Assembly (NCBI GenBank): GCA_963803975.1
Contig: CAWDOY010000047.1
Coordinates: forward strand, 112,096-176,095
Direction of reading: 5' to 3'
DNA length: 64,000 nt
Origin: an uncultured delta proteobacterium
GTDB taxonomy: Bacteria > Desulfobacterota > WTBG01 > CAIYCZ01
Translations under genes and position numbers: made by a program
In this document: one piece after another, positions 1 through 64,000 of the stretch
Numbering within the stretch: the first letter of the stretch is position 1
How the letters are laid out: every line of letters starts with the position of its first letter
Notes under the pieces: model-generated
Seen by the model: only the letters and a program-made list of their open reading frames with translations
Told to the model about the DNA's origin: nothing
The model's database searches: none

Positions 1-338
1 TGCGTTCGCTATTGCAGGATACCTGATATCCAACTAATTTTAATTCCTATACTTTTAAACCAGAAGGAGAAATAATTTAGTATATAATTAGCATGTACTG
101 TGCCATAAAATACTATCCCTATGGTTTAGAAAATCCCTCAATTCCTCCTTACAAAGAGTCCGCCTTTTTTTAATGCTGGGTGTTTAGCAGGGATACCGGA
201 TAGTATGTTGAGAGCAGAGTACAAACAAAAGATTATTTTTTCAAGTTAAATAGTAGCTGCTATTCTGCGACTGGCTCCAGGAACAAAGTTTCTTGACACT
301 CGCGGTAAAACATGTTTAAATTCAATAAGTCCAACAAG

Positions 339-416
<78 letters not shown>

Positions 417-423
417 GTAAAAT

Positions 424-457
424 CAAGCACTTAGCAGCACATGCTGAGTGCTTTTTT
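424..457 (+). terminator. Rho-independent terminator downstream of tRNA-Pro
   Basis: Imperfect hairpin AGCAC..CAGCA/TGCTG..GTGCT followed by TTTTTT. Confidence 0.5.
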
Positions 458-588
458 AGTGTCCACTGTATAGTAATTGTATAGTAGACATGAGATGACA
501 GTTAATTTCTCACGCAAAAAAGCGGAGCCAATTAATTACTGACTCCGCTTTTGTTGTGTAAATTCAGTTTTTGCTATCCACGAACTCC

Positions 589-1941
589 CTAATCCCAAAA
601 CCCTAATATAAGCCTCGGCGTTGCACTCACTGGCCCATGCATAGTTGAGTTGCCATTCAGGTCTATGTCTTCCAGTTTGTAGTAATAGGTCTTTCTGTTC
701 TTCACATCCGTTATCAATAAACTCATAATGATGCACCTTGGATGGATGAACCTTGGGCGGGGATTAATGATGCATTTATTTTGGTGTATTTACCATCTTC
801 TGATTCAGAGCGGTAGAGGTTGAAACCAGCGTTGTCGATTTCGGATTCTGTTGTCCATTGAATAATTTTTGCTTCTTTAGGTGTAGCAGTAAAAGAAGAC
901 AAATTAATGAGTGTTGCTGGTGCAGTTGTTGTGGTCGTAGATTGCTGTATAGTTGTAGTGGTTGATGTTGTTTCAGTCACATATTCATACACCCCCATAT
1001 CATAACCAGCACCTTGGGGTCTTTGAGTACCTTCTATATCAATAGATGGAGCGCCACTGCTCGTTCCACTATCAATACAGAGGGAAACAGGCTGCAGGTG
1101 GAAATCTCCGGGCACCCAATAATCATCCCCTATAGATGCAGTACCATTAACATTCCAGAACCCGGCATAACAAATTGAGGGTTACTGCTAATTTCCCCGT
1201 GCCAGTCCATCCACCGTAATGTCTGAGTAGGAAACGGTAACGAAAATGCTCGAAATTGTATCGGGAAGTCCGTTTGCTGTATTTCCCCAGATTATTGTGT
1301 TAATGACCAGAGCAGGGCCGCAGAATCTTCCGGCGCCTCTTGCATCGGAAAGTTCCGCCATTATCCGCTCTGTTTTGAGATATAGTACAATTCACAATGG
1401 TTGGTGAACCCTCGCTATATATTCCTCCTCCTCCATAAGCGCATAAATTACCACTAATAATACAATTTATAATAAGCGGAGCCCCGTCATAACAATAAAT
1501 CCCTGCTCCATAGACTGAGCGTCCACCATATATAAAACAATTTGAAATAGTTGGTGAGGCGTTATAGCAACTTATATTACCTCCTTCGAAATTCAATCCA
1601 TGAACGATGGTAAAGCCATCAAGCACTGTGTCACGTCCCAGTCCTGAACCAAATGCTACAGCACTGGTGAAACCACTACTACTACTCTGTGCGGCATCAA
1701 TAATAGTTCTGCCCGAACCATTCACTGATTTAACAATCAGCTTTTTGCTTACAATTATTGTCTCATGGTAGGTGCCATCATAGACTAAAATTGTATCTCC
1801 GGTGGTAGCAGCAGTTATTGCAGACTGTATAATGGTGAATGGCTTGCCACTTCCTACCTCAAGGGTTGCCGCATTTATGCTTGAAGAAACTGATATTACT
1901 ATTACCGCGACTGCTAAAAGAATGTTCTTTCGTGTTTTCAT
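589..1941 (-). CDS. Secreted right-handed parallel beta-helix (PbH1 repeat) protein with poly-Thr linker and conserved C-terminal domain. The reading frame is broken by at least three frameshifts.
   Basis: N-terminal signal peptide MKTRKNILLAVAVIVISVSSSINA. Repeated NCxIxGN / GGGIY beta-helix rungs, and the characteristic C-terminal DSG...D..G..RP.G.G.DMGVYEY of pectin-lyase-fold proteins. This is followed by TTTTIQQSTTTTTAPATLINLSSFTATPK...DNAGFNLYRSE...KTYYYKLEDIDLNG..HGPVSATP, pieced together from three frames. GGAGG RBS upstream. Confidence 0.6.
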
Positions 1942-1961
1942 CTTTTGTTCCCTCCTCTAAT

Positions 1962-2758
1962 TCACACTAATAGTTTTGTTAAATTTCTGGAATAGTCCCC
2001 AAACCCACTTGGTGTAGCACTCACCGGACCACGCATGGTTGACTTACCGTTCAGGTCTATGTCTTCCAGCTTGTAGTAGTAGGTTTTTCTGTTCTTCACT
2101 TCAGTATCAATAAATTCATATGACGCACCCTGGGTGGATGAGCCTTGAGCAGGAATTAGTGAGTCATTGATCTTGATATAATCACCATCCTCTGTTTCAG
2201 AACGGTAGAGGTCGAAGCCAGCATTGCCAATTTCTGCCTCTGTTGACGTATTGAATAATGACTGTGCTGAATTGTAGGTGTAGCAGTAAAAGAAGACAAA
2301 TTAATGAGTGTTGGTGGTGTAGTTGTGGTGGTCGTAGATTGCTGTATGGTTGTTGTGGCGGCGGTATCACATATTACATCCCAATTTCCATATCCGCTTC
2401 CGTAACACCGTTCAGGATGAGCGCCACACGTAGATGCTCCACCACCATGTATATTCCAGCAAAAAGTCCAGATGCCACTGATACTGACAAAGTTTGAACA
2501 CTCAAGTCCCAAACCTTCGATATAGTCTGATTAACAACCGCTGGACCAAGCAGGTTGCTGGACCTTGCAAATACTGGATACTGGAATAATTGCTGAGTAT
2601 GCTTCATACGCAGCCTGCTGAGTTTTTGAGGTTTCGTTAGTTTGTCTGGACCCACTTCTGTCACCTGTCCACACAATGCTACATCCTGCTGATGCCTGCG
2701 TAATGTGAAAACCAAAGAGTATGAAAACAATCAGAAATAAAAAAATTATCTTTTTCAT
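1962..2758 (-). pseudogene. Paralog of the secreted modular protein family (signal peptide, Cys-rich module, poly-Thr linker, CTD). It has a frameshift and a ~9-codon deletion at the start of the CTD.
   Basis: MKKIIFLFLIVFILFGFHITQASAGC... N-terminus is ~70% identical to the gene at 2775..3545. Linker TTTIQQSTTTTTTPPTLINLSSFTATP, then the frame is lost (PKSGKVIVQW is missing). The CTD EAEIGNAGFDLYRSETEDGDYIKIN...KTYYYKLEDIDLNGKSTMRGPVSATP is recovered in another frame. Confidence 0.5.
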
Positions 2759-2774
2759 AATTGTCCTCCTCTTG

Positions 2775-3545
2775 TTAATTTCTCAATACGAAAATCAATC
2801 GCGGTGTAACACTCACCGGCCCGTGTATGGTTGACTCTCCGTTCAGGTCTATATCTTCAAGTTTGTAGTAGGAGGTTTTTCTGTTCTCAACATCTCTATC
2901 AACATACTCATAAGATGCCCCTTGGGTGGATGAGCCCTGAGCAGGGATAAGCGAAGCGTTTATCTTGATGAAATCTCCATCCTTTGTTTCAGAACGGTAG
3001 AGATTAAAGCCAGCATTATCGGTTTCTGCTTCGGTGTTCCATTGCACAATAACTTTTCCAGATTTAGGTGTAGCAGTAAAAGAAGACAAATTAATGAGTG
3101 TTGCTGGTGTAGTTGTTGTGGTGGTGGTCTGCTGAATGGTGGTGGTGATGTTGTTACCACATATTACATCCCAGGTGCCAAGTCTTGTCGAGCACCTATC
3201 AGGATTGAAGACATCAGGACAAACTTTATAATCCCAAGAGCCGTCTATACAAACGCTATAACCTGAACCACTCCGGTGACAACCAATACTGGAGATTTGA
3301 CATTGGTCAGAAGTATTCCAATAAAAATTACAATTACAAAGGTCTAACTCACACTGCCATTGCAGGTCATTAAACAAAACCATAGATAATTCTTGTGCTG
3401 CTTGCGGGGTTCTTGATGTTTCATTTGTTGGCACTGAACCACTCAAATCACCTGTCCATACAATATTACATCCTGCTGATGCCTGCGCAATGTTAAAAAC
3501 AAAGAGTCCGAAAACAATTAAAAATATAACAATAATCTTTTTCAT
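2775..3545 (-). CDS. Secreted modular protein with signal peptide, 10-Cys module, poly-Thr linker and conserved CTD. This is the only apparently intact member of the family.
   Basis: Starts at the internal Met MKKIIVIFLIVFGLFVFNIAQASAGC, with an AGAAAGAGGG RBS. Cys-rich region C-x-C-N-C...CHRSGSGYSVC...C...C. Linker TTTIQQTTTTTTTPATL. CTD FTATPKSGKVIVQWNTEAETDNAGFNLYRSETKDGDFIKINASLIPAQGSSTQGASYEYVDRDVENRKTSYYKLEDIDLNGESTIHGPVSVTPRLIFVLRN. Confidence 0.8.
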   Translation of the reverse strand: MKKIIVIFLIVFGLFVFNIAQASAGCNIVWTGDLSGSVPTNETSRTPQAAQELSMVLFNDLQWQCELDLCNCNFYWNTSDQCQISSIGCHRSGSGYSVCIDGSWDYKVCPDVFNPDRCSTRLGTWDVICGNNITTTIQQTTTTTTTPATLINLSSFTATPKSGKVIVQWNTEAETDNAGFNLYRSETKDGDFIKINASLIPAQGSSTQGASYEYVDRDVENRKTSYYKLEDIDLNGESTIHGPVSVTPRLIFVLRN

Positions 3546-3559
3546 AACTGCCCTCTTTC

Positions 3560-4284
3560 TTAATTTCTCAATCCAAATATCAACCCGGGGTTGCACTCAC
3601 AGGGCCATGCATAGTTGACACTCCGTTCAGGTCTATGTCTTCAAGTTTATAGTAATAAGTCTTTCTGTTCTGGAATTCGATATCAGTAAACTCATAGATT
3701 AGCGCCTTGGGTGGGGGAGCCTTGTGCAGGGATCAGTGAGTGTTTATCTTGGTGTAGTTACCATCCTCTGATTCAGCGCGATAGATGTTAAAGCCGGCGT
3801 TGTCGGTTTCGGATTCGGTGGACCAAGCGAGAATAACGCTTTTTGACTTTGCATAAGCTTTAAAATCCCGCAGCGTAATCAGCGTGCTTGATTCGCAGGT
3901 GCTGTTGATACATTCATAGTTCCCCGCAGTGCACTGATACCCTTCACAAGTTTGAAGATAGCCCATGTCAATAACGCCAGATGTGCAGGTATTGTCTTTA
4001 CTGCAGCAGCCCTGCTGAACTTCCGGCACATAGGTTTTAATAGGTTGCATAACCCCCCTGCAGATGTCGCTACAACACTTTTCCCCCGGATAAAAAGTAC
4101 CTCCTGCATAATTTTCACAAAAGGAGGCTTCATTGAGTGGCGGGGTATCTCCACAACGATAACAGCCCATCATTGGCATATAATAATCGCACGCCCCGGT
4201 GTCCTGGGCATTTGATTTGCCGGATGTAACCAATAGAACAGGAAATATGATTGCAAGTAGAGCTATTATTCTGAGTTTTGCCAT
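3560..4284 (-). CDS. Secreted modular protein paralog with signal peptide, 14-Cys module and CTD. It has two single-base frameshifts, one of them in a T homopolymer.
   Basis: MAKLRIIALLAIIFPVLLVTSGKSNA signal peptide with a GGAGGAGGG RBS. The CTD begins KAYAKSKSVILAWSTESETDNAGFNIYRAESEDGNYTKIN. The remainder (YEFTDIEFQNRKTYYYKLEDIDLNGVSTMHGPVSATPGLIFGLRN) is recovered only by allowing 1-nt shifts, for example ccgggttga where ccgggtttga is expected. Confidence 0.6.
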
Positions 4285-4414
4285 GTTCCCTCCTCCTTTA
4301 TAAAGGCGCTATTCTATCAATAATTCTCACCCTGTTTACCGTCTGACAGAGTTTTAATAATCTATTTCCCTATTCCATAAATAAGCCGAGGCGTTGCTGA
4401 TACCGGTCCATGCC

Positions 4415-4480
4415 TCTTAGGGGCTCTTGATCAGTGGCCCGTGACCAGTGACTCGTGGCCAGTGACCCGTGGTTTGTGTT
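4415..4480. repeat. GTCAC-type short tandem/inverted repeat block inside a GGGGCT...AGCCCC hairpin. A related copy lies at 23333-23365.
   Basis: Minus-strand read: ccacgggtcactggccacgagtcactggtcacgggccactg. At 23333: gggtcacgggccacgggtcacgaggcacg. Confidence 0.4.
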
Positions 4481-4484
4481 TTAT

Positions 4485-4640
4485 TTAAGCCCCTGAGATC
4501 AGTCTTGGTGTTGCTGAGACCGGCCCGTGGAATGTGCCTGCTCCATTGTTATCAATATCTTCCAGCTTGTAGTAATAGGTCTTTCTGTTCTGGACCTTTG
4601 TGTCCGTGAACTCGTATGCCGCACCTGAGTGGAGTAACCT
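4485..4640 (-). pseudogene. 3' remnant (last ~45 codons) of another paralog of the secreted-protein family, with no N-terminal part
   Basis: Reverse translation gives GAAYEFTDTKVQNRKTYYYKLEDIDNNGAGTFHGPVSATPRLISGA*. Upstream sequence is unrelated and there is no start codon or RBS. Confidence 0.5.
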
Positions 4641-4820
4641 TTAGATGATTATCACATCTCAATTTTATACATTCGCACGGGATGGAGATTCAAGTACCGT
4701 TGTTCGACCATAGGGACTTTCCGGCCGCTCTTACTGACTTTTTTCATTTAATGGGCGCAAAATTTTCGCCCCATTATATAATTCCCAATAAAATACGCCA
4801 ATCAATGAGTGTCCCCAGTC

Positions 4821-5016
4821 TATTGATAGAAACTTGCTTTCGGATAGAGAAAATATAGGCCGGTGGTGGTTGTGTGTCAACAATTTGTTAAAAGATATGG
4901 GCAGGGGTTAACCGAACAAAAATCAACATCTTGTGGTATGCCTTAAAGGCAGGAAAGTGCAGCTTATGTATCAGCAGCGATGAGAAGTTTAGCAGCCTAA
5001 ATTCATTGATGACTTC
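4821..5016. repeat. Direct repeat copy A (~196 bp) carrying a sigma70 promoter. Copy B is at 6222-6423.
   Basis: ~80% identical to 6222-6423. Shared blocks: ATTGAyAGAAAyTyGCTTT, GGATrGAGrAAATATAGGC, TTGTGTGTCAAyAA, ATCTTGTGGT, TATCArCAGCGAT, AGAAGTTTAGCAGCyTAAATTCATTGATGACTTC. Confidence 0.75.
4852..4880 (-). promoter_or_regulatory. Consensus sigma70 promoter (TTGACA-17-TATATT) reading leftward into the secreted-protein gene array
   Basis: Minus-strand TTGACAcacaaccaccaccggccTATATT. -35 at 4875-4880, -10 at 4852-4857, AT-rich UP-like tract upstream. Confidence 0.6.
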
Positions 5017-5137
5017 TTTTGCAAAGCGCCAGTGACAGTTCAAAAAAATCATAGCAGTAGTAGCAACTCGGGCTCCATGATGCAGGGGGGTTCGTTATCA
5101 AAACCGGAAGATAACTCTCATAATTGCCTCAAAATAT

Positions 5138-6153
5138 TTAATCTAATTTTCTTCCGTCAGCCTGTAAGGCTGCAACTGCTTTTTTAATGTCTTCTTCTGC
5201 ACCACCCCTGATTTTAGGTTTTGCATAGCATCGAAGGGAGATATGAACATTTCCCGGATCTTCAATTAAATCTGCTGTAACAATATGCATGGACAGTGCT
5301 TTTCCATTATATTTTTTTGTCCCAATAAAATATGTATTATAATAGGTTTTTTTATCTTCTTTACATTCAATGTCATTCTGTTTTGCCCAGTCATTTAATA
5401 ATGAGGCTGCCTTGTCAAGATTTGCCTTAACACGCAAACGGGTAAAATAGCATCTTTTATCGCTTTGTGTATTTGTCCATGGCCTTATTGATAATTTGTT
5501 CTTATTTTTATCAGTAAGATTTCCGGGCTGTAATGACTCCCAGAAGCTTCTATATTTTTTTACCTCTTTTTCTTGTAGCGGCGTAAGGGAGAGGATCTTT
5601 GTACGTATGTCATTTGCGAATGCCTCTACCCTTTCAGGAATAAGTGATTCCCACATGTCAAGCCCTGTCCATCCCACTTTATCTGCAGGCATGGTTTTTC
5701 CAAGGATCCATATCAGCCTTGCATCATTTGAATTGAGATAACGGTTTACCTGGCGCCCGCCAAATGCCCCGAGTGTTATTGGTTTTAATTTGGGGAATTT
5801 TTCAAGTGTATCAAAGAAATAACTTCTCCCGCTCGAAAGATGAGGCGGTTTCCCGGGCATGTATATGATTATGGTTTCATCAATTTCACCGCAGGTAAGA
5901 AAGTATGCAATTTCCTTTTTTGTAAGTTCATCATGGAACCTTTCAATAAATTTATATGTTGATTTATGCGGTTTTTCCCATCTTGTGTATCCGCCGATTA
6001 TTACATAGTCATAGGGCTCTACAGTTAAAACTTGATTATACATTTTTACATCCACATGATTTTCAAAGCCGATCAGAGCTTTTAACCAGTATGCAACATC
6101 AGCTGCTGAGCCGTATTGGGTTTCATAAGCTATTAGTCCTTTTTTTCTACCAT
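5138..6153 (-). CDS. Flavodoxin-like-domain protein with a C-terminal domain of unknown function. It has a frameshift in an A7 run near the start.
   Basis: True N-terminus is MVEKKGLIAYETQYGSAADVAYWLKALIG with an AAGGAGGAG RBS. Phosphate-loop-like T..GS, DYVIIGGYTRWEKP and KEIAYFLTCG motifs of the flavodoxin fold. The listed ORF 5138..6055 joins after a 1-nt shift in gaaaaaaagg. Confidence 0.55.
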
Positions 6154-6221
6154 GTTACTCCTCCTTGTTTTATATCTATGTTGTGGTTATCTAAGGAGTT
6201 GCAAGCAATATAAATGCAGCA

Positions 6222-6423
6222 AAGAATTGACAGAAATTCGCTTTTGGATGAGGGAAATATAGGCTGGGGAGGATTGTGTGTCAATAAAAAATATGCCGCA
6301 AAATATGTAAAGGATTATTGCGACAAAAATCTACATCTTGTGGTGGGCATTGAACATTGAAAAGTGTAGACTAGTGTATCAACAGCGATAGAAGTTTAGC
6401 AGCTTAAATTCATTGATGACTTC
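6222..6423. repeat. Direct repeat copy B (~202 bp) carrying a sigma70 promoter. Copy A is at 4821-5016.
   Basis: See copy A. Confidence 0.75.
6256..6284 (-). promoter_or_regulatory. Consensus sigma70 promoter (TTGACA-17-TATATT) about 95 nt upstream of the flavodoxin-like gene
   Basis: Minus-strand TTGACAcacaatcctccccagccTATATT. -35 at 6279-6284, -10 at 6256-6261. Confidence 0.6.
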
Positions 6424-6492
6424 ATCTGGTAATATGCAATTGTCTGCTACGATCAAAATCGTGATTTTTTGTTTATCGTTAAAGCTCCCGAT

Positions 6493-6921
6493 TTATGTCG
6501 TCGTCTCGGCACTGGTAAAGCCGGTAAAAACCACCGGGATGATTTGAGAGTATTCAAAGAGAATTACACCCGTTCCGGCAATAAATGCTGTTGGTTCAAA
6601 GGAGGAACCAACCAGAAGCATAATGATGTCGCCTGTTTTGGTTCCGATTTTAGCATTAAGCGAGATATAGGCGCCTGTAAACAGGCTCAAGACGGTAACG
6701 TAAAATCCATCACCCTTAAAACTTGAAATAGTAAGACCGCCGGTATCGCTGAATAAAACCGGTGAGCTGAAAACATCCAGTGAGCAGACGAAATAGCAGA
6801 CGTACTCATTGCCGGTAACAACATTCGGGCCAATACTGTTTTCAGCACGGGCGGTGCTTATGAGTAAACCACCTGCGAGAAGCATACAGCACAATGTAAT
6901 TTTTATTATTTTTCTGTTCAC
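6493..6921 (-). CDS. Secreted hypothetical protein (GTG start)
   Basis: AAGGAGGT RBS 7 nt before GTG. Signal peptide VNRKIIKITLCCMLLAGGLLISTARA. No recognisable domain. Confidence 0.45.
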   Translation of the reverse strand: MNRKIIKITLCCMLLAGGLLISTARAENSIGPNVVTGNEYVCYFVCSLDVFSSPVLFSDTGGLTISSFKGDGFYVTVLSLFTGAYISLNAKIGTKTGDIIMLLVGSSFEPTAFIAGTGVILFEYSQIIPVVFTGFTSAETTT

Positions 6922-7003
6922 ACGTACCTCCTTATTTATTTTGTCTGGTATGTCATTATTTAATATGGTTAAAATCCCTGTTTTAGAAACTGACAGGGTT
7001 CCT

Positions 7004-7825
7004 CTATTTGACTTCCGGGGGCTGAAGCGGGACTTGGAATGGCTCGGCCAGCGTGAAATCAAGGTTGGTTTGAGACGGAATGCGAACTTCCGGACCTTTG
7101 GTCAATGCCTGATATGCTAGAGTTCCACCTGCTCCAACGCTCGCACCAATGGCTGCACCCTTGCCTCCGCCGAAAATTCCTCCAATTATTGCACCCGCCC
7201 CACCTCCAAGCACTGTCCTTTTGGCAGTCTGCTCACCGCGAGATGCGCTCTTATGTCGCACACTGCTGCTGTTTAACAGAATGGACTGCCCCTGTACAAC
7301 CAAATGATCCAAAACGACTTCAAGCTCACTTGAACCCTTAATGCTTCCTGAGGATTTAGCATTTACCAGTTTGATATACACATCAGTTCCCTTGGGTATA
7401 ACGACCTGATTACCAACTGTAATAGGAACATAGAGGGAGGAATGAAACAGGGAGCCAACCTGGCTCGACCTGGAATTAATTGAATCGATCATCTTGACCT
7501 GTATCTCTGTCCCTGCAGGGATCGTGATTACAGTTATTACCTTAATTGCGTCATTGACCTTCTTGATCCCGGGAGTGACACCAGCCAGCTCAACAGCCTT
7601 CTTGTGAATAGCATCATTTGATACCTCGCCTGACAAAGTAGCCTCCCCCTTTGACATGGTAACTTGAATCGATGCGGTCTTCAATTGGGGCTCTGAATAA
7701 AACTTTGCCTGGAGGGCCTGCGTCATTTCCTCATCACTCGGGGTCCTGGAACAGGCTGCGCAACCTAATGCCAAAACGACCAGTAGCAACCAATACGCTG
7801 AAAGATTTTTTAATGTGGTAAGCAT
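7004..7825 (-). CDS. BON-domain lipoprotein with C-terminal glycine-zipper region
   Basis: Lipobox LALGCAAC. BON-like segment QVTMSKGEATLSGEVSNDAIHKKAVELAGVTPGIKKVNDAIKV. C-terminal GGGAGAIIGGIFGGGKGAAIGASVGAGG. Confidence 0.65.
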   Translation of the reverse strand: MLTTLKNLSAYWLLLVVLALGCAACSRTPSDEEMTQALQAKFYSEPQLKTASIQVTMSKGEATLSGEVSNDAIHKKAVELAGVTPGIKKVNDAIKVITVITIPAGTEIQVKMIDSINSRSSQVGSLFHSSLYVPITVGNQVVIPKGTDVYIKLVNAKSSGSIKGSSELEVVLDHLVVQGQSILLNSSSVRHKSASRGEQTAKRTVLGGGAGAIIGGIFGGGKGAAIGASVGAGGTLAYQALTKGPEVRIPSQTNLDFTLAEPFQVPLQPPEVK

Positions 7826-7920
7826 TTTTTAATTCCTTTTTTCGTCTTTGCTTCAACCCAGCAAGTTAAAGGACAACAGCGCACTTTAATGACCCTATCT
7901 GGCAATAAATAAAATGCAGG

Positions 7921-8349
7921 TTACAGATTATACAGTTCCTCATCGTTCAATAATACAAATCCGGCTTTGGAAAGCAATGTCACTGCTTCAGGCATTTCCT
8001 CCACATCAAAAATCATTACCGCCTGATTTTTATCTTTAATGACAAACCCGTAGGCATCTTCGATATTGATTTCCTTCCGGGCAAATACTTCTGCGATCTT
8101 CTGCAGGCCGCCGGGCTGATCATCCATGAGGACGGCAATGACCTCCCGCAGATACGCAGTGAGCCCTTTTGCCCGCAACGTTTCAGTGGTTTTTACCGGA
8201 TCGTTGACGATCAGTTTAATAATGCCAAAACCCTGAGAAGTGGCGATGGTTATGGCCCGCATATTAATATGTGCGTCTTTAAGAATTTTTGTAAGCCGCT
8301 CGAGCCGTCCCGGTTTGTTCTCTGCGAAAATACACACCTGCTGCGCCAT
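7921..8349 (-). CDS. ACT-domain protein (PaaK-associated tandem ACT)
   Basis: ~140 aa with two ACT-like halves (VCIFAENKPGRLERLTKIL... and IAVLMDDQPGGLQKIAEVF...). Sits immediately downstream of a PaaK gene. 45% identical to the ACT gene at 23372..23803. Confidence 0.8.
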   Translation of the reverse strand: MAQQVCIFAENKPGRLERLTKILKDAHINMRAITIATSQGFGIIKLIVNDPVKTTETLRAKGLTAYLREVIAVLMDDQPGGLQKIAEVFARKEINIEDAYGFVIKDKNQAVMIFDVEEMPEAVTLLSKAGFVLLNDEELYNL

Positions 8350-8430
8350 GGCAAACCTCCCTGTTCCCCGTTAGGCGTTCTTGATCAATTGCCTTCAGTG
8401 TACTATATTCCCCTGTGAAAAATTATCAAA

Positions 8431-8516
8431 AAGGGTCCAGGGATTCGAGGGTTCATGGGTTCTAGTCTTTTTTAAAACTTTCACTTGGCCACTTGAATCC
8501 CAGACCACTTGACTCC
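8431..8516. repeat. Intergenic imperfect long hairpin built from degenerate GGGTTC/GGATTC hexamer repeats
   Basis: gggtccagggattcgagggttcatgggttc ... cacttgaatcccagaccacttgactcc, in the PaaK-ACT spacer. Confidence 0.4.
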
Positions 8517-8520
8517 TTTA

Positions 8521-9825
8521 TCATCCCCACTGTTTCCGGTTGTCAAGAACCCGGACCGCCTTACCTTCGCTCTTGGGCAAGGTATCCGGCTCCACCAGCT
8601 CCACGCGGGGCGTCACCAGAAGCTCAGACCTGAGATCGTCAATAATCCGCTTGCGCACGCTCTCAAGATGCTTTAAATCCCCGGTAAACATCTCTGCCCG
8701 TATCTCCGCTTTAACGGTCATAAAATCATTGTCGTCAATGGTGTCAAGAATAATCTGGAAATTGGACCCGACTTCCGGGATGGCCATGAGCGCCTTCTCA
8801 ATCTGAATGGGGAACATATTCACGCCTTTCACAATGAGCATGTCATCGGTTCTTCCTTTGATGCGGCTTATGCGGCGATGGGTTCTGCCGCAGGGACAGG
8901 GCTCCGGATAGACAAAAGCCAGATCACGGGTGCGGTAGCGCAATAGCGGCATGCCTTCACGCCGCAGGCTGGTGAATACCAGCTCCCCTTCAACACCATC
9001 CGGCACCGGCTCAAGCGTGGCAGGATCAATCACCTCCAGGATGTAGCTGTCTTCCCAGGTATGCAGGCCGTTCTGGCACGGGCACTCAAAAGCAACCCCG
9101 GGGCCATTCATCTCGGAAAGGCCGTAGGAGTTGTATGCCTTGACGCCGTATGCCTGTTCTATCCGCTGCCGTGTCTCTTCGGTATGGGGCTCAGCGCCGA
9201 TGAAGGCAATCTTAAGCTTCAGGTCTTTTTGCGGATCTATGCCCATAGTGCGGAACGTCTCAACGAGATGCAGGCCATAGCTGGGGATGATGTGGATAAC
9301 CGTGGTATCAAACTCCTGCATGAGCATGATCTGGCGCTTGCTGTTGCCGGCACCGGCAGGAATCACCATGGCGCCAAGCTTTTCCGCTCCGTAGTGAAAG
9401 CCCAGACCCCCGGTAAACAGGCCGTAGCCCATCATATTCTGGAAAACATCGCCCGGCCGCACCCCGGTCATGTACATGCAGCGGGCAACGAGTCCCGCCC
9501 ATTCATCAATATCACGGGCAGTGTGGAAAATGACGGTCGCCCGCCCGGTTGTTCCCGATGAGGAGTGCATCCTGACTATCTGTTCCCGGGGGACGGCAAG
9601 AAACCCGTAGGGGTAGTGCTCCCTGAGGGTATCCTTGGTGATGAAAGGGATGCGCCGGATATCATCCAGGCCTTTTATTGTATCGGGTGCTATCCCCTCC
9701 TGTTGAAAGAGTGATTGATAGTATGGTGAGTTTCCTGCCTGCTCCACGGTTTTCCGCAGCAGCAAGAGCTGCATCGTTTCAAGCCCGTCTCTGTCGAGCG
9801 TTTCAATATCCTTATTCCAGTACAT
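8521..9825 (-). CDS. paaK: Phenylacetate-CoA ligase (PaaK family, adenylate-forming)
   Basis: SSSGTTGRATV P-loop, YGLSE, GELVFTSL and RYRTRD motifs, C-terminal [13 protein letters not shown]. Probable start at the internal Met MYWNKDIETLDRDGLE. Confidence 0.85.
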   Translation of the reverse strand: MYWNKDIETLDRDGLETMQLLLLRKTVEQAGNSPYYQSLFQQEGIAPDTIKGLDDIRRIPFITKDTLREHYPYGFLAVPREQIVRMHSSSGTTGRATVIFHTARDIDEWAGLVARCMYMTGVRPGDVFQNMMGYGLFTGGLGFHYGAEKLGAMVIPAGAGNSKRQIMLMQEFDTTVIHIIPSYGLHLVETFRTMGIDPQKDLKLKIAFIGAEPHTEETRQRIEQAYGVKAYNSYGLSEMNGPGVAFECPCQNGLHTWEDSYILEVIDPATLEPVPDGVEGELVFTSLRREGMPLLRYRTRDLAFVYPEPCPCGRTHRRISRIKGRTDDMLIVKGVNMFPIQIEKALMAIPEVGSNFQIILDTIDDNDFMTVKAEIRAEMFTGDLKHLESVRKRIIDDLRSELLVTPRVELVEPDTLPKSEGKAVRVLDNRKQWG

Positions 9826-9932
9826 TACGCGAGACCTCTCTGTTTTCTGTTCCGCTATAAAACTCCCGGTCATTTCCGGTATTGTTAGACCATTACCGGT
9901 TTGTCGCATGCCCCCGCTGCTTGACCATACGG

Positions 9933-10505
9933 TTACAATTTATTGCGATAGAGAGCGGGGTCAACGGCCCGCACCATTGCCTGAATATCTAAACCACCGT
10001 CAAGAAAGGTGTTTATTTTTTCTGCCAGGAGCTGCGGCGCAGTCACAATATCAGAGTAGTTTACCGGAAGCATTGCAAAGCTCCGGTGGTTATGAATCCA
10101 GTGGTTGAATTTATTGAGCTGGCCTTTAAAAAGCTCGGCCAGCTTGTCATCACTCAGGTTTGCGCCTGTTTTCCCTGATCTCTGCAGCATTCTTTTTTGT
10201 GACGCAAGAACTTCGTAGATGTTTCGCTCCATGAAAATGACCCGGTATTCATATTCCAGCGGCAGGTCATATAACAGGCTGTAAATCACTTTTACCACCT
10301 TGCCCCGAGCTGTCGGCACCCATGAGGGATCGTCCCGGGTTTTTTTGACCGGCTCAAATTCGTAATATCCTTTCGGGTTATCCTCGTCCCGGGTGCGCTG
10401 GTGATCGGTGAGCACGGGGATGCCGCCCGCTTCAATCATCTGCATCATCATTGATGTGCCGGAGCGGGGAAGGCCTGATACAATCGTAACAAACGATAGA
10501 TTCAT
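9933..10505 (-). CDS. Sulfotransferase-family protein (PAPS-binding P-loop)
   Basis: 5'-PSB-like motif SGLPRSGTSMM and a 3'-PB-like region. ~190 aa, Stf0-like size. Confidence 0.65.
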   Translation of the reverse strand: MNLSFVTIVSGLPRSGTSMMMQMIEAGGIPVLTDHQRTRDEDNPKGYYEFEPVKKTRDDPSWVPTARGKVVKVIYSLLYDLPLEYEYRVIFMERNIYEVLASQKRMLQRSGKTGANLSDDKLAELFKGQLNKFNHWIHNHRSFAMLPVNYSDIVTAPQLLAEKINTFLDGGLDIQAMVRAVDPALYRNKL

Positions 10506-10592
10506 CGAAGGTTATCCTTTACTGGTTGTTTGTTTTCCTGTAGCTCCCGCGAGACTGCCAGGGGGCGTTAAACGAAAGAATTGCTGCCGCCC

Positions 10593-11441
10593 TCAGGCAG
10601 AGAGCCTGCCTTTTATAAAAGGGCTGGTAAGCAGCGCGGAGATCATTGATATGATACAGAACCATACCAGCCACCAGTCTGTTCCACAGATAAATGAATG
10701 CCGCGCCGGATAGGCAATGCTGATTGAAGCAACCGGACCCGCAGCGCTCAGCGGCTGCTCAAGGGGATGCATAATAACATCTGCCGCGTCTGTGCCCGGG
10801 CGTTTGGCGCTGACGCGCATGAAACCTGTGCCTATTGCCAGCTGCTTTACAATCTGCTGATCGCCCACCTGAAATTTGAGCAGATGGGTTCCGTCCTGTA
10901 CCGGCTGAATCGTCCAGCAGATCTCTTTCCGGCTTGCAATGCGCATGGGGCCGGCAACTATTCGCGCGCCGGGACGGGCATCAAGGGTTACGGCCGGCCA
11001 GTGTTCAGAAGCATTGTTCAGTTTCAGATTCACGACTACCGGCGCATCTCCCAACTGCAGGGGACGGGCCTGATACCACAGGCCCATCTGGGCAAGAATG
11101 AGGCTCAAGGGTATACTCATAATCAGCACCGGTATGAGTGAATATACGAACAGTTTAACGGAGCACAGCATCAGCCGTGCCTCGGACTTCATGGTAACCG
11201 CTATATTGTCCCGATAGAGGCGAACCGCCAGCAGACTGGCTTTGATATCATCAATGGTGCGGGTTAAAGCGCGCTGGTTTGAAGTGTACTTAAATATAAT
11301 AAATAACGGGATCCCGAGAACTGCCGAAATAATCGTGATTGAAAGCCAGCCCGGAACCATGGCAATCGGGGCCAATACCAGGCCGCAGACAGTGTTTGCT
11401 GCCGAGTTCACTATGAAAAGAAAATAAATCAATCCGCTCAT
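10593..11441 (-). CDS. Integral membrane protein of unknown function (4 TM helices plus a periplasmic domain)
   Basis: Hydrophobic segments at the N- and C-termini, no recognisable motif. Start overlaps the stop of the upstream small ORF (ATGA). Confidence 0.5.
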   Translation of the reverse strand: MSGLIYFLFIVNSAANTVCGLVLAPIAMVPGWLSITIISAVLGIPLFIIFKYTSNQRALTRTIDDIKASLLAVRLYRDNIAVTMKSEARLMLCSVKLFVYSLIPVLIMSIPLSLILAQMGLWYQARPLQLGDAPVVVNLKLNNASEHWPAVTLDARPGARIVAGPMRIASRKEICWTIQPVQDGTHLLKFQVGDQQIVKQLAIGTGFMRVSAKRPGTDAADVIMHPLEQPLSAAGPVASISIAYPARHSFICGTDWWLVWFCIISMISALLTSPFIKGRLSA

Positions 11442-11629
11442 TACTCAATATAGCCCAAACCGCGCAGCTGTTCTGATACTGCCTTATCATCATCAGGTGA
11501 CGCCTCAAGCAGGGCCAGCTCTTTTTCAATAACAGAGGATACAAACTCTTCAAAACTGCTGTACCCCGCAGCTTCCGCAGCCTTTTTTGCCCGCTCATAC
11601 AGCTTGCTGTCAATTTTTACTTTGGTCAT
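11441..11629 (-). CDS. Small (62 aa) ribbon-helix-helix-like protein
   Basis: MTKVKIDSKLYERAKKAAEAAGYSSFEEFV resembles CopG/ParD-type RHH N-termini. Translationally coupled to the downstream membrane protein. Confidence 0.4.
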   Translation of the reverse strand: MTKVKIDSKLYERAKKAAEAAGYSSFEEFVSSVIEKELALLEASPDDDKAVSEQLRGLGYIE

Positions 11630-11646
11630 GGCTCGCTCCCTGGCAA

Positions 11647-13677
11647 TTATACTTTAAATATATTTCGTCCGGTCATGGTCGCCGGCACCTTTACGCCGAA
11701 TGCCGTCAATATTGACGGCGCAAGGTCAGTAAGGGCCGACGCAGGGCTTATGATGTCCTGATTGCTGAACAGTATGCCCGGCAGTTCAGAGGAATCCATG
11801 CAGTGGTCAGCTGCCCAGGCTGAATCATTATCTGAAAGTATCTCTTTGGGCATATCTCCCAGGCATGATTTCCACGAGCAGCGGAAATCGCGGCTGTAGC
11901 CGATAATTAGATCCGGCGCATACTTCTGCTGCGGCCCTGAATATATCTTGTCTGCTCTGCGCGCTTTGCAGATAACGGCCCTGCCGTCGCTATCCCGCAC
12001 TGCCTCAAGCTTCTGCACAAGCTCTTCCAGAAGGGTTTCCCGCTCTGCAGCGGGGTCCACAATCCCGTACTGCTCCCGTCCTCTCTGGTTAAGATAGAGG
12101 CTGTTGATGCCAAGGCCGTAGGCCCTGGTTTTTGACCAGTCAACGTCAGAAAACAGTGACGTGCACTCAGGCGGACCCAGGTACCCGTTATCCCGCAGCC
12201 AGGTGTTCAAGTTGAACTGGCGCCTGAAGTTTGCAAATCCGTGATCACTCATGATAATGATATGCGCCGTATCACCGTACCGCTTCATGAGCGCTCCGAC
12301 CAGCGCGTCCATCCTGCCGTAGAGATCCTGCACATGGGTGAAATATTTTTGCGCTTCAGCTGCCGTGCGGTAGGGATGTTTTGCCGCGGTGTCCCACCAC
12401 AGCATGTGGGACTGCATGTCGGTACTGGAAAAATAAAAAAAGAGCAGCCCGTCATCATAATTGCGCAGCGCGTAGTCAAGCAGCTGCATGCGCTCCTGCA
12501 GCACATACTCTGCCTGCCGGACAAATTCATCATCACTGAAAACCTTGTTTGAGAGGGCCTTATGGTCTTCCTGAAAACCCGTATTGTAAAAAAGCCCCAG
12601 CTGCTGAGACAGCTCCGGAAGAAATGCGGGCGGCTCGGTAATTTTTATGGCCGGGTCGTTAGGATCAGTATTTATGGGGGTAACATACAGCCTGAAGTTG
12701 GGGGCCGCTTCCTGCAGATAAAACCGGCAGATGCCGCTTATTTTTTTGTCAGGCACCAGCGCGGGGGTTGAAAGGCTGTACTCGATTCGCACCCAGGGGC
12801 TCCATTCACCCTGCTTCATAAGTATCGTCTGCTGCTGAATTTCGACGACAGCAGCCCTGTCGTTGCGGTTGCGATGCACGATAAATTCTATGGTTGCGTC
12901 CTGCGGTTTTTTAAGAAAGGTATTTTTTGGGCCAATTAAAATAAGCGGCCGGGAGGTTTCGCCGTCAAAATATATTTTTGACCGCCTCCCTCCCCCTTCG
13001 CTGACGGGTTTCTCCGGGCCGTCTTCGGCAAAGTGCTGGTAGGTTCCATAAGAGCCCAGCAGGTCAGGGGTCCCCATTCCTGCAAGGCAGCGGTGATTCC
13101 CATGCGTTGAGGAACTGGGCGGGTAGTTTGACGGCAGATCGTAAAACGTTGAGGGAATACCCGCTGCATCAAGATACTCCCAGAACGGCACGCCTTCGCG
13201 CTTCAGCACGGTCCGGGGAGGGGTGTGATTGAAGGGCCAGAAATCAAGCTGCATTTTATGCTCGCCCAGTTCCAGGTAACCGACACCGGGCATTGTTTCA
13301 GCAGCTGCAAAAAAAGGTAACGCCTGTTTTTCCGGATTGCGGTGGATAAAATCAAATATACCGTGGGAGCCGGGGCCCGCGCCGTTGATAAAATTTGCCC
13401 AGGCAACCGGGCTTTGCGGAGGGTTGCTGGTAGCAAGCGGCCGGAATCCATTATTCTTTCTCAGCCGGTCAAGATTGGGCAGCCGGCCCTGCTCCATCAA
13501 ACGGATGCAGAGCAGCGGGTCCATGCCGTCAAAACCTATGACAATAACTTTTTTGCCCGCAACCCTGCGCGGCTTTTGTTCCTGCGCGCTTGCTGCGCGG
13601 GAGCTTATTCCAGCTGCCAGCGCTGCTGCAGCCGCGGTCGACTGTTTTATAAAATCCCGTCTGGTAAGATGTTTCAT
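11647..13677 (-). CDS. Alkaline phosphatase-superfamily protein (type I phosphodiesterase / nucleotide pyrophosphatase family) with a Tat signal
   Basis: Tat motif TRRDFIKQSTAAAAALAAG. GFDGMD metal-site motif, PISPVAW-like PQSPVAWANF, SDHGF. Paralog of 13690..15798. Confidence 0.75.
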   Translation of the reverse strand: MKHLTRRDFIKQSTAAAAALAAGISSRAASAQEQKPRRVAGKKVIVIGFDGMDPLLCIRLMEQGRLPNLDRLRKNNGFRPLATSNPPQSPVAWANFINGAGPGSHGIFDFIHRNPEKQALPFFAAAETMPGVGYLELGEHKMQLDFWPFNHTPPRTVLKREGVPFWEYLDAAGIPSTFYDLPSNYPPSSSTHGNHRCLAGMGTPDLLGSYGTYQHFAEDGPEKPVSEGGGRRSKIYFDGETSRPLILIGPKNTFLKKPQDATIEFIVHRNRNDRAAVVEIQQQTILMKQGEWSPWVRIEYSLSTPALVPDKKISGICRFYLQEAAPNFRLYVTPINTDPNDPAIKITEPPAFLPELSQQLGLFYNTGFQEDHKALSNKVFSDDEFVRQAEYVLQERMQLLDYALRNYDDGLLFFYFSSTDMQSHMLWWDTAAKHPYRTAAEAQKYFTHVQDLYGRMDALVGALMKRYGDTAHIIIMSDHGFANFRRQFNLNTWLRDNGYLGPPECTSLFSDVDWSKTRAYGLGINSLYLNQRGREQYGIVDPAAERETLLEELVQKLEAVRDSDGRAVICKARRADKIYSGPQQKYAPDLIIGYSRDFRCSWKSCLGDMPKEILSDNDSAWAADHCMDSSELPGILFSNQDIISPASALTDLAPSILTAFGVKVPATMTGRNIFKV

Positions 13678-13689
13678 AACAGTTACGTC

Positions 13690-15798
13690 CTATGAGATCG
13701 TTTTCTGCCCGGGGCCGTCCACCTGCAGGGATTTCCCGTCCATGTGGGAAGGAACCGGAACCCCGAACATTTCAAGTATGGTCGGCCCGATGTCCATGAG
13801 CCGCGGGTGCTCGTCATGAATCATGCGATTGCTGAACAGAATGCCCGGAACCAGTGATTGATCAATGCAGTGATCGCCGCTCCAGGCTTTTACATTATCG
13901 TGAACGACCCGGCCGGTTACTTCTCCAATGGCAGTTTCCCATGCCGCCCGGTAACCCGCATTATATCCGACGAGAAGGTCCGGAGCATCCTGTTTGTAGG
14001 GGCCCTGATAAATCTTCATGGCATTATAGACCCTCTTTATTACCGGCTGTCCGTGCAGGGGATCAATAAAACCTTGAAGCTTTTCGGCAAGTTCCTCCCG
14101 GAGCTGCACTGCTTCTGCCCCGGAATCTACCATCCCCTGCGCTTCTCTGCCCTTAAGGTTTAGATAGATGCCGGAAAGGCCGATGGCAAAGGCTCTGGTC
14201 TTTGACCAGTCAACACCTGCCAGATTTTTCCTGCCGCGCCCATTCTCAGTGAGCGACAGATAGCCGTTTTCCTCAAGCCACCGGTTTAAGTCTATGCCGT
14301 AGCGAAAGGAGTTAAACCCGTGATCGGAAATCACCATCAGCAGCGTGTTGCGGTCACGGCATTTTTTCATCGTCTCTCCGAGTATTCTGTCAGCATTCCG
14401 GTAAATCTTTTCAATTTCCGGTTCTGCTGCCGGCTGATAGCTGCCCCGGTGCGCGGGATGTTCGGGGTCAAGCTGGCGCCAGAAAGAGTGCTGTACGCGG
14501 TCAGTGCCGTCAAACACACACACGCACAGTCCCCGGCCGATATTGTCAAGGGCATCAAAGAACATGCTCACCCGCTCCCGGTCGGTCTGCAGGCACTGCT
14601 CAATAAACTGCTCATCACTGATGCGCTGTTCATTCAGCGCCCAGCTGTCCTCAGCCAGGCCCAGGGTTGCATACCGGCCCTGACGCTTGGCCAGGTACGT
14701 TGCATAGACCTGCGGATGGCTGATGGGCATTACCGGTTTATCCGGGTCAATGTTTATCGGCGTCACATAGAGCTTGAAATCCGGCTCAGCTGCTATCAGC
14801 AGAAACCTGCAGATGCCCCGCACCTTCATCCCCAGAGAGGCCTTGAAGGTAACCGGTATCCAGTCAGAGTATTGTCCTGCGATGAGGGCACAGGTTGCGC
14901 CATTGAGATGCAGCACCGCGCTCGTAGCATCCTGAATGGTTATTTCAAAAGGGCATTTCAGGACAACGCGTGCTTTAAGCATGGGATCGTGCGGCCCTGA
15001 CAGCTCTGCTTTGATACGGTTGCCGGTTCTCTCTACCTGATGTACTTCCCCGCCGGTATTCTCGCCCGCGCCGGCAGCGCTGGTCGTGTAAAAGGAAAAT
15101 ATTCCCTGGGATCCGCGCAGATCCGGGGTGCACATTGCCGCAAGCTGCAGGCCGTAAAATTGTTCCGGCGGAAAGGTAATGGGAACGCGGATTATGTTGC
15201 TGAAGATGCCATGCTCGCCGAGCGTCTTCCAGAAGGGAACACCTTTTCTCAGCAGACGGATATCACCGCGCCCGAGAGGAATCTGATAGCGTCCCACTGA
15301 CAGGGTGCGCAGCGGCCCCTTAATATCGGTAGAGCTCAGCTTGGGGGCATACGTTTTACGATCGCGCGTGAGAAAGTCAAAGATATTATGTTTGCCCGGA
15401 TTTACCCCGGTCTGAAATGAAGACCAGGCAACCGGTGAAATGGGGGGAATAGTGGACAGCAGCGGTTTAAAGCAGCCCTGTTCCTGCAGCTTTGCAAAAT
15501 TGGGCAATTTACCCTCATCCAGCAGTTGCGTGGTCAGCGTATAGTCCATGCCGTCAAATCCAATAACAATTGCTTTTTTGATGCGGCTGCGGGCATACAC
15601 TCTGCGGAACCGGATACTGCGCACGATCGTCCGGATCGGCCAGGTCACCAGTATTATAAGCGCAGAGACCAGTGCGGTAAATAAAACTAAAAATGAGCCG
15701 CCAACCGCAAAACCGGCACCCGGACCAATATAGGCGCTTGCAGAACCGGGAAGCAGTGCACTTAATAGTACTGCAAGAGCGACCAGCAAATATTTCAT
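13690..15798 (-). CDS. Alkaline phosphatase-superfamily protein (type I phosphodiesterase / nucleotide pyrophosphatase family), membrane-anchored paralog
   Basis: Two N-terminal TM helices, then IVIGFDGMD, PPISPVAWSSF, VISDHGF. ~35% identical to 11647..13677. Confidence 0.75.
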   Translation of the reverse strand: MKYLLVALAVLLSALLPGSASAYIGPGAGFAVGGSFLVLFTALVSALIILVTWPIRTIVRSIRFRRVYARSRIKKAIVIGFDGMDYTLTTQLLDEGKLPNFAKLQEQGCFKPLLSTIPPISPVAWSSFQTGVNPGKHNIFDFLTRDRKTYAPKLSSTDIKGPLRTLSVGRYQIPLGRGDIRLLRKGVPFWKTLGEHGIFSNIIRVPITFPPEQFYGLQLAAMCTPDLRGSQGIFSFYTTSAAGAGENTGGEVHQVERTGNRIKAELSGPHDPMLKARVVLKCPFEITIQDATSAVLHLNGATCALIAGQYSDWIPVTFKASLGMKVRGICRFLLIAAEPDFKLYVTPINIDPDKPVMPISHPQVYATYLAKRQGRYATLGLAEDSWALNEQRISDEQFIEQCLQTDRERVSMFFDALDNIGRGLCVCVFDGTDRVQHSFWRQLDPEHPAHRGSYQPAAEPEIEKIYRNADRILGETMKKCRDRNTLLMVISDHGFNSFRYGIDLNRWLEENGYLSLTENGRGRKNLAGVDWSKTRAFAIGLSGIYLNLKGREAQGMVDSGAEAVQLREELAEKLQGFIDPLHGQPVIKRVYNAMKIYQGPYKQDAPDLLVGYNAGYRAAWETAIGEVTGRVVHDNVKAWSGDHCIDQSLVPGILFSNRMIHDEHPRLMDIGPTILEMFGVPVPSHMDGKSLQVDGPGQKTIS

Positions 15799-15824
15799 GC
15801 GTAAGCCAACATAATTATAACTGT

Positions 15825-17126
15825 TTACAAAACTCTCTTATCAATAATCTTTCCGGATTGCTGCAGGTTCTCTTCGAGTGTTTTCCGCTCCACCAGCTTT
15901 ACCTCCACTCTGAGGCCGAGGCGGCGCATAAGGGTGCTGCGTGTCTGCTCCAGCAGCGAGCGCTGCCGCTTCATCTCATCAAAGAAGATGTTCTCTGAAA
16001 CTGCCACATGGACCTCCAGGGTGTCGCGATAGTCGTCCCTGGTCACCACAATCTGATAGTGCGGCTCGCATCCTTCTATTTCCCTGAGCACCTTTTCAAT
16101 CTGCCCGGGGACAACATGGATCCCTTTTACCACGATGATGTCATCCACCCGCTCCATGACCCGCTCCATTCTCACCAGCGTCCGGCCGCAGGTACACGGG
16201 CTGAAATCAAGGCTGGTTATATCCCCGGTGCGATAGCGCAGCAGGGGAAATGCTTCGCGGGTGAGGGTCGTCAGCACCAGCTCGCCGGTCTGGCCGGGCG
16301 GCAGCGGGGTGCCGGTCTGCGGGTCAATGATTTCCGGCAGAAAATGGTCTTCAGCGAGATGCAGTCCGCTTTTCGCGTCACATTCGCCGGCGATGCCGGG
16401 GCCTGACAGCTCGCTCACGCCGTAATTATCATAGACAGCGATAAAGAGCCGCTCTTCTACTTCCCGGCGCGTCTTTTCCGACCATGGCTCAGCCCCGAAC
16501 AGGCCTTTCCTGAGGCTTAAGGTTTTCGGGTCGATGCCCAGTTTCCGCAGCCGGTCTGCAAAAATCAGAGCAAAGGACGGCGTTGCCACCAGCACCGTGG
16601 TCCGGTAGTCCTGCATGATCCTGATCTGGCGATCGATATTTTCGCTGGATGCGGGAATAACCGACGCGCCGATGCACTCGGCGCCATGGTGCAGGCCGAA
16701 AGCGCCGGTATAAAGACCGTAGTGAAAGGAGATCTGCATGACATCGTCGTGGGTCACCCCGCCCGCGGTCAGAAACCGGGCGACCTGCGTGCCCCAGTTC
16801 TTCAGGTCATTGCGGGTGTAGCCGATGACGGTCGGCGTATCGATGGTCTCGGTGGTGGTATGAATACGCACCACCTCGCGCAGCGGAACCGCAAACAGGC
16901 CGTAGGGATAATTGCTCTGCAGGTCCTGTTTGGTAGTGAGCGGCAGGCGCTTGAATTCTTCCAGGGTTGAGATGTCTTCAGGGACGATTTTTTTCTCGTC
17001 AAAAATTTTCCGGTAGAATGATACGTTCTTATAGGCGCGGTTAAGGCTTGACTGCAGCCGCTCTAACTGGAGCTGCTGCAGCTCCTCGCGGGGACAACAC
17101 TCAATCTTTTCTTCCCAGATAGCCAT
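15825..17126 (-). CDS. PaaK-family adenylate-forming ligase (phenylacetate-CoA ligase / F390-synthetase-like) with a non-canonical P-loop
   Basis: PaaK-like along its length (YGVSELSGPG, GELVLTTL, RYRTGD, RVDDIIVVKGIHV). The AMP-binding loop reads IHTTTETIDTPTVIGYT instead of [10 protein letters not shown]. Confidence 0.75.
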   Translation of the reverse strand: MAIWEEKIECCPREELQQLQLERLQSSLNRAYKNVSFYRKIFDEKKIVPEDISTLEEFKRLPLTTKQDLQSNYPYGLFAVPLREVVRIHTTTETIDTPTVIGYTRNDLKNWGTQVARFLTAGGVTHDDVMQISFHYGLYTGAFGLHHGAECIGASVIPASSENIDRQIRIMQDYRTTVLVATPSFALIFADRLRKLGIDPKTLSLRKGLFGAEPWSEKTRREVEERLFIAVYDNYGVSELSGPGIAGECDAKSGLHLAEDHFLPEIIDPQTGTPLPPGQTGELVLTTLTREAFPLLRYRTGDITSLDFSPCTCGRTLVRMERVMERVDDIIVVKGIHVVPGQIEKVLREIEGCEPHYQIVVTRDDYRDTLEVHVAVSENIFFDEMKRQRSLLEQTRSTLMRRLGLRVEVKLVERKTLEENLQQSGKIIDKRVL

Positions 17127-17135
17127 GTGCTTCTC

Positions 17136-17873
17136 CTATTCCCAGATCGGTTTTTTCTCTTTGCCCAGATAGGCACGCTGCACTTCCCTGTTTTCCAGCA
17201 GATCCCGCGCATTGCCCTCAAACATTATTTTCCCGGTCTCCATGACATAGCCGCGGTCTGACAGTTTGAGGGCGGCCCGGGCATTCTGCTCCACCAGAAA
17301 AATGGTCGTCTTGCTCATCTCCCTGAGCCGGGCAACCGTTTTGAAGATTTCCGTGACCACCAGCGGGGCCAGCCCCATGGAAGGCTCATCAAGGAGCAGT
17401 ATCCGGGGCCGGCTCATGAGCGCCCGCCCGATAGCAAGCATCTGCTGCTCACCGCCGGAGAGGGTGCCGGCAAGCTGATTCTGCCGCTCCTGCAGAATGG
17501 GGAACAGGGTAAACATTTCTTCTATATCGCGCTGGATTTTTCTGCTTCCGTCGCGGCGGTATCTGATATAGGAGCCAAGCTTCAGGTTATCAAGCACCGT
17601 CAGCGGATTGAATATCTGCCGTCCCTCGGGCACCTGGGAGATGCCCATCTTAACCACACGGTCCGGACTTTTGCGCGCTATGTCTTTATTATTATACATT
17701 ATTTGCCCGGTCCGCGCATTAATAATCCCGGAGATGGTATTGAGCAGCGTGGTTTTGCCTGCGCCGTTGGCCCCGATTAACGAGACAATTTCTCCTTCCG
17801 CGATGTGCAGGGAAATATTCTTCAGAACGTGAATCTCGCCGTAGAAGGTATTGATGTTGAGCAGCCGGAGCAT
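17136..17873 (-). CDS. livF: Branched-chain amino acid ABC transporter ATP-binding protein LivF
   Basis: Walker A GANGAGKTT, signature LSGGEQQMLAIGRAL, Walker B LLLDEPS. Confidence 0.85.
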   Translation of the reverse strand: MLRLLNINTFYGEIHVLKNISLHIAEGEIVSLIGANGAGKTTLLNTISGIINARTGQIMYNNKDIARKSPDRVVKMGISQVPEGRQIFNPLTVLDNLKLGSYIRYRRDGSRKIQRDIEEMFTLFPILQERQNQLAGTLSGGEQQMLAIGRALMSRPRILLLDEPSMGLAPLVVTEIFKTVARLREMSKTTIFLVEQNARAALKLSDRGYVMETGKIMFEGNARDLLENREVQRAYLGKEKKPIWE

Positions 17874-17878
17874 CGTTT

Positions 17879-18646
17879 CTATTCCTCCTTGCCCAGATAC
17901 ACGTCAATTACTTCCTGGTTGGTCTGGATTTCCACCGGCTTTCCTTCTGCAATGCGTTTTCCGTAATTGAGCACGATGATTTCATCTGAAATATCCATGA
18001 CCAGCTCCATATCATGCTCCACGATGACCACTGTTATGCCCATCTCTTTTATGGTGCGGATAAGTGTGCCCAGCTGCCGTGTCTCCTGGGTATTGAGCCC
18101 TGCTGCCGGCTCATCAAGCAGCAGAATCTCCGGCTCGGTCGCCAGCGCCCGGGCTATCTCCAGCAGCCGCTGGCTGCCGATGGGAATGCTGGCGGCAGGC
18201 TTGTCTGCAATGTCCTGAAGGCCGACCATTTCCAGATAGAAGCAAGCCCGCTCGCCGGTGACCGGCTCCTCCCGGCGCATCCGCGGCAGCCGCAGCGCCG
18301 AGCTGATAATGCCTGCCTGCGTCCGGACATGGCGGCCGACCATCACATTCTCAAGCACGGTCATGTTGCCGAAAATCTGGGCGGTCTGAAATGTCCGGGC
18401 AAGCCCGCAACGCGTTATCTCATGCGGCTTCAGCCCGGAAATAGTTTTCTGGTTGAGAAAAATAGTTCCCCGGTCAGGCGCGTGCATGCCGCTCACCACA
18501 TTCAAAAGCGTGGTTTTCCCCGCCCCGTTGGGGCCGATAATCGCTGTTATGGTATTGCGCGCAATGAGAAAGGTGAGGTTGTCCAGCGCCACGACCCCGC
18601 CAAACCCCTTGCGTATATTTAATGACTCTAAGATAATGTCGCTCAC
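17879..18646 (-). CDS. livG: Branched-chain amino acid ABC transporter ATP-binding protein LivG
   Basis: GPNGAGKTT, LPIGSQRLLEIARAL, LLLDEPAAGL. Typical LivG C-terminal extension. Confidence 0.85.
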   Translation of the reverse strand: MSDIILESLNIRKGFGGVVALDNLTFLIARNTITAIIGPNGAGKTTLLNVVSGMHAPDRGTIFLNQKTISGLKPHEITRCGLARTFQTAQIFGNMTVLENVMVGRHVRTQAGIISSALRLPRMRREEPVTGERACFYLEMVGLQDIADKPAASIPIGSQRLLEIARALATEPEILLLDEPAAGLNTQETRQLGTLIRTIKEMGITVVIVEHDMELVMDISDEIIVLNYGKRIAEGKPVEIQTNQEVIDVYLGKEE

Positions 18647-18652
18647 GGTTCC

Positions 18653-19627
18653 TTAAGCCTTGCTTCGTCCGCGCCGTATAGTGCTGTATGCCATGGCAAA
18701 CCCCTGGCTGAGCCCTCCCGGCAAAAACATGATAATAAACAGGAGAATGAATCCATAGACAATTACATCGTAATCCTCAAACACGCGCAGATATTCCGGC
18801 AGTATGGTGAGCAGCGCTGCTCCCAGGATGCAGCCCCAGATATTGGCCATGCCTCCCACCACCACCATCATAACCAGCAGGATGGAAAACATGATATTGC
18901 ACGTGGTCGGGCTGATAAAGGTTACGAAATGCACATACAGGCTTCCTGAAACCGAGGCAACCAGCGCGCTCAGGATAAACACCTGAACCTTTAACTGCGC
19001 AGCGTTGACGCCCATGGCAGTGGCGGCAAGCTCACTGCCGTGAATAGACCGTAATGCCCTGCCGACGCGTGAGTTAATCAGATTGTTAATCAGTATAAAA
19101 ATGATGATAAAAACAATCCACACAAAATAATAATATTTCATGTCTGAATCAAGGACAAGCGAGCCGATCTGAATCCGGGGAATCTCGCCGAACCCTGACG
19201 GCCCGCCGGTCAGGTCCACCGCCGCATTGAGGAAAATATTGACAATCTCGCCGAACGCGAGCGTCGCCATGGCCAGATAGTGCCCCTTTAACCGCAATGA
19301 CGGGACGCCGATCAGGTACGCCACCAGTGCGGTCAGGACGAGCGCCGCGATAAAAGCAACAATGATGGGAACGTGGTAGTAAACCGTGAGTATGCCGGAG
19401 GTGTACGCGCCGATGCCGAAAAACGCCGCGTGCCCGAGAGATATCTGGCCGGTGTAGCCCATGAGCAGGTTAAGCCCCATGGTGGTAATGCTGTATATCC
19501 CGATAAAGACCAGAATGCTCAGATAGTAGGGGTTCTTAATAAAAAGGGGCAGCAGAAAAATGACCACTGCAAAAATCAAAGTTGCGCTGTGTCTGTTGAG
19601 CTTCATAATATCAAAAACAGGGTTCAA
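18653..19627 (-). CDS. livM: Branched-chain amino acid ABC transporter permease LivM
   Basis: Multi-TM permease with a GHAAFFGIGAY-type motif. Probable true start at the internal ATG (MKLNRHSATLIF), ~19604. Confidence 0.8.
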   Translation of the reverse strand: MNPVFDIMKLNRHSATLIFAVVIFLLPLFIKNPYYLSILVFIGIYSITTMGLNLLMGYTGQISLGHAAFFGIGAYTSGILTVYYHVPIIVAFIAALVLTALVAYLIGVPSLRLKGHYLAMATLAFGEIVNIFLNAAVDLTGGPSGFGEIPRIQIGSLVLDSDMKYYYFVWIVFIIIFILINNLINSRVGRALRSIHGSELAATAMGVNAAQLKVQVFILSALVASVSGSLYVHFVTFISPTTCNIMFSILLVMMVVVGGMANIWGCILGAALLTILPEYLRVFEDYDVIVYGFILLFIIMFLPGGLSQGFAMAYSTIRRGRSKA

Positions 19628-19708
19628 GGGCTCAAGTGATCAAGGATTCAAGTGCAATGCGTTTACAAAAATCGCTTGAACCCTCGAACCCTGGAATCCT
19701 TGAACCCT
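19618..19708. repeat. Intergenic imperfect long hairpin built from degenerate TCAAGG/GTTCAAG repeats
   Basis: ggttcaagggctcaagtgatcaaggattcaagtgc ... gcttgaaccctcgaaccctggaatccttgaaccctc, between livH and livM. Confidence 0.45.
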
Positions 19709-19712
19709 CTTG

Positions 19713-20612
19713 TTAAAATTCTTTCAGCTTGCTTGCCTCGCTCACGCCGAAAATGCCGCTCGGCTTTACAAACAGAACCAGCAGCAGCACTAAAAGCGCT
19801 ATGGCGTCTTTGTAGCCAGAGGAAATGAGCCCTGCCCCCAGTGATTCAAGAATTCCAATGAGCAGCCCCGCGACTACCGCCCCGACGCCGTTTCCCAGTC
19901 CCCCGAGCACGGCTGCCGCAAATCCTTTCAATGCCAGGATGGCTCCCCGGTCATATTCCATAAGGGCAACCGGCGTTATGATAATCCCGGCAGTGGCTCC
20001 CAGCGCCGCGCTCAGGGCAAAGGATAAGAGCACCATTTTTTTAACACTGATGCCCACCAGGCTTGCCGCGGTGGGGTTTACGGCGCAGGCGCGCATCGCT
20101 TTCCCCAGCATGGTAAAGTTGAAAAATCCCGCCAGAATGATGACCACCACAAACATGATCCCCAGAATCCAGAGGGTTTGCGGCAGGATGGTTGCGCCGA
20201 ACAGATAAAACGGCTCTTCCCCTGAAAAGTGCGGCAGGGTATAGGTTTCCTTTCCCCAGAACAGCATGGCCGAGCCTTTCATAATGATTGAGCCGGCAAG
20301 CGTTATCATGATCAGGATCAGCACCGACGGCCGCTTGAGCGGATAGATGGCAAGACGCTCAAACAGTGCGCCGATGAGTGTTACCATGATGACAGAAAGC
20401 GCAAACGCCGCGATCATGGGAATTTTCAGCACCGTGGTAAACCAGACCATGAACATGCCGCCAAGCATGACAAATTCACCCTGGGCAAAATTTATAATGC
20501 CGGTGGCATTGTAAATAATATTAAACCCCAGCGCTACCATTCCGTAGATGGTGCCTATGGTTATACCGGTCAATAGAAACTGCAGTATCTGACTGAAAAG
20601 CGACATGCACAA
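19713..20612 (-). CDS. livH: Branched-chain amino acid ABC transporter permease LivH
   Basis: ~300-aa multi-TM permease of the LivH type (GxxGxxG-rich C-terminus). Confidence 0.8.
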   Translation of the reverse strand: MCMSLFSQILQFLLTGITIGTIYGMVALGFNIIYNATGIINFAQGEFVMLGGMFMVWFTTVLKIPMIAAFALSVIMVTLIGALFERLAIYPLKRPSVLILIMITLAGSIIMKGSAMLFWGKETYTLPHFSGEEPFYLFGATILPQTLWILGIMFVVVIILAGFFNFTMLGKAMRACAVNPTAASLVGISVKKMVLLSFALSAALGATAGIIITPVALMEYDRGAILALKGFAAAVLGGLGNGVGAVVAGLLIGILESLGAGLISSGYKDAIALLVLLLVLFVKPSGIFGVSEASKLKEF

Positions 20613-20741
20613 CTACTCCACCCTGAGAAACAGATACCAGTCACCGGGGCTCCCCGCGTCCCTGCGGACAGGTGCCCCGCCAGTCGGAAGACGTCTAAAA
20701 ATCTGCACGATAGTAACTCATTATGACGTCTGTGTAAATTA

Positions 20742-20786
20742 CAAAAAAAGAGGCTAAACCCTAAATATAAAACCGGTGTAGCCTCT
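20742..20786 (-). terminator. Hairpin plus T-run between livK and livH (partial terminator or attenuator)
   Basis: Minus strand AGAGGCTA-n22-TAGCCTCT followed by TTTTTTT. Confidence 0.5.
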
Positions 20787-20857
20787 CATATGCTGCAGTC
20801 TAATGTTCACGGTTCAGGTATCGTGAAGCTTTAAACCTTAAACGTGAAACCTGCACA

Positions 20858-21999
20858 TTACTGTGCCGGCAAAAACTTTCCGCCCTTTATGGTGATCATT
20901 TCAAACGCATCTTTGGTGAGACCGGTATGATCTTCGGGTGAGTAAGTTGAAAACACCGCCGGTGCCGACAAAGTTTTTAGTGTTTTCAATATAGTCCCGG
21001 ATCTTTGCCCGGTCCGGCCCGACTGCGCGCAGGGCGGCGATCACCAGGGTAAGCGCATCATAGGCATGCCCGCCAAAGGTGCTCACATCGTTTTAAACTT
21101 TTCCTCATAGTCCTTCTTGTATTTCTCCAGCAAAGCGCTCTCTGCGGGTGGTCAGCCGGCAGCGAGTCCACCACCAGCAGCCTCCCGGCCGGGAACAGCA
21201 CCCCGTCTGCTGCATCGCCGGCAGCTCGCGCATATTTGATATTGCCAAACCCGTGGCTCTGAAACAGCGGTATGGTCATCCCGAGCTGTTTCCTGTTTTT
21301 GATAATGGTTGCCTGACCGGGCACAATGGACCAGTTGACAATTGCCTGAGCATCGGTGCCCTTGATCTTGGTCAGCTGGGCCGTCATATCGGTATCTTTC
21401 GGCCCATAGGTTTCATCCGCGACAATGGTAATGCCGTACTTTGGAGCAAGCAGGGTGAGCTGCTTTCTTCCTTCCATGCCGAACCCCTCGGTGGCGGTAA
21501 TGATAGCAACCTTGGAGATATTCATTTCTTTCATCTTCTCATAAATCCTGATTGCTGCATCGCTGTCTTTCTGCGGGGTTTTGAAGACCCACTTTCGCAC
21601 CGGGTTAACGATCGCCTCCGCAGCCGCGCATGATACGAGCGGCACCTGCGCCTTTTCTACGATGGGTATGACCGCCATGGTTGTCCCGCTCCTGGTGGGG
21701 CCGACAATGGCCAGCACGTTGTCTCTGTTGATGAGCTTCTGGACCGCCATGACAGCCTTTGCTTCTTCTCCCACCGTGTCTTCAATGATGATCTCCAGCG
21801 GGTGCCCGTTGATGCCGCCCTGGGCATTGACCTGCTCCTGGATCATCTTAACGGTGTTGCGCTCAGGTTCCCCAAGCCATGCCGCAGGACCGGTTATGGC
21901 GAATACCGCCCCGACCTTGTACGGCTCCGCTGCCATAACAGAACCGGCAGCGCCGAGTATCCATACCCCTAAGACAATAACCCCAAAAACTTTTTTCAT
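20858..21999 (-). CDS. livK: Branched-chain/aromatic amino acid ABC transporter substrate-binding protein (LivK-like), copy 1. Two frameshifts near the 3' end.
   Basis: Signal peptide MKKVFGVIVLGVWILGAAGSVMA. ~75% identical to copy 2. The C-terminal 60 aa (STFGGHAYDA...TGGVFN / YSPEDHTGLTKDAFEMITIKGGKFLPAQ) lie in two other frames. Confidence 0.7.
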
Positions 22000-22111
22000 T
22001 GTACCCTCCTCCTCGCGTGTTGTTGTTTAAGTATCCCCTCATGTATGTAAAACCGGCCGTCAGTCTTCAGCACAAACCCTGCTTCAAAGCCGGCTGCTAA
22101 GCACTGCAGGC

Positions 22112-23251
22112 TTATTTAACCAGCGCAAATGCGCCGCCTTTTACCGTGTACATCTCCAGCGCATCCTTATCAAGTCCCACATGATTGTCGGCAGAATAAT
22201 TAAAAACGCCGCCGGTGCCGACAAAATTTTTCGTGTTTTCGATATAGTCTCTGATCTTTGCCCGGTCCGGCCCCACAGCGCGAAGCGCTGCAATAACCAG
22301 GTGTATTGCATCATAGGCATGGCCGCCAAAGGTGCTCACGTCCGACTTAAAGCGGCTTTCATAATCTTTCTTGTATGTGGCAAGAAGCGCCTTCTGCGGA
22401 TGGTCTGCCGGCAGCGCTTCAACCATGAGCAGCCTCAGGGCCGGGAACATGAGCCCGTCTGCTGAATCGCCTGCGGCCCGGGCATATTTTATGTTGCCGA
22501 ATCCCGGGCTCTGGAACAGCGGTATGCTCATCCCGAGCTGCCGCCGGTTTTTAATCACCGTGGTCTGGCCGGGAACAATTGACCAGTTCACCAGCGCCTG
22601 AGCATCGGTGCCCTTGATTTTGGTGAGCTGTGCCGTCATGTCGGTATCCTTGGGCCCGTAGGTCTCATCTGCCGCAATCGTAATGCCGTACTCCGGAGCA
22701 AATCGCTTGAGCTGCTTGCGGCCTTCCATGCCATAGCCGTCAGTGCTGGAAATAACCGCCACGCTGGTGATGTTCATCTCTTTCAGCTTATCGTAGATCT
22801 TGAGCACGCCGTGGCTGTCATTCTGGGCGGTCTTGAATACCCATTTCCTGACCGGCCGTACTATTTCCTCTGCTGAAGCACACGAAATCAGCGGCACCTG
22901 CGCTTTCTCCACAATCGGGATGACCGCCATGGTGGTGCCGCTGCGTGTCGGCCCGACAATGGCGAGCACGTTGTCCTTATTAATGAGCTTATTTACCGCA
23001 AGTACGGTCCGGGTTTCCTCGCCCACCGTATCTTCCACAATGATCTGCAAGGGGTGACCGTTAATGCCGCCCCGGGCATTGATCTCTTCTTCAACCATTC
23101 TAACCGTATTGCGCTCGGGCTCCCCGAGCCATGAAGCCGGCCCGGTTATGGCGAATACGGCGCCGACGACGTAGGGCTCTGCTGCAAAAGAAACTGGTGA
23201 TAGAGCGGTGAGCACCGCCAGTGCTGCAAACAATAAAAATAGCTTTTTCAT
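22112..23251 (-). CDS. livK: Branched-chain/aromatic amino acid ABC transporter substrate-binding protein (LivK-like), copy 2
   Basis: Starts at the internal Met MKKLFLLFAALAVLTALSPVSFA. Periplasmic binding protein type I fold signature. Confidence 0.85.
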   Translation of the reverse strand: MKKLFLLFAALAVLTALSPVSFAAEPYVVGAVFAITGPASWLGEPERNTVRMVEEEINARGGINGHPLQIIVEDTVGEETRTVLAVNKLINKDNVLAIVGPTRSGTTMAVIPIVEKAQVPLISCASAEEIVRPVRKWVFKTAQNDSHGVLKIYDKLKEMNITSVAVISSTDGYGMEGRKQLKRFAPEYGITIAADETYGPKDTDMTAQLTKIKGTDAQALVNWSIVPGQTTVIKNRRQLGMSIPLFQSPGFGNIKYARAAGDSADGLMFPALRLLMVEALPADHPQKALLATYKKDYESRFKSDVSTFGGHAYDAIHLVIAALRAVGPDRAKIRDYIENTKNFVGTGGVFNYSADNHVGLDKDALEMYTVKGGAFALVK

Positions 23252-23371
23252 AGTACCCCCTGTTCTTGAATGAGTCGTGATTGCAGCGGCCCCACAAAAC
23301 CCCCGGCCCCTGGGGATACACCATAAACAACGGGTCACGGGCCACGGGTCACGAGGCACGTCGTTCACTCC

Positions 23372-23803
23372 CTACAGGCAGTATACTTTTTTTCCCTCCA
23401 GCACGGTAATACCTTTGCTGGTGAGCGTTTTAATGGCTTTATCGATTTCGTCAAAGCGGAAAATGATGACCGCATTGTCAGAGCTGCGCTCGACAAATGC
23501 ATACATATATTCCACGTTGGTGCCTTCCTTCTGCAGAAGGTCAAGGATGTGCGCCAGTCCGCCCGGCCGGTCATTCACCTCTACTGCCACAACCTGGGTC
23601 ATGCTGACGGTAAACTGGTTGGACTTGAGCACGCCAATTGCCTTAGCGCTGTCATTTACAATCAGGCGCAGGATGCCAAAGTCTGACGTATCGGCAAGGG
23701 AGAGCGCCCTGATATTTATTCCTGCTGCGCCCAGAACCCTGGTGACTTCAGCAAGACGGCCTGATTTGTTCTCTAAGAAGATGGATATTTGATCTACTTT
23801 CAT
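23372..23803 (-). CDS. ACT-domain protein (PaaK-associated)
   Basis: [35 protein letters not shown]... Two ACT halves. Immediately downstream of paaK. Confidence 0.8.
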
Positions 23804-23820
23804 AAGTAATTCCTCCCGTT

Positions 23821-23899
23821 ATGGAGTTACGGAGTGCAGGAGTTGCGGAGTTAAAAATATAAACTCCAAAACTCTCCAACTCCACAACTCATCAACTCG
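23821..23899. repeat. Intergenic imperfect long hairpin built from degenerate GGAGTT repeats
   Basis: ggagttacggagtgcaggagttgcggagtt-aaaaatataa-actccaaaactctccaactccacaactcatcaactc. Confidence 0.5.
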
Positions 23900-25203
23900 T
23901 TATATTTTCCTCTTGTCAATCACCCGTTTGGCTTTGCCCTCGCTGCGCTGGATGGTCTTCGGCTCTACCAGCTTACACTTACAGGTAACGCCAAACATCT
24001 CTTTTATATCCTTTTCAATCCGCTTTTCCAGCCGCTCCAGCTGCTTGATCTCATCTGAGAATACTTTTTCATTCACTTCCACCTGCACCTCGAGCGTATC
24101 AAGATTGCCTTCCCGGTCCACGATGAGCAGGTAGTGCGGCTCCACCCCTTCAATCTGCATGAGAACGCTCTCAATCTGCGAAGGAAATACATTAACGCCC
24201 CTGATGATCAGCATGTCATCGGTTCTGCCGGTGATCCGCTGCATGCGCACAAAAGTTCTGCCGCATTTACATATTTCCGGGTAGAGAACTGATATGTCCC
24301 GGGTGCGGTAGCGTATCACCGGGAAGGCCTCTTTGGTGATCGAGGTAAATACCAGTTCGCCCTTCTCGCCGTAGGGCAGCGCCTTACCGGTAGCAGGATC
24401 TATAATTTCAGGAATGAAGTGGTCTTCAAAAACGTGCAGCCCCTTCTTGGCTTCCAAACATTCGCTGGAGACGCCCGGGCCGATCACTTCGGTCAGCCCG
24501 AAAATATCGATGGCGTCAATGTTAAATTTCTTTTCTATCTGCTCGCGCATGTTCTCTGACCAGGGCTCTGCGCCAAAACAGCCCACCCGCAGCTTGAAAT
24601 CCTTTGCCGGGTTTAATCCCATTTCTTCCGCCACCTCACCAAGATGCAGTGCATAGGAGGGGGTGCAGGTGATAGCGGTCGGCCCGAAATCCTGCATGAT
24701 GATAATCTGCCGCTTGGTATTGCCCCCGGATATCGGTATAACCGACGCGCCCACCTTTTCCGCACCGTAGTGCAGCCCGAGCCCGCCGGTGAACAGGCCG
24801 TAGCCGTAGGCATTATGCACGATGTCGCCCCGGTGCACACCGGCACAGAACAGGGTCCGCGCTATGAGCTCAGCCCAGGTATCAATATCGCGCTTGGTAT
24901 AGCCGACCACGATCGGTTTTCCCGTGGTTCCCGAAGAAGCGTGAACCCGCACCACCTGTTCCATGGGAACGCTGAACAGGCCAAAGGGATAATTGTCCCG
25001 CAGGTCATTCTTGATGGTGAAGGGCAGAAGCTGCAGATCCTTCAGGTTTTTACGTGTGACGGCTTGACGCCCAGCTCATCAAACTTCTTCTTGTAAAAAG
25101 GTACTGTCTCGTACACCCGCTCAACGGTTGCTTTAAGCCGTTTGAGCTGCAAAGCCTCAAGTGCTTCGCGCGGCAGGGTTTCAAATTCTTCATTCCAGAT
25201 CAT
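23900..25203 (-). CDS. paaK: Phenylacetate-CoA ligase (PaaK). Frameshift in an A-run near codon 53.
   Basis: [41 protein letters not shown]. The N-terminal 53 aa ([51 protein letters not shown]) are in a different frame. The shift is in gtaaaaacctg. GGGAGG RBS. Confidence 0.8.
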
Positions 25204-25299
25204 AATAGACCTCCCGTTAAAAGTTTAAAGTCTAAACCCGACGTTACTAAACGCTAAATAAAAACTTTAGAATTGAAACATATTACGAATTTCAGGATT
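25204..25299. repeat. Intergenic degenerate TAAAC/GTTTA repeat tract between iorB and paaK
   Basis: gtttaaagtctaaacccgacgttactaaacgctaaataaaaactttagaattgaaac. Confidence 0.3.
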
Positions 25300-25887
25300 T
25301 CACCTTGTGTTTCTGCCCAGCATAAATGCCTTGATATTAACATCAACCAGTTTCGGTGGAAGCATTGAGGAAATGACTTCCTTCCACAGGTTCTCATCCA
25401 CACCAAAATGTTTGGACAGCGCCCCCAGAAAAGCCACATTCAACGCCCGGGCGTTTCCCGCCTGTTTGGCAATATCCAGGGCATCAACAATCTCAACCCG
25501 TGAGAAGCGCTCGCGCAGCAGCTCCGGCAACTGCTCCGGATAGGTATCGACACCCAGGGTAACGGAGGGCGGCAGCACCTTCTGCTTGTTGACAATGAGC
25601 AGCGCATCGCTGCGCAGAAAATCAAGGTAGCGCACGGACTCGAGCAGCTCGAAGGAGAAGAGCACGTCTGCATCACCTTTTTTAATAAGGGGCGAATAGA
25701 CTTTCGGCCCGAACCGGACATGGCTGCTGACGCTTCCCCCGCGCTGCGCCATGCCGTGCACTTCGCTCTTCTTGACATCATGTCCCGCGCGCATCATCAC
25801 TTCCGATATGATTTCGCTGGCAAGGATAACACCCTGTCCCCCCACGCCCACCATGAGAATATTCTGTACCCGGTCAGTTGTTTCCAT
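25300..25887 (-). CDS. iorB: Indolepyruvate:ferredoxin oxidoreductase beta subunit
   Basis: MVGVGGQGVILAS pyruvate/ketoisovalerate oxidoreductase gamma-type fold, ~195 aa. Start overlaps the iorA stop. Confidence 0.85.
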   Translation of the reverse strand: METTDRVQNILMVGVGGQGVILASEIISEVMMRAGHDVKKSEVHGMAQRGGSVSSHVRFGPKVYSPLIKKGDADVLFSFELLESVRYLDFLRSDALLIVNKQKVLPPSVTLGVDTYPEQLPELLRERFSRVEIVDALDIAKQAGNARALNVAFLGALSKHFGVDENLWKEVISSMLPPKLVDVNIKAFMLGRNTR

Positions 25888-27672
25888 CTTTTTTCCTTAT
25901 CGCACCTTTCCTGCAAAGCTGTGAACAGAGTTCGCATCCGATACACAGACTCGGGTTGACGAATGCCTCACCCTTCTTTTTCTTCAGTTCTGCCTGGTCC
26001 TGCGGCAACAGCGTGACCCATTCAAGAGCCGGACAGCCGAGCTGCAGGCAGGCTTTGCAGCCGATGCATTCACTGCTCTCCACATATAACAGGGGCCGCT
26101 GCGCCCCCTTTTCGACCCGCCGGTACAGCACACAGGGAGAGTCGGTAATGATGACCGAGGGCTCAGGCCGGTTGAGCTCCTTTTTGAGGACTGTATTAAG
26201 TTTTTTCAGGTCAAAGGGATCAACCTTTTTGACGTTCTTTATGCCCAGCGCTTTAACAAGTTTTACATAATCAACTTTGGTTGTTTTTTCTTCCCTGATG
26301 GTCATGCCGGTACCGGGGTGGTCCTGCCTGCCGGTCATGGCCGTGGTCCAGTTATCAAGTATTATAATCGTGCAGGCGCCGCGGTTATACGCCACATCAA
26401 GCAGCCCGGTAATACCGGAGTGGAGAAACGTTGAATCCCCGATCACTGCCACCACGCGGCCAAGCGCCGCGCTCCCCAGCGCCTTGTCCAGGCCCATGGC
26501 GTGCCCTATGCTCGCCCCCATGCAGATACAGGTATCAACTGCTTTGAGCGGCGGCAGGCAGGCAAGCGTGTAGCAGCCGATATCACCGGCGACAAACACT
26601 TTCAGTTTATTCAGAGCATAAAACAGCCCCCGGTGCGGGCAGCCCGGACACATGGTGGGCGGCCGCGGCGGAAGATAGGGCAGCGCAGCTCCTTTTTTTT
26701 CTGCCCCGGCGGCCCCGCCGATGCCCTGCTCCGCAGTGCCCGGATCAAATTCCCCGCAGGAGGGAAATACCTCTTTGCCGATTATCTCGATGCCGAGCGC
26801 CTTCACCTGCTCTTCAAAAAACGGGTCAAGCTCCTCAAAGGCGTAGAGCTTTTTCACCTGGCGGGCAAATTCTTTAATCTTCTTTTTGGGAAGGGGATAC
26901 ACCATGCCCAGCTTCAGAAATGAATAGCCGGGGAAGGCCTCCCGTGCGTACTGGTAACAGGTGCCGCTGGCGATAATGCCCACGGACGGGTCCTGCAGTT
27001 CCACGCGGTTTTCCGGCAAAATCTTCAGCAAAGGCTTCCAGATCCTTTATGCGCTGCTCCACCAGGGGGTGGCGCTGCCGCGCGTGGGCAGGGACCATAA
27101 CATATTTGCTCGGCTGTTTTTCCAGGGCGGGCGCGGCAGGGCGCTGCTGCGGCTCAGAGAGCTCTACAATCGATTTGGAATGGGAAACGCGCGTGGTGGT
27201 GCGCACGAATACCGGCGTGTCAAAGCGCTCGCTCAGCTCGAAGGCCAGTTTTAATATAGTCCTTGGCCTCCTGGCTGTCAGCGGGCTCCAGCATGGGGAC
27301 TTTTGCAAACTTTGCGTAATTCCGGTTGTCCTGCTCATTCTGTGAGCTGTGCATCTCCGGGTCATCCGCGGTCACAATGACCAGCCCGCCCTTGATGCCG
27401 GTGTAGGAGACCGTAAACAGCGGGTCTGCCGCTACATTCACCCCCACATGCTTCATGGCGGCAAGGGCCCTGCGGCCGCCGATGGCTGCGCCGGTGGCTA
27501 CCTCCAGCGCGACCTTTTCATTGGGCGACCACTCGGCATAAACGCCTTCGTAGGTGGCCATGTTTTCCAGTATCTCGGTGCTCGGCGTTCCCGGATAGGC
27601 GGTTGCCACTGCCACGCCAGCCTCATACGCACCCCGCGCAATTGCTTCATTTCCCGTGAGAATAACTTTCAT
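25874..27672 (-). CDS. iorA: Indolepyruvate:ferredoxin oxidoreductase alpha subunit. Two frameshifts.
   Basis: N-terminal pyrimidine-binding module (MKVILTGNEAIARGAYEAGV...). TPP-binding GDSTFLHSG...NRGACTIIILDN. Two C-terminal 4Fe-4S motifs CIGCKAC..C and CIGCELCSQLC. The parts lie in three frames (27220-27672, 26874-27365, 25874-27031). Confidence 0.8.
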
Positions 27673-27771
27673 GGCTTTGCTGTCACCTTTCCCGTAGTAT
27701 GGATATTGCGGCTGTGCTGTGCAGCCGAGATTGACAGTCTAATTTTTTTGAACGATTTTTGCAACAGGAAT

Positions 27772-27805
27772 TAAAAAAAGGGTGAGTGTTTTATCACTCA
27801 CCCTT
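27772..27805 (-). terminator. Rho-independent terminator after the porin gene
   Basis: Minus strand AAGGGTGAGTG-ataaaa-CACTCACCCTT followed by TTTTTTT. Confidence 0.7.
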
Positions 27806-27828
27806 CAGATACTGCAGCAGAGCTATGG

Positions 27829-29213
27829 TTAGTAGAAAAGAATCAGTTCTACAAATCCATAGTTGTTATCCGTATTTCCCTTATAACCCTTGGGATCATC
27901 CAAATACAGGAAGTAGTATTCAAAGAACAGCTTAACCTGCGGATGAATGGTATAGACTATTAACGGCGAGAAACAAGACCGGTCCCAGGCGCGCTTGCGT
28001 TTATGTCCGGATAGCGCTGCTGATCGTACTGGGCCTTTTCGTATTTAACGTAGAAGTCGGTATTAAACTGTTTCAGCTTGTAGCCGGCCATGGCATACCA
28101 CCAGTTGGCCTTCACGTCGGAAACCTGGCCCCAGAAGTACTGGCTCTGGAAGTGGAACGGGCCGCGCTTGTACTCGAGGTCAAACCCGGTTCTCCACTCG
28201 CGGTTATTGGTAGCGGGGTTGCCCAATGGATTACCCGCTGTTCCCGGGTTTCTTCCCATCATGGAATTAAAGGCTGCCATATCAGCGTTGCTGAGGCGCT
28301 GATGGTAGCCGGTGACGCCTGCTTCAAGTCCTTCAATAGGCGCATAGGCAAGACGCATGCTGAGCGCCTTGTTGCTGTTGTCGTCAATGTTCATCTGGTT
28401 CTGTCTCAGATACCTGATGCCGGCCGGGCGGGCGCCGAAGCGCTGGGCTGATGACAGTGACCAGCCGTTGAACACGGCAAAGTTGGCCTTAAACCGGTTC
28501 CACTTGGTCAGATACTGGATACCGGTGATGCGGGACTGGCTGTTGCTCTCGTGGAAGAGACCATAGTCGCTGTATACACGGTCCGGACCGGTGGGGGAGA
28601 TGCCGTACGCAAAGTTTCTGAATTTTCCTACCTGCAGCATGCCTTTTACCGGACCACCGAAATCGTTCAGCAGGCAGAACTCATGCCGGAATTCCGCGAA
28701 CGCGCTTTCAATAAAGGTGGTCGGTCCTGCCCAGTTTTTATAATCACTGAACCCGACACCATCAGGAGCATTGCCGCTCGGATGCCACCATACATGGAAC
28801 TCGCCGGATATATTTTTGGTAATGTCATAGCGCAGGTTGAACGCAATCTCGGTGACGTCAAACGTGGAGGCTTCCTGCTGTCCATCCTGCAGCCTGCTCC
28901 TTACATAGCCGCCCAGTTTCAAGCGGCCGAATTTCTTTGCCAGGTCATCAATCACCTTGTAGCGGCTTGAAACCTCGGCCATCTTGGTTTCCACCTGCTG
29001 CTGGGTGTTTGCTGACTGCTGCTGGGCAACAGCTGCGTCCTCTTTGGTCTTTTTGAGCTGGGACTCCATATCGTCGAGCTTCTGCTGCAGCTCATCCATC
29101 TGCTTTTTCAGCACTGATATCTGGCTCTCGACACTTGCCGCAGATGCATAATACGGAATGCACAAAGGCAAAATAAAGAGCATTGCTGAAATGAGTACTA
29201 TTAATTTTTTCAA
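27829..29213 (-). CDS. Outer-membrane porin with N-terminal coiled coil (DcaP / OprO-P-like). Frameshift ~40 codons from the 3' end.
   Basis: Signal peptide, then a ~70-aa heptad coiled coil (SVLKKQMDELQQKLDDMESQLKK...). Beta-barrel-like alternating aromatic pattern. Terminal ...NNYGFVELILFY is recovered in another frame. Confidence 0.55.
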
Positions 29214-29312
29214 GGTTAACCCTCCTCTAAATAGTTACAATATAAATTGTATATCTTTTTTCCCCACGAACGAACTTATTCTTCGGCAGCCGGTGGCGGA
29301 GTAGCTGACAAC

Positions 29313-29805
29313 TCAATCTTTATCGTGAAAGCTGAAAGGAGGTATTATATCAGTAGGATCCAGGTTGCTGACGCTGGTCACGATCAGCCCAAGGGCTGCG
29401 AAACCGAAATTTGACTTGATGGGGATTTTAGTCACTATGGGCAGCGGGTAGGTATTGCTTGCCAGGATATAGTTCGGTGTCCCGTCAATAGCGTAGTAGA
29501 AGCCGAACAGCATATAGCTGTCTTTATAGGTAAAGCTTTTTGATTTATCCTGCGGCGTAATGGTAACGGTAAAGGTGTCGGAAGCATCGCCCAGCGCGAC
29601 GAGCAGTGTCGTGGCTATGGGCGCCAGCTCCTGGGTGTTGAAAAGGTCATTGACGTAGAAATTGTCCTGCTTGACGCTGGGTGGGCTCATGATAAAAAGC
29701 TTGTCCAGATCCGTCTGGGCGCTGGCAATCGAAGCACATACCGGCAGATTGCCATGAGAACGGTTAGTACAGATAGACAAATGCTCTTTTTTTCAAGTAC
29801 TTCAT
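29313..29805 (-). CDS. Secreted/lipoprotein hypothetical protein. Frameshift in an A7 run.
   Basis: GGGAGGGA RBS. MKYLKKRAF... start. The shift is in gaaaaaaagag. No recognisable domain. Confidence 0.4.
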
Positions 29806-30150
29806 GTCTGTCCCTCCCATTAAATTAAATTGTATTTTGGTTTGTAACCCCTGTCAGAGCTTTTTCAGGCGGGCATAGAACCACCAGCGGTTCTATGGTA
29901 ATTGTTGCCCTGTATAGTATAGGTATATTGATATGTCAAATAAAAAATTATGTTTTTTTAAATAATTTTTAGTCGTAAAAATGCTATGAGATGGTGAACG
30001 GTCTCTATGCTTTTCTGTTTCTTCACTTTTTTACTATCAAAAACTACTCAGTTGTGTTATCCGTAAAACCCCGTGAGCAGCGCCGCAAAAGCACTGCTTG
30101 TAGCCCTGCGGTATGCGCGCCATGATAACTTTTTATAAAAGGAGCAGCCG

Positions 30151-31815
30151 GTGAGTAAAAAATTATTTGTAACAGCTCTACTGCTAAATGCTTTTGTTTT
30201 TATGTGTTGTCATGCGGCATTCGCCAGCGAGTTGCGTATTGCTATCTTCCCGTTTTCCGTCCACACCCAGGATGACATTTCCTATATCCGGGACGGCATA
30301 ACATCGCTGCTGCCCTCACGGATTGCAGTAAGCGGCAGGCTTTCAGTTATTGACAGCTTTCTGATCCGCAGTGAGCTGGGCAAACTTCCGGCAGAGCATC
30401 CGCTCACGGCAGATGTGGCGCTCGGGAAAAAACTGAACGCGGATTATATCCTCATCGGCAGCATCACCAAGATCGGCGCCAATGTGAGCCTGGATACGCG
30501 CCTGGTCAATACTGCCTCTCCTGATGATGTCACACCGTTTTTCATCCAGAGCATCGGCTTAAATGACATGCTTCCCCAGCTCACTTCCTTTGGCGCCCGG
30601 GTTCGGCAGAAAATCCTCGGCGGCGGCCCTGAAACAGATGCCGCTGCGGCGCAGCAAGCGCCGGCGCGGCAAAAACTGCGGGCTCCGGCGATGAACCAGG
30701 CCCCTGACGAAACGCTTGAAGCACCCCTTGAACCTGAATACCAGACCGTGGTGCAGCCGCGGGCGGAAAAAAGGCCCCCGCTGTTTGACGCCGCGCCCTT
30801 TTATACGCTGGATATTGATGGTGAATCACTGAGCTGTATGACCGCGGCAGATGTTGACGGCGACGGCGCGAAGGAACTGCTGCTGTCCGCTGCGCACAGA
30901 ATTATTGTTTATAAATGGGCTGAAGGCGCCCTTAAGCAGAGCGGGGAAATAAAAACCGATATCGGAGAGCACATTGTCCACATAGATACGGCGGATACCA
31001 ACAAAAACGGGCGGGATGAAATTTTCGTCACAAGCTTTGAGAAGAGCGCTCCCAATTCGTTTGTGCTTGAAGCGGCAGAGGCAGGAGCATACTCCCGGCT
31101 CGCAAAGTCCCAGCGCTGGTTTTTCAGGATATACCAGCCTCCGGGAAAACGGCTCATGATAATGGGACAACATGCCGGCGAGACCAGTCCCTTTGGCAAT
31201 GTGATCTACACTTTTTCCTGGAAAAACGGGGTACTGGAAGCGCGCAATGAATTCCTGATTCCGGAGTCCCTGCAGCTTTACAGCTTTCTGCAGGCAGACC
31301 TCGAAGGCGACGGCAGTCTTGAATATATTGCGTTTGACAAGGGGGTGTTCAGCTATCAGTATCAGCTGACCATTTTTTCCGGCCTGGGCAGGATGCGCTG
31401 GCGCGACCAGCACCTTAAACTGGGCGGCGAAGTTAATTATTTTACCAAACGCGTCTACGCGAACGATATTGAACAGAAAGAGTTCCTGCCCATGCGCATC
31501 CTGTGTGATGATTACAACCAGGACGGCAGGCTCGACTTCATCGCCGGCCGCAACTCCAAAAAAGGCAATCTTCTCAGTAAGAGGATGAGCGGCTACAACC
31601 AGGGAGAAGTATGCTGCCTCAACTGGGACGGATATGATCTTGCCCAAAACTGGTCAAGCGGACTGCTGGGCGGTTACGTAACTGATTACGGGGTGTTCGA
31701 TTTTGACGGGGATGGGCAGAAAGAGATTTTTGTTTTATCTGTTTCAGAATCAGGAATTTTGAGCAAGGTAAAAAACCGGCTGTCCGTCTTCAAGCAGGCA
31801 GCAGCAGCGCATTAA
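30151..31815 (+). CDS. Secreted FG-GAP / VCBS-like repeat protein with an N-terminal FlgO/CsgG/TolB-N-like domain
   Basis: GTG start with an AAAAGGAG RBS. Signal peptide. N-terminal domain ELRIAIFPFSVHT...ADYILIGSITKIG. C-terminal DxDGDG calcium-binding-like repeats (DVDGDGAKE, DLEGDGSLE, DYNQDGRLD, DFDGDGQKE). Confidence 0.65.
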   Translation: MSKKLFVTALLLNAFVFMCCHAAFASELRIAIFPFSVHTQDDISYIRDGITSLLPSRIAVSGRLSVIDSFLIRSELGKLPAEHPLTADVALGKKLNADYILIGSITKIGANVSLDTRLVNTASPDDVTPFFIQSIGLNDMLPQLTSFGARVRQKILGGGPETDAAAAQQAPARQKLRAPAMNQAPDETLEAPLEPEYQTVVQPRAEKRPPLFDAAPFYTLDIDGESLSCMTAADVDGDGAKELLLSAAHRIIVYKWAEGALKQSGEIKTDIGEHIVHIDTADTNKNGRDEIFVTSFEKSAPNSFVLEAAEAGAYSRLAKSQRWFFRIYQPPGKRLMIMGQHAGETSPFGNVIYTFSWKNGVLEARNEFLIPESLQLYSFLQADLEGDGSLEYIAFDKGVFSYQYQLTIFSGLGRMRWRDQHLKLGGEVNYFTKRVYANDIEQKEFLPMRILCDDYNQDGRLDFIAGRNSKKGNLLSKRMSGYNQGEVCCLNWDGYDLAQNWSSGLLGGYVTDYGVFDFDGDGQKEIFVLSVSESGILSKVKNRLSVFKQAAAAH

Positions 31816-31895
31816 AAATAATGATAATGCGACTGGATACTACATTGGTAATGCATGAAAGCCCGTGATCTATAATCTTTACTGGAACCTTATCT

Positions 31896-32052
31896 ACTAT
31901 CAGGTTATTGAAAAAGTAGTTTCTCCCAGGCTGGTCAAAAACATCCAGATGCAAGGCGCGCGAAATCAAGAGGAATGAGGCGTACTTTACAGTACGTCGC
32001 AATGACGAAGGATGAGCGCAACGAAGCAGATGGGCGTTTTTCAACAGCCTGT
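31896..32052. repeat. MITE-like element, copy 1 (~157 bp) with terminal inverted repeats. Copy 2 at 38136-38335.
   Basis: ACTATCAGGT...CAGCCTGATAG-type TIRs. Conserved core TTGAAAAAGT..CCCAGGCTGGTCAAAAACAT.CAGATGCAAGGCGCGCGAAATC..GAGGAATGAGGCGTACTT.AC.GTACGTCGCAATGAC...GCAGATGGG.GTTTTTCAACAGCCTG. Confidence 0.7.
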
Positions 32053-32601
32053 TAGGTGCTGGTCAGTACCTGATTCAGTATTCCCTCGGGGAAGCTTAAA
32101 AACCGCGCTTTTTCCACCTCAATTTTAATAATATCCATGGGAGTTCGGATTGCCTTGAGGTTCATCTGCTTCAGGTCCTGCCGCTCCTCCAGATTCATGA
32201 TTCTCCTGGCCTCTTCGTATAACGGACCATCCTGCGGCTTTATAATGACCGCTTTCCCCCATACCTGCAGGCCGGTCACAGACTGAAACCCGGTGTATTC
32301 ACCCACGATGCTCAGTGATACGTTCGGGTTGTCCCTGATATTTTTTACCTTGCCGCCTCCCTCGGTAAGAATATACAGGGTAAGCCCCCGGCTCCGGTAG
32401 CGCACCGGCGTTGAGCGGGGTATATTCTGCGCGCAGGTGGCCAGGGTGCAGATTTTCTGCTCCTGCAGAAAGCTTATTATCCGTTCCTTTAATTCCTCCT
32501 GCGGTAAGCCGTTTGATTTTTCCCTTCAGTAAGGTTACAAAATCATTTTCAAGCTTTTCATTGTAATCGCTTTCCATGTTTTCCAGGCGTTCATCACTCA
32601 T
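32052..32601 (-). CDS. Pyridoxamine 5'-phosphate oxidase-like FMN-binding protein (general stress protein 26 family), frameshifted
   Basis: N-terminal part MSDERLENMESDYNEKLENDFVTLLKGK and C-terminal part VRYRSRGLTLYILTEGGGKVKNIRDNPNVSLSIV... lie in different frames. Confidence 0.55.
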
Positions 32602-32744
32602 GGCTACAATCCATCCTAACCCGGACAAGCCGGAACCAAGGTTAACCGCAAAGATAAAAAAGAACAAAGAAGATTGAATTGGAACTCAGGAACTCACAAA
32701 GGTAAAAACAAATCCTGATTTCTTGAGTTCCAGATGCGGCTCAG

Positions 32745-32999
32745 TTATTCCTGGTACTCCTCAAACTCTGCGTCAGGTTCTGCAAGCCCGTCACCGGAAC
32801 CAAATTCCATGGCCTGCACCATTTCCGGGTATGAGGATTTAATGCCTGCAGGAAAACATTCATCGGTGTCAGTTACCGGCTGATCATCAGCTTCCGGATC
32901 CTGCATAACCGTGTCGATATAATTTTCTGCCCGCTGCAGCATTTCGTGCGAAAGAGCTGCCGTGGCACCGTCAGCATCTTTTCCTTTTGCCACTTGCAT
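32745..32999 (-). CDS. Small acidic hypothetical protein overlapping the 3' end of parA
   Basis: MQVAKGKDADGATAALSHEMLQRAENYIDTVMQDPEADDQPVTDTDE..., ~84 aa. 29-nt out-of-frame overlap with the upstream ATPase gene. Confidence 0.3.
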   Translation of the reverse strand: MQVAKGKDADGATAALSHEMLQRAENYIDTVMQDPEADDQPVTDTDECFPAGIKSSYPEMVQAMEFGSGDGLAEPDAEFEEYQE

Positions 33000-33753
33000 G
33001 CAATACTTCTTCCGCCAGGCGCTCATAGTCACAGTGCCCGTTTGACCGCTTGTCATACATGCCCACCGGCAGGCCGTAATCAACCGTTTCCCGAAGCCTG
33101 ATGTTGTAGCGGACTATGGTATTAAACACATTCTCGCCGAATTCCTCGGTAACCTTTTCCAGAACCCGGCGCGAGTATTTAGTCCTGCTGTCAAACATGG
33201 TGACGAGCGCGCGGGACACAATATCATGACCCAGCTTATCCTTAAGCAGCATTATTATTTCTATCAGCTTGGCCACCCCGCGCAGCGAAAAGAGGCTCAT
33301 ATCAATGGGGATAATGACCTCCTGGCTTACCCGGAGCGCATTAAAGCAGAGCAGCCCGATGCTGGGCGGGCAATCAATAATCAGGAAATCATAGGGGGTT
33401 TTAAGAGCGGCAATCGCCTCCAGCAGCCGGTCTTCCCTGCCGTCCCTGCCGGCCAGCTCCTGCTCAACGGCACTCAGTATGACACTGGACGGTGCCAGGC
33501 TGAAGCGTTCATTTATCGCAACCGCAATGGTATCGATCCCGGCGTTTTCGTCTTTATGCGGGCTCAACACGTCATACATCGTGCCCTCAAGTTCTGACGA
33601 CTTTCTCTTCAGACCCATGGTAGCGTGTGCCTGCGGGTCGCAATCAATCAGCAGCACCCGCTGGTTTCTGAGAGACAGGGAATAAGCGAGGTTGATGGCC
33701 GTTGTGGTCTTGCCGCACCCGCCTTTTTGATTTGCTACAGCAATTATGCGCAT
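32971..33753 (-). CDS. ParA/MinD-family P-loop ATPase (orphan Soj-like)
   Basis: Deviant Walker A KGGCGKTT, DCDPQ, IIDCPP. Confidence 0.8.
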   Translation of the reverse strand: MRIIAVANQKGGCGKTTTAINLAYSLSLRNQRVLLIDCDPQAHATMGLKRKSSELEGTMYDVLSPHKDENAGIDTIAVAINERFSLAPSSVILSAVEQELAGRDGREDRLLEAIAALKTPYDFLIIDCPPSIGLLCFNALRVSQEVIIPIDMSLFSLRGVAKLIEIIMLLKDKLGHDIVSRALVTMFDSRTKYSRRVLEKVTEEFGENVFNTIVRYNIRLRETVDYGLPVGMYDKRSNGHCDYERLAEEVLHASGKRKRC

Positions 33754-34014
33754 GAAAGCTCTCCTTGGTTTTGTTTTAAAATTATCACCACAGAGGTCAC
33801 AAAAAAAATCATTATTACGTATTTAAAAAAGAACACAGAAATCCTCTCTGCATTTTCTGCAATCTCGGCTGTCCTTATTTATTTATATCAAAAGTAAAAT
33901 TTTCGTCAAGGGAAAAATACTATATATAGTGGCCAAAACAAAAAATAACCACTATTTATGGGGCACATCAAGGATAAGGCCAGGAAAGGTGGTTGTAGCA
34001 GCAACGGGAAAAAA

Positions 34015-34782
34015 CTATGAGGAATGGTTTTTATTCTTCAGCACCACTAACATTATAAGAGAGACAACGATAAAAGCTAAAGCCAGCACCTGGGAAACGG
34101 CAAAGGTCTCCAGTATGAGATAGCCGCGGGGGTCTCCGCGAAAATATTCTATAATGAGCCGGGAGAATGAGTAGAAAAAAATCCACAGCAGGGCCAGCTG
34201 GCCGTCAAAGGTTTTTCTGCTGCTCCAGGCCCACAGCAGCAGAAACGTGGCAAGCGAAGCAAACGATGAATAAAGCTGCGTCGGGTGCAGGGCAACGCCG
34301 ATCCGGGCCAGGCTCTGCGGGTCGGTAAAAGTGACTGCCCAGGGATAGCTGCACTCCCGCCCGTAGCAGCAGCCCGCAAAAAAACAGCCGATGCGGCCGA
34401 AAAAATCACCCAGGGCAAGGGCAGGCGCAAACAGGTCAAAGGTCTTCCAGACCGCCATTTGATGGCGCTTCATATATACAACGCCGGCAATAAAGGAGAG
34501 AATAAACCCGCCAAAGAAGGTCAGCCCGCCCTGCCAGACTTTTAAAATATCCAGCGGATTATGCCGGTAGGAATCAAGGTTCGTCAGCACATAAAAAAGC
34601 CGCGCGCCGATGATTGCGGCAAGTATTATGTAAAACGCAAGGTCAAGGATGGGCTGAGGGTCAAGCCCCTGCTGCCGCGCTTCCCTCAGAGCAAAGCCCA
34701 GTCCGGCAAGAAAGCCCATGGCTACAAACAGGCCGTAGGCCTTTATGGAAAAGTAGGGGGTCTCAAAAATGATCGGGTGCAT
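34015..34782 (-). CDS. lgt: Prolipoprotein diacylglyceryl transferase
   Basis: Lgt signature with the conserved Y..HPTQLY motif and G-rich TM segments. Starts 10 nt after the lspA stop. Confidence 0.85.
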   Translation of the reverse strand: MHPIIFETPYFSIKAYGLFVAMGFLAGLGFALREARQQGLDPQPILDLAFYIILAAIIGARLFYVLTNLDSYRHNPLDILKVWQGGLTFFGGFILSFIAGVVYMKRHQMAVWKTFDLFAPALALGDFFGRIGCFFAGCCYGRECSYPWAVTFTDPQSLARIGVALHPTQLYSSFASLATFLLLWAWSSRKTFDGQLALLWIFFYSFSRLIIEYFRGDPRGYLILETFAVSQVLALAFIVVSLIMLVVLKNKNHSS

Positions 34783-34792
34783 TGCTTGAGTT

Positions 34793-35296
34793 TTATCCTG
34801 CAGCGTGACGCTGTTTTTTGTTTTTCGTGTCAAGCAGCATATCAAGGGCAAGCAGGCAGATGCCAATCGTTATGGCAGAGTCTGCAACATTAAAGGCAGG
34901 CCAGTGAAATGAAGAATACCAGTGGAGATCTATGAAGTCAACAACCGCCCCAAAGCGAAACCGGTCAATCAGGTTTCCGGCAGCACCTCCCAGCAGCAGG
35001 GAAAAGCAGAGCAGTTGCAGGCGCGAGCCGTCTTTTATCTGCGAGAGAAAATAGATAATGATAAAGACCGCCACGCCGGAAATCAGAAGCAGCATGGGGA
35101 CCCGGTAGCGGCTTCCAGCCTCGGTTAAAAGGCCGAACGCGATGCCCGGATTCCTGATATGAACGATGTGAAAAAAATTGCGGCTGACTTCTATCTGATG
35201 ATGGAGCGGCAGGGTCCGGCAGATCGCAAGCTTGGTCAGCTGGTCCAGTGCCACGACTGCCACTATGATACTTATGATAAACAGATACTTTTTCAT
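34793..35296 (-). CDS. lspA: Lipoprotein signal peptidase II
   Basis: NPGIAFG, GGAAGNLIDR, FNVADSAI motifs. Overlaps the ileS stop by 4 nt. Confidence 0.85.
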   Translation of the reverse strand: MKKYLFIISIIVAVVALDQLTKLAICRTLPLHHQIEVSRNFFHIVHIRNPGIAFGLLTEAGSRYRVPMLLLISGVAVFIIIYFLSQIKDGSRLQLLCFSLLLGGAAGNLIDRFRFGAVVDFIDLHWYSSFHWPAFNVADSAITIGICLLALDMLLDTKNKKQRHAAG

Positions 35297-38100
35297 CTGC
35301 CGGTCCCGTCAAGTGATGCGAGAACCGCTGCGCACCGCTCGCAGGCTGCAGGGTGTGCTGCGTGCGCGCCAACGCGGGGAGAATATTTCCAGCAGCGACC
35401 GCACTTTTCCCCGGCAGCAGCAGTAATCTCTACCTCGCCATCAGCAACCAGGTTTTCAAAGGAAGCATCGCCGCCGCCTTCTTTTTGTTTGAGGGTGACC
35501 TGGGAAACGATAAAAAGATCGGGGAGTTCCTGCTCGTATTCCTGCAGCCGGAGGTACAGCTTTTCCTGAACACGCAGCGCCACGCATGCCTCAAGGGCAT
35601 TGCCGATCTTTTTTGCGGCGCGCGCCTCCTCCAGACTTTTGAGCACCCGGTCCCGCACCTGCAGCAGAATACTCCAGCGCTCTGCTATCCCACGGTTATT
35701 ATAGTGCTCCGGCAGCACGGAAAAAGACGCAAGATGCACGCTCTCTGCCCTGCCGGCCTGATGCGGAAGATACTTCCAGGCCTCATCAGCAGTAAAGGAG
35801 AGTATCGGCGAGCAGAGCCGCAGCAGGCTTTCAAGCACCATATGGAGCACGGTCTGGGCAGCACGCCGCGACGGGTCAGCGGGGGCTGAGCAGTAGAGGC
35901 GGTCCTTTAAAATATCGAGATACACCGCGCTCATATCATTAATGCAGAAGTTGCTGATGCTGTGGTACACGGTATGAAACTCATATGCCCGGTACGCTTT
36001 AAGCACCCGGGCGGCAAGCGCCTGCAGCTGATGCAGTGCCCACTGGTCAAGCTCCGCAAGGTTTTCATACCGGACGCTGTGCACCGCCGGGTCAAAGTCA
36101 CAGAGATTGCCGAGCAGGAACCGGCAGGTGTTTCTGATTTTTCGATACCCTTCAGAAAGCCGCTTCAGAATGTCGGGCGATATGCGCATGTCCTCACGGT
36201 AGTTTTCCGAGGCTACCCACAGGCGCAGCACTTCTGCGCCATACTGCTTGATGACCTCCTCCGGGGAGATCACGTTTCCTTTGGACTTGGCCATCTTTTC
36301 GCCTTTGCCATCAACCACAAACCCGTGGGTGAGCACCGCGCGATAGGGCGCGCGGCCCCTGGTGCCGACACTTACCAGAAGTGAGCTGTGGAACCAGCCC
36401 CGGTGCTGGTCGCTTCCTTCCAGGTACAGGTCAGCGGGGCTGCCAAGCTGGGGCCTCTTTTCAAGAACCGCTGCATGGCTCACGCCTGAGTCAAACCACA
36501 CGTCAAGGATATCAGTCTCTTTTCTGAACGCACCTGCCCCGCACTGGCCGCACTTCACGCCCGGCGGGAGCAGCTCGGATGCTTCACGGGAAAACCAGAC
36601 GTCACTGCCGTGCTCATCAAAGAGATCTGCCACATGGTTGATGACCGGGACTTCAAGCAGCACCGCGTTGCAGTCGCTGCAGTAAAAGGCCACAATCGGC
36701 ACACCCCAAACCCGCTGCCGTGATATACACCAGTCAGGACGGTTCTCGATCATGCCGTACATGCGCTCCCGCCCCCACGGCGGAATCCAGTCCACCTGCT
36801 GAACGCAGTCAAGCGCCTTTTTCCGCAGGTCATTTTTTTCCATGGATATGAACCACTGCTCGGTGGCGCGAAACACCACCGGGTTTTTGCAGCGCCAGCA
36901 GTGGGGATAGGAGTGGACAATCTCCTCCTCTTTCAGCAGCGCGCCCGCTTCCAGCAGTTTTTTATTAACCGCGGCGTTGGCGTCAAACACAAACTGGCCG
37001 CCGAAAAACTCAACCTCGGGGACAAAGCGGCCGGCATCATCCACCGGCGCGTAAATATCCAGATTATATTTCAGCCCGCTCTCATAGTCTTCCTGTCCGT
37101 GTCCCGGAGCTGTGTGGACACAGCCGGTGCCCGCATCCAGGGTGACATGGGAGCCGAGGATCAGCAGCGACTCCCGCCCGTAGAGCGGATGGCGGCACTT
37201 CATTCCCTCAAGGACGGCTGCGGAAAAAGTTTCTTTAACTGCAAAGTTTTCGATGCCCAGCGTGAGCATGGTCCGCTGCAGCAGGCCCTCGGCAACGATA
37301 AAAACTTCGTCCCCGGCCTGTACGGCAACATAATCAAAGTCCGGGTGCAGGCAAATGGCCAGGTTTGCCGGTATGGTCCATGGCGTTGTCGTCCAGATAA
37401 CGACCGAGACCTTCTCCCCTTTCAGTAACGGCAGCTTGCTGCTGATATCTGAAATGAGCGGAAACTTTACATAGATCGACGGTGAGCGGTGTTCCTGGTA
37501 TTCAACTTCAGCCTCAGCCAGCGCCGTCTGGCAGGACGCGCACCACTGAATGGGCTTCTTCCGTTTATAGACAGAGCCGGCCTGCACAAATTTGCCGAAC
37601 TCCCTGACAATAGTGGCCGAGTAATCCGCGCTCATGGTGAGATACGGGTCAGCCCATTCCCCGAGCACGCCGAGGCGCTTAAATTCCTCGCGCTGTATGC
37701 TCACGAACCGGGCGGCATATTCTCTGCACAGCTTCCGCACTTCCACCTTGGGGATAGAGCCCTTCTTTTTTCCGAGCTCCTTTTCCACCTGCAGCTCGAT
37801 GGGCAGGCCGTGACAGTCCCATCCCGGCACATACCTGGTCTGGTACCCGTCCATGGTCTTTGATTTTATGACAATATCTTTCAGGATTTTATTCAGAGCA
37901 GTGCCGATATGAATATGCCCGTTTGCATAGGGCGGACCGTCATGAAGGATAAATTTTCTGCTGCTGTTATTGAGCGCAATAATTTTTTCATAGAGCCCCG
38001 TTGCTTCCCACTTTTTCAGCATCTCCGGCTCCTTGACTGCAAGGCTTGCCTTCATCGGGAAATCAGTTTTGGGCAGATTTATGGTATCCTTATAATCCAT
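35293..38100 (-). CDS. ileS: Isoleucine--tRNA ligase
   Basis: 935 aa. HIGH-type PYANGHIHIGTALNKI, KMSKS (KMAKSKGN), CP1 editing domain, C-terminal zinc-finger cysteines. Confidence 0.9.
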   Translation of the reverse strand: MDYKDTINLPKTDFPMKASLAVKEPEMLKKWEATGLYEKIIALNNSSRKFILHDGPPYANGHIHIGTALNKILKDIVIKSKTMDGYQTRYVPGWDCHGLPIELQVEKELGKKKGSIPKVEVRKLCREYAARFVSIQREEFKRLGVLGEWADPYLTMSADYSATIVREFGKFVQAGSVYKRKKPIQWCASCQTALAEAEVEYQEHRSPSIYVKFPLISDISSKLPLLKGEKVSVVIWTTTPWTIPANLAICLHPDFDYVAVQAGDEVFIVAEGLLQRTMLTLGIENFAVKETFSAAVLEGMKCRHPLYGRESLLILGSHVTLDAGTGCVHTAPGHGQEDYESGLKYNLDIYAPVDDAGRFVPEVEFFGGQFVFDANAAVNKKLLEAGALLKEEEIVHSYPHCWRCKNPVVFRATEQWFISMEKNDLRKKALDCVQQVDWIPPWGRERMYGMIENRPDWCISRQRVWGVPIVAFYCSDCNAVLLEVPVINHVADLFDEHGSDVWFSREASELLPPGVKCGQCGAGAFRKETDILDVWFDSGVSHAAVLEKRPQLGSPADLYLEGSDQHRGWFHSSLLVSVGTRGRAPYRAVLTHGFVVDGKGEKMAKSKGNVISPEEVIKQYGAEVLRLWVASENYREDMRISPDILKRLSEGYRKIRNTCRFLLGNLCDFDPAVHSVRYENLAELDQWALHQLQALAARVLKAYRAYEFHTVYHSISNFCINDMSAVYLDILKDRLYCSAPADPSRRAAQTVLHMVLESLLRLCSPILSFTADEAWKYLPHQAGRAESVHLASFSVLPEHYNNRGIAERWSILLQVRDRVLKSLEEARAAKKIGNALEACVALRVQEKLYLRLQEYEQELPDLFIVSQVTLKQKEGGGDASFENLVADGEVEITAAAGEKCGRCWKYSPRVGAHAAHPAACERCAAVLASLDGTGR

Positions 38101-38135
38101 TCAATTCTTCCTCCGTAGCAGGATATATCCATGAC

Positions 38136-38335
38136 AGTACTATCAGGTAGTTGAAAAAGTGGTTTTATCCCAGGCTGGTCAAAAACATTCAGATGCAAGG
38201 CGCGCGAAATCTCGAGGAATGAGGCGTACTTCACGGTACGTCGCAATGACACCCCTCTTCATCCCCCCTTGCCAAGGGGGGACACGGGGGGTAGAAGATA
38301 ACGCAGCAGATGGGTGTTTTTCAACAGCCTGATAG
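38136..38335. repeat. MITE-like element, copy 2 (~200 bp), carrying an extra internal hairpin insertion
   Basis: Same TIRs and core as 31896-32052. A ~50-nt insert contains the hairpin cccccttgccaagggggg. Confidence 0.7.
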
Positions 38336-38487
38336 CAGGCCGTAAAAATTACCATATACGGGCACAAAGTCAAGGGAATAGCGTGCAGAAATGGTTCTGC
38401 CAATAATCCTGGACATCTCATTTAAATTATATTATTAGTTTTTCTGATAACAAATAGTAATATAAATACAGCTATATATTTGAAGCA

Positions 38488-38662
38488 ATGCGCCGTCTAA
38501 TCTGTCATTCTACTTTTATTTTTACTTTAGGTACTCTGCCAGTGGTCCGTGAGTAGCGGAGAAGATACTACCAGGCCATGGGCAGAGTTTACCCGCTGCC
38601 CATGGCTTTTTTTATAATTGAAAAAGCCATGGAACCAGATCGTTCATGGCTTTTTTTTATTT
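38488..38662 (+). promoter_or_regulatory. Candidate transcription-attenuation leader upstream of the DAHP synthase gene: a 22-codon leader ORF plus two overlapping terminator hairpins
   Basis: Leader ORF MRRLICHSTFIFTLGTLPVVRE (38488-38556). Hairpin 1 is CCATGGGCAG-n10-CTGCCCATGG followed by T7 (38576-38613). Hairpin 2 is AAAAAGCCATGG-n12-CATGGC followed by T8 (38621-38658). The 3' arm plus T-run of hairpin 1 is exactly complementary to the 5' arm of hairpin 2, giving mutually exclusive structures. Confidence 0.4.
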
Positions 38663-38776
38663 ACGTAACGGTTTCAAACCCAAGCACTCAGAGAAAAACT
38701 CTATATACAATAATTTCTCAGAGTCCTGTGGTTATAGTTTGACAATACTTTGTTTGAGCAGAAGGAGGATACACAG

Positions 38777-39807
38777 ATGATCATAGTTATGAAGGCCAAA
38801 GCATCCGAGAAAGAACTGCAGGAAGTGCTCAACACCATTAAGGAGTTCGGCTACCAGCCGCACCCGATCTATGGAACAGAACGAACCGTAATCGGTGCGG
38901 TGGGAAGCGAGCGGGGCAAGGAAAAACTGCAGGCGCTGGAAATGCTTCCCGGGGTGGAAAAGGTGGTTCCCATCCTCCAGCCCTACAAGCTTGCGAGCCG
39001 TGAGGTAAAACCCGAGAAGTCGGTCATCGCCATCAGCGATACCGTGCAGATCGGCGGCGATGAGGTGGTGGTGATTGCCGGCCCGTGTTCCATAGAAAAC
39101 GAGCAGCAGATCATTGAAACTGCACGTGGCGGTAAAGGATGCCGGGGCAACCATGCTGCGCGGCGGAGCATTCAAACCCCGCACCTCACCCTTACAGCTT
39201 CCAGGGCCTTGAGGGAGAAGGGCTTGTGCTGCTGGATAAGGCGCGGCAGCTTACCGGGCTTCCCGTGGTCACGGAAATAATGAATCTCGAAGACATAGAG
39301 CTGATTTCAAATCACGCGGATATCCTGCAGGTGGGAGCGCGCAATGTTCAGAACTTTGCCCTGCTCAAAGCCCTCGGAAAATGCAGCAAGCCGATCCTGT
39401 TGAAGCGCGGCATGATGACCACTATTGAAGAGTTCCTGATGTCAGCGGAGTATATCCTGTCGGAAGGCAACCAACAGGTCATTCTGTGCGAGCGCGGGAT
39501 ACGGACATTTGAGACCGCCACCCGCAACACCCTTGACCTGAGCAGCATCCCGGTGCTGCGGGAGCGCACCCATCTCCCGGTCATTGTCGACCCCAGCCAT
39601 GGGACCGGCCACTGGAAGCTCGTTGCCCCCATGTCGTTTGCGGCAATTGCCGCAGGTGCTGATGGCCTGATGATAGAAGTGCATCCCCATCCTGATCATG
39701 CCATGAGTGACGGTGTCCAGTCGCTCAAGCCCGGTAAATTTGCAGAGATGATGCAGCGGCTGGTTCCGTTTGTAAAGGCAGCGGGAAGAACGATACGGGA
39801 AGGGTGA
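38777..39807 (+). CDS. aroF: 3-deoxy-7-phosphoheptulonate (DAHP) synthase, type I-beta with N-terminal ferredoxin-like regulatory domain. One frameshift.
   Basis: GAAGGAGGA RBS. N-terminal ACT-like domain [26 protein letters not shown]. Catalytic KPRTSPYSFQGLGE..., [20 protein letters not shown]. The join near 39130-39180 needs a 1-nt shift. Confidence 0.8.
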
Positions 39808-39994
39808 ATCAAGGGGTAGGTGAACCCGCTGCGCCAGAGCGGCAGCGCGGCGAGCCGTCGCGTCGGTGCAAGAGGTTAAAAGGTCAATAGGTTACGAGGT
39901 GAAAAGGTAAAAAGATGAAAAGACAAAGAGGTGCAACAGGTTCACTGTAATCCTACACCTTTTAGCCTTTTAACCTCTGTAGCTGTTAACCTGT

Positions 39995-41032
39995 TTAGTA
40001 GATTGTCTTTACTTTATATCCGGCAACGAGCTGCATGGTTACCGGCATGCCGTTTATTTCCGCCAGCAGTTTTGCCTGCTGCTCGCTGCCGAAGGTCTTT
40101 TTAGCGATAATGGTAAACGTGTCACCCTCTTGCGCAGTATATATTTTTATGTGGCGTAAATTCTCTTTCGGGCCGTAGGCAAGCCCCTCAAGGTAGTCCT
40201 TGTACCGGTCAGATAATATCTGGCCCTTTGCAGCACGGCCCGGCACTCCTGCCTGGGGTCCGTTATTGATCTGCTGCATGGCATTATTCATGGCCAGCAT
40301 AACTTTTGACTGCGCTGTTGACCGCTCGATACGGTTCATCATATCCGGGTGCGTTGAGTTATACACCTGATCGCCGATGGGACCCTGCGTTATCCGGGAG
40401 AGATTTTTCTGGAACGACGCCATCTGTTCCGGGTCATAGCCTGCCTTGCTCATGTAGGCAACACCCTGCTCATCTGCAATATATTCCTTCTCCCGGCCGA
40501 ATCCCATCATGACAGAGTTGAGCAGCATACCGGTTGCTTGCGCAACATCAGCTCCTCCCGGTGCTGCAACGCCTGCAAGCACTGCAAACTGGGCAAGCAT
40601 CGATTGCGATATCTGGTTTGCGCTGTCTCTGCCGACGACATGCCCGATTTCATGGCCGAGCACTCCGGCCAGCTCCGCCTCGCTGTTCAGGTATGCAAGC
40701 AGCCCGCGGGTGATGTAGATGTATCCGCCGGGAACGGCAAATGCATTTTCCATCGGGGTATCGAGCACGGCAAAGTGATAGGTAATATCCTTTCGCTTGC
40801 AAACAGCCACCAGCTTCTGTCCTACTTCGTTTACATAGCGCTGCAGATCTTCATTCTCATAATAACCGAACTGCTTTATGATTTCCGGGTGTGCCTGCCT
40901 GCCAATATTGTGTTCGCGTTCCTCGCTCACGATGTTAAATTCGCTCTGCAGGGTTACGGGATTGACCATGCACCCCGTCAGCACCACCATAAAAGCCCCT
41001 AATACTATGAGCGACAGCTTAGATGCCTGCAT
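39995..41032 (-). CDS. M48-family zinc metallopeptidase lipoprotein (BepA/YcaL-like) with a C-terminal LysM-like domain
   Basis: AAGGAGGT RBS. Lipobox LTGCMV. HEIGHVVGRD zinc motif. C-terminal QEGDTFTIIAKKTFG...LLAEINGM. Confidence 0.7.
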   Translation of the reverse strand: MQASKLSLIVLGAFMVVLTGCMVNPVTLQSEFNIVSEEREHNIGRQAHPEIIKQFGYYENEDLQRYVNEVGQKLVAVCKRKDITYHFAVLDTPMENAFAVPGGYIYITRGLLAYLNSEAELAGVLGHEIGHVVGRDSANQISQSMLAQFAVLAGVAAPGGADVAQATGMLLNSVMMGFGREKEYIADEQGVAYMSKAGYDPEQMASFQKNLSRITQGPIGDQVYNSTHPDMMNRIERSTAQSKVMLAMNNAMQQINNGPQAGVPGRAAKGQILSDRYKDYLEGLAYGPKENLRHIKIYTAQEGDTFTIIAKKTFGSEQQAKLLAEINGMPVTMQLVAGYKVKTIY

Positions 41033-41145
41033 AATGATAGCGTAGATTACCTCCTTAGTGCCTGCTGTAATTTTAATAATCATTATAATTATATTATAGC
41101 ACGTTTTTTACCAGCTTCAAATAAGCGTTTCTCCCGTGAAACACT

Positions 41146-41877
41146 TCAATCGCGCCTGCCCTTGTGCATATTGTTTCCGATCTCTTCCATCAGCTCAAGC
41201 TGTATCTCCTGGATCTCAAGCAGCCGCTGCCATTGCCGCGTGACCAGATGATCCATTTTTTCATGCAGCTGCCTGATTTCCAGCTCTGCCTTCAGATTAA
41301 CCTGATAATCATGCCGGGAGCGAAGCCGGTCTTTAGCTTCCTGGCGATTCTGGCTCATCATAATGATGGGGGCTTGAATGGCGGCGATGCATGAAAGGAC
41401 CAGATTCAGAAATATGAACGGATACGGATCAAGCGGCTGTCTGAAAAAAATATAGCTGTTGCCGCCGATCCATAAGAGTATGAAGAAAAAAAAGATACCA
41501 ATAAATTCCCAGCTTCCGCCAAACGCTGCTAATTTATCTGACCAGCGCTCGCTCAGCGTAAGCTTTTCTTCATATTCAAGATCTATGTCCCGGGAAAGAA
41601 GCTCCTGTTCTTTTATGCTCTGCACCACCTCCATTTCCAATGTTGAGAGTTCACCCTTTTCCGCTTTTACTTCCTGCTCAACATACTGGTTTCTGAAGCG
41701 GTTCAGATCAGCAAGGCAGATGAAGCTGTCGGCTGACCAGTCAGGACATTGATGCTTTATCAGTTCCATGATTGATTCACGAACTGCTTCAGCAGGCAAC
41801 ACGTCGCTCAGTTTTTTCTCTTGCCTGCAGCACTGGCATTGAACTGTTCGCTGCTTTTGCCTTGGCATTGCGTTCAC
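41146..41877 (-). CDS. DUF1003-family membrane protein
   Basis: Two TM helices and the conserved FIFLNLVLSCIAAIQAPIIMMSQNRQ block. Coiled-coil C-terminus. Confidence 0.6.
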   Translation of the reverse strand: MNAMPRQKQRTVQCQCCRQEKKLSDVLPAEAVRESIMELIKHQCPDWSADSFICLADLNRFRNQYVEQEVKAEKGELSTLEMEVVQSIKEQELLSRDIDLEYEEKLTLSERWSDKLAAFGGSWEFIGIFFFFILLWIGGNSYIFFRQPLDPYPFIFLNLVLSCIAAIQAPIIMMSQNRQEAKDRLRSRHDYQVNLKAELEIRQLHEKMDHLVTRQWQRLLEIQEIQLELMEEIGNNMHKGRRD

Positions 41878-41943
41878 CGGATTACGAAACTGATGGGTAA
41901 AGCCCCCCGCATTACTTACAATACGGGGGGCTTTGATTACTTT

Positions 41944-42036
41944 TTACTTTTTACAGCCACATCCTTTTTTTGCTGTTTTAGCTGGTTTCTTTGCTGCTTT
42001 GACAGGTTTCTTTGCGGTGCTTTTTGTTGCGGCCAT
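41944..42036 (-). CDS. Tiny (30 aa) lysine-rich protein with a C-terminal GCGC motif
   Basis: MAATKSTAKKPVKAAKKPAKTAKKGCGCKK. Strong GGAGGGA RBS 6 nt upstream. Followed by a GC hairpin (41898-41933). Confidence 0.35.
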   Translation of the reverse strand: MAATKSTAKKPVKAAKKPAKTAKKGCGCKK

Positions 42037-42209
42037 GGGTTCCCTCCTGTAAATCGTTATGTTGTTTAGCTGATTGTTTTGTGCTTCAGTGCACAGGCTT
42101 GTTATGAAAAACTTTATCAAACCAATGATGCTATGTCAATAAAGCTCATGGTTTTGCCCGTTGATTTTTTTCTTCTTTCCTGATAGGTACAGAGAGGCCT
42201 GACATACTT

Positions 42210-43277
42210 ATGCTGCAACAAAAAAATAGAAGACTTGCAATGCACATCAGAGAGCAGTTGGAAGCGATTGAAAAAAAGACCCTGGCACCCCAGGCAGCGC
42301 TGAGCTGCAACAGCAGGGGCAGGCTCATGGCGGAAGACGAATGCGACCTGCGCCCCGCGTTTCAGCATGATCGTGACCGCATCATTCATTCCAAGGCGTT
42401 CCGCCGTCTGAAGCACAAAACCCAGGTATTTCTCGCCCCCAGCGGTGATCACTACCGGACTCGCCTCACCCATACGCTTGAGGTTTCACAAATTGCCCGG
42501 ACTATCGCCCGGTCACTCTTCCTTAATGAGGATTTGACTGAGGCTATCAGCCTCGGCCATGACCTTGGGCACACGCCGTTCGGCCATGCGGGTGAAGCGG
42601 TGCTGGACAAAATCATGCCCGGGGGATTTCGTCATCCTGAGCAGAGCCTGCGGGTGGTGGATGAGCTGGAAAAGCTCAATCTCACCCATGAAGTGCGGGA
42701 AGGCATACTGAAGCACTCAAAACGGGAGGGAGAAATTCTGCCCGATGACCCGGAACTGATTCCCGGCACGCTTGAAGGTCAGATCGTGCGTATCGCCGAC
42801 ACCATTGCCTATATAACACATGATCTGGATGATGCGCTGCGGGCAGGGCTGGTGACTCATGAAGACATCATGGACGGCGCGCGCGACATTATCGGAATTC
42901 TCGGGACCACCAGTTCGCAAAGAATTGACACCATGGTGCGGGATATTATTACCACTACGCAGAAGAACAACCTGGAGAAAATTTCGGTAAGCCGGGAAGC
43001 GATTGAAGCGGCACGCAAGCTGCGCCGGTTTCTAAACGACCGGGTCTATTATCTTCCGGGGCTGCTGCAGGATTTTACGCGGGCGTCAAAGATCATTACC
43101 GAGCTCTTCGATTACTATCTGCAGCACAGTGACCGCTTCTTCCAGGAGGCGGGGAAAAGCCCTGACACTGAAGATCTGCATATCCAGGTCTGCGATTTTA
43201 TCGCCGGCATGACCGACCGTTACGCCTTCAGCACCTATGAAAAAATTTTTCTTCCGCAGCCCTGGCTTATCCTGTAA
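42210..43277 (+). CDS. dgt: dGTPase-like HD-domain phosphohydrolase (dGTP triphosphohydrolase family)
   Basis: HSKAFRRLKHKTQVF...YRTRLTHTLEVSQIAR...GHDLGHTPFGHAGE. HD motif and metal ligands. Confidence 0.8.
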   Translation: MLQQKNRRLAMHIREQLEAIEKKTLAPQAALSCNSRGRLMAEDECDLRPAFQHDRDRIIHSKAFRRLKHKTQVFLAPSGDHYRTRLTHTLEVSQIARTIARSLFLNEDLTEAISLGHDLGHTPFGHAGEAVLDKIMPGGFRHPEQSLRVVDELEKLNLTHEVREGILKHSKREGEILPDDPELIPGTLEGQIVRIADTIAYITHDLDDALRAGLVTHEDIMDGARDIIGILGTTSSQRIDTMVRDIITTTQKNNLEKISVSREAIEAARKLRRFLNDRVYYLPGLLQDFTRASKIITELFDYYLQHSDRFFQEAGKSPDTEDLHIQVCDFIAGMTDRYAFSTYEKIFLPQPWLIL

Positions 43278-43293
43278 CCTTGTCTGCTGCAGC

Positions 43294-45588
43294 TCACGGG
43301 GGAGGGGTGTTTACTTTGTCTTTGAGCAGGTCATTTAAAACCGCCGGCAGCACCTTTTCAATAAATATATCCATCACATCTTTTTTCAATGCTACCCGGT
43401 AATCATAAAAACTGCCCCTGATCTCAACCGGGAGCACGGTCCACCCGTCTTCCTGGGGGAGGTATTGTCTGATTTTATCGCTCACCATGCGCCCTGCCAG
43501 ATTGGGAGAAATTTTCATAATGGTGTCAACATTCAGAGAACCGTCAAGGCCAATCTGACCATCAGGATACAGACCAAGGTCCTGGTTGGTGAACGACCCA
43601 TCAACATCAACCGCACCATCATGCAGTTTGTACTGCACCTGCGCCTGGTCAAAGCGGAAGCCGTCGCCTCCGTCCATTCTTATAAACGAGGCAATGGCGC
43701 CCATGCTGGGCAATCCCTTGATCAGAGCATCACGCAGGGTAAAGAGTCCCTCGCCCTTCAGATTCTTCATGAAACGCACCGGCGTCACCCCATTCCCGCT
43801 CAAGGTGCAGGTGCCGGAAATCGTTCCATCTACAAAATTTTGATAGGAGGGCGATAGTGCCTGGGCCAGGTTTTTCAGTGATGCCTGATCCAGTCGCAGG
43901 TTAAGAGCGTAATCAAGTCCTTTGACCCCCAGGTCGACCAGGCCGGTAAGCTTGAACGCTCCCTCACCTATGGAGCCCATGAGTTCCTTGAGATGCAGTT
44001 GATTTCCCTCCAGGGTATAGGTGCCGTTCAGGTTATTGATCGCCATCCCGGCAAAAGAGATGCTGCCCATATCAATAGGCCCCCCGAGGGTAAGTCCCCT
44101 GAGATCAAAGGGCCCCACTTCCTCTTTTTCAGCCTCTTCCGGTGTGGTTTTATCGCTCAAGAGAAAATCAGCTGCATTAATGTTTGACGAGACGATATTG
44201 ATATTGGCCTGCGGGGCCCCGCCCAGATAGTTGCGAATTTCTCCTGCAAGGGTGATGGTTGATTTCTTGATCCCGATTTTCAGATCGCTCAGAGCTATTT
44301 TAGTAGTATCAACCAACCCAATCCCTTCTATGTCCGGCTGATAACCGCCCAGGGGCTTATAGGTAATGCGATTTCCCTTGAACATAATCCTGAATTTGGT
44401 GAAAACCGAATCCGGCAATTTACCCTCCACATTCATGGTAAGGTCAGCCTTGCCTGAAATGCTTGCCTGATCCAGCATAAACGGAAGATTGCGCGGCAGG
44501 TGGCGGAAAATATTTTCCAGGGGGAAGTCGTCTGCCTTGAGCACAAGCTTTATATACGGGTCCGTGCCAATTCCTTTGATAAAGCCCTCTCCATGATATG
44601 CTCCGGAAAAAACTGTTCCCTCTATCTTCTGAAAGGTCAGCAGTTGTTTGGGAATATCCCACATTGTGGCAAAATTAAGCTTTGCCTCAGCACCCTCTAA
44701 ATAAATCTGCTGCTGTGCCTCCTTATCAATAAATGAAGCGATGCCTACCGACATCCCTTGTAAATGCACATTTCCCGTCAATTTAACGGACTCGAACTTA
44801 TCTATTTCCAGTTTTGAATCAATGGTTGCGATCCCTCCCTGCACCGGAATCTTATAGAGATTCAGATAGTCCCTGAGGATTGAAAGATCGGCGTTCGTCA
44901 GGGAAATATCTGCCGTAAGGGATCTTTTGGGGACAGATATTTTCCCGTTCAAAGTAAACACGGAGGCATCATTTTGGTTAATGCGCGCAGTAATACTAAA
45001 GGGAAATGAAAATAACAGGGACACATCGCTGATCAGCATCTGCACATGGTCGAGCGCAACAATAACCGGCTGAGGAAACTCCCGGGCGGTGCTTTTCACG
45101 GTAACCGTGCCGCTGCGAACCTCGACATGACCGGGAAGCAAGATGACGCTGAACAGGGAAGTGCTCTTGGATGAGGGTGCGACGTTGCGTTTACTCAGCT
45201 GTCCCGAAAGGCTGATATACTGGCCCAGGTCGCGCTGATAAAAACGAACCTGCGGGCTATACAGGACAATCCCCTTGATGAACAGCCTGTTTAACAGCAG
45301 CGGCAGCAAACGTATTTTTACCGTTACATCAGGACACATCAGCACATCATCTTCTTCCCAGGGAAATGATTTGTGCAGCACCACATCCTTCAGCCGGATG
45401 CCGTCAAAGAGGCTGATCTGGACACTGCCAAAGGAAATCTCCCGCTGCAAATACTGGGCAATCTCGGCAACAAAGGTCTGTCGCACTTTCAGCGGCGTGA
45501 GGGTTATTTGTGCATACAATACCACTATGACCGCCAAAAGCAGTGCCGCGGCTATTAGTATCAGGACTATGGTGCGCAGTGTTTTCAT
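43294..45588 (-). CDS. asmA: AsmA-family outer-membrane assembly protein
   Basis: N-terminal TM anchor, then ~740 aa of predicted beta-rich repeats typical of the AsmA/TamB-like fold. Confidence 0.65.
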   Translation of the reverse strand: MKTLRTIVLILIAAALLLAVIVVLYAQITLTPLKVRQTFVAEIAQYLQREISFGSVQISLFDGIRLKDVVLHKSFPWEEDDVLMCPDVTVKIRLLPLLLNRLFIKGIVLYSPQVRFYQRDLGQYISLSGQLSKRNVAPSSKSTSLFSVILLPGHVEVRSGTVTVKSTAREFPQPVIVALDHVQMLISDVSLLFSFPFSITARINQNDASVFTLNGKISVPKRSLTADISLTNADLSILRDYLNLYKIPVQGGIATIDSKLEIDKFESVKLTGNVHLQGMSVGIASFIDKEAQQQIYLEGAEAKLNFATMWDIPKQLLTFQKIEGTVFSGAYHGEGFIKGIGTDPYIKLVLKADDFPLENIFRHLPRNLPFMLDQASISGKADLTMNVEGKLPDSVFTKFRIMFKGNRITYKPLGGYQPDIEGIGLVDTTKIALSDLKIGIKKSTITLAGEIRNYLGGAPQANINIVSSNINAADFLLSDKTTPEEAEKEEVGPFDLRGLTLGGPIDMGSISFAGMAINNLNGTYTLEGNQLHLKELMGSIGEGAFKLTGLVDLGVKGLDYALNLRLDQASLKNLAQALSPSYQNFVDGTISGTCTLSGNGVTPVRFMKNLKGEGLFTLRDALIKGLPSMGAIASFIRMDGGDGFRFDQAQVQYKLHDGAVDVDGSFTNQDLGLYPDGQIGLDGSLNVDTIMKISPNLAGRMVSDKIRQYLPQEDGWTVLPVEIRGSFYDYRVALKKDVMDIFIEKVLPAVLNDLLKDKVNTPPP

Positions 45589-45783
45589 AATCAGATGAGT
45601 CGTTTTGTCATGTGCCTACTTCTATATAATATTATTCTGACACATTGCAAACTAATCTTTAACCATAAGTAAAGTTGTCCGGGGAATACTGTCTATGGCA
45701 GGATTGCGTGTGACCGGCAAGGGTAACCGGTGCTGCGCAGGTGAAGTGCGGCGGGACAGACGGGCGGATACTCTCAGGCGCGG

Positions 45784-46626
45784 TCAGTAGTGCGAAAGTT
45801 TCCGGATAACGCTCATATTGTTAAAATCCTCCCTGTCTGTCTTTCGGGGAGTTTCCATAATCCCTGGTAAGGGCTGCAGCACCGGATGGTTGACGATGCG
45901 GCGGAAACCGGGGCGGCCGATGAAACCTTCTCCAATATGCCAGTGCCGGTCAGCATGTGACCCCAGCGGCGCCTTTGAGTCATTGAGATGCAGAAGCTGC
46001 AGTTTTTCAAGACCCAGGTGGTATTGAAATTCATCCAGCATTGTTTCAAGCCCCGGTTTAGTGGAGAGATCATATCCTGCCGCAAAGGCATGGGCGGTAT
46101 CAAGACATATTCCAATACGACTCCCGTCACTCACGCCGCGCACAATATGGCGCAGCTGACGTATGGTATAGCCAATTTCAGTCCCCTGCCCTGCGGTATT
46201 TTCCAGGAGCACCGTAATGCTATTGGGGGCCATGGCAAAAGCCCTATTAAGAGCACTGCTTACGCGTTCACCTGCTTCATCTTCAGACCGGATACCCCGG
46301 TGACCTACGTGGGCGATAACAGCGGAAGCCTGCAATGCCTCTGCTCTCCTGAGTTCTTCACTCAGGGCATTGACAGAGCTCGTAAACAGTTTTTCATCTG
46401 ATGAAGCAAGGTTTGGAAGATAGGGCAAATGGATAAATACCGGCGCAATGCCGGTCACAGCGAGGGATTCTCTGAAAGCTCGGACCTGAGCGGCATCAAG
46501 CTCTTTATAAGCCCAGCCGCGGGGGTTGCGGGAAAAAAACTGGATAGTCTGGCACTGTTTTGTCAGTGCCCGGTCTATGATTTTTGCAAATCCGCCGCTG
46601 ATTGAAATATGAAATCCAAACCGCAT
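45784..46626 (-). CDS. nfo: Endonuclease IV (AP endonuclease, xylose-isomerase-like TIM barrel)
   Basis: MRFGFHISISGG start. HxxY...LLENTAGQG...CLDTAHAFAAGYD...HLNDSK metal-site motifs. Confidence 0.8.
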   Translation of the reverse strand: MRFGFHISISGGFAKIIDRALTKQCQTIQFFSRNPRGWAYKELDAAQVRAFRESLAVTGIAPVFIHLPYLPNLASSDEKLFTSSVNALSEELRRAEALQASAVIAHVGHRGIRSEDEAGERVSSALNRAFAMAPNSITVLLENTAGQGTEIGYTIRQLRHIVRGVSDGSRIGICLDTAHAFAAGYDLSTKPGLETMLDEFQYHLGLEKLQLLHLNDSKAPLGSHADRHWHIGEGFIGRPGFRRIVNHPVLQPLPGIMETPRKTDREDFNNMSVIRKLSHY

Positions 46627-46723
46627 AGAGGAATCAGAAAGAGAAAAGTTATTCGCAGCATGAAGAAGCCAAGCCGCAGAAGGCGTGCAGGCAAGGGCAG
46701 GAGCGCTGGAAGCCGGGCGCTGT

Positions 46724-48952
46724 TCAGGCAAGTATGTTAATGAGTGCCGCGACAACCGTCGGGTCGTAGATTCCTGATTCAGTTTCCCTGACTATCTCAT
46801 CCAGCGCAACAGACCGCTCCCAGGGATCCCGGTAGGGCCTCCATGATATGAGCGCATCATATGCATCAGCTACAGCAATAATTCTTGAGCCCAGGGGAAT
46901 TGCATCCCCTCTGAGTCCATCAGGATAGCCGGTACCGTTGAAATTTTCATGGCTGTGACGGACAATCTTGAGCATATACTCATTTTCATAGCCCATTTTC
47001 CGCTGGGAGTTGGCCCCCTCAACCGGATGCTCCTTAACAAGTTCCATCTCGCGGGGCGTTAGAGTTCCATTCCGGTTTAAAAGGTGATGGGGAACAATCT
47101 CTTTGCCAATGTCTGCTATGTAACCGGAGTGCATGATATCAGTTTTTTCCTTGTCAGACAACCCTAAATAGCCGGCTATGGCATAAGAGAACAGGGCAAC
47201 CATTTTGCCATGGCCAATGCTGCCGTCGAGAGCTTCAACCGGCAGCAGGACATCCTCAGGTATCTGGATAAGGTCCGCAACCGGGCGGTACTGTTCTGCA
47301 AAACGCTGGGAAACCTTACTGCGGTCCTCAAGGGGATCCTTAATGCCCGTAACCTCGTAGGCCTCTATCCGCTGCCGTCTCCCCTTGATATTGATTGAAT
47401 CCTGCTCACGGATTTTTATGCTCGCTTCAGCATACGAGAGTTTGGCGTTTGCATTACTCGGATCAAGCTGCATAGCACGTTCAAAATATTGCAGGGCTTC
47501 AACCGGCTCATTAATTTCCAGATGAATTTTGCCAATACGATAATAGTGCTCGGGGTTATCCGGCTCTGCTGCAGCCTTTGCATGCAACTCCTCAAGGTGC
47601 AGCTCTTTCTCTATATTGACAACATCCCGGGTAGACACATCACGCTTTTTACGGGCATTAATAAACCTGCTTACTGTTTCGTAGGTGTAGCGATCCATTA
47701 AAACCTGCCCCGGTGCGCAGGCTTTCTGCAACCGGGCGCTTATGTTGACCACATCGCCAATTGCGGTATATGACTGACGCTTGTTTCCAACCAGGCCTAT
47801 AATAGTCGTTCCCGAGGCTAAGCCGATGCGCATCTGCCAGGGATACTCCATCCTGGCCATTTTCTCCTGCATTTTAATCGCAGCCAGCACCGCCATCAGA
47901 CGATACATTGAATAATCCAGGGGGGCGCCAAATTCGCTCATGATACCGTCCCCCATGTAGTGGTCAATGTGGCCGTTATACGTGATGAGTATTGGTTCCA
48001 TATCCGCAAAGTAGCGATTGATATCACGGATAACTATTTCAGGAGGATTTACCTCTGAGTAGGTGGTAAAACCAACCAAATCAGAAAAGAGGATGCTGAC
48101 ATTGCGCTTTTCATTCCGCAGCCGGCCTTCGATAAGTAATTTCACCACCGAAGAATCCATGGTTGAGTAGAGGGCCATCTCCACTTTGGCTTTTAACGAT
48201 TCTATTGCCTCTTTTGATTTTTCAAGCTCCTCGGTTCTCTGCTTGACCATCACCTCCAGATTCTCGCTGTATTCACGCAATGAATTATTAGCGCGGTCAA
48301 GCTCTTCGGTGCGCTGCCTGACTTTAGATTCCAGGTTTTCGTTGTAATCCTTAAGTGCTGCATGTGCGTTATTCAGTTCTCCCTGCTGGAATTTAAGTTC
48401 CTGGTTGAGCTGTCGGGTAACAGCTACCTCCATAACCAGTTTTTCTTGAAGCCCGCCCACAATAGCACCGGCAAGAATGAGAAAGCAGCCCCACGTGACA
48501 AGACGGAGATAAAAATAGATTGACTTGGCTTCCGGTATAACTGAGTCCGGATAGATTATTATATAAAGAAACATAACCAGGACGGTTAAAAATGCTGCGA
48601 GCACTGCGTTGCGGCGCCCAAGATAATAGCCGCCCAGGATAATAGGGAGAAAGTAAAAATCAAGAAATGCAAATTTCTGTGGTATCAGGTAATGAATAAC
48701 AAAGGTGGCCGCCAGAATGAGGGAGACAAAAACGATCTCGAAATATTTTCGAATATAAGCACTTAACACAACCCGGGAAATGCATGCGTGCGGCTGCTCC
48801 GCCCCCTTGTTATTGCCTTCCTGGGCAATAGTATTTGCTTCATGTAAGAACATTGTCGACTTGATGTCCACTAACATTGTATTAACACAAATATAAATGC
48901 GTTTTTGTTTTACCGCCAGCCTGTTTGCGCTAAAGGTATTTTCGGAAATCAC
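46724..48952 (-). CDS. Multidomain signalling protein: TM region, coiled coil, class III adenylate/guanylate cyclase, TPR repeats and HD-GYP phosphodiesterase
   Basis: 4-5 TM helices, heptad repeats (NLESKVRQRTEELDRANNSLREYSENLEVMVKQRTEELEK). Cyclase motifs FSDLVGFT, MGDGIMSEFGAP, IGLASGTTIIGLVG. TPR-like YYRIGKIHLEINEPVEALQYFERAMQLDPSNANAK. HD-GYP region HH..NGTGYPDGLRG. Confidence 0.75.
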   Translation of the reverse strand: MISENTFSANRLAVKQKRIYICVNTMLVDIKSTMFLHEANTIAQEGNNKGAEQPHACISRVVLSAYIRKYFEIVFVSLILAATFVIHYLIPQKFAFLDFYFLPIILGGYYLGRRNAVLAAFLTVLVMFLYIIIYPDSVIPEAKSIYFYLRLVTWGCFLILAGAIVGGLQEKLVMEVAVTRQLNQELKFQQGELNNAHAALKDYNENLESKVRQRTEELDRANNSLREYSENLEVMVKQRTEELEKSKEAIESLKAKVEMALYSTMDSSVVKLLIEGRLRNEKRNVSILFSDLVGFTTYSEVNPPEIVIRDINRYFADMEPILITYNGHIDHYMGDGIMSEFGAPLDYSMYRLMAVLAAIKMQEKMARMEYPWQMRIGLASGTTIIGLVGNKRQSYTAIGDVVNISARLQKACAPGQVLMDRYTYETVSRFINARKKRDVSTRDVVNIEKELHLEELHAKAAAEPDNPEHYYRIGKIHLEINEPVEALQYFERAMQLDPSNANAKLSYAEASIKIREQDSINIKGRRQRIEAYEVTGIKDPLEDRSKVSQRFAEQYRPVADLIQIPEDVLLPVEALDGSIGHGKMVALFSYAIAGYLGLSDKEKTDIMHSGYIADIGKEIVPHHLLNRNGTLTPREMELVKEHPVEGANSQRKMGYENEYMLKIVRHSHENFNGTGYPDGLRGDAIPLGSRIIAVADAYDALISWRPYRDPWERSVALDEIVRETESGIYDPTVVAALINILA

Positions 48953-49239
48953 ATATAATTACTTTAAATAAAATAAATACCGTGTAATCTTTTGCCGATT
49001 CTTCGCGATGTTCTGTGGTGCAGGAGTTGCGAGTTACCTTCAGGTACTGCTTTTGTTACCCACGGTATAAGACCAGAATAGTCATGTAATACCGGCAATA
49101 AGCGCATCCCTGTCTCATGAAAAGTAATTCCATGGTACCTGATAATTTTTATAAACTTTAATACCGGGATACCGATAGAGACAAGCGGGGAAACCTCAGA
49201 AGATAAGAGTAACAAAATTATAAAAGGCGATGAGGTTTA

Positions 49240-49566
49240 ATGCAAAATCCAATATTAAAAGGAAACAATCGATCCTGGCAGAGGTTTAATGTACTGCTGA
49301 AGACCCGGTATTTACTGGATGATTTCAGCTGGTACCGGGAGGGCGTTATTATTGACATAAGCAGACAGGGTGCATCTATAAACCTGCCGATTGATGAAAA
49401 TGTAGCACTGGGTAATAGTATTATTCTGGAGATAATTACCAAACAATTGGAAAGCATTACCATGAATGGAGAAATTACCTGGATTAAGCAATTTGAAAAG
49501 GCCTTTCTTATTGGCGTCCAGTTCAAGAAGCTGCTTGATTTTCGTCTGCTGGGGAAAATATATTAA
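49240..49566 (+). CDS. PilZ-domain protein (c-di-GMP receptor)
   Basis: RSWQRF (RxxxR) and DISRQGAS (D/NxSxxG) motifs. 108 aa. Divergent from the cyclase/HD-GYP gene. Confidence 0.7.
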   Translation: MQNPILKGNNRSWQRFNVLLKTRYLLDDFSWYREGVIIDISRQGASINLPIDENVALGNSIILEIITKQLESITMNGEITWIKQFEKAFLIGVQFKKLLDFRLLGKIY

Positions 49567-49732
49567 AATCCGTCTTTTTTGCTAGTACATAGCTGCCAGT
49601 TAATCTCTGCACCTTTTACCTGTCCTGTTAAAAAAATCCTTTCTATCTTAATCAAGGTTGATTAATATTACTTTGTTATCGATCAGTTGCTGTACTAACG
49701 AATCCCTCGATGAATGAAACATAGCGATTGTA

Positions 49733-50701
49733 ATGCACCATGGGTATCGCATGAAAGCTCTTGTCTTTGATGGTAATCTAAAACTGCTCCACGACCTCCC
49801 CCTTCCCGTGAGGGCTGCAGGTGAAGCGCTCATTAAAGTTTGCATGGCGGGCATCTGTCAGACTGATCTTGAAATAACCAGAGGGTATATGACATTTCAT
49901 GGCACCCTTGGCCATGAATTTGTCGGCGTTGTCGTGGCGTCAGACGACCCGTTGTTAACAGGGAAAAGGGTGGTGGGCGAGATTAACTGTGTCTGTGGCT
50001 CCTGTGCGAGCTGTATCTCGGGAAGGTATCGCCACTGTACCCGCAGAACAGTGCTGGGGATTGCCGGGAAAGACGGCGCCTTTGCTGAATATTTGGTCCT
50101 GCCTGAAAAGAACCTCCACCTGGTGCCTGACACTATCAGCAATGAAGAAGCAGTCTTTGTTGAACCGCTTGCTGCGTGCTATAGAATCCTCGAGCAAGTC
50201 ACCCTGCAAAAAGAGCATACGGTGCTGGTCCTGGGCGATGGGAGACTGGGGCTCCTGTGTGCCCAGGTTTTAAAAACAGCTCAATGCCGGGTGACACTTA
50301 TGGGTAAGCACCGGGAAAAGCTTTCCCTGTTAGAGGGGATGGGCATTAACTCCGGATTGATACATGAAGCGACCGGGGAACTCTTCGATATGGTGGCGGA
50401 CTGCACGGGTTCACCGGAGGGGCTTCCGTTTGCCTTACAGGTTATTAAACCTCAGGGAATTATTGTCGTCAAGACAACGATTGCCGCGCGCCGATCTATT
50501 GACCTGAACAGCATGGTTATTAATGAAATTCAGATACTGGGTTCCCGCTGCGGACCGTTTCCGCCTGCAATTCAGGCCCTGGAGAAAAGACAGATCATGG
50601 TATCCCCCCTTATCTCGCAAATCTTTGCCTTTAACGATGCCGTGGCAGGATTTCATGCAGCAACGCAAAAGGGAGCTCTCAAGATACTGCTGCACCTGTA
50701 A
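49733..50701 (+). CDS. Zinc-dependent alcohol dehydrogenase (MDR family; threonine/sorbitol dehydrogenase-like)
   Basis: Catalytic Zn ligands GHEFVGVV, structural Zn CxxCxxC...C (CGSCASCISGRYRHC), GxGxxG LVLGDGRLG. Likely start MKALVFDG at 49751. Confidence 0.8.
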   Translation: MHHGYRMKALVFDGNLKLLHDLPLPVRAAGEALIKVCMAGICQTDLEITRGYMTFHGTLGHEFVGVVVASDDPLLTGKRVVGEINCVCGSCASCISGRYRHCTRRTVLGIAGKDGAFAEYLVLPEKNLHLVPDTISNEEAVFVEPLAACYRILEQVTLQKEHTVLVLGDGRLGLLCAQVLKTAQCRVTLMGKHREKLSLLEGMGINSGLIHEATGELFDMVADCTGSPEGLPFALQVIKPQGIIVVKTTIAARRSIDLNSMVINEIQILGSRCGPFPPAIQALEKRQIMVSPLISQIFAFNDAVAGFHAATQKGALKILLHL

Positions 50702-50712
50702 TTTTAATTGAC

Positions 50713-51486
50713 ATGACTGCTGTTTTAGCCAATAAATACATTAACATGATACTAAACAAACATACCCGGTATATGGTTGGAGCATTAAAAACCCTCATAG
50801 CACTTTCACTGGCACTGGGTCTGCTTGCTTTATGCAACAGGCCGGCTTTCGCGGCAAAAGAACCTGAAAATCAGTCGGCTGAGGAAGTGATTGAAGGCAT
50901 GGTTAAGTTTTCAGGAGGGCTCATGAGCGTACAGGCACGGGACTCGCGGCCAGAAGAGCTCATGAAGGAAGTGGGAGAAAAGTGTTCAATTAAAATCGTC
51001 CTCTACGGAGATGTTTTCACCGATACTCCCGTGAGCATCCAGTTCCAACAGGTTCCGCTCCGTCAGGGAATAGAGCGTATACTGAGAACGGCAAGAATTA
51101 AAAACCACCTCACCCATTTTGGTGAGACCGATGAAAACCGTGAGCGGATTGTGCAGCTTGATCTTATTGGCAAAAAAGGCGGGCAACGGGAATTGACCAG
51201 CGGATCTTATCCGCAGCTGAAAAAACAGCTCGCTGAGCAGATTAAAGCACCTACCGAGAATACTCAGCCTAAAGTTGTGCCGCCGCAGATGGGCAAAGAT
51301 GATGCAGAACGGATGCAGCAGAATTTCCTGAATATGATGGATCAGATTTTGGAACAGAAGTTTGAAAAAGGGGAAGAGCCCGATCCAACGGCGATACTGC
51401 AGCTGTTCAATGATATGGTCCCTCCTGAGATGAGGGATAAAATTCCTCCGGAAGTTCTGGAGCAGATGGAAAAGCTGAAAGAGTAA
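50713..51486 (+). CDS. Secreted hypothetical protein
   Basis: Signal peptide ...LALGLLALCNRPAFA. Charged C-terminal half, no recognisable domain. Confidence 0.45.
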   Translation: MTAVLANKYINMILNKHTRYMVGALKTLIALSLALGLLALCNRPAFAAKEPENQSAEEVIEGMVKFSGGLMSVQARDSRPEELMKEVGEKCSIKIVLYGDVFTDTPVSIQFQQVPLRQGIERILRTARIKNHLTHFGETDENRERIVQLDLIGKKGGQRELTSGSYPQLKKQLAEQIKAPTENTQPKVVPPQMGKDDAERMQQNFLNMMDQILEQKFEKGEEPDPTAILQLFNDMVPPEMRDKIPPEVLEQMEKLKE

Positions 51487-51499
51487 CGTGCTCATCCGC

Positions 51500-52085
51500 C
51501 TATTTCAGGCGGGGATTCCCTCCATTAACCCACCAGTCGCCCTTATCCTTGAACCACCACGATGTTGAATCTGTCGCAAGAATGGCCCGGGCCAGAACCT
51601 GCGCCCGTTCAGTCCTGAGCCTTTTAATGGCAAATGCAAGCCACTCATCCGCATAGGTGTTGCCCAGGTCCTTGTATTCCTTCAGCATCAGTATGAGCTC
51701 AAGCTGGTCAGCATCATTGGCAATCTGCGCTTCTCTGGTCTCAGCCCGGTTAAATTCCTCAATGATGCTCTGTATGTCATCACCAAACGGAATGGTTTCC
51801 GCCAGGTCGCGGACGGCCTTCTTTTCATCAGCAATGACATACTTTTTGTTTACATAGTTAAGGTCCCCGGTACGCGCCTCAGGAAGGTCATGGAGAAAGC
51901 ACATCTTCAACACCTTCATTTCATCCACATCCTGTTCCATGCGGGCAAGCGCATAGCCGATATAAATCGACGCGGAAGACATGTTCTGCAACCGACTCTT
52001 CTCCTGACCCTAAAAATTGCAGCCCCGTTCGCGGCGTTCTTTTCAGCATCCCCACTTCAAAAAGGAAGTTGGCAATATTCTCCAT
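51500..52085 (-). CDS. HD-domain 5'-deoxynucleotidase-like protein (YfbR-like), frameshifted
   Basis: N-terminus MENIANFLFEVGMLKRTPRTGLQFLGSGEESVAEH (other frame), then HDLPEARTGDL, DADQLEL. Confidence 0.6.
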
Positions 52086-52239
52086 TTGGTTCTCCGTTAT
52101 ATCTCACCGCAGAGAACGCAGAGATCGTCAGGAGGTATGAAACAAATTAAATCAGGGTAACCAATTCTATCAAATTAAACAATAATTAATCCCTAACTCC
52201 TGCGCTCATTAACTGCGTACTCGCTGCGGTGAACAGTTT

Positions 52240-53330
52240 TCAGCTCATGAGATATGCTTCGATGAAGCCGTCAAGTTCGCCGCCCAGCACCGCGTCAACG
52301 TTGCCCATCTCCTTGCCGGTGCGGTGGTCCTTCACCATCTGATAGGGCTGAAGGATATAGGAGCGGATCTGGCTGCCCCAGGCTATCTGTTTCTTTGATG
52401 CATTGATCTTATCCAGTTCCTTCTCGCGCTCCTCCATTTCCTTCTCATACAGGCGCGCCTTCAGCAGCTTCATGGCCGTGGCGCGGTTCATGTGCTGGGA
52501 GCGCTCGTTCTGGCACTGCACCACGATGCCGCTGGGAAGGTGCGTAATGCGCACCGCGGAATCGGTCTTGTTGACATGCTGCCCACCGGCGCCGCTGGCG
52601 CGATAGGTGTCAACCCGCAGGTCCTTGTCGTCAATTTCTATGACCACATCGTCTTCGATGTCGGGATAGACGAACAGCGAGGCAAACGAGGTGTGCCGCC
52701 GCGCGTTGGCATCAAAGGGGGAGATGCGCACCAGCCGGTGTATGCCGATTTCCGCCTTTAAATAGCCGTAGGCATAATCGCCGTTCACGATGAAGGTTGC
52801 GCTTTTTATGCCGGCTTCTTCGCCCTGCAGGATATCAACCAGCTCGGTCTTGAAGCCTCTTTTCTCCGCCCAGCGCAGATACATGCGGAGCATCATCTCC
52901 GCCCAGTCCTGGGCCTCGGTGCCGCCGGCCCCGGCATGAATGCTGACGATGGCGTTATTAAGATCATTCTCACCGCTCAGCATCTTCTTGAACTCAAGCT
53001 CCGCCACCTCCTGCTCAATCCGGCCGGTGCTCTGCTCAAGATCCGCGGCCACGTCCTCTTCAGCCCCCTCTCGGGCCAGTTCCAGAAGCACGTGGCTGTC
53101 TTCTACCTCCTGCTCCAGCTTGTTCCACAGGGCGAGAACGTTTTCGATGGTTTTCCGTTCCTTGGATATTTTTTGCGCGTTCTTTGTGTCTGACCAGAAA
53201 TCAGACTCGTCCGATCTCCTTATCGAGCTCCTGAATGCGCGTCTTTTTCTGAGTTATTTCAAAGATACCCCCGCAGCGTTTCCATTCTCTGCTCCAGGGA
53301 ACTGATTTTTTCTTCCCACTGATTTAGCAT
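52240..53330 (-). CDS. prfB: Peptide chain release factor 2, with the conserved programmed +1 frameshift site (plus one additional shift)
   Basis: Leader ORF MLNQWEEKISSLEQRMETLRGYL ends at CTT TGA (TGA at 53259-53261), preceded by the SD-like GGGGG (GGGGGTATCTTTGA, identical to the E. coli recoding site). Downstream SPF, GGQHVN and RITHLPSGIVVQCQ motifs. Confidence 0.85.
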
Positions 53331-53357
53331 GGCTGTTCTCCCGTATAATGAAAATGT

Positions 53358-54892
53358 TTAAAATTGTTTTTGCCGGCCCCGTGCCGTGATGAACGTTATG
53401 CCCAGTACCGCAAGGCTCAGGAGCGTGCACAGAAGCGCAAAAATATCCCCGAAGCGCGAATAAAAGGTCAGTTCTTTTTCCAGTAAAATAATACCAGCTA
53501 AAGATGCCGGAGTAAAGAGTTTGCTTTGCTGCACGATTCTTCCGCTGGCATCAATAATAGCGCTGATGCCGGTGTTGGCGGCGCGGGCGACAAAGCGGCG
53601 GTTCTCAACCGCGCGCAGCACCACCATGGACAGGTGCTGATAGGGCGCAGCAGTGCGGCCGAACCAGGCGTCATTGGTTATGTTGACCAGAAAGGCTGCT
53701 CCATTCCTTTACAAACCGGCGCACCAGGTCCGGAAATATTATTTCATAGCAGATAAGCGTTCCAAAGCTGCCCCCGGGGAAGCTCAGGTTTTTAACTTCG
53801 CGGCCGGAAGTAAAATCCCCGATACCGACCACCATCTTGTCAATGAACGGGAACAGCTGCTTGAGCGGGACGTATTCACCATAGGGCACCAGATGAATTT
53901 TATCATAGCGCCCGTTAATGGTTCCCTCCGGAGAAACCAGAAACGCGCTGTTAAAATAGTGCGTTTCATTACCGTCATTCTCCCACGCCGGGCTTCCCAG
54001 CAGCAGATATGCACCCAGCCCTGCGCGCAACCGCGGCCACCATTTCCTGATACAGCTTTTCGGACTGAAAAAAGAACGGGGTTGCTGCTTCCGGCCAGAT
54101 AACAAGCGCAGGCTTCTCCGGGGCAGCGGCCAGGGTCAGACTGCTGTAGATGGTCATGGTCTCATCAAGAAATGCAGGGTTCCACTTTACGTCCTGCGCA
54201 ATGTTCCCCTGTACCAGCGCAACCGTCAGCTTTTCACCCTCCTGCCGGTCATAGCGCTCCAGCCGCGCCCGGCCATACAGCAATGAAGCTGCCAGCAGCA
54301 AAACCGTAATGGCAATCAGCTTATACGGAACGGTTTTTTTCAGCGCGAAGGTTTCCAGAAGAACAAAAATGACCCCGTTTACCAGAACCAGTAAGAAGCT
54401 GATGCCATAGACGCCGGTTATATCCGCAATCTGTATCACCGGAAGCGCCAGGAACTGGGAGTAGCCGAGGTTCTCCCAGGGAAAACCGGTAAGAAACCAC
54501 GATTTTATGTATTCGCCTGCAGTCCAGAAAAACGGCAGCGTCGCAATGACAGCGATTCCCTGCCTGCGTTCCACATAGCAGCTGCACCACACCGGAGCCC
54601 CGATAAAAAGGCTCAGGTAGGCGGCAAATAAAATGAGCACCAGAATTGAGAGCGCAGCGTTCATTTTACCATAGGTGGTCATGGAGACCGTCACCCAGTA
54701 GACCAGGCCCAGGTTAAACACCAGTCCGGTAACCGCGCCAAGAATACAGCCCTGCGAGGCATCCTTGCCCCTGACCGCCCAGAGCAGCGGCACAAGGCTC
54801 ACCCAGGCCAGGGCAAACAGGTTCCATTGGGGAAAGCTGAGGATCAGCAGCAGGCCTGAAATGGAAGCTAATAAATAGTCTTTTACCTTCAT
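53358..54892 (-). CDS. lnt: Apolipoprotein N-acyltransferase, split by two frameshifts
   Basis: N-terminal 6-TM region, then a CN-hydrolase domain (ALVQGNI...WPE...ICYE..F). The three pieces are 53975-54892, 53671-54105 and 53358-53627. Confidence 0.8.
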
Positions 54893-55016
54893 TACTCTTG
54901 AAAAATACTTGCCATTATGACTTCATCTGTATTAGAGTGTAGACCCTGTCGAATAGAATCGAGCGCTGACCTGCACACCATTTCATGTATATGATTAAAT
55001 TCTTACAGGAGTTTTT

Positions 55017-56691
55017 ATGACCAGCCAGCCCTGGCTTTCATCATATGACCGGGAAGTGCCTGCATCGATTGAGTATCCGGACCTGCTCATCCATCAGCTC
55101 TTTGAAAAAGCAGCGGGCCGGTTCCCTGACCATACGGCACTCAATTTTTTTGGCCATGTAATAAGCTACCGCGAGCTGCAGGAAACAATCCTGCGCTTTG
55201 CCGGAGTGCTGCAGAGCCTTGGTGTTAAGCCGCGGGACCGGGTGGTCCTTTTTCTGCCCAATACTCCCCACATGGTAATTTCATTTTATGCAGCGCTTTC
55301 TATTGGTGCCATGGTAGTGCCCACCAACCCGCTCTATACTGAAAAAGAGCTCGCGTTTCAGATAACTGATGCCGGGGCAGAAACACTTATCACACTGGAC
55401 CTTCTCTATGCAAGAGTAAACAGCATAAAAACCCGCACTCCCCTGAAGAGAATCATCGTGGGGAAAATCGAGGATTACCTGCCGCCGCTGAAAAAAATTC
55501 TCTTTCCTATTATAGGCAAAAAGGGCGTTGATGTTCCGGCCATAGAGGAATCCGAAGAACTGTTCCTGTTCCAGCATCTGCTGCGCAAAAAAACTGCCCC
55601 GCTGGTTGCGCCGGACACAAAACCGGGAGATACCGCGCTGCTGCAGTATACCGGCGGTACCACCGGCACCTCTAAAGGCGCCATGCTCAGCCACCGGAAC
55701 ATTGTAGTAAACAATGCGCAAATGCGCCACTGGTATTTTGTGGCGAGAGAGGGCCAGGAGACGTTTATCTCCGTGCTGCCCTTTTTCCATTCTTACGGCA
55801 TGGCGGCGGCGCTGAGCCTGCCGCTTTCACTCGGCGCAACCCTCATCCTGATACCACGCTATGTCCCGAAAGATGTCTTAAAAGCAGTAGAGCATTGCTA
55901 AGGCAACATTTCTCCCGGGCATCCCGGCAATTTATGCCTCCCTCAATGCCTATAAGGATATAAAAAAGTACGATGTCTCGAGCGTCGCGTACTGCATTTC
56001 CGGATCAGCCCCGCTTCCTGACACCGTGCTCAATGACTTCGAGCGTTTAACCGGCGGCATTATCATTGAAGGATACGGGCTCACGGAAGCATCTCCGGTA
56101 ACCCATTGCAATGCCATCGGCAAAAGAAAAATCGGCAGCATCGGCTTGCCGGTGCCGGACACTGACTGTAAAATCGTCGATATTGAAACGGGGACGGAGG
56201 TTCCCCCCGGTGAAGAAGGCGAGCTGTGTATCAGGGGGCCGCAGGTCATGCAGGGCTACTGGCAGAAGCCGGAAGAAACGGCCCAGGTTATTCGGGACGG
56301 ATGGCTCTACACCGGGGACATCGCGCGCATGGATGAAGAGGGGTTTTTCTACATCGTGGAGCGGAAAAAGGACATGATCATATCAGAGGGGTATAATGTC
56401 TACCCGCGTGAGATTGACGAGTTTCTGATGACCCATCCCAGTGTGCGCGACGCTGCCGTCATCGGCGTGCCTGATGAGCTGCGGGGCGAAAAAGTTATAG
56501 CCTATGTTATCCTGAAGGAGGGCTGCAGCGCCACCCAGGAGGAGATTATAAAATACTGCCGGGATAATCTTGCCAAATATAAAATCCCGAAAAAAATTAT
56601 TTTTAAGGACGAACTCCCCAAAACCATGGTCGGCAAGGTGCTGCGCAGGGTGCTGCGGGAGGAGGAATGCAAGACGGCAGATGCCGTTTGA
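55017..56691 (+). CDS. fadD: Long-chain-fatty-acid--CoA ligase (AMP-binding family), one frameshift near 55895
   Basis: [13 protein letters not shown]-loop, [50 protein letters not shown]. Extra t in gagcattgctaaggc. Confidence 0.8.
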
Positions 56692-56801
56692 TTTCCGGAT
56701 TAAACACCTCGCCGGGAGCATTGCAACAGAAGTAACCGCATACAATTTTATTTTCTAACGCTGAAAGCTGAACGCATCTGGCTTTCAGCCGGAGCACTGC
56801 C

Positions 56802-58040
56802 ATGATAGATCGCTACGCACGCGACATAATGAAAAAAATATGGTCTCCCGAGAACCGCTTTCAAAAGTGGCTTGCGATTGAGATTGCTGCCTGCGAAGCG
56901 CTCTGCACACTGGGCCTGGTGCCGGAACCGGCGCTGAAAAATATTAAAGAGAAGGCGCGCTTTGACATCAAGAGGATTGATGAGATTGAGCAGGTTACCC
57001 GGCACGATGTTATCGCCTTTACCACCTGCGTGGCGGAATATGTGGGTGAAGATGCCCGCTATATACACTGGGGCCTGACCTCGTCTGATGTTCTTGATAC
57101 CTCTTTCTCCCTGCTGCTGAAAGAATCCGCTGAAGTAATTCTTAAGGATATTGACGATTTTCTTGCCGTGCTCAAAGACAAGGCCCTGCAGTATAAAGAC
57201 ACCGCCATGATCGGCCGCACCCACGGTATACACGCCGAGCCGATCACCTTCGGCCTCAAACTGGCGGTCTGGTATGACGAGATGAAGCGGCACCGGAAGC
57301 GCATGGAGCGAGCCAGGGAAAATATCAGCTATGGCAAAATCTCGGGCGCGGTGGGCACCTTTGCCTACAATCCTCCGTTTGTGGAACAGCATGTCTGTGA
57401 AAAATGCGGCCTCAAGCCCGCCCCGATCTCGACGCAGATACTCCAGCGCGACCTGCACGCCGAGTACTTCACCACCCTGGCCCTTATCGGCAGCTCGCTC
57501 GATAAGTTTGCCACTGAGATACGGCATCTGCAGCGCACCGAGGTCTCGGAAGCGTCGGAATTCTTTTCCGCCGGTCAGAAGGGTTCCTCTGCCATGCCCC
57601 ACAAGCAGAACCCCATCCTGTCAGAAAATATCTCGGGCCTGGCCCGTATTCTGCGCGGCAACGCGCTTGCTGCCATGGAAAATGTAGCGCTGTGGCACGA
57701 GCGTGACATCAGCCACTCTTCTGTTGAGCGGGTCATCGGTCCCGACAGCACCACCCTGCTCGACTTCATGCTGGTCAGGTTCACCGGTCTCATTAAAAAT
57801 CTGCTCGTGTACCCGGAAAAGATGATGGCAAACATGAACATCACCCGGGGGATATTTTTTTCACAGAAATTGCTGCTTGAGCTTACCCAGCGCGGAATGA
57901 CCCGTGAAGACGCGTACCGGCTGGTGCAGAAAAACGCGCTGCAGGCATGGAGTGAGCAGAAGGATTTTATGGAGTTAGTCCAGGGCGACCCTGAAATTAC
58001 CCGGGTTCTTGCCAAAGAAGAAATCGCCGCATGCCTGTGA
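56802..58040 (+). CDS. purB: Adenylosuccinate lyase
   Basis: Fumarate-lyase signature GSSAMPHKQNP, 412 aa. Confidence 0.9.
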   Translation: MIDRYARDIMKKIWSPENRFQKWLAIEIAACEALCTLGLVPEPALKNIKEKARFDIKRIDEIEQVTRHDVIAFTTCVAEYVGEDARYIHWGLTSSDVLDTSFSLLLKESAEVILKDIDDFLAVLKDKALQYKDTAMIGRTHGIHAEPITFGLKLAVWYDEMKRHRKRMERARENISYGKISGAVGTFAYNPPFVEQHVCEKCGLKPAPISTQILQRDLHAEYFTTLALIGSSLDKFATEIRHLQRTEVSEASEFFSAGQKGSSAMPHKQNPILSENISGLARILRGNALAAMENVALWHERDISHSSVERVIGPDSTTLLDFMLVRFTGLIKNLLVYPEKMMANMNITRGIFFSQKLLLELTQRGMTREDAYRLVQKNALQAWSEQKDFMELVQGDPEITRVLAKEEIAACL

Positions 58041-58097
58041 TATCCGCTTCTTTTTCCGGCACGTCGATGAAATATTTAAACGGGTCTTTGCCGAAGG

Positions 58098-58673
58098 ATG
58101 ATGACGCGGGCGGTATTTCTTGACCGGGACGGCACCATTAATGTTGACGTTGGCTATCTGAACCACCCTGACCAGATGGAGCTGATTCCCCGGGCTGGTG
58201 ATGCGATCAGGCTGCTCAATGAGGCTGGCTTTAAAGCAGTAGTGGTCACGAACCAGGCAGGAATTGCCAGGGGGCTTCTTCAGGAAGAATTATTGCCCGC
58301 AATCCACCAGCGTCTTTCAGCGCTGCTTGATCAAGAGAAGGCGCGGATTGACGGCTATTACTATTGCCCGCACCATCCCGAGGCGGCCATAGAACAGTAC
58401 CGGATTGCCTGCCAGTGCCGCAAACCTTTTCCCGGCCTGATACGTACGGCTGCTGCTGACCTGGGAATTGATGTGGCGCGCTCCTGGGTCATCGGCGATA
58501 AATCATGCGACATAGAACTTGCCCACAACGTTGGGGCCGGGGCAGTTATGGTCATGACCGGATATGGCAAAACTGAATTGGCGCTTCATGAAGAGTCGCA
58601 GCGTCAGCCTCCGCATCACATTGCAGCAGATCTGTATGCTGCGGCGCAATGGATTCTCAGGGAGAGCCGGTAA
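58098..58673 (+). CDS. gmhB: D-glycero-D-manno-heptose 1,7-bisphosphate phosphatase (HAD-IIIA)
   Basis: FLDRDGTIN motif I, VVTNQ motif II, Cys-x-His zinc motif CPHHP...C.CRKP, GDK.CD motif. Confidence 0.75.
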   Translation: MMTRAVFLDRDGTINVDVGYLNHPDQMELIPRAGDAIRLLNEAGFKAVVVTNQAGIARGLLQEELLPAIHQRLSALLDQEKARIDGYYYCPHHPEAAIEQYRIACQCRKPFPGLIRTAAADLGIDVARSWVIGDKSCDIELAHNVGAGAVMVMTGYGKTELALHEESQRQPPHHIAADLYAAAQWILRESR

Positions 58674-58715
58674 GCAGCGGAGGATGCAGATAAACGCAGA
58701 TGTAAGGGATGCATA

Positions 58716-58907
58716 ATGATAAGCAAAGGAGAGCGTATGGCCCTAAGCAAAGACTTACTTGATATTCTTGCCTGTCCCCAGTGCAAAGGAGATATTCGGT
58801 TAAATGAAAAACAGGATGGTCTTATCTGTGATACGTGCAAACTGCTCTATCACATTAAAGACGACATCCCTATCATGCTGATTGATGAGGCAACGAAGCT
58901 GGAATAA
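58716..58907 (+). CDS. Trm112-like small protein (UPF0434/YcaR family)
   Basis: LLDILACPQCKGDIRLNEKQDGLICDTCKLLYHIKDDIPIML. Probable start at MALSKD (58737). Confidence 0.6.
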   Translation: MISKGERMALSKDLLDILACPQCKGDIRLNEKQDGLICDTCKLLYHIKDDIPIMLIDEATKLE

Positions 58908-58924
58908 TGGTAGCCATCAGCGCA

Positions 58925-58970
58925 CAGCTATCAGCATTCAGCTAGTTTTTTAGCTGACAACTGATAGCTG
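58925..58970. terminator. Bidirectional hairpin between convergent genes
   Basis: CAGCTATCAG...AGCTAgttttttAGCT...CTGATAGCTG. Confidence 0.45.
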
Positions 58971-58986
58971 ACGGCTGACTGCTTCA

Positions 58987-60319
58987 TCAGTATGCCGGAT
59001 AACCGAGCCGTGTGGCCGGCTTCATCATAGCGATGGCCTGCTCGGGGGTAAATTGTGCAAGCTTTTCTGCCAGCTGCGGCCGCTCTTTTTTAATCCGATC
59101 CAGATGCGGCTGCATTCCCCGCATGATATGCCCGTAGAGGTTAAAGGGATTGAGAGACCAGAACAGTTTCTGGGTAATAACCTTGTGCAGATAATTTAAT
59201 TCATCCTCGTTAAAAATACGGAAAAAGACCGGATAGCAGAGAAAGTCTTTATAGTCATGCGTTTCCGGCCAGTTCTTCTGCCACCACTCAATATAGTCCA
59301 TAACGCCTTCCCGGTCGGCCTTGCCGGTATGCAGTGCTTTGCAGACCGCATTGGCTGCCTTATGACCTGACAGCAGTGCCCCGGTATTTTCAGCTTCGGC
59401 AAACCAGCAGCTGTCCCCCACAAACAGCACATTGTCCTTGAATGGTTCCCGGGCAGGGCCCCAGGCATTGATCACCGCGCAGCGCTTGTGCGTTACCTCG
59501 ACCTTGTTGAACCATTTGCTGAAGGTGCTCTTCTGGGTGAAAAATTTAAGCTTTTCATCACCGTGCGATATAGAGCCAGTATTCGTCATCCCGGTAAGGG
59601 CTCGGGAGCATGCAGAAATGTACTGACCCCAGGTTCCCCTGATGGTCAAACGCATTGCCCATGCAGATCATCTCCGAGCGGTCAAATTTGACACCGGTTA
59701 TATAATAGCTTACCGAGGCGGAGGTGAAGAGAAAAACTCTTTCCTGGTTCAAACCAAGCCTTCGTGCCAGGCGGGAGTTGATGCCGTCGGCAGCAATACA
59801 GAAGGTACCGGTAATCTTGTCCCCGTTGCTTGTCAGCACCTCGACTCCTGCTGCCGTCTTGCCTGACATCAACAACATTTCGCTCAAGATAAAAATCAAC
59901 CCCTGCCGTCTGTGCTTCTTCAAACAGGCCCTGCAAGCAGTGCTTCCTTGTTAAAAACAACTGCCGCCAGTGTCCTGGCCCGATGCATTTGCTTCATAAT
60001 CCCCTATTTCAATACGGTCCTCGGCATTGGGAGCGATGAAGTGGGTCCCATAGAATTCGCGGTAGCTGCCCTTATAGTTGACGGAAAAGTTATTCACCGG
60101 AAAAATCCACTTCTGCTTTTCACGGGAAAAGTACATTCGCTCATTATAGAACGAATCCATGTTCATCAGAAACATCTGAGCGCAGGCCCGGTACACGAGG
60201 GCAGGATGGGTTTTTCTCTCCAGAAGAGCCACGCTCAATCCATTTTCAGCCGCGGTTTTTGCAGCCTCCAGGCCTGATGTACCTCCCCCGACAACAACGA
60301 GATCATATTTCTTGCTCAT
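58987..60319 (-). CDS. FAD-dependent oxidoreductase, geranylgeranyl-reductase/FixC-like family, paralog 1 (two frameshifts)
   Basis: DLVVVGGGTSGLEAAKTAAENG Rossmann motif. CIAADGINSRLAR. C-terminal GDSCWFAEAENTGAL. Three ORF pieces. Confidence 0.65.
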
Positions 60320-60475
60320 GGATCAACCTCTCTGAAATGTACTATTATAAGTCCGTCGCCGGCACTGAGATTTTTTTGCTGTCCCCTGTATTCTCTTGTC
60401 TGCTCGCCCGCCGTAGCTTTATGCGCATGTGGATAGCGAAGGCGGGTCTTCTGTATTCTGTTCTCTGCCATCTCT

Positions 60476-61802
60476 TTAATAGTTCGGATACCCTGCCCGG
60501 GAGGCCGGCTTCATCATGGTAGTTGCCATCTCGGGCCGGAACATGGCGATCTTTTTCGCCAGAGCGGGGCGTTCCTGCTTGATCCGCTCAATATGCGGCT
60601 GTATGCCGATCATTACCCGCTCATAGAGCTTGAACGGGTTCATGGTCCAGGGCAGCTTCTGCGTGACAATCTGATGCAAATAGTTGTGCTCATCTTCAGT
60701 AAACAGGCGGTTAAAAACCGGGTAGCAGAGAAACTCCTTGTAATCATGGGTTTCAAGCCAGTTGCGCTGCCACCACTCGATATAATCCATGACCCCTTCC
60801 CGGCCGGGCTGTCCCGCTGTGCAATGCCGTGCAGACCGCATGGGCGGCCTTGTGGCCGGACAGCAGCGCGCCGGTGTTTTCCGCCTCGGCAAACCAGCAG
60901 CTGTCCCCGACAAACAGCACGTTGTCCTTGAACGGTTCCTTTGCCGGGCTCCAGTTGTTGATAACCGCGCAGCGCTTATGGGTCACCTGGACATTATGAA
61001 ACCATTTTTTAAACGGGCTTTTCTGGACAAAATACTCGAACCGCTCCGCGCTTTGGATATAGAGCCAGTACTCGTCATCGCGGTAAACGCTCGGCAGCAT
61101 GGAAAAAGGAAATGTGCCGCGCCCGCTGGGGCCTGGGCAGATGCCGAGGAAAATGACCTCGGAGCGATCAAACTTGACCCCGGTTATATAATAGCTGATC
61201 GCCTTGCCGGTGTTGCAGAACACCCGGTCCTTATTCAACCCGAGCTTTCGTGCCAGCCGTGAATTTGCGCCATCCGCAGCAATGCAGAAGGTCCCGGTAA
61301 ATTTCTCACCGCTGGTTGTCAATACCTCAACGCCCTGAGCGGTTTTGCGGGCATCTATCACGTTGCGCTCAAGATAATAGGTAACGCCTGCCTTTTTTCC
61401 CTCGGCATACAAACCGCCCAGCAGAACACCCTTGTCAAAAACCACTGCCGGGATTCCCGCACCTGTTGCATTGGCTTCATAGTCGCCGATCTCGATCCGG
61501 TCTTCTGCATTGGGGGCAATGAAATGGCATCCGTAAAATTCCCGGTAGGTACCCGGATAGTTAACCGTGAAATTATTGACCGGGAACACCCATTTTTTTG
61601 TTTCACGGGAAAAGTACATCCGTTCATTATAGAACGAATCCATGTTCATCAGAAACATCTGGGCGCAGGAGCGCTGAATTTTTCCGGGATCAGTTTTCCG
61701 CTCCAGAAGAGCAACCGCGAGTCCGTTTTCAGCCGCGGTCTTTGCAGCTTCCAGCCCTGAAGTGCCGCCGCCCACCACTATGAGATCAAACTTTTTTGCC
61801 AT
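60476..61802 (-). CDS. FAD-dependent oxidoreductase, geranylgeranyl-reductase/FixC-like family, paralog 2 (one frameshift)
   Basis: ~70% identical to paralog 1. DLIVVGGGTSGLEAAKTAAENG, CIAADGANSRLAR, GDSCWFAEAENTGALLSGH. Confidence 0.7.
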
Positions 61803-61971
61803 AACAAACTCCAGACTTTTCAGATAACACTATACCCGGTCTTTACCGGGCACACCATACCATAACCATGCGGGGTTAAAAAGTAGAATTTGCATCCCGT
61901 GATGATGGGGTGCTGTCCATTGCTTGCCCGCCGTAGCTTTATGCGAAGGCGGGTTGACTATTGCCTGCTGC

Positions 61972-62859
61972 CTATTGCCTATTGCCTAATACACGCTCTA
62001 TAGCCCAACGCAATTTCCGCAGCCGGAGAAACAGCCGCATGCGCATAAAATCTTTTCTCAGTCTTTTCCTGATGCCGGCATCTGTCCCCCAGTAGGAGCG
62101 AAGGAAATAAAGCTGGTCCCGCTCTGTCAGCGCCAGGCCCTGCCGGCTCAGTTTTACCATAGAGCGGCAGCAGCGCACCATATTGCTGCTGCGCTGGGCA
62201 GGAGAAATGTTTTCCTGTGCCCGCGATTTATCCCAGTCTATTATATAAACCGTATTCCGGTGCTCCGCATCTATGAGAATATTTTTCAGGTTCAGGTCCC
62301 CGTGGTAAAAGCCCCGGTCGTGCATAGCGCGGATGGCCCGCGCTGCCCGTGCAAGGAGCGCTCTCCTTTGTTTCTGAACGTTTCTTCAGCTGTTTCGGCA
62401 CGGGCGGCGCTTAAAAATGCCGGCAGATCTCTGCACCCGGAAAGCTCTCTGGTTATAAGATAGCCGCGATAGAATGGCCCGGCAACCCTGAACGCGACCG
62501 CGGCCAGTACCGCTGCGGTGGGAATGCCGGCTTGCAGGGCAGCTGCGCCCACCCGCAGCTCTTCTAAAGGCCGCTGGTCCCCCCAGTACAGGTCCCGCAC
62601 CAGAAAACGCAGCAGCCCTCCCCGGCGATAGGTCTTTATGATCATGCGCTCGCCGGGTCTGCCCGTCTATGGGAACTGCAGGCGTTGCGCCTCTTCCGCT
62701 ATAGCGGGCAGAGCTGTCCCGGCACAGGGCACGGAGCTTTTCAGGATTATCTATACCCTGCTGCAGCAGCTCTGCCTTATAGTCTTCCCGGACAACCACG
62801 GTTGTATGGCTGTCCCTGATAAGAGCAAATCCCGGGGGGCATGTAGCAGATGGTTTCAT
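61972..62859 (-). CDS. Kdo / lipopolysaccharide-kinase-family protein (KdkA/InaA-like), multiple frameshifts
   Basis: Catalytic loop HDRGFYHGDLNLKNILID and YIIDWDKS (DFG-equivalent). The N-terminal parts lie in other frames. Confidence 0.55.
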
Positions 62860-63095
62860 TAAGACGCCTGCCAAGGGTATTGTTAGTTCTGCCGGAGGTG
62901 AACCAGCACCGCCTGAGCCGCATAATAAAATCCCCCTGCCGTCTCTGTCAAATACTAAAATTAACAGGCCCCGGCGCAGGAAGGCCGGGGCCTGTTCCAT
63001 AATCATCCCGTTGTTGCGCAGTCATCCGGGTTCCGGAGGTCGTTCATTCCGCTGTCAGTTCCCTGTGCAACGGATTTCATACCACAGCCGGGCCA

Positions 63096-63650
63096 CTATT
63101 TATCGAACTGGGGATCCCCTTCAAATTTTATAGACTCAATACAGACACCTTTTATACCGCCATAGCCGGGGTAAACTTCCCCGTACACTTCTACTTCCCT
63201 TCCCACCAGGGGAACCAGCGTGGCCCACGTGTTCAGCTTTGGTCCTTTTTTCTGCGCCTCAGTTAAGACTCTCGGTATGCGGGGTGAATTCATGCTCTGA
63301 GATACGCTTTCACCTTTCCGCGGGGTCGGGTAATACAGGGTCCCGTCTTTGGTGAGAATAAAAACCTTGCTGTTCCGCTCTGCGCTGAATTTGGCAGGCC
63401 GCAGCTCTTCTTTCGAATAGGGCTGTTCATAATTTTTTTGTGGTGAGGTAGTACCGTTAAAAAGAGAATTTCCCTCCACAGCAACACCTTTTACGGTCTT
63501 TCCCTCCTGAGCCGCAGCAGAAAACTTGTCCTCTATAATCTTCATGCGCTCTTCATACGTAAGTTTTTTAGCTGCTGCCTCTTCAGCCTGGACTGATTGT
63601 GCAAAAAATATGGACACCAGAGCAATAAATATATATTTCCAATTTCTCAT
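63096..63650 (-). CDS. Secreted hypothetical protein
   Basis: Signal peptide MRNWKYIFIALVSIFFAQSVQA and a GGAGGAGA RBS. Confidence 0.5.
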   Translation of the reverse strand: MRNWKYIFIALVSIFFAQSVQAEEAAAKKLTYEERMKIIEDKFSAAAQEGKTVKGVAVEGNSLFNGTTSPQKNYEQPYSKEELRPAKFSAERNSKVFILTKDGTLYYPTPRKGESVSQSMNSPRIPRVLTEAQKKGPKLNTWATLVPLVGREVEVYGEVYPGYGGIKGVCIESIKFEGDPQFDK

Positions 63651-63703
63651 ATTCTCCTCCTCTAATCATTAAAAAGTGCTTAAACGTGACGATCGTGTTT
63701 CAA

Positions 63704-63985
63704 TTATATAACATCCTTTGATTCTATCGCTTCCCTTTTTCTCTTGCGCAGATCATTGATAATTAAATAGGTTGAAACCGCAAAACCGCCGATAATGACC
63801 GACATGATGGGCCAGTTGATATGCACCCAGGGTTCTTTCAGCATGCCCCATTTGGCAAGAATTTCCACATCATTCCACAGAATGGTCACGGTCGGAATAG
63901 CGTACTTCAAATTGGCCCCGAATTTGTCATATCCTAGCAGTTTATAGCAGAGGTAGAAAAACACTGAGAACGAGGCAAAAAACAC
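63704..63985 (-). CDS. Small membrane protein (2-3 TM helices), hypothetical
   Basis: Hydrophobic segments FFASFSVFFYLCY and IMSVIIGGFAVSTYLII. It starts with ATG inside the window, but may belong to a larger gene if there are upstream frameshifts. Confidence 0.35.
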   Translation of the reverse strand: MFFASFSVFFYLCYKLLGYDKFGANLKYAIPTVTILWNDVEILAKWGMLKEPWVHINWPIMSVIIGGFAVSTYLIINDLRKRKREAIESKDVI

Positions 63986-64000
63986 GAGATAGGTGAACCA

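Follow-up and report, generated by a model that had tools for sequence, protein, structure and literature searches.

Two promoter-bearing direct repeats around a flavodoxin-like gene belong to a dispersed family of non-coding modules in strain-variable DNA

Finding the same promoter-like sequence on both sides of a single gene raises the question of how it came to be there twice. In the stretch of DNA analyzed here (the window, 64,000 nt from an uncultured delta proteobacterium), a flavodoxin-like gene lies between two direct repeats, which a sequence-only reading had estimated at ~200 bp and taken as a sign either of co-regulation of this gene with a neighboring array of secreted-protein genes or of a promoter cassette that has moved. 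The repeats are real. They occupy window positions 4822–5021 (copy A) and 6226–6428 (copy B) and are ~75–80% identical, and a repeat search, BLASTN and MAFFT agree on them. The repeat search returned co-linear blocks at 4822–4883/6226–6287 (77%), 4916–4962/6323–6369 (77%), and 4983–5021/6390–6428 (92%), with an offset of 1404–1407 between paired blocks. BLASTN aligned the two copies at 74.5% identity over 200 columns (E 1e-29), and the MAFFT alignment gave a mean column identity of 80%. In the same MAFFT alignment, 47 of 50 positions were identical in the stretch from GAAGTCATC to TGATACA. A family profile extended the homology weakly to 5064 in copy A and 6466 in copy B. BLASTN, profile, and motif searches found no third copy or isolated motif in the 64-kb window. 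The possibility of a misassembly had also been raised. Contigs L001 and L004, assembled independently from other samples, show both copies in the same arrangement at 98–99% identity, and misassembly is therefore excluded. The coordinates of both copies and of the surrounding features are collected in Table 1.

Table 1. Positions of the two modules and adjoining features in the window
Feature	Position	Strand	Remarks
Copy A, whole module	4822..5090	-	starts ~48 nt past the stop of the flavodoxin-like gene; ends where homology to copy B ends
Copy A, core (profile positions 3–152)	4914..5064	-	nhmmer E 2e-45
Copy A, most conserved core block ACTTCTCATCGCTGCTGATACATAAGC	4962..4988	-	
Copy A, promoter TTGACA-17-TATATT	4852..4880	-	predicted start ~4845
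Orphaned leader 3' of copy A	4634..4821	-	collinear with L001; homology ends at 4634
Stub, 3' end of a secreted-protein paralogue	4503..4641	-	fused directly to the orphaned leader
Copy B, whole module	6226..6472	-	from the L009/L034 divergence to the end of homology to copy A
Copy B, core (profile positions 5–153)	6320..6466	-	nhmmer E 1e-36
Copy B, most conserved core block ACTTCTATCGCTGTTGATACACTAGT	6370..6395	-	
Copy B, promoter TTGACA-17-TATATT	6256..6284	-	predicted start ~6249; preceded by an A+T-rich stretch
Flavodoxin_5-like gene	5138..6153	-	ATG 6153–6151; GGAGG ribosome-binding site 6164–6160
142-aa gene	6493..6921	-	no Pfam match; last gene common to all strains before the variable region

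The repeats lie in a region of distinct composition. GC content is 41–43% in window positions 1–8000 vs 50–55% in the remainder. A tRNA-Pro(GGG) gene is located at 340–416, and no repeat of its 3' end that could serve as an island att site was found in the window. The minus strand carries, in order, an ACT-domain gene, a BON-domain gene, the 142-aa gene, copy B, the Flavodoxin_5-like gene, copy A, the stub, and the array of secreted-protein paralogues. Ten contigs of close relatives were collected from public assemblies via the ACT protein. In all ten, the DNA past the ACT, BON, and 142-aa genes varies by strain.

The sequence-only reading had proposed a wider search for further copies of the module, and this search was productive. 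Species-representative genomes were scanned with a conserved 19-nt pattern, and a family profile was made from ten copies. The profile detected 22 copies at E < 1e-9, representing ~18 distinct loci, together with half-copies, in at least five related genomes or MAGs of uncultured anaerobes. Two of these copies are in the window; the others are in L001–L004, on six contigs of JAPLIX01 (a Lake Pavin MAG), in a Syntrophaceae MAG, and in a MAG labeled Aminicenantes. Remote relatives from other metagenomes (L057–L059) had only end motifs such as CTGCTATG in common with the family. L057 and L059 also carried the TTGACACACAA promoter, and the core profile gave no match to L057–L059 even at E ≤ 10. 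Viral contigs gave short matches at chance level only.

This distribution bears directly on the origin of the pair. The genes that follow the modules are unrelated: Flavodoxin_5-like, lipoproteins, an AAA ATPase, DUF4337, a CmcI methyltransferase, a multihaem cytochrome, an alpha/beta hydrolase, and Lcl_C. Module patches have a GC fraction of 0.36–0.45 inside genomes of 0.52–0.57. The suspicion of a moved promoter cassette was essentially right. The pair had also been viewed as an unusual local duplication, and it proved instead to be two members of a dispersed family. In its simplest form, the duplication account holds that the flavodoxin-like gene's own promoter was copied as a segment, and two copies 1.4 kb apart flanking one gene are what it predicts. 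It is ruled out by the family distribution, with kin copies beside unrelated genes in several genomes. Orthologous flavodoxin-like genes elsewhere lack the module, and copies A and B, at 75–80% identity, are each nearer to copies elsewhere than to one another; for copy A, the copies in L015 and L049 gave higher scores than copy B did. We assign this account next to no probability.

Comparison of the family members revealed a common organization. Read on the window minus strand, a module consists of the terminator hairpin of the preceding gene (in several copies), a conserved core of ~150 nt, and one of several interchangeable promoter segments. The hairpin common to several copies is CAGGGTCAGCAAYGGCCCTG followed by a T run. 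An ATAT(A/G)TTGTGG motif comes next, and after ~30 nt the core starts with CTGCTATGATTTTTTTGAACTGCCA; it ends with ACCACAAGATGTTGATT. In copy B, the module starts at ~6468–6472, 21 nt past the stop of the 142-aa gene, and the 5' 45 nt of its core (6466–6425) are a "beta" variant that is also present in L034 and L037; copy B joins the main family at GAAGT (6423). Downstream of the core, subtype 1 (both window copies, L015_6898, and L049) begins A+T-rich and continues with TTGACACACAA, a spacer of 17 nt, TATAYT, and a conserved leader of ~30 nt. Subtype 2 has a segment of ~190 nt that ends in TTGACA/T-17/18-TATAAT/TATCAT. In the third option, the core is followed by unrelated sequence. The extra copies in related contigs have mainly the ~150 nt 5' of the promoter in common, and not the promoter. 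Conservation of ~150 bp upstream of the promoter had been proposed for the two window copies, and the family alignments and profile confirmed it. The unit that defines the family is the upstream core and not the promoter; the core also pairs with other promoter segments or with none.

The promoter segment nevertheless carries a clear signal of its own in the window. The two TTGACA-17-TATATT sites are the top two promoter-like sites between positions 3500 and 8500. They had been described as a perfect sigma70 consensus. The promoter match held for both copies, and perfection did not: TATATT stands in place of TATAAT, giving 11/12 matches and a near-consensus site. In both copies, the −35 and −10 hexamers fall within the 16–18 bp separation of a sigma70-type promoter. 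Across six independent subtype 1 copies, all six positions of the −35 hexamer and positions 1, 2, 3, and 6 of the −10 hexamer were invariant. The spacer between them was always 17 nt long, with ~5 of 17 positions invariant (the first five bases). This combination of invariant hexamers with a drifting spacer of fixed length points to a functional sigma70-type promoter, and the hexamers of the window promoters bear a footprint of selection. Where the gene downstream is co-oriented (14 copies), all but one copy have a strong forward promoter (TTGACA, at least 10/12; 13/14). Such a promoter was missing from copies whose next gene is convergent; L047, L051, and L034_3836 lie between convergent genes or are promoterless. 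From these patterns we infer that the modules have promoter activity, with start sites that are predicted from sequence.

Copy B is placed as expected for the promoter of the flavodoxin-like gene. The earlier placement of copy B in front of this gene was upheld, with ~96 nt to the ATG and a GGAGG present, and the gene would be transcribed from the predicted copy B promoter through this ~96-nt leader. In the window the gene is frameshifted at an A7 run (T7 on the + strand, 6140–6146) vs A8 in relatives; with A8 it is intact (338 aa) in L001 and L004. Homologues of the flavodoxin-like gene in other organisms (73–76% identity) lie in ordinary neighborhoods where the module is absent. The module is therefore not the ancestral promoter of this gene.

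Copy A presents a different situation. In L001, the copy A module and its leader run on into a gene for a 205-aa lipoprotein. In the window, the sequence past 4634 is instead a stub of a secreted-protein paralogue in place of the lipoprotein gene. Because the same leader enters the lipoprotein gene in L001 and a stub in the window, copy A is a stranded promoter that has lost its gene, the original lipoprotein cargo having been deleted from the window. The view that copy A was built to drive the secreted-protein array did not survive this comparison: its cargo in L001 is the lipoprotein gene, and the next intact gene of the array (183 aa, 4284–3733) has its own extended −10 candidate at 4338–4311. 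With the lipoprotein cargo deleted, copy A would at most read through the stub toward the secreted-protein array. Co-regulation of the flavodoxin-like gene and the array is possible.

We then considered what the core itself might be. Within it, the block ACTTCT-N-TCGCTG-N-TGATACATAAGC is 97% conserved over 17 non-orthologous copies, and column permutation gave p < 0.0005 for the conservation of this ~25-bp block. Such conservation speaks for a site under constraint, for which protein binding is the simplest explanation, and ACTTCTCTCGCTGCTGATACATAAGC is the candidate protein-binding sequence in the core. A regulatory role of the core through protein binding would follow, as we infer from the conservation pattern, part of which could come from recent common ancestry. 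No known transcription-factor motif was recognized in the core. A sigma54 or ECF promoter in the core was rejected on its unsuitable spacing, judged by eye.

A conserved non-coding block beside a strong promoter could in principle be a small RNA, a cis-regulatory RNA, or a small-peptide gene, and an ORF of 54 aa does run across copy A (4888–5052, minus strand). Every reading frame across the core, that of this ORF included, is interrupted in the other copies by stop codons and single-nucleotide indels, and the core sits upstream of the promoter and downstream of the terminator. A search of the repeats against Rfam gave nothing relevant at gathering score or E ≤ 10. RNAalifold returned a consensus energy of 0 for 21 copies on both strands, and single-copy ssDNA folds were no better than shuffles (z-scores +0.3 to +1.1). 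Because the consensus energy is 0 and the folds match shuffles, both a structured RNA and an attC site are rejected. An RNA or peptide product from the core is extremely unlikely.

The relatives also show where strains part from the window. L004 diverges exactly at 4914, the core end of copy A. L002 and L003 leave the window at 6425, at GAAGT within the copy B core, and they split from each other inside another module. L009 and the MAG locus L034 (the JAPLIX homologue) leave at ~6468–6472, the module start, and homology of L001 to the window ends at 4634. Three junctions fall within ~2 nt of the same GAAGT. Rearrangements between strains thus have their breakpoints at modules, and the clustering at GAAGT could reflect site-specific rather than homologous recombination.

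Such junctions bring to mind a gene-cassette system, in which the module would be the junction element, attC-like plus promoter, with site-specific crossover at or near GAAGT. Modules do occur in arrays where unrelated genes, all in one orientation, alternate with the repeat (three consecutive modules in L015 and three in L001). Strain differences are bounded by module edges, three independent junctions lie directly after the same GAAGT, and the core contains a GAAGT...ACTTC inverted pair. However, the attC-like hairpin is absent by the fold and consensus-energy results above, and no integron integrase or recombinase was found by the arrays, whether in the window island or in the annotated loci; the only integrase match is a 100-aa Phage_integrase fragment in L004. 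Homologous recombination likewise gives breakpoints at the edges of shared sequence. Several copies also stand alone, with ordinary chromosomal genes around them (for example, genes encoding UbiD, a MacB-type permease, and a pseudouridine synthase). We consider an integron-like arrangement improbable. An undescribed, non-integron form of cassette exchange is conceivable to a similarly small degree: each cassette would comprise a terminator, a protein-bound core, and a promoter, and would be swapped at GAAGT by a recombinase, giving strain-specific arrays. What speaks for it most is the recurrence of the GAAGT junction; neither a recombinase nor a structure was found to back it.

The module also resembles a miniature transposon in several respects. 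If the core were a MITE-like non-autonomous element bounded by AATCAATATATTGTGGT and ACCACAAGATGTTGATT, it would be mobilized in trans and would lie near, or carry, outward promoters, like the Correia elements of Neisseria. The module is a short, A+T-rich, non-coding sequence present in multiple intergenic copies, some of which are truncated or have internal deletions. The ATAT(A/G)TTGTGG motif upstream of the core in ~9 copies recurs as its reverse complement at the core 3' end, and the two pair perfectly in L058 (12/12, p = 0.005). Three other copies reach 10/12 (p about 0.1), and most copies, the two in the window among them, have no significant inverted repeat (p = 0.05–0.45). The module end motif TATATTGTGG is superficially like TATAGTGGAT, the end sequence of Correia elements. 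Against an element with defined ends, no target-site duplication was found at copy flanks, and homology passes both putative ends, into the terminator hairpin on the left and the promoter segments on the right. No transposase is nearby, and the sole IS3 element (in L003) has unrelated ends; in the MAG loci, neither a recombinase nor a transposase was found beside modules. No empty sites were found among strains L001–L009. A MITE-like identity is unlikely.

The same inverted motifs could instead mark the core (~150–170 bp) as an inverton that phase-varies the downstream gene. They surround a segment of a size typical for invertons, as known from fimS and the invertons of Bacteroides. However, with the left terminator and the right promoter as reference, the core points the same way in all ~25 copies. 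When metagenomes were scanned for the flipped junction, the three matches proved to be remote relatives in the normal orientation. The strong promoter is not part of the segment, within which neither strand has a positionally conserved promoter; statistical support for the inverted repeats is weak, and no recombinase is nearby. Phase variation by inversion of the core is very unlikely.

Taken together, we favor the reading that the repeats are members of a propagated family of non-coding promoter and regulatory modules, spread by recombination in low-GC accessory DNA, with a probability of roughly 0.55. Each module would act as a portable promoter and regulatory region, and any gene that comes to lie downstream would be transcribed from its sigma70-type promoter. 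Copies would spread and reshuffle mainly via recombination between modules, which would make them portable homology patches; strain differences would be bounded by module edges because the modules recombine in this way. Recombination as the spreading mechanism is suggested by the breakpoints and the shared sequence at them. A selfish or merely recombinogenic repeat would be no worse a fit than a regulatory one: since some copies are promoterless or lie between convergent genes, the core persists without promoter function, as such a repeat would.

If the propagated-module reading is correct, these genomes offer a case of natural promoter reuse, with a ready-made unit, sometimes including a terminator, placed on unrelated horizontally acquired genes. 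The module would double as a homology patch where strains reshuffle accessory genes. The profile, or the pattern ACTTCT-N1-2-TYGCTG-N-TGATACA, would then help to locate accessory genes under common regulation in these MAGs, and the 25-bp block is a candidate binding site for a regulator. The predicted strong native promoter may be usable for genetic tools.

Several known systems share features with the module. Bacteroides capsule loci have invertible promoters, with one promoter-region family placed before several loci. The modules likewise form a promoter-region family before several unrelated loci, an arrangement that allows common control. Unlike the capsule promoters, they show no inversion, no significant recombinase sites, and no associated recombinase. 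Integron cassette arrays also contain co-oriented unrelated genes split by a conserved repeat and are strain-variable beside conserved genes. In contrast to integrons, the modules lack the attC hairpin and IntI, and each unit has its own promoter vs the single Pc of an integron.

In the Correia elements of Neisseria (CREE/NEMIS), the terminal inverted repeats are clear and 26 bp long, the target duplication is TA, and promoters lie either within the element or at its junction (PMC10969869). The module resembles these and other promoter-carrying MITEs in being a short, multicopy intergenic repeat with sequence subtypes and sigma70-type promoters for its neighbors. It differs from Correia elements in its weak inverted repeats, the lack of a detected target duplication, homology that continues past the ends, and a promoter outside the core (PMC10969869).

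A further likeness is to putative mobile promoters (PMPs; Matus-Garcia, Nijveen, and van Passel 2012, as summarized in PMC3575422), which were defined operationally within −150 to −50 of start codons. PMPs and the modules share closely similar non-coding sequence before non-homologous genes, both within a genome and between related genomes. They also have in common that no known IS element and no Rfam family is involved, that mobilization is unexplained, and that transcriptional rewiring is proposed. Copies A and B, at 47/50, exceed the PMP identity threshold (at least 80% over at least 50 nt, before non-paralogous genes; PMC3575422). However, in the −150 to −50 interval copy B has only its promoter and leader. 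Module similarity lies mostly further upstream than that of PMPs, with leaders of ~95–300 nt, and in most copies the core is 170–450 nt upstream of the start codon. A module is also composite, a core joined to exchangeable promoter segments, and occurs without a downstream gene as well. No current view is overturned by these findings; promoter-bearing dispersed intergenic repeats are already known in other bacteria. The module is a previously undescribed member of this class. The best-supported identification is that the phenomenon matches putative mobile promoters (PMC3575422) and is functionally near Correia-type MITEs (PMC10969869), minus their defining ends.

The low-GC island, with a GC content of 41-43% versus 50-55%, is bounded by tRNA-Pro(GGG) and by PaaK-like/ACT genes (table). 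Its content varies and is different in each of the related strains (contigs L001-L005 and L009). A second copy of the tRNA-Pro(GGG) 3' end was sought across the window, and none was found. The paralogous secreted-protein genes arrayed here share a C-terminal domain of ~100 aa with the motifs TESETDNAGFNLYRSE and YYYKLEDIDLNG...HGPVSATPRLI, and several members are broken across frames or cut down to 3' stubs. An Lcl_C protein of L004 terminates in this same domain. Between two gene stubs, three 14-nt units (CAGTGGCCCGTGAC, CAGTGACTCGTGGC, CAGTGACCCGTGGT) stand in tandem; a related 23-mer lies upstream of the ACT gene. Additionally, copy A, one of the window's two promoter-bearing repeat modules, is followed downstream by an orphaned leader containing the GC-rich hairpin GGGGCGAAAATTTTGCGCCC, which is conserved in L001 and lacks a T tail.

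The flavodoxin-like gene carries a homopolymer frameshift: the run is A7 in the window, and in L001 and L004, with A8, the gene encodes an intact 338-aa protein. The frameshift could be an artefact of sequencing, or it could mark a pseudogene or a switch that works by slippage.

Half-modules in L002 and L003 retain only the 5' part of the module core, and unrelated sequence begins directly after the same GAAGT. Because both continuations 3' of this motif contain GCAGCA...ATAG, they may represent a further module type. L002 also holds an internally deleted module copy, in which CTGCCAGTCAC is fused directly to AATATATT; its L003 orthologue is complete.

The variable region of L003 harbors an IS3-family insertion sequence, seen in one strain, with HTH_Tnp_1 and rve ORFs and 31-nt inverted ends. 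A tyrosine-recombinase fragment of 100 aa was present in L004. In L001, and in this one strain, a module precedes an HprK_C/ScmC-like protein and radical SAM gene pair, which could form a small peptide-modification cluster.

Coordinates of features in the window and in contigs of related strains
Feature	Sequence	Position	Strand
Low-GC island	window	1-8000	
tRNA-Pro(GGG)	window	340-416	
Secreted-protein array	window	589-4284	
Further array stubs	window	about 4350-4400; 4503-4641	
14-nt tandem units	window	4417-4472	
Hairpin	window	4750-4771	minus
Flavodoxin-like gene	window	5138-6153	minus
Homopolymer frameshift	window	6140-6146	
23-mer	window	8371-8393	
Half-modules	L002	11069-11125; 11543-11600	
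Half-modules	L003	9465-9520; 9934-9990	
Internally deleted module	L002	13120-13200	
Complete orthologue	L003	11544-11694	
IS3-family element	L003	12802-14058	
Tyrosine-recombinase fragment	L004	13220-13522	
HprK_C/ScmC-like and radical SAM pair	L001	14724-16924

Follow-up and report, generated by a model that had tools for sequence, protein, structure and literature searches.

The nearest described counterpart of the locus analyzed here is the iorAB-paaK-ACT-livKKHMGF-paaK cluster of Geobacter sulfurreducens and Geobacter metallireducens, which we take to be the GSU1729-GSU1739 region of G. sulfurreducens. In a 2009 genome paper, "tryptophan (iorAB-paaK)" appears as an operon whose 5' sequence is conserved, and Geobacter iorAB-paaK is counted with the biosynthetic operons (PMC2700814). 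In Bacteroides, indolepyruvate:ferredoxin oxidoreductase (IOR) genes likewise adjoin a gene for an AMP-forming, PaaK-type arylacetate-CoA ligase (PMC13285125). The passages that bear on the pathway in Bacteroides and in M. maripaludis propose a direction from aryl acid to arylacetyl-CoA, arylpyruvate, and amino acid (PMC13285125; PMC4162585); the descriptions of these systems mention no linked ABC importer, no ACT-pair proteins, and no multiple ligase paralogs. The HAAT-family CouPSTU and HbaEFGHI systems of R. palustris place transporter genes of "branched-chain amino-acid type" beside aromatic-acid CoA ligases, but they are catabolic systems of an aromatic-compound degrader and have no IOR. 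Finally, ABC-transporter operons commonly show an intercistronic stem-loop behind the binding-protein gene.

The stretch of DNA that we analyzed (the window; 64,000 nucleotides) shares features with each of these systems. Its first 11 genes have the order and orientation of the Geobacter cluster, including two livK genes and the terminal second ligase, and the IOR adjoins a PaaK-type ligase as in Bacteroides; the importer, ACT-pair proteins, and multiple ligases not described for Bacteroides or M. maripaludis are all present. Unlike the Geobacter cluster, it carries a third paaK-ACT pair and a five-gene AlkP/sulfotransferase insert. Families were assigned with Pfam and NCBIfam profiles, and promoters and terminators were called solely by consensus matching. 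The features, in order of transcription, are as follows.

27773..27805, minus strand: predicted intrinsic terminator, AAGGGTGAGTG-ATAAAA-CACTCACCCTT then a T-run (ΔG -18.3 kcal/mol), ending an upstream porin-like gene
25874..27672, minus strand: iorA, IOR alpha subunit (POR_N, TPP_enzyme_C, and Fer4 on fragments)
25300..25887, minus strand: iorB, beta subunit (POR, PF01558; NF005322 267 bits, cut-off 237)
23900..25203, minus strand: paaK1, IOR-adjacent PaaK-type aryl-acid CoA ligase (AMP-binding and AMP-binding_C_2; clade A)
23372..23803, minus strand: ACT1, stand-alone ACT-domain-pair protein (ACT_8, PF19571, E 5e-28)
22112..23251, minus strand: livK1, HAAT-family periplasmic binding protein (Peripla_BP_6, PF13458)
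20858..21999, minus strand: livK2, paralogous binding protein (Peripla_BP_6; three indels in the final 300 nt)
20742..20787, minus strand: terminator-like hairpin after livK2 (9+3 bp stem, U7 tail)
20710..20738, minus strand: promoter-like block TTTACA-17-TACTAT (consensus scan), directly behind the hairpin, ahead of livH
19713..20606, minus strand: livH-like permease (BPD_transp_2, PF02653; 124 bits against a LivH cut-off of 379)
18653..19606, minus strand: livM-like permease (BPD_transp_2, PF02653; 165 bits against a LivM cut-off of 366)
17879..18646, minus strand: livG-like ATPase (ABC_tran PF00005 and PF12399)
17136..17873, minus strand: livF-like ATPase (ABC_tran PF00005)
15825..17126, minus strand: paaK', transporter-adjacent PaaK-family ligase (AMP-binding and AMP-binding_C_2; clade B)
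13690..15798, minus strand: module gene 1 (PDE1), alkaline-phosphatase-superfamily protein (PF01663; N-terminal hydrophobic segments)
11647..13677, minus strand: module gene 2 (PDE2), Tat-signal protein (PF01663; TIGR01409)
11441..11629, minus strand: module gene 3 (orf62), 62-aa protein (no Pfam or NCBIfam match)
10593..11441, minus strand: module gene 4, 282-aa membrane protein (no Pfam or NCBIfam family match)
9933..10505, minus strand: module gene 5, small sulfotransferase-like protein (weak Sulfotransfer_3, PF13469, 37 bits, cut-off 27)
8521..9825, minus strand: paaK'', third PaaK-family ligase (AMP-binding and AMP-binding_C_2; clade C)
7921..8349, minus strand: ACT2, second ACT-pair protein (ACT_8, PF19571; PDB 2F06, E 4e-16)

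The 18 genes from 27672 down to 7921 are all encoded on the minus strand and follow the order that the original prediction had given. Its family calls were matched by Pfam for IorA, IorB, the three ligases, both ACT proteins, the Liv set, and the two PF01663 proteins; the IOR, PaaK, and ACT core and a Liv/HAAT-type ABC importer with duplicated binding proteins (two Peripla_BP_6, two BPD_transp_2, and two ABC_tran proteins) had been correctly recognized. The RHH label given to the 62-aa protein was not confirmed by the profiles, and the spacers are not short throughout, 8 of the 17 measuring 87-251 nt (the widest named, between livK2 and livH, is 251 nt). The co-directional run also exceeds the claimed stretch, with minus-strand ORFs from about 723 to 29792. 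The predicted terminator at 27773-27805 is the 5' boundary of the locus, while a scan for a hairpin plus T-run found no terminator downstream of ACT2.

With 722 bits, repaired IorA (598 aa) exceeds the TIGR03336 cut-off of 651, and the end of iorA overlaps iorB by 14 nt. PaaK1 is 434 aa after a single-base repair, and its intact ortholog in the related sequence L002, at 640.7, falls short of the TIGR02155 cut-off of 646.3. The other two ligases fall under that cut-off of 646, PaaK' at 459 bits and PaaK'' (likely start Met29 within a 462-aa ORF) at 474. PaaK', which starts 9 nt past livF, is 61% identical to its G. sulfurreducens ortholog and matches the B. thetaiotaomicron ligase structure 4R1L (E 5e-104). 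As predicted, the three paralogs are divergent, with pairwise identities of 39-49%, and in a neighbor-joining tree they sort into separate position-specific clades, of which clade C (paaK'') is confined to relatives of the window; this pattern fits different roles or substrates. ACT2 is 38% identical to ACT1. The two binding proteins share 75% identity, as measured on the intact L002 orthologs; the livK1 start was placed by tblastn with the L002 ortholog.

The fusion of these genes had been called unusual, but it is ordinary: the 11 genes stand in identical order in G. sulfurreducens, and the full gene set was found in 29 of 80 genome loci, spanning Geobacterales, Desulfuromonadales, Desulfobulbales, and Nitrospirota (two phyla). 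At least two livK genes are present in 12 of these 29, and the liv genes adjoin a paaK gene in 55 of the 80. Because gene order is kept across phyla, the arrangement is not chance. Judged from these comparisons, the locus belongs to a widespread, vertically conserved cluster of anaerobes (anaerobic Desulfobacterota, Geobacterales, and Nitrospirota) consisting of iorAB, paaK, ACT, a HAAT importer (one or two binding proteins, two permeases, and two ATPases), and a second paaK. By the same comparisons, the third paaK-ACT pair is a lineage-specific extension added to this cluster.

The AlkP, RHH, membrane, and sulfotransferase genes had been counted as members of the system, and the entire 20 kb could be read as one transcription unit, a novel supra-operon in which these genes cooperate with IOR, PaaK, and Liv and attenuation at the hairpin is the sole control. 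Consistent with such a unit, all genes are co-directional, the gaps flanking the five genes are short to moderate (26 nt ahead of PDE1 and 107 nt ahead of paaK''), and L089, from a related species with a PDE2 89% identical, has the insert at the identical position. However, in the near relatives L007 and L010, which have another layout, paaK'-paaK''-ACT is contiguous, so the five genes in the window represent an insertion, found neither in these relatives nor in any of the 80 other genomes. Furthermore, they are conserved together as an independent module in unrelated contexts. In a survey of 80 metagenome loci anchored on the 282-aa membrane protein, loci with enough flank contained PDE1 (18/18), PDE2 (27/27), and orf62 (58/60), with the sulfotransferase gene 5 in 16 of 51; a PaaK neighbor occurred in just 2 of 29. 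The module also occurs with no accompanying ior or paaK genes in Desulfobacteraceae and Planctomycetota. Module genes 1 and 2 are 36% identical, and an AF2 model of gene 2 (pLDDT 78.6) has PafA, PhnA, and NPP as its closest folds. Gene 5 has relatives in 4018 clusters, and 6 of 10 long relatives are PF01663-TPR-Sulfotransfer_3 fusions, which ties the module genes to one another. We conclude from these neighborhoods that the five genes are a self-contained, unrelated module splitting the aryl-acid cluster.

The hairpin after livK bears on the same question. It was correctly predicted as the only one: a scan found no second intergenic hairpin plus T-run within the array, which would suit a single unit. 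It is stable (ΔG -19.3 kcal/mol, z -5.0; 0 of 200 shuffles equally good), its stem is invariant in L001, L002, L007, and L089, and in L010 both arms end in an altered, still complementary base pair. A hairpin plus T-run recurs at 18 of 54 LivK>LivH junctions, compared with 0-10% of other junctions, and those of different lineages have unrelated stem sequences. In Geobacter, by contrast, the livK-livH spacer is 87 nt with no hairpin plus T-run. As in textbook ABC operons, the stable hairpin directly follows the last binding-protein gene; here it differs in its U7 tail and the conserved promoter-like block that comes next. This block is invariant among aligned relatives, whereas its flanks have diverged, which makes one transcription unit with attenuation only doubtful and at least two units as likely as one attenuated unit. 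With the U7 tail, it also makes termination plus re-initiation as plausible as transcript stabilization or attenuation. Another predicted promoter-like site (consensus match) lies at 8429-8402, ahead of ACT2, and likewise speaks against a single unit. Taken with the distribution of the insert, we regard the supra-operon as very improbable. Instead, transcription would start past the 27.8 kb terminator, the hairpin would give the upstream genes, binding proteins included, a higher transcript level, and the block behind it would probably restart transcription of livHMGF-paaK'.

We were concerned by six single-base frameshifts, two in iorA, one in paaK1, and three in livK2. Insertions of an A near 27261 and of a G at 27014 spread iorA over three frames, a 1-base deletion at ~25047 disrupts paaK1, and the reading frame of livK2 breaks at 21134, 21090, and 20943. 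These could mark a decaying pseudogene array in which the three genes are truly inactivated in this strain: all six fall within 7 kb while the 12.7 kb downstream has none, and the stretch in which they concentrate (20.6-28 kb) is also where substitution density against L001 and L002 peaks. Against such decay, substitutions in the broken genes are mostly synonymous (20:3 in livK2 and 6:1 in paaK1), and indels are also dense in the adjoining intergenic DNA and affect the unrelated upstream porin-like gene and a DAHP synthase gene 12 kb off, which is also split. At 98.6-98.9% identity to the window, L001 and L002 both have intact paaK1 and livK2. Several indels fall within short homopolymer runs, and the sister contigs have their own, different frameshifts at homopolymers, a pattern typical of long-read consensus noise. 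We consider true inactivation quite improbable; the six frameshifts are most likely assembly errors.

The role of the cluster is probably tied to aryl acids; we infer from context in which direction the pathway runs, what the transporter binds, and which substrates the ligases take. In the proposed route, the ABC system would take up free aryl carboxylic acids (for example phenylacetate, indole-3-acetate, and 4-hydroxyphenylacetate), the paralogous AMP-forming ligases would trap them as CoA thioesters, and IOR, using reduced ferredoxin and CO2 in its reverse direction, would convert the arylacetyl-CoAs to arylpyruvates, from which transamination would give Phe, Trp, and Tyr. The ACT-pair proteins probably sense amino acids and act as partners of the ligases. 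AMP-forming arylacetate-CoA ligases beside IOR indicate biosynthesis rather than degradation (PMC13285125), and aryl acids enter aromatic amino-acid synthesis via IOR in M. maripaludis, according to work cited in PMC4162585. AMP-forming ligases in the locus speak for uptake of free acids, and the amino-acid uptake originally suggested is not indicated by the transporter proteins, which score far under the Liv equivalog cut-offs. Binding proteins of COG0683 annotated as "branched-chain" mostly take other ligands, aromatic acids included (PMC3223731). The solved structures nearest to the binding proteins are mixed, with R. palustris aromatic-acid binders, among the best for LivK1, but also S. 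pneumoniae LivJ (4GNR), and the carboxylate-binding Arg197 and Ser222 of CouP are not conserved in LivK1, which has Pro and Ile instead; these features count against aryl-acid import.

The opposite direction would make this a catabolic locus, in which aromatic or branched-chain amino acids are imported and transaminated, arylpyruvates are oxidized by IOR to arylacetyl-CoA for further degradation or for energy, and PaaK adds free arylacetates to the same pool. The original prediction had leaned toward this reading. The HAAT family of the transporter would fit, as would 4GNR, a true branched-chain amino-acid binder, being one of its best PDB relatives. Yet with amino acids as the substrate taken up, two to three AMP-forming ligases would be superfluous, and G. 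sulfurreducens, for which growth on aromatic compounds or amino acids is not known, carries this cluster too. The locus encodes no downstream degradation genes and no aminotransferase, the latter counting against the proposed route as well. IOR is reversible and runs oxidatively in amino-acid fermenters, but these couple the oxidoreductase to phosphotransacylase/kinase or ADP-forming ligases, which save ATP, and not to AMP-forming ones (PMC13285125). We consider catabolism unlikely. With moderate confidence, we favor a widespread cluster with an inserted module, in which aryl-acid uptake would lead through CoA ligation to reductive carboxylation under hairpin and promoter control, with the frameshifts as assembly errors. 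Accepting this, the uncharacterized inserted module would be the sole new element of the locus.

The minus-strand genes run continuously from iorA at 27672 down to the second ACT gene at 7921, and co-directional open reading frames (ORFs) extend beyond this row, from about 0.7 to 29.8 kb. ORF listing, translation and Pfam matches agreed with the originally proposed gene order, strand and family assignments; one label was not confirmed. The features are as follows.

27672-20858, minus strand: iorA and iorB (indolepyruvate:ferredoxin oxidoreductase, IOR), paaK1 (the IOR-adjacent ligase), ACT1, and the binding-protein genes livK1 and livK2.
20787-20742, minus strand: intergenic hairpin after livK2.
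20606-15825, minus strand: livH, livM, livG and livF (permeases and ATPases) and paaK' (the transporter-adjacent ligase).
15798-9933, minus strand: five-gene module, comprising PDE1 and PDE2 (two PF01663 proteins of the alkaline-phosphatase superfamily, each ~700 aa; Pfam), a small ORF (62 aa), a membrane protein (282 aa) and a sulfotransferase-like protein (190 aa; weak Sulfotransfer_3 match in Pfam).
9825-7921, minus strand: paaK'' (the third ligase) and ACT2.

The IorA fragments matched the Pfam families POR_N, TPP_enzyme_C (TPP-binding) and Fer4 (2x[4Fe-4S]), and the repaired protein scored 722.3 bits against the TIGR03336 equivalog cut-off of 650.9, covering the full model (1-595). Directly downstream, with a 14-nt gene overlap, iorB encodes a POR gamma-type domain protein (NF005322, 267.2 bits; cut-off 237). 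ACT1 and ACT2, which are 38% identical to each other, are tandem ACT pairs of the ACT_8 family (PF19571) of ~140 aa with full-length matches (E 5e-28 and E 4e-23), and ACT2 also matched PDB entry 2F06 (E 4e-16). Neither the 62-aa protein nor the 282-aa membrane protein matched a family in Pfam or NCBIfam; the former had been labelled "RHH" because of its sequence appearance alone, and this label is unconfirmed, as no RHH model matched in Pfam (E <= 0.01) or NCBIfam. The spacers had been described as short throughout, which does not hold: they range from overlap up to 251 nt and are at least 87 nt in 8 of 17 cases.

As given, iorA lies in three reading frames, paaK1 in two and livK2 in four segments. 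Deletion of two surplus bases, one A near 27261 and one G at 27014, yielded a 598-aa IorA, and inserting one base at 25047 yielded a 434-aa PaaK1. The single-base frameshifts cluster between 20600 and 28000 (two in iorA, one in paaK1, three in livK2 and probably one in a porin-like gene near 27960), and the window resembles a long-read consensus with residual indels. We compared the locus with two near-identical metagenome contigs in which it recurs, L001 (98.9% identity) and L002 (98.6%). Both have intact paaK1 (434 aa) and livK genes (379 aa); most differences within the broken genes are silent (synonymous to other substitutions 20:3 in livK2, 6:1 in paaK1 and 10:5 in iorA); and neighbouring intergenic DNA is likewise indel-dense. 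The porin-like gene is hit too, as is a DAHP synthase gene (FXD domain plus DAHP_synth_1; 38738-39807), which is split at about 39.14-39.28 kb, and the frameshifts of sister contigs differ, falling in iorA and the membrane gene in L001 and in livF, PDE1 and paaK'' in L089, a locus from a related species. On these grounds the six indels in iorA, paaK1 and livK2 are probably consensus errors of the assembly. We judged true pseudogenes, reflecting real decay in this strain, and programmed frameshifting to be less likely than assembly error.

The original prediction regarded the joining of IOR, ligases, ACT proteins and importer as an unusual fusion. PaaK' has thousands of relatives, and around a PaaK' ortholog of about 61% identity G. 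sulfurreducens carries iorA-iorB-paaK-ACT-livK-livK-livH-livM-livG-livF-paaK, matching the window in all 11 genes and in their order. We surveyed 80 loci, taking one genome per species and annotating by BLASTP against the window's proteins. The full set lay on a single strand in 29 of them, 12 of which had at least two livK genes; liv genes adjoined a ligase in 55 of the 80, and ior-paaK-ACT-paaK occurred without the transporter in eight. Carriers include Geobacteraceae, Desulfuromonadales, Desulfobulbales, Syntrophales and Thermodesulfovibrionales (Nitrospirota). At 45 junctions in the genome loci (L009-L088), an ACT-pair gene came next after a PaaK gene; the spacer had a median length of 30 nt. 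In a 2009 comparison of Geobacter genomes, "tryptophan (iorAB-paaK)" is one of the biosynthetic operons listed as having a conserved 5' sequence (PMC2700814); our literature search by Geobacter locus tags and gene combination returned this genome paper only, and no functional or transcript study of the locus. With the same order in G. sulfurreducens and the full set in 29 of 80 loci, the linkage cannot be called unusual, and by gene content and order the combination of IOR, PaaK-type ligases, ACT proteins and "Liv" importer is no new fusion but a standard locus that spans phyla. We conclude that the window holds a new member of a widespread known locus, extended in this lineage by a further paaK-ACT pair and carrying an unrelated module as an insertion.

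All three ligases have the PaaK-type combination of AMP-binding (PF00501) and AMP-binding_C_2 (PF14535) domains. Against the PaaK equivalog TIGR02155, whose cut-off is 646.3 bits, PaaK1 (scored as its L002 ortholog) fell just short at 640.7 bits, and PaaK' (459.3) and PaaK'' (474.4) fell far below; PaaK' also matched the solved PaaK structures 2Y27 (E 1e-109) and 4R1L (E 5e-104). All three are PaaK-family ligases, of which PaaK' and PaaK'' cannot be filed as phenylacetate-specific. Their divergence, as predicted, is real: pairwise identity is 39-49%, and in a neighbour-joining tree of 132 ligases they belong to separate clades that follow position, namely IOR-adjacent (40), transporter-adjacent (73) and third copies (4). 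The three clades are old and position-specific. Two ligase types thus belong to the locus as a long-established, fixed part of it, and the third occurs solely in the window's relatives.

Five genes lie between paaK' and paaK''. In the related loci L007 (PaaK' 81% identical) and L010, no gene separates paaK' from the paaK''-ACT2 pair, and the five genes of the window are therefore an insertion, which is present at the same position in L089 (PDE2 89% identical). A Desulfobacteraceae metagenome-assembled genome (MAG) carries PDE-PDE-membrane-sulfotransferase amid unrelated genes and a Planctomycetota MAG carries PDE-PDE-small-membrane; in both groups the module occurs without ior or paaK. We took a census of 80 metagenome loci, using the membrane protein as anchor and counting only those with enough flank: all 18 assessable loci had PDE1 and all 27 had PDE2, the small ORF was there in 58 of 60 and the sulfotransferase in 16 of 51, and a PaaK gene neighboured the module in only 2 of 29, both from the window's own lineage. 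The sulfotransferase family comprises 4018 clusters, and among ten long relatives six have the fused architecture PF01663-TPR-sulfotransferase, a link between the module genes. The sulfotransferase scored 37.0 bits against PF13469 (cut-off 27) over residues 88-169 only, and an N-terminal "PRSGTS" loop was recognized by eye only. Sequence searches of the PDB gave no useful match for PDE2 or the sulfotransferase, the latter having no PDB relative.

Both PDE proteins matched PF01663 (PDE2, E 7.5e-29; PDE1, E 2.1e-32). PDE2 has a Tat signal, and residues D50, S89, D420, H424, D478, H479, D624 and H625 are invariant (alignment A6), from which we infer a putative bimetal site. The AlphaFold model of PDE2 (pLDDT 78.6) had PafA, PhnA (phosphonoacetate hydrolase) and NPP as its nearest folds (E ~4e-6, 10-13% identity), and its resemblance to all three is only distant. 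Judged by its occurrence across genomes, the module is a self-contained, widely conserved, uncharacterised system separate from ior/paaK. It may be a widely distributed envelope system, with two enzymes of the alkaline-phosphatase superfamily targeted by Tat or to the membrane and with or without the sulfotransferase, that was recruited here into an aryl-acid operon; we consider this unlikely. Under such recruitment one possibility is that it would release aryl acids from phosphate- or sulfate-conjugates before uptake, and the 20-kb array would then work as one unit instead of being an accident of insertion. As a self-contained system, the module could merit separate study.

The importer has the complete five-component HAAT architecture (PF13458 x2, PF02653 x2, PF00005 x2 and PF12399; Pfam), and its two binding proteins are 75% identical. 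Scores against the Liv equivalogs were far from the cut-offs (LivK1, 81 versus 477; LivH, 124 versus 379; LivM, 165 versus 366). In R. palustris, most "branched-chain" binding proteins of COG0683 have ligands of other kinds, aromatic acids among them (PMC3223731), and CouP is a COG0683-type protein of this kind (PMC3610893). This importer is probably mislabelled as a "branched-chain amino-acid transporter". The best PDB relatives were mixed, comprising R. palustris aromatic-acid binders (3SG0, 4DQD, 3UK0 and 3TX6/4JB0) and the S. pneumoniae LivJ (4GNR), and we rejected their ranking as a predictor of the ligand. We also mapped the ferulate-binding residues of CouP onto LivK1 as potential proof of aromatic-acid binding and dropped this approach, since the residues differ: CouP's carboxylate ligands are absent from LivK1.

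A stock terminator scan missed the hairpin after livK2 because its loop is larger than canonical, and we wrote a more tolerant scan. The hairpin has a 9+3 bp stem, a 14-nt loop and U7 (ΔG -19.3 kcal/mol, z -5.0; 0/200 shuffles fold as well), and it is the sole intergenic hairpin with a T-run within the array, as had been claimed. Its stem is invariant in L001, L002, L007 and L089, and in L010 the outer closing pair is changed on both arms and still complementary. A hairpin with T-run occurs at 18/54 LivK>LivH junctions, with unrelated stem sequences, compared with 0-10% at other junctions. Directly after the hairpin, the livK-livH spacers of L001, L002, L007 and L089 share an invariant block of ~60 nt (TAATTTACAC...ATAATGAG.TA.TATCGTGC), within which TTTACA-17-TACTAT (20738-20710) matches a promoter consensus; the relatives' flanks have diverged. 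The block is promoter-like; alternatively, a regulator may bind there. The original prediction was that the hairpin attenuates expression of the permeases relative to the binding proteins. Its recurrence at LivK>LivH junctions supports the idea that the site matters; however, a conserved promoter-like block lies directly behind it, and termination followed by re-initiation would be at least as likely as simple attenuation. Upstream, a predicted terminator of textbook form at 27805-27773 (11-bp stem, 6-nt loop, T-run, ΔG -18.3) separates iorA from the porin-like gene. A sigma-70-like site at 8402-8429 (TTGATA-16-TATAGT, 10/12 matches) sits within the 171 nt between paaK'' and ACT2, and ACT2 may therefore have its own promoter. 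A single transcription unit for the whole row would have to span the internal hairpin, the promoter-like block behind it and this site, which are matches to consensus patterns only. An Rfam scan of the whole window returned tRNA-Pro only, and therefore neither the DNA ahead of iorA nor the 251-nt livK2-livH spacer contains a known riboswitch or leader.

The product of the porin-like gene (27829-29213) has a signal peptide, a coiled-coil region and a probable beta-barrel, and matched no Pfam family; after a change of frame the gene runs on to a C-terminus typical of barrels (...GFVELILFY). G+C is ~0.42 at 1-8000 and 48000-50000 and ~0.52 elsewhere in the window. The left low-G+C segment begins beside tRNA-Pro(GGG) (340-416). 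Most of its ORFs lack a Pfam match, and it also encodes a BON-domain lipoprotein and a Flavodoxin_5 protein. The segment is common to L001 and absent from L007 and L089, and may be an acquired island.

AMP-forming ligases run towards the thioester. The most economical pathway using every enzyme of the locus would begin with import of aryl acids, continue with their activation to CoA thioesters and proceed to reductive carboxylation by IOR; transamination would follow, by an enzyme encoded elsewhere. PaaK and ACT seem to form a conserved functional pair. The ligase beside a Bacteroides IOR has been confirmed to be an arylacetate-CoA ligase, and it has been argued that IOR-ligase pairs function, as they do in methanogens, in the biosynthesis of aromatic amino acids (PMC13285125; PMC4162585). 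The main rival is that the locus is catabolic. We hold the aryl-acid salvage mechanism with moderate confidence, because the PDB relatives of the binding proteins are mixed and the CouP carboxylate ligands are not conserved. If salvage is true, many sediment and subsurface anaerobes could save the costly shikimate pathway, and their scavenging of fermentation-derived phenylacetate or indoleacetate would constitute a cross-feeding link.

Follow-up and report, generated by a model that had tools for sequence, protein, structure and literature searches.

The window, meaning the whole 64,000-nucleotide stretch of DNA analysed here, carries seven intergenic elements in which tandem degenerate repeats are followed by their complement, and these repeat-built hairpins are real and non-random. 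On balance, we read them as STRR-type repeat hairpins: short, non-coding, fast-evolving DNA, not tuned regulators. An earlier sequence-only reading had placed such hairpins in four spacers between 8431 and 25299; the family extends further, to the last three elements listed here.

8431..8516, minus strand: element A, separating the second paaK gene (8521-9909) from an ACT gene (7921-8349); GGRTTCAN-class hairpin, period about 8, about four units per arm, AT-rich loop
19618..19708, minus strand: element B, livH/livM spacer; TRF period 8
23821..23899, minus strand: element C, first paaK/ACT spacer; TRF period 8
25204..25299, minus strand: element D, iorB/paaK spacer; AT-rich GTTTNAR/YTTAAAC class
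32680..32732, minus strand: short element of the same kind in the co-directional spacer that follows a ParA-like gene; GGAACUCA twice per arm
39869..39997, no strand assigned: long element, AAAAGGUN class, period 8, about six units per arm
58909..58983, no strand assigned: period-7 element, NNTCAGC / GCTGANN class

Genomic position of the elements

All seven window elements begin just past a stop codon and fall within the part of the window, roughly 18%, that is free of long ORFs. Elements A to D sit in a co-directional gene row, iorAB-paaK-ACT-livKKHMGF-paaK-...-paaK-ACT, confirming the earlier placement in transcribed intercistronic spacers. The host gene content is of anaerobe type (iorAB, paaK, liv). 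Element A starts about 5 nt past the end of paaK, counted from its stop codon, and UUUUUGAUAA comes after it. Element B, which separates two permease genes, spans the gap from the livH stop codon (19713-19715) to 11 nt short of the livM ATG (19606), with four degenerate copies of GGGUUCAA in its 5' arm, a 23-nt loop and four copies of CUUGAACC in its 3' arm. Element C, a NNNGAGTT-class hairpin with four to five units per arm and the loop UAUAUUUUU, adjoins the stop codon of paaK (23900-23902) and runs to just 5' of the ACT ribosome-binding site, GGGAGG. Two elements stand between convergent genes, outside any operon: 39869-39997 fills the gap between the stops of a DAHP-synthase-family gene (plus strand) and an M48 peptidase gene (minus strand), and 58909-58983 fills the gap between stop codons at 58907 and 58987.

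Across all element-bearing spacers, 19 were co-directional, 3 convergent and none divergent, against a background of 295, 65 and 81, and nearly all elements begin 0-19 nt after a stop codon. The elements are thus located almost only in transcribed, untranslated gaps just past stop codons.

The repeat unit and its classes

The arms had been described as hexamer repeats. TRF and autocorrelation instead gave period 7 or 8 in every element, and the proposed 6-mers turned out to be the conserved cores of a longer unit of 8 nt (7 in some elements), made up of a 5-nt core and two to three free positions. TRF returned periods of 8 and 16 at the hairpins; autocorrelation found five period-7 and five period-8 segments, compared with about 0.1 in shuffles, and only two period-6 segments, neither at these hairpins. 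Period 8 holds for five of the seven window elements and period 7 for 58909-58983; the orthologue of element D in the sister species L003 was also scored as period 7. At least five unit classes occur within the 64 kb. They are not distributed one per hairpin as first supposed, since GGRTTCAN units build both the 8431 and the 19618 hairpins. Within one class only the 5-nt core is common, and loops and free positions differ.

Folding strength and strand

Three of the four hairpins first proposed fold far better than shuffled sequences. The sense (minus-strand) RNA of 19612-19712 reached -44.6 kcal/mol (z -6.5; 0 of 200 shuffles as stable), that of 23815-23899 reached -32.8 kcal/mol (z -4.8; 0 of 200) and that of 8425-8520 reached -29.0 kcal/mol (z -3.0; 1 of 200); these hairpins belong to the window's most stable local folds. 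The claim failed for 25204-25299, where the fold was not significant (z -1.1; 29 of 200 shuffles as stable). The orthologous spacer holds the same GTTTNAR/YTTAAAC hairpin in clearer form in L003 (z -4.8) and L008 (z -2.6): element D is decayed in this window. Among the additional elements, 32680-32732 folds at -19.2 kcal/mol (z -3.0), 39869-39997 at -35.5 kcal/mol on the minus strand (z -3.8), and 58909-58983, with helices of 5-10 bp separated by 3x3 internal loops, at -40.1 and -43.3 kcal/mol (z -7.2 and -7.6). Arrays paired with their reverse complement thus form hairpins with element z values from -3 to -7.6. The suggestion that mismatches are largely G-U-compatible was overstated, as 3-6 in about 30 pairs are G-U and internal loops account for most mismatches.

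A scan for this architecture, which the sequence-only reading had proposed, recovered 22 period-7/8 repeat-arm hairpins in 0.95 Mb, compared with 0-2 in shuffles; each other period pair yielded 7 in the same pipeline.

The G-rich arm lies 5' in 20 of 23 elements (20 versus 3), a strong bias, and this G-first polarity is seen whichever strand is transcribed. Folding slightly favours the sense strand (12 of 17 elements; Wilcoxon p 0.07), which also has more G-U pairs than the antisense strand (52 versus 32, p 0.04). The sense advantage and the G-first polarity indicate that the elements are not structureless junk, and either could stem from selection on RNA.

Terminator signals and RNA families

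The hairpins had been separated from ordinary terminators for want of a T-run. That description is true of elements C and D, which lack a U-run and lie directly before a ribosome-binding site in the gene row, and untrue of A and B, which are followed by UUUUUGAUA (a U5 tract); this tract is not conserved in L003 or L007. The distinction itself stands: a consensus scan called no intrinsic terminator at the four sites named, and ordinary T-run terminators occur elsewhere in the window, at 38585-38660, 27776-27803 and 424-466. In Rfam 15, no family reached the gathering threshold for the hairpins, and only a tRNA passed; at E<1 the only hits were sub-threshold resemblances to miRNA precursors, at 19619-19709 and 23823-23891.

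Variation among strains and relatives

Strains that are 96-99% identical carry another unit class, or half a hairpin, in the same spacers. The first paaK/ACT spacer holds a GAGTT-class hairpin in the window, L008, L009 and L024, with element C identical in the last three, which are independent assemblies; between the same flanks, L003, L025 and L007 (96.5% identical overall) hold a TCAGC-class hairpin, the class also found at 58909-58983. In the second paaK/ACT spacer, most same-species contigs have element A, of the GGRTTCAN class, and L018 and L020 have a TGCGGAA-class hairpin instead, although their ACT protein is identical. The livH/livM spacer of L013 is only 45 nt long and retains part of the element B 3' arm, whereas in L003 a TGCGGAA hairpin is nested inside element B. 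L003 also has an extra TACGAAA hairpin at the site of a 12-nt gap in the window.

In a survey of the paaK/ACT spacer covering the 71 of 80 metagenome loci with a locatable upstream ORF end, most relatives had a spacer of only 9-25 nt, containing the ribosome-binding site, and scattered lineages had hairpins of at least six different unit classes. Element density is limited by lineage: it is about 7 per 64 kb in the window and 4 per 17 kb in L003; two Desulfobacterales-like loci (about 52% identity, 20 kb each) contained no such elements. Differences among the TCAGC alleles of L003, L007 and L025 break pairs, a pattern of decay and not of compensation. The GGRTTCAN unit recurs in L095 and L097, lineages only 67-68% identical in ACT, a recurrence that neutral in-situ slippage could hardly account for on its own.

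Taken together, the swaps, halves, nesting and short spacers of relatives demonstrate recent, fast-turning-over insertions: the hairpins were inserted into spacers that were ancestrally very short, and their gain, truncation, nesting and exchange have taken place within the time over which strains diverge.

Origin and function of the elements

As STRR-type repeat hairpins, the elements may turn over by slippage of tandem units and deletion across the hairpin, with unit classes copied or recombined from elsewhere. A self-folding insert after a stop codon would do little harm, as it would disrupt neither promoter nor coding sequence; once folded, the hairpin would again place the ribosome-binding site that follows it close to the stop codon that precedes it, and translational coupling would thereby be preserved. 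In the transcript, the elements would form stable stem-loops with periodic internal loops, which, by analogy with REP and cyanobacterial STRR hairpins, could block 3'-to-5' exonucleases or serve as processing sites. In this way they might influence mRNA decay or processing, as a side-effect and not as a conserved tuned function.

The sequence-only reading had regarded the elements as tuning expression within the operon, that is, as dedicated cis-acting RNA elements selected as processing, stability or partial-termination sites that set the expression of operon segments. Their placement past stop codons and ahead of ribosome-binding sites, their absence from divergent promoter spacers, their strong folds, the modest advantage of the sense strand, the polarity seen in transcripts of either strand and the U5 tracts after A and B are all consistent with this, but we consider it unlikely. 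Presence, absence and class change among near-identical strains, and most relatives run the same operon with the minimal spacer. Unequal expression is unexpected for two permease genes, so element B counts against tuning, as do the two elements between convergent genes; moreover, the U-runs are not conserved, no terminator is called, and orthologues lose pairs without compensation. A narrower proposal, that these are unusual U-tract-poor intrinsic terminators or attenuators, draws on the stable stems, the same U5 tracts and the two elements at convergent gene ends, where terminators are expected; it is very improbable, given the ordinary GC-stem and T-run terminators at other gene ends, the negative scan, and the position of C and D within the gene row.

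Classical non-autonomous mobile elements (MITE or REPIN), each class a family that a transposase or RAYT from another part of the genome moves in trans, would account for one class appearing at unrelated spacers (GGRTTCAN at 8431 and 19618; TCAGC at 58909 and in the L007 spacer; TGCGGAA in both L003 and L018), for nesting and for insertion into ancestrally short spacers. Flanking 6-bp direct repeats at A (TTATCA, p ~0.05) and C (CGTTAT, p ~0.09) also fit. However, such repeats at p<0.1 occur in only 2 of 23 elements, with no systematic target-site duplication in this set, and the 8-bp GGGCCCAT match at a short element in L053 is its own palindromic repeat. Same-class copies share the degenerate unit only, neither termini nor loops; no transposase-like or RAYT domain was present in the approximately 40 ORFs scanned in the 64-kb window, and there was no BLAST match in 72,556 plasmids. 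Mobilisation of this kind therefore seems improbable. The frameshift-like breaks in paaK, iorA and livK of the window, absent from sister contigs, raised the question of long-read assembly or sequencing artefacts; this explanation is refuted by the same hairpins recurring, base for base or nearly so, in independent assemblies of different samples and assemblers (ENA contigs, MEGAHIT k141 contigs, JGI Ga0209253 and Logan), and its probability is close to nil.

A bolder and decidedly doubtful reading is that a dedicated, unknown process other than a classical transposase writes and rewrites periodic repeat hairpins of 7-8-nt units immediately past stop codons and is common to distant phyla: Cyanobacteria, Beggiatoaceae, some Bacteroidetes and this Desulfobacterota-like clade. 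Its signatures would be the recurring cores GAGT, GATTC and CTGA, class swaps between near-identical strains and strand-independent G-first polarity; fold-back or template-switch synthesis, or an RNA-linked step, might be involved.

STRR-like architecture outside cyanobacteria widens the phenomenon: this uncultured clade of anaerobic deltaproteobacteria carries about 100 such elements per Mb, with both 8-nt and 7-nt units. The phenomenon also becomes tractable, as public metagenomes contain many natural strains of one species in which elements can be seen directly, at known sites, to be gained, lost, swapped or nested. Annotators should not take intra-operon repeat hairpins for conserved regulators without comparative or expression evidence.

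Comparison with known systems

Like the REP, BIME and REPIN sequences of Enterobacteria and Pseudomonas, the window elements are extragenic hairpin repeats of transcribed, co-directional or convergent but not divergent spacers, and their presence varies between strains. REP elements stabilise upstream mRNA. REPINs are mobile DNA (PMC3116915). REP sequences share a consensus of about 20-35 nt across the genome and are accompanied by a cognate RAYT, whereas here each class has only a 5-nt core, the arms are internally periodic and the ORFs scanned in the 64-kb window include no RAYT. Elhai et al. (2008, Genome Res 18:1484) reportedly described, in Nostoc punctiforme, small dispersed repeats and MITEs lying within heptamer tracts and nested in one another, said to have defined 21-27-nt family sequences; the elements described here are likewise very small, hairpin-forming inserts, with nesting in L003.

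TAACTGA heptamers occur in marine Beggiatoaceae and in some Cyanobacteria and Bacteroidetes, with a patchy phylogenetic distribution; the arrays are intergenic, mostly just upstream of start codons and often without a canonical ribosome-binding site (PMC4679880). The period-7 class of the window (TAGCTGA, CAACTGA) is one base away from this unit. TAACTGA is, however, one fixed heptamer in nearly all direct repeats (169 sets, one inverted), unlike the many unit classes in hairpin-forming inverted arrays of the window.

The closest known counterparts are the STRR hairpins of cyanobacteria, familiar since about 1990, for which, to our knowledge, no origin or function has been accepted. Heptamer STRR hairpins lie between hupS and hupL in Nostocales (PMC2670836); a role in transcript stability or translational coupling has been proposed (PMC2670836, PMC2408588). 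The hupS-hupL hairpins of Nostoc/Anabaena share with ours the degenerate tandem units followed by their complement, the hairpin in an intercistronic spacer and the many unit sequences in one genome. Here the host is an uncultured deltaproteobacterium and not a filamentous or heterocystous cyanobacterium, the commonest period is 8 nt, with 7 also present, where STRRs are described as 7-mers, and strain-level swapping is documented.

A close parallel is the P6b stem of the Nostoc tRNA-Leu(UAA) group I intron, built of TDNGATT (Class I) or NNTGAGT (Class II) units, with repeated independent class replacement and side stem-loop insertions (PMC4476775). In both systems the stem consists of degenerate repeat units that combine a conserved core with two to three free positions, unrelated unit classes replace one another at one site, length changes by whole units, and further stem-loops are inserted at the side or nested within (PMC4476775); the unit NNNGAGTT of element C resembles the P6b NNTGAGT. 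The Nostoc stem is a single locus inside a self-splicing intron, whereas the elements described here occupy many mRNA-spacer loci and include 8-nt units.

Structure and repeat unit of the spacer hairpins

The spacers holding elements A (8431-8516), B (19618-19708), C (23821-23899) and D (25204-25299), each read from the sequence alone as an intercistronic hairpin, were read directly and folded on both strands, the minus strand being the sense strand of the gene row; 200 shuffles served as the reference.

Folding of the four spacers
19612-19712, minus strand, livH/livM spacer (element B): −44.6 kcal/mol, z −6.5
23815-23899, minus strand, first paaK/ACT spacer (element C): −32.8 kcal/mol, z −4.8
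8425-8520, minus strand, second paaK/ACT spacer (element A): −29.0 kcal/mol, z −3.0
25200-25299, minus strand, iorB/paaK spacer (element D): −17.6 kcal/mol, z −1.1, 29 of 200 shuffles equal or better

Judged against shuffles, the proposed hairpins stand in A, B and C (3/4) and fall away in the window's D. In the sister species L003 (z −4.8) and strain L008 (z −2.6) the orthologue of D forms a clear hairpin, and the window copy is a decayed one. Folding of the entire window in sliding 100-nt segments placed repeat hairpins among its most extreme outliers, the remaining outliers being ordinary T-run terminators. The original observation was largely right; several of its details need revision.

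The unit, described as a hexamer, has a period of 8 nt, or 7 in some elements: Tandem Repeats Finder reported periods 8 and 16 at 19619-19709 and 23818-23898, and an autocorrelation scan of the window gave five period-7 and five period-8 segments against about 0.1 expected, with only two period-6 segments, neither at a hairpin. Each unit combines a conserved core of about 5 nt with 2-3 free positions, so that the folded arms consist of 5-10-bp helices separated by small internal loops, a pattern clearest at 58905-58987. A and B are both built on a GGRTTCAN unit, contrary to the idea of a different hexamer in every hairpin, and G-U pairs, thought to account for most mismatches, make up the smaller share of the imperfections (3-6 in about 30 pairs). 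An Rfam search of the elements returned no family. The likeness of GGGTTCRAG to a tRNA T-arm or to the anticodon stem of the local tRNA-Pro was judged superficial. Three heptamer tandem arrays with no obvious inverted partner, TTGCCTA x5 (61954-61988), CAGTGACCCGTGGC x3 (4432-4472) and TTAAACC x3 (20831-20852), are direct-repeat relatives of the hairpin arms and recall STRR (short tandemly repeated repetitive sequences) and TAACTGA arrays.

A T-run had been reported absent; elements A and B both carry UUUUUGAUA directly 3'. A terminator scan called no terminator after either, and the U-run is not kept in L003 or in strain L007. Because canonical intrinsic terminators lie at gene ends, the organism does use them, and the terminator reading of the repeat hairpins was rejected on this ground together with the missing calls.

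Intrinsic terminators at gene ends (GC stem and T-run, some bidirectional)
38585-38660, intrinsic terminator
27776-27803, intrinsic terminator
424-466, intrinsic terminator
509-562, intrinsic terminator

Immediately 3' of hairpin A, some 50 nt ahead of the ACT gene, is the best sense-strand promoter-like match of the operon (8402-8429, minus strand, TTGATA-16-TATAGT), whose score of 10/12 is shared by three other sites of the scan; its TTGATA belongs to the 3' flank UUUUUGAUA common to A and B. The livK/livK spacer (22000-22115), considered as a conventional attenuator, proved unstructured (z +0.7).

Gene context and further elements

An inverted-repeat search and a fold-plus-periodicity scan identified three further elements, all outside the range first described; an exact 5-mer cluster scan for the unit-loop-reverse complement architecture found three hairpins only, was too strict and was superseded by the fold-plus-periodicity scan.

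Further repeat hairpins
32680-32732, GGAACUCA units
39869-39997, AAAAGGUN units
58909-58983, NNTCAGC units, period 7

Long ORFs occupy about 82% of the window and all seven elements (7/7) lie outside them, occupying 7 of the roughly 42 spacers that are 40 nt or longer. The minus-strand row begins with iorA/iorB-like oxidoreductase subunits, followed by a paaK-like ligase and ACT-pair protein, two periplasmic binding proteins, two BPD_transp_2 permeases, two ABC ATPases, a second paaK-like ligase, two phosphodiesterase-family proteins and others, and ends with a third paaK-like ligase and a second ACT protein. Within this row the elements start 0-5 nt past the upstream stop codon and end immediately upstream of the next gene's ribosome-binding site or start codon. 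The elements at 39869-39997 and 58909-58983 each take up precisely the interval between two convergent stop codons.

Frameshift-like breaks interrupt paaK (23900-25203), iorA (25874-27365) and the second binding-protein gene (20613-21999), all intact in the sister contigs L008 and L009 (434 aa and 379 aa); long-read indel errors are the probable cause, true pseudogenes a lesser possibility. What looks like a 445-nt spacer (20613-21057) is the tail of the second binding-protein gene. GC content is about 42% in positions 1-7800, versus about 52% elsewhere, in a stretch that comes after a tRNA-Pro(GGG) gene (340-416) and contains several paralogous ORFs with near-identical segments in common (e.g. 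about 605-700, 2041-2165 and 2821-2946); one ORF matches DUF1565/PMP-repeat weakly. The stretch is possibly an island that entered at the tRNA.

In 0.95 Mb comprising the window and related loci, 22 hairpins with period-7/8 repeat arms were counted, against 0-2 in shuffles; the period pairs 5/6, 9/10 and 11/12 gave 7 each. No long ORF spans 18 of the 22. With window elements A and D added, the 24 elements occupy 19 co-directional, 3 convergent and 0 divergent spacers and 2 contig edges (background spacers: 295 co-directional, 65 convergent, 81 divergent); this sample is biased to the queried spacer, without which the divergent count is still 0 of about 14. Target-site duplications were not systematic, 6-bp flanking direct repeats occurring only at A and C. 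No repeat hairpins turned up in two distant Desulfobacterales-like loci (20 kb apiece), and BLAST of two elements against plasmids gave no matches.

Turnover between strains and species

A livM search of a genome collection retrieved L003 (livM 89%, DNA identity about 91-94% to the window) and more distant relatives, and exact-protein look-ups yielded many same-species contigs, which were then aligned; their origin in independent samples and assemblers ruled out an assembly artefact. The first paaK/ACT spacer carries a GAGTT-class hairpin in the window, L008, L009 and L024 and a TCAGC-class hairpin in L007, L003 and L025, with identical flanks, and L007 is 96.5% identical to the window across 21 kb. 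The second paaK/ACT spacer holds a GGRTTCAN hairpin in most contigs; in L018 and L020, which encode an identical ACT protein, it is shorter and contains a TGCGGAA-class hairpin. The livH/livM spacer is reduced in L013 to 45 nt with 3'-arm remnants; that of L003 (L003 9840-9988) nests a TGCGGAA-class hairpin within an outer GGRTTCAN hairpin (−56.9 kcal/mol, z −4.3). L003 also has an extra TACGAAA-unit hairpin (near 15950-16058) between two phosphodiesterase genes whose spacing in the window is just 12 nt (13678-13689).

A wider survey covered 80 metagenome loci with ACT homologues at 65-100% identity, the upstream ORF end being locatable in 71. The paaK/ACT spacer measures 9-25 nt in most of the 71, with only a ribosome-binding site inside, and hairpins of the GAGTT, TCAGC, GGGATTCA/GGAGTTAA, GTGAATG, TAATTAG and GGRTTCAAG classes appear in scattered lineages. 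These short spacers, together with the class differences between strains, indicate that the hairpins were inserted into a spacer that was short in the ancestor; their turnover takes place on the time-scale at which strains diverge.

Differences among the TCAGC alleles (L003, L007, L025) are mostly pair-breaking rather than compensatory, and an attempted covariation analysis of element A met little variation (95% column identity across strains). Exact records of the proteins flanking the elements at 32680, 39869 and 58909, sought for strain variants, were found for none of four proteins. The apex of the L007 TCAGC-class hairpin (L007 5705-5800) reads TGTGAGAGTTCAGGA, and the window GAGTT-class hairpin (23821-23899) has TTGGAGAGTTTTGGA at a similar position (11/15 identical); this likeness may record how a new unit emerged at the apex and then spread, or may be chance.

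Strand preference and arm polarity

A sense strand could be assigned to 17 non-orthologous elements. In 12 of them the sense RNA had the more stable fold (mean −2.5 kcal/mol, Wilcoxon p 0.07), and across the set it contained more G-U pairs (52 versus 32 antisense, p 0.04). This hints weakly that the transcript matters; transcription-linked C-to-T change on the non-template strand would be equally expected to produce the same advantage.

The order of the arms is a stronger regularity, and an unexpected one: of 23 non-orthologous elements, 20 have the G/purine-rich arm on the 5' side and the C-rich arm on the 3' side (p about 5e-4; about 13 versus 2 when tallied per unit class). The polarity is seen at window elements 8431, 19618, 23821, 32680 and 39869 and at loci L003, L018, L026, L027, L030, L046, L049, L050, L067, L071, L073, L087 and L095, the exceptions being the TCAGC class and L094. 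Since an inverted repeat has one arm order on both strands, the polarity is independent of transcription direction, and the arms do not reveal how a unit class is oriented with respect to transcription.

Nature of the elements and comparison with known systems

Taken together, the repeat hairpins are non-essential, rapidly turning-over insertions. The proposal that they tune expression within the operon is unsupported as a conserved function: the hairpins turn over between strains. They may be tolerated where a self-folding insert would bring stop codon and ribosome-binding site close again, disrupting nothing. By analogy, the hairpins in the transcript may, as a side-effect, hinder decay by 3' exonucleases or invite processing. 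Classes may arise and replace one another by slippage, by deletion across the hairpin, by copying from other loci or by true mobility.

This kind of element is already known, though unexplained; what is new here is a host from a new phylum, octamer besides heptamer units, documented strain-level swaps and the polarity bias. The hairpins resemble REP/BIME elements in distribution, being strain-variable and located in transcribed rather than divergent spacers, but differ in having no REP-type consensus. The TAACTGA repeats of Beggiatoaceae are a related, mostly direct-repeat phenomenon, described in a paper that makes no mention of Deltaproteobacteria (PMC4679880). In anatomy and dynamics, the elements match the STRR-type hairpins of heterocystous cyanobacteria. 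For the 7-bp repeat hairpins between hupS and hupL, the function is "still not known", and transcript stability or translational coupling has been suggested (PMC2670836; see also PMC2408588). Closest of all comes the P6b stem in the tRNA-Leu intron of Nostoc: its units are always TDNGATT or NNTGAGT, one class has replaced the other several times independently, and unit-wise indels and side stem-loop insertions occur (PMC4476775).

Follow-up and report, generated by a model that had tools for sequence, protein, structure and literature searches.

Enzymes of the NPP branch of the alkaline phosphatase (AlkP) superfamily, which includes Xanthomonas NPP, ENPP1-7/autotaxin, PafA and PhnA, are the closest described relatives of the two phosphodiesterase-like proteins considered here, with which they share the PF01663 domain, the seven positions of the bimetallo site and nucleophile, and the best sequence-profile and fold matches. 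LtaS, EptA/MCR-1, OpgB and BcsG, AlkP-fold proteins of the inner membrane that decorate envelope polymers with phospho-alcohols, provide the nearest functional analogy for periplasmic transfer; they belong to PF00884, use a Thr nucleophile and carry a multi-TM N-terminal domain, with the catalytic domain always periplasmic. Two further families resemble smaller members of the locus. The cytosolic SULT1 family shares with its sulfotransferase (SULT) the PRSGTS loop of the 5'-PSB, the R...S pair of the 3'-PB and a full-length profile alignment to SULT1C3. The VapB/Rv0623-like, CopG and DUF1778/TacA ribbon-helix-helix (RHH) antitoxins and regulators share with its 62-aa protein (SMALL) the size, the β-strand/helix/G-x-S/helix pattern, weak profile matches, and a layout in which a folded N-terminal domain is joined through an acidic linker to a conserved tail.

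The window, the whole 64-kb stretch of DNA that was analyzed, contains five co-directional, tightly spaced minus-strand ORFs between two paaK genes, and all five genes named in the original prediction are found there (Table 1). Translational coupling and tight spacing, also predicted, are confirmed by the SMALL stop codon, which overlaps the MEMB start by 1 nt (TAATG), and by the other gaps of 12–87 nt: 26 nt between paaK1 and AlkP_TM, 12 nt between AlkP_TM and AlkP_Tat, 17 nt between AlkP_Tat and SMALL, 87 nt between MEMB and SULT, and 23 nt between SULT and paaK2.

Table 1. Features of the module and its flanks, in window coordinates.
Feature	Position	Strand	Description
paaK2	8521-9909	-	downstream flank; host operon, outside module
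SULT	9933-10505	-	190 aa; PAPS-type sulfotransferase, predicted cytoplasmic; accessory member of module
MEMB	10593-11441	-	282 aa; 4-TM membrane protein with periplasmic Ig-like domain (predicted)
SMALL	11441-11629	-	62 aa; cytoplasmic, tail QLRGLGYIE
AlkP_Tat	11647-13677	-	676 aa; PF01663, twin-arginine signal
AlkP_TM	13690-15798	-	702 aa; PF01663, single TM helix
paaK1	15825-17126	-	upstream flank; host operon, outside module

With MEMB as the marker for the locus search and counts taken only over loci with sufficient flank, the locus set comprises 80 genomes of Thermodesulfobacteriota and Planctomycetota. The order AlkP_TM-AlkP_Tat-SMALL-MEMB is repeated in nearly all informative loci (80 loci, two phyla) and is kept in unrelated genomic contexts. 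Co-conservation elsewhere, set as a test beforehand, is very strong: AlkP_TM orthologs, at 53–70% identity, are present in 60/61 loci and AlkP_Tat orthologs in 66/66, while SMALL lies directly upstream of MEMB in 76/78. Protein identity among co-located module genes is 40–77%, and the AlkP enzymes are 55–70% identical between Thermodesulfobacteriota and Planctomycetota. The five genes form one autonomous, strongly co-conserved module hosted by Desulfobacterales-like bacteria and Planctomycetes, with an invariant core of four genes (AlkP_TM, AlkP_Tat, SMALL and MEMB) and SULT as a frequent add-on. The original five-gene set therefore stands as a four-gene core but not with the sulfotransferase as a constant member, which lies downstream of MEMB in 35/70 loci. 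A query with a planctomycete MEMB gave exclusively metagenomic sequences among its best 120 matches. The accidental insertion of unrelated genes between two paaK genes would accord with gene themes that look remote from paaK and with flanking contexts that vary from genome to genome. However, chance assembly is far exceeded because the identical order recurs in 80 loci of other genomes, and with order and tight spacing repeated in 60–76 of 61–78 informative loci of two phyla, the co-location counts already refute this explanation, to which we assign practically no probability. Additionally, the five proteins give 0 matches to PADLOC models, and an anti-phage defence system was rejected on this ground; a literature search on the module motifs, COG3379, and clusters of sulfotransferase and AlkP genes found no relevant description.

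Both flanking genes encode AMP-binding and AMP-binding_C_2 domains (Pfam) and match TIGR02155 below the equivalog cutoff (NCBIfam; paaK1 E 9e-138, paaK2 E 3e-142). Alignments of paaK2 homologs begin at residues 20–30, and its real start is probably M29 (MYWNKDIE), at ~9825. In relatives whose paaK2 is 70–83% identical, the arrangement is livF-paaK1-paaK2-ACT, with paaK1 and paaK2 adjoining and without the cassette; the cassette is found at paaK only in relatives with a paaK2 identity of at least 87%. In this lineage only, an ancestral iorAB-livKHMGF-paaK1-paaK2-ACT operon received the module between its two paaK genes. Conservation next to paaK, as entertained in the original prediction, is thereby confined to the genus-level clade of the window, close relatives having no cassette, and the view of the cassette as foreign to the paaK theme is borne out. 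No flanking direct or inverted repeats that would mark mobile-element borders were found in the window, where the sole repeats reflect the AlkP paralogy. The cassette represents a recent insertion here and is not to be annotated within phenylacetate or aromatic amino-acid metabolism.

Both AlkP proteins match PF01663 in Pfam (AlkP_Tat, E 7.5e-29; AlkP_TM, E 2.1e-32), scoring 101.8 and 113.5 bits against a gathering cutoff of 23, and share 36% identity over 646 aa (E 7e-134), as expected of the predicted paralogs. Specifically, residues D50, S89, D420, H424, D478, H479 and H625 are invariant across 27 sequences comprising both paralogs and 424-aa relatives, and by this alignment both paralogs retain the full NPP-type catalytic set (D, S/T, DxxxH, DH, H). 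Their nearest solved relatives are NPP/ENPP1, PhnA and PafA, and no characterized homolog closer than E ~1e-5 was found. The formylglycine motif C/S-x-P-x-R is not found in the core AlkPs, which carry Q-S-P-V-A-W. Structure prediction was run on database proteins instead of locus-derived sequences; the AF2 model of AlkP_Tat (pTM 0.76) displays an NPP/PafA/PhnA-like core with a β-rich insertion at residues ~195–335.

The N-terminus of AlkP_Tat presents a twin-arginine signal (TRRDFIK), a hydrophobic region and an AxA site, scoring 23.3 bits for TIGR01409 against a cutoff of 16.7 (NCBIfam), together with a weak PF10518 TAT_signal match (E 0.0019) below the Pfam cutoff. An RR motif (RRxF[LI]K-like) recurs in 57/59 orthologs, upholding the Tat signal proposed for the 676-aa paralog, which is predicted to reach the periplasm in folded form. 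AlkP_TM begins instead with a signal-like segment and the invariant motif AxA|YIGPGAGFA, after which come a single TM helix and a polybasic region. In 44 of 49 distinct N-termini, the -3/-1 positions hold AxA or VxA; a fixed 32 aa leads to WP, and the 25 aa that follow carry a net charge of +8 to +11 in all 49. By the positive-inside rule, the AlkP_TM catalytic domain most likely resides on the cytoplasmic face. The TM anchor of the supposed exported paralog is thus retained but its export is not, since the positive charge after the TM helix predicts a cytoplasmic face, and by the same rule the picture of both enzymes in the periplasm, each with its own export route, is probably incorrect. We infer that the two paralogs work on either side of the inner membrane, AlkP_TM on the cytoplasmic and AlkP_Tat on the periplasmic face, an arrangement that would be unusual for chemistry of the AlkP superfamily.

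MEMB matches no Pfam or NCBIfam family at threshold, and the searches returned 597 homologs and, at E<=1e-3, 2371 cluster representatives (50% identity), with 54 invariant alignment columns. Its AF2 model (pLDDT 75) bears out the predicted 4-TM protein and adds a periplasmic Ig-like β-sandwich (~126–250); it further contains a K/R-rich cytoplasmic helical hairpin (residues 51–95), and a YPxRxSxxxGTDWW motif precedes the last TM helix. Foldseek against the PDB retrieves only Ig-like domains (best E 0.012) and no similarity to a known transporter or flippase. The YidC/Oxa1/DUF106 identity suggested by JGI labels on homologs was rejected on the Foldseek result and the Pfam searches, in which 16 MEMB members gave no match to PF01956/PF02096 at E<=5.

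SMALL has an RHH-like pattern at its N-terminus, joined through an acidic linker to the invariant C-terminal tail QLRGLGYIE, whose G57, L58, G59 and Y60 do not vary across 77 distinct orthologs. No Pfam or NCBIfam family is matched at threshold; RHH profiles are reached below threshold (5/20 members match PF07704, with a best E of 0.003, and 2/20 match PF01402, E 0.027), and the match to structure 1y9b is weak (E 0.14). The sequence pattern fits RHH, and the predicted RHH-like fold has weak support, with all profile matches sub-threshold. The motif L[RKE]xLGY[IVLM] is found ~45 times in 365,259 aa of neighborhood ORFs, by a rough estimate well above chance. Its carriers are SMALL, PF00884+TPR enzymes, the arylsulfotransferase ASST, CysD and DUF2061, and it usually follows acidic residues.

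SULT matches PF13469 Sulfotransfer_3 (E 6e-9, 37 bits against a cutoff of 27; Pfam), and its family profile aligns with SULT1 cytosolic sulfotransferases at E ~1e-5. The 5'-PSB PRSGTS and the 3'-PB R94...S102 are invariant in 17 orthologs. The Stf0-like assignment of the original prediction was discarded: no PF09037 match was found at E<=0.01, no Stf0 structure stands among 49 PDB profile matches, and the profile is SULT1-type instead. Among recurrent neighbors, ASST (PF05935) is present in 15 loci, mostly co-directional and directly upstream of AlkP_TM, cysD and/or cysN in 6, a signal-less 424-aa PF01663 enzyme (short cytoplasmic AlkP) in 5 and DUF2061 in 2. The PAPS-type sulfotransferase, ASST and cysDN fit the general link to sulfation and the envelope proposed at the outset. 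PF00884+TPR 'sulfatase' neighbors carry T-L-P-[SA]-H at the nucleophile; a true sulfatase identity was rejected for this Thr/His motif without C/S-x-P-x-R, and they therefore lend no real support to a sulfate theme. Further neighbors in Desulfobacterales and Planctomycetes are variable and themeless (among them ilvD, aroE/aroA, a deacetylase/epimerase pair, LolA-like, GH2, an ion channel). Overall, the gene list, the paralogy and the Tat signal of the earlier reading hold, but its paaK-linked conservation, Stf0 identity and two periplasmic enzymes do not.

The best explanation, which we advance tentatively and at somewhat less than an even chance, is that the inserted module provides a route across the membrane for an envelope compound that is sulfated and joined through a phosphodiester. 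Synthesis or priming of such a compound, with a phosphodiester or pyrophosphate and possibly a phosphosulfate linkage, would take place at the cytoplasmic face, where the PAPS sulfotransferase would sulfate it; cysDN with the short cytoplasmic AlkP, or periplasmic ASST, could provide the sulfuryl chemistry in other genomes. The compound would then be moved across the membrane, where the periplasmic paralog AlkP_Tat would transfer or trim it, yielding a sulfated anionic envelope or secreted product. MEMB may link the two paralogs or transport between them, while SMALL would dock cytoplasmically by its tail and possibly autoregulate as an RHH dimer. Several points count against this pathway: SULT is absent from half of the loci, and sulfation may thus lie outside the core function; the AlkP identity between phyla fits a small substrate of universal occurrence better than a glycan or lipid particular to one lineage; and MEMB resembles no known transporter or flippase.

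An unlikely though not negligible reading is phosphate scavenging or phospholipid turnover, in which AlkP_Tat would serve in the periplasm as a phosphodiesterase/phosphatase of the PhoD, PhoX or PafA kind, AlkP_TM would strip head groups from inner-leaflet phospholipids, and SULT would help to make phosphorus-free, anionic sulfated substitutes under phosphate limitation. Fold and profile matches to PafA, NPP, autotaxin and PhnA speak for it; moreover, PhoD and PhoX are typically Tat-exported, and the NPP family includes the lipid phosphodiesterases NPP2, NPP6 and NPP7. Yet it does not account for why a cytoplasm-facing paralog, SMALL and MEMB are obligatory companions of the exported enzyme, nor for the ASST and cysDN neighbors. 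Regulation also counts against it: no shared promoter, operator, sigma-54 or Pho-like motif and no common 8-mer was detected upstream of AlkP_TM in 56 loci, and in the window this first gene starts only 26 nt after paaK1, without a regulatory region of its own. The Pho box by which the original prediction would have recognized ordinary phosphate-starvation phosphatases did not emerge among these motifs, an absence that is not proof, since no Pho-box consensus is known for these phyla.

Improbable is protein-tyrosine modification, in which SULT or ASST would O-sulfate the invariant Tyr of L-x-x-L-G-Y in SMALL and in partner proteins with the same motif (phosphorylation or nucleotidylation being alternatives) and the AlkPs would remove or transfer the group on either side of the membrane. 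The abundance of the tail motif in neighborhood ORFs, usually after acidic residues, the finding that the solved structure closest to the SULT profile is a SULT1-family 'tyrosine-ester'/phenol sulfotransferase, and the action of ASST enzymes on phenolic sulfates would all suit it. However, the motif is invariant even without a sulfotransferase nearby, a related GY[FM] C-terminus is ancestral in Pseudomonas CysD (1ZUN alignment), for which we know of no such tyrosine modification, the AlkPs hold a similar WLRxxGYL as an internal structural element, and the position in SULT that aligns with the catalytic His of SULT1 does not carry this residue. We give a very small chance to a trans-membrane sulfuryl relay, in which a cytoplasmic PAPS/APS step would load sulfate onto a phenolic carrier that MEMB and the AlkPs pass across, supplying periplasmic ASST with an aryl-sulfate donor. 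The periplasm has no PAPS, and to our knowledge the physiological aryl-sulfate donor of periplasmic ASST has long been sought. The invariant Tyr of the L-x-x-L-G-Y tail motif is one candidate carrier in such a relay.

MEMB (~280 aa, ~2,400 50%-identity clusters) and SMALL represent two families new to Pfam/NCBIfam, locked in an operon with an NPP-type pair, and AlkP conservation of 55–70% across phyla points to an important, so far undescribed function. Through its repeated association with PAPS sulfotransferase, ASST and cysDN, the module offers a concrete entry point, and a possible route, to bacterial sulfation outside the cytoplasm. Compared with the described families, SULT is only 190 aa against ~295 in SULT1, does not conserve the KTH catalytic His, and has its own invariant motif, DNPKGYYEFE. 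Unlike RHH antitoxins, SMALL reaches no curated threshold and has no toxin partner present, and its tail is invariant across phyla, with a similar motif in unrelated neighbor enzymes. No homology of the module AlkPs to LtaS, EptA/MCR-1, OpgB or BcsG was found beyond the superfamily level, and in contrast to these the module enzymes are PF01663-type, one soluble and Tat-exported, the other single-TM and predicted to face the cytoplasm. Relative to the NPP branch, they reach only E ~1e-5 and a TM-score of ~0.2–0.3 to any solved structure, place Ser in the position of the Thr nucleophile, and add a ~140-residue β-rich insertion and a cap with WLRxxGYL. They are further distinguished from that branch as a pair, one member predicted to be cytoplasm-facing and the other Tat-exported, accompanied by two uncharacterized partner proteins.

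Minus-strand genes run without a break from livH to the ACT-pair protein in an ORF listing that covered window positions 6000-20000. Five of them lie between two paaK genes, an arrangement that was originally predicted and that the ORF listing, Pfam and NCBIfam confirm: the anchored enzyme AlkP_TM, its Tat-exported paralog AlkP_Tat, the small tailed protein SMALL, the membrane protein MEMB and the sulfotransferase SULT. The gaps inside this cassette are 12, 17, -1 (a TAATG overlap) and 87 nt, and those to the flanking paaK genes 26 and 23 nt; its GC content is 0.50-0.56, and the flanks are no different.

Coordinates of the cassette, its host operon and related features in the window and in relatives' loci (L numbers)
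Locus	Feature	Coordinates	Strand	Match or remark
Window	iorB/iorA-like genes	25300-27031		upstream in host operon
Window	third paaK-like gene	23900-24964		upstream in host operon
Window	two livK-type binding-protein genes with the third paaK-like and iorAB-like genes	20612-27031		upstream in host operon
Window	livH, livM, livG, livF	20612-17136	minus	ORF listing
Window	paaK1	17126-15825	minus	ORF listing; PaaK-like AMP-binding domain (Pfam, NCBIfam)
Window	AlkP_TM, 702 aa	15798-13690	minus	PF01663
Window	AlkP_Tat, 676 aa	13677-11647	minus	PF01663; TIGR01409
Window	SMALL, 62 aa	11629-11441	minus	no Pfam/NCBIfam match at threshold
Window	LGY motif in SMALL tail	11441-11470
Window	MEMB, 282 aa	11441-10593	minus	no Pfam/NCBIfam match at threshold
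Window	SULT, 190 aa	10505-9933	minus	PF13469
Window	paaK2	9909-8521	minus	ORF listing; PaaK-like AMP-binding domain (Pfam, NCBIfam)
Window	ACT-pair protein	8349-7921	minus	ORF listing
L089	paaK1 to AlkP_TM spacer	1346-2376		sister species
L086	paaK1 to AlkP_TM spacer	7251-7707		sister species
L086	split genes	5205-5943, 7662-9612, 13965-15270		two called genes each
L053	424-aa enzyme/cysDN/DUF2061 stretch	1706-4523 and adjacent cysD
L056	424-aa enzyme stretch	7877-9151 and neighbours
L022	PF00884 neighbour	11208-13493		T-L-P-[SA]-H; LGY motif
L020	PF00884 neighbour			T-L-P-[SA]-H
L043	PF00884 neighbour	12332-14132		T-L-P-[SA]-H
L004	PF00884 neighbour	11838-14012		T-L-P-[SA]-H
L076	LGY motif neighbour	2805-5108
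L053	LGY motif neighbour	4218-4523

With MEMB as the search marker, 597 homologs are found at no less than 47% identity, nearly all about 280 aa long, while a profile search returns 2371 representatives of 50%-identity clusters. Long contigs with such homologs carry, in the same order and in unrelated surroundings without paaK, genes for an AlkP of ~701 aa, an AlkP of ~670 aa with a Tat signal, a 61-62-aa protein, MEMB and a 190-aa sulfotransferase. Scanning a single genome for each species yielded 139 relatives, and the 80 loci kept form two groups, Thermodesulfobacteriota/Desulfobacterales MAGs and many Planctomycetota (Pirellulales, Phycisphaerae, Sedimentisphaerales, Isosphaeraceae, Gemmataceae and Ca. 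Kuenenia). Among loci with enough flank to be counted by tblastn with the window proteins, SMALL stands directly upstream of MEMB in 76/78, AlkP_Tat and AlkP_TM orthologs lie upstream of it in 66/66 and 60/61, and SULT lies downstream in 35/70 (10/11 Desulfobacterota, 24/56 Planctomycetota). Compared with the window proteins, the AlkPs are 53-70% identical, SMALL 48-77%, MEMB 38-54% and SULT 44-72%. These counts show a real module, whose four core genes are inherited together as an autonomous unit and to which the sulfotransferase is an accessory. The original prediction had allowed that the genes might lack co-conservation elsewhere and be unrelated neighbours juxtaposed by chance; co-location of the core genes in 60/61 to 76/78 loci refutes that explanation.

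Conservation of the set beside paaK, which had been suggested as a check, proves restricted to the window's own clade (L006, L086, L088, L089 and L090; paaK2 87-100% identical). The next relatives, with paaK2 at 80-83% (L091, L093, L106) or 70-74% (L094, L096), read livF-paaK1-paaK2-ACT with the two paaK genes adjacent and the cassette absent; the cassette is therefore a recent insertion into an operon already present. No terminal repeats occur at its borders in the window. Upstream of the cassette, sister species retain 0.4-1.0 kb of AT-rich DNA that belongs to it, a stretch that is down to 26 nt in the window; in L089 this spacer includes a pair of direct repeats, each about 200 nt long, and an AT-rich promoter-like stretch (TATGGTATAAT). 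The 89%-identical relative L086 has livF, AlkP_TM and paaK2 called as two genes apiece, which could reflect long-read assembly frameshifts or real pseudogenes.

The livK-type, third paaK-like and iorAB-like genes upstream identify the host operon as a common aromatic-amino-acid/arylacetate cluster, with three PaaK-family ligases in all. The paaK2 ORF as listed (8521-9909) probably begins too early: alignments to its homologs set in at about residue 20-30, the proteins of relatives begin MFWD or MYWN, and the likely start is therefore M29 at ~9825. Window positions 5001-7062 are low in GC (0.38-0.39 vs about 0.52 around) and encode a 305-aa protein with a weakly flavodoxin-like N-terminus, together with a 189-aa ORF lacking a Pfam match.

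Both large proteins match PF01663 and align at 36% identity (E 7e-134), bearing out their description as AlkP-superfamily paralogs. D50, S89, D420, H424, D478, H479 and H625 (AlkP_Tat numbering) are invariant in an alignment of both paralogs with short relatives, reproducing the NPP-type pattern D / nucleophile / D-x3-H / D-H / H; the catalytic residues are intact. The AlkP profile matches ENPP1, Xanthomonas NPP, PhnA and iPGM in the PDB (best E 3e-5). The AF2 model (pLDDT 71.6, pTM 0.76) shows an AlkP core into which a beta-rich segment (about residues 195-335) is inserted; its top fold matches, with TM-scores between 0.2 and 0.3, are PafA, PhnA, autotaxin and NPP1/3/5/6. Together, residue pattern, profile matches and model point to a distinct NPP-clade branch with a Ser nucleophile.

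AlkP_Tat bears a twin-arginine signal, matched by TIGR01409 above cutoff and by PF10518 weakly and below cutoff (E 0.0019), and an RRxF[LI]K-type motif occurs in 57/59 orthologs. In AlkP_TM orthologs a basic n-region precedes a short hydrophobic segment that ends in AxA or VxA in 44/49 distinct N-termini; then come an invariant YIGPGAGFA, exactly 32 residues to WP, and 25 residues carrying +8 to +11 net charge. Tat signal and anchor architecture are both conserved. Topology prediction here is based on the positive-inside rule; because of the charge after the membrane segment, the AlkP_TM catalytic domain is predicted to be cytoplasmic, with or without cleavage of the first segment, placing the paralogs on opposite membrane faces. 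AlkP_Tat is predicted to be exported, as proposed, but AlkP_TM probably faces the cytoplasm, and the notion of two exported enzymes is probably wrong.

The AF2 model of MEMB (pLDDT 75) contains helices at 2-26, 31-53, 56-75, 80-124 and 256-276 and a beta-sandwich at 135-242, the latter predicted to be periplasmic because segment 51-95 (8 K/R vs 4 D/E) and the C-terminus are basic. The sole Foldseek matches are to Ig-like domains (SbsC, filamin; best E 0.012). Across homologs, 54 alignment columns never vary, among them those of the motifs QMxxWYQxRP and YPxRxSxxxGTDWW, which lie at the membrane boundaries. A JGI label, 'DUF106', is unsupported, there being no such Pfam match. Across 77 distinct orthologs, SMALL keeps M-x-K-I-K-I-D, LYDRAKKAAEAAGYSS and VEEFIxHxIEKE, after which an acidic linker leads into an invariant QLRGLGYIE; this pattern fits the ribbon-helix-helix likeness first proposed, although the matches themselves stay below threshold. 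SULT retains invariant PRSGTS (5'-PSB) and R94...S102 (3'-PB), and its family profile aligns over its full length to SULT1C3 and also to other cytosolic sulfotransferases (E about 1e-5). It gives no Stf0 signal, and the Stf0-like designation is set aside.

Clustering of 1092 ORFs from module loci reveals three recurrent partners among otherwise variable neighbours: an ASST arylsulfotransferase (PF05935) in 15 loci of Planctomycetes, mostly directly upstream of and co-directional with AlkP_TM; a PF00884 'sulfatase', many copies of which carry TPR repeats, in 15 loci drawn from both phyla; and cysD and/or cysN in 6 loci. PAPS sulfotransferase, ASST and cysDN together form a sulfuryl-transfer theme. 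In addition, a signal-less 424-aa PF01663 enzyme adjoins the module in several Planctomycetota, accompanying cysD and cysN in L027, L050, L053 and L056 (with DUF2061 also in L050 and L053) and occurring in L069 with no cysD, cysN or DUF2061 seen; no cysC is seen near these loci. This enzyme could act on APS, and a cytoplasmic AlkP adjoining cysDN hints that the substrates of this enzyme family may be APS/PAPS-type phosphosulfates or nucleotides. Where the formylglycine motif would read C/S-x-P-x-R, the PF00884 neighbours have T-L-P-[SA]-H at the nucleophile; 'sulfatase' is thus probably a misannotation of what are likely to be phospho-transferases or hydrolases of the Thr type.

The SMALL tail also carries L-[RKE]-x-L-G-Y-[IVLM] (the LGY motif), which recurs in several proteins of the module and, within loci L018-L085, of its neighbourhood, usually after acidic residues and often very C-terminal: in 12/18 PF00884 neighbours, where it is again often very C-terminal, in 8/16 ASSTs, and at 6/6 CysD and 2/2 DUF2061 C-termini, with a related form, WLRxxGYL, in the AlkP enzyme cap. 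By rough estimate, chance alone would give fewer than one occurrence in 365,259 residues. A related sequence, ...EEKKRQGYF, forms the C-terminus of Pseudomonas CysD (1ZUN), and a literature search found no paper containing the motif strings. Possible roles for the motif are as a docking peptide or as a site of modification.

The preferred reading of these features is a trans-membrane pathway involving sulfuryl transfer, in which a phosphodiester- or phosphosulfate-linked compound would be primed at the cytoplasmic face, then sulfated, then exported, and finished or transferred in the periplasm to give an anionic, sulfated compound that is secreted or belongs to the envelope. MEMB would act as a physical or functional bridge, and SMALL would dock on the cytoplasmic side. 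As a whole, this scheme is tentative and falls somewhat short of an even chance. A rival reading, a phosphate-starvation phosphodiesterase or lipid-remodelling system, is less likely: the obligatory partner genes count against it, and the 56 upstream regions scanned show no regulatory signature. Were the LGY motif the target of a tyrosine-modification system, its invariance where no sulfotransferase is present would be hard to reconcile, making that possibility slight.

The module's conservation and breadth are striking, and its predicted paired-face arrangement is unusual. It is not one of the PADLOC defence systems, and no published description of it was found in the literature. Its AlkP enzymes are members of the NPP branch of the AlkP superfamily and SULT of the PAPS sulfotransferase superfamily, whereas LtaS/EptA-type transferases differ from the module's AlkPs in family, nucleophile and topology. 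The four-protein architecture is undescribed as such and belongs with the AlkP-superfamily membrane-associated enzyme systems.
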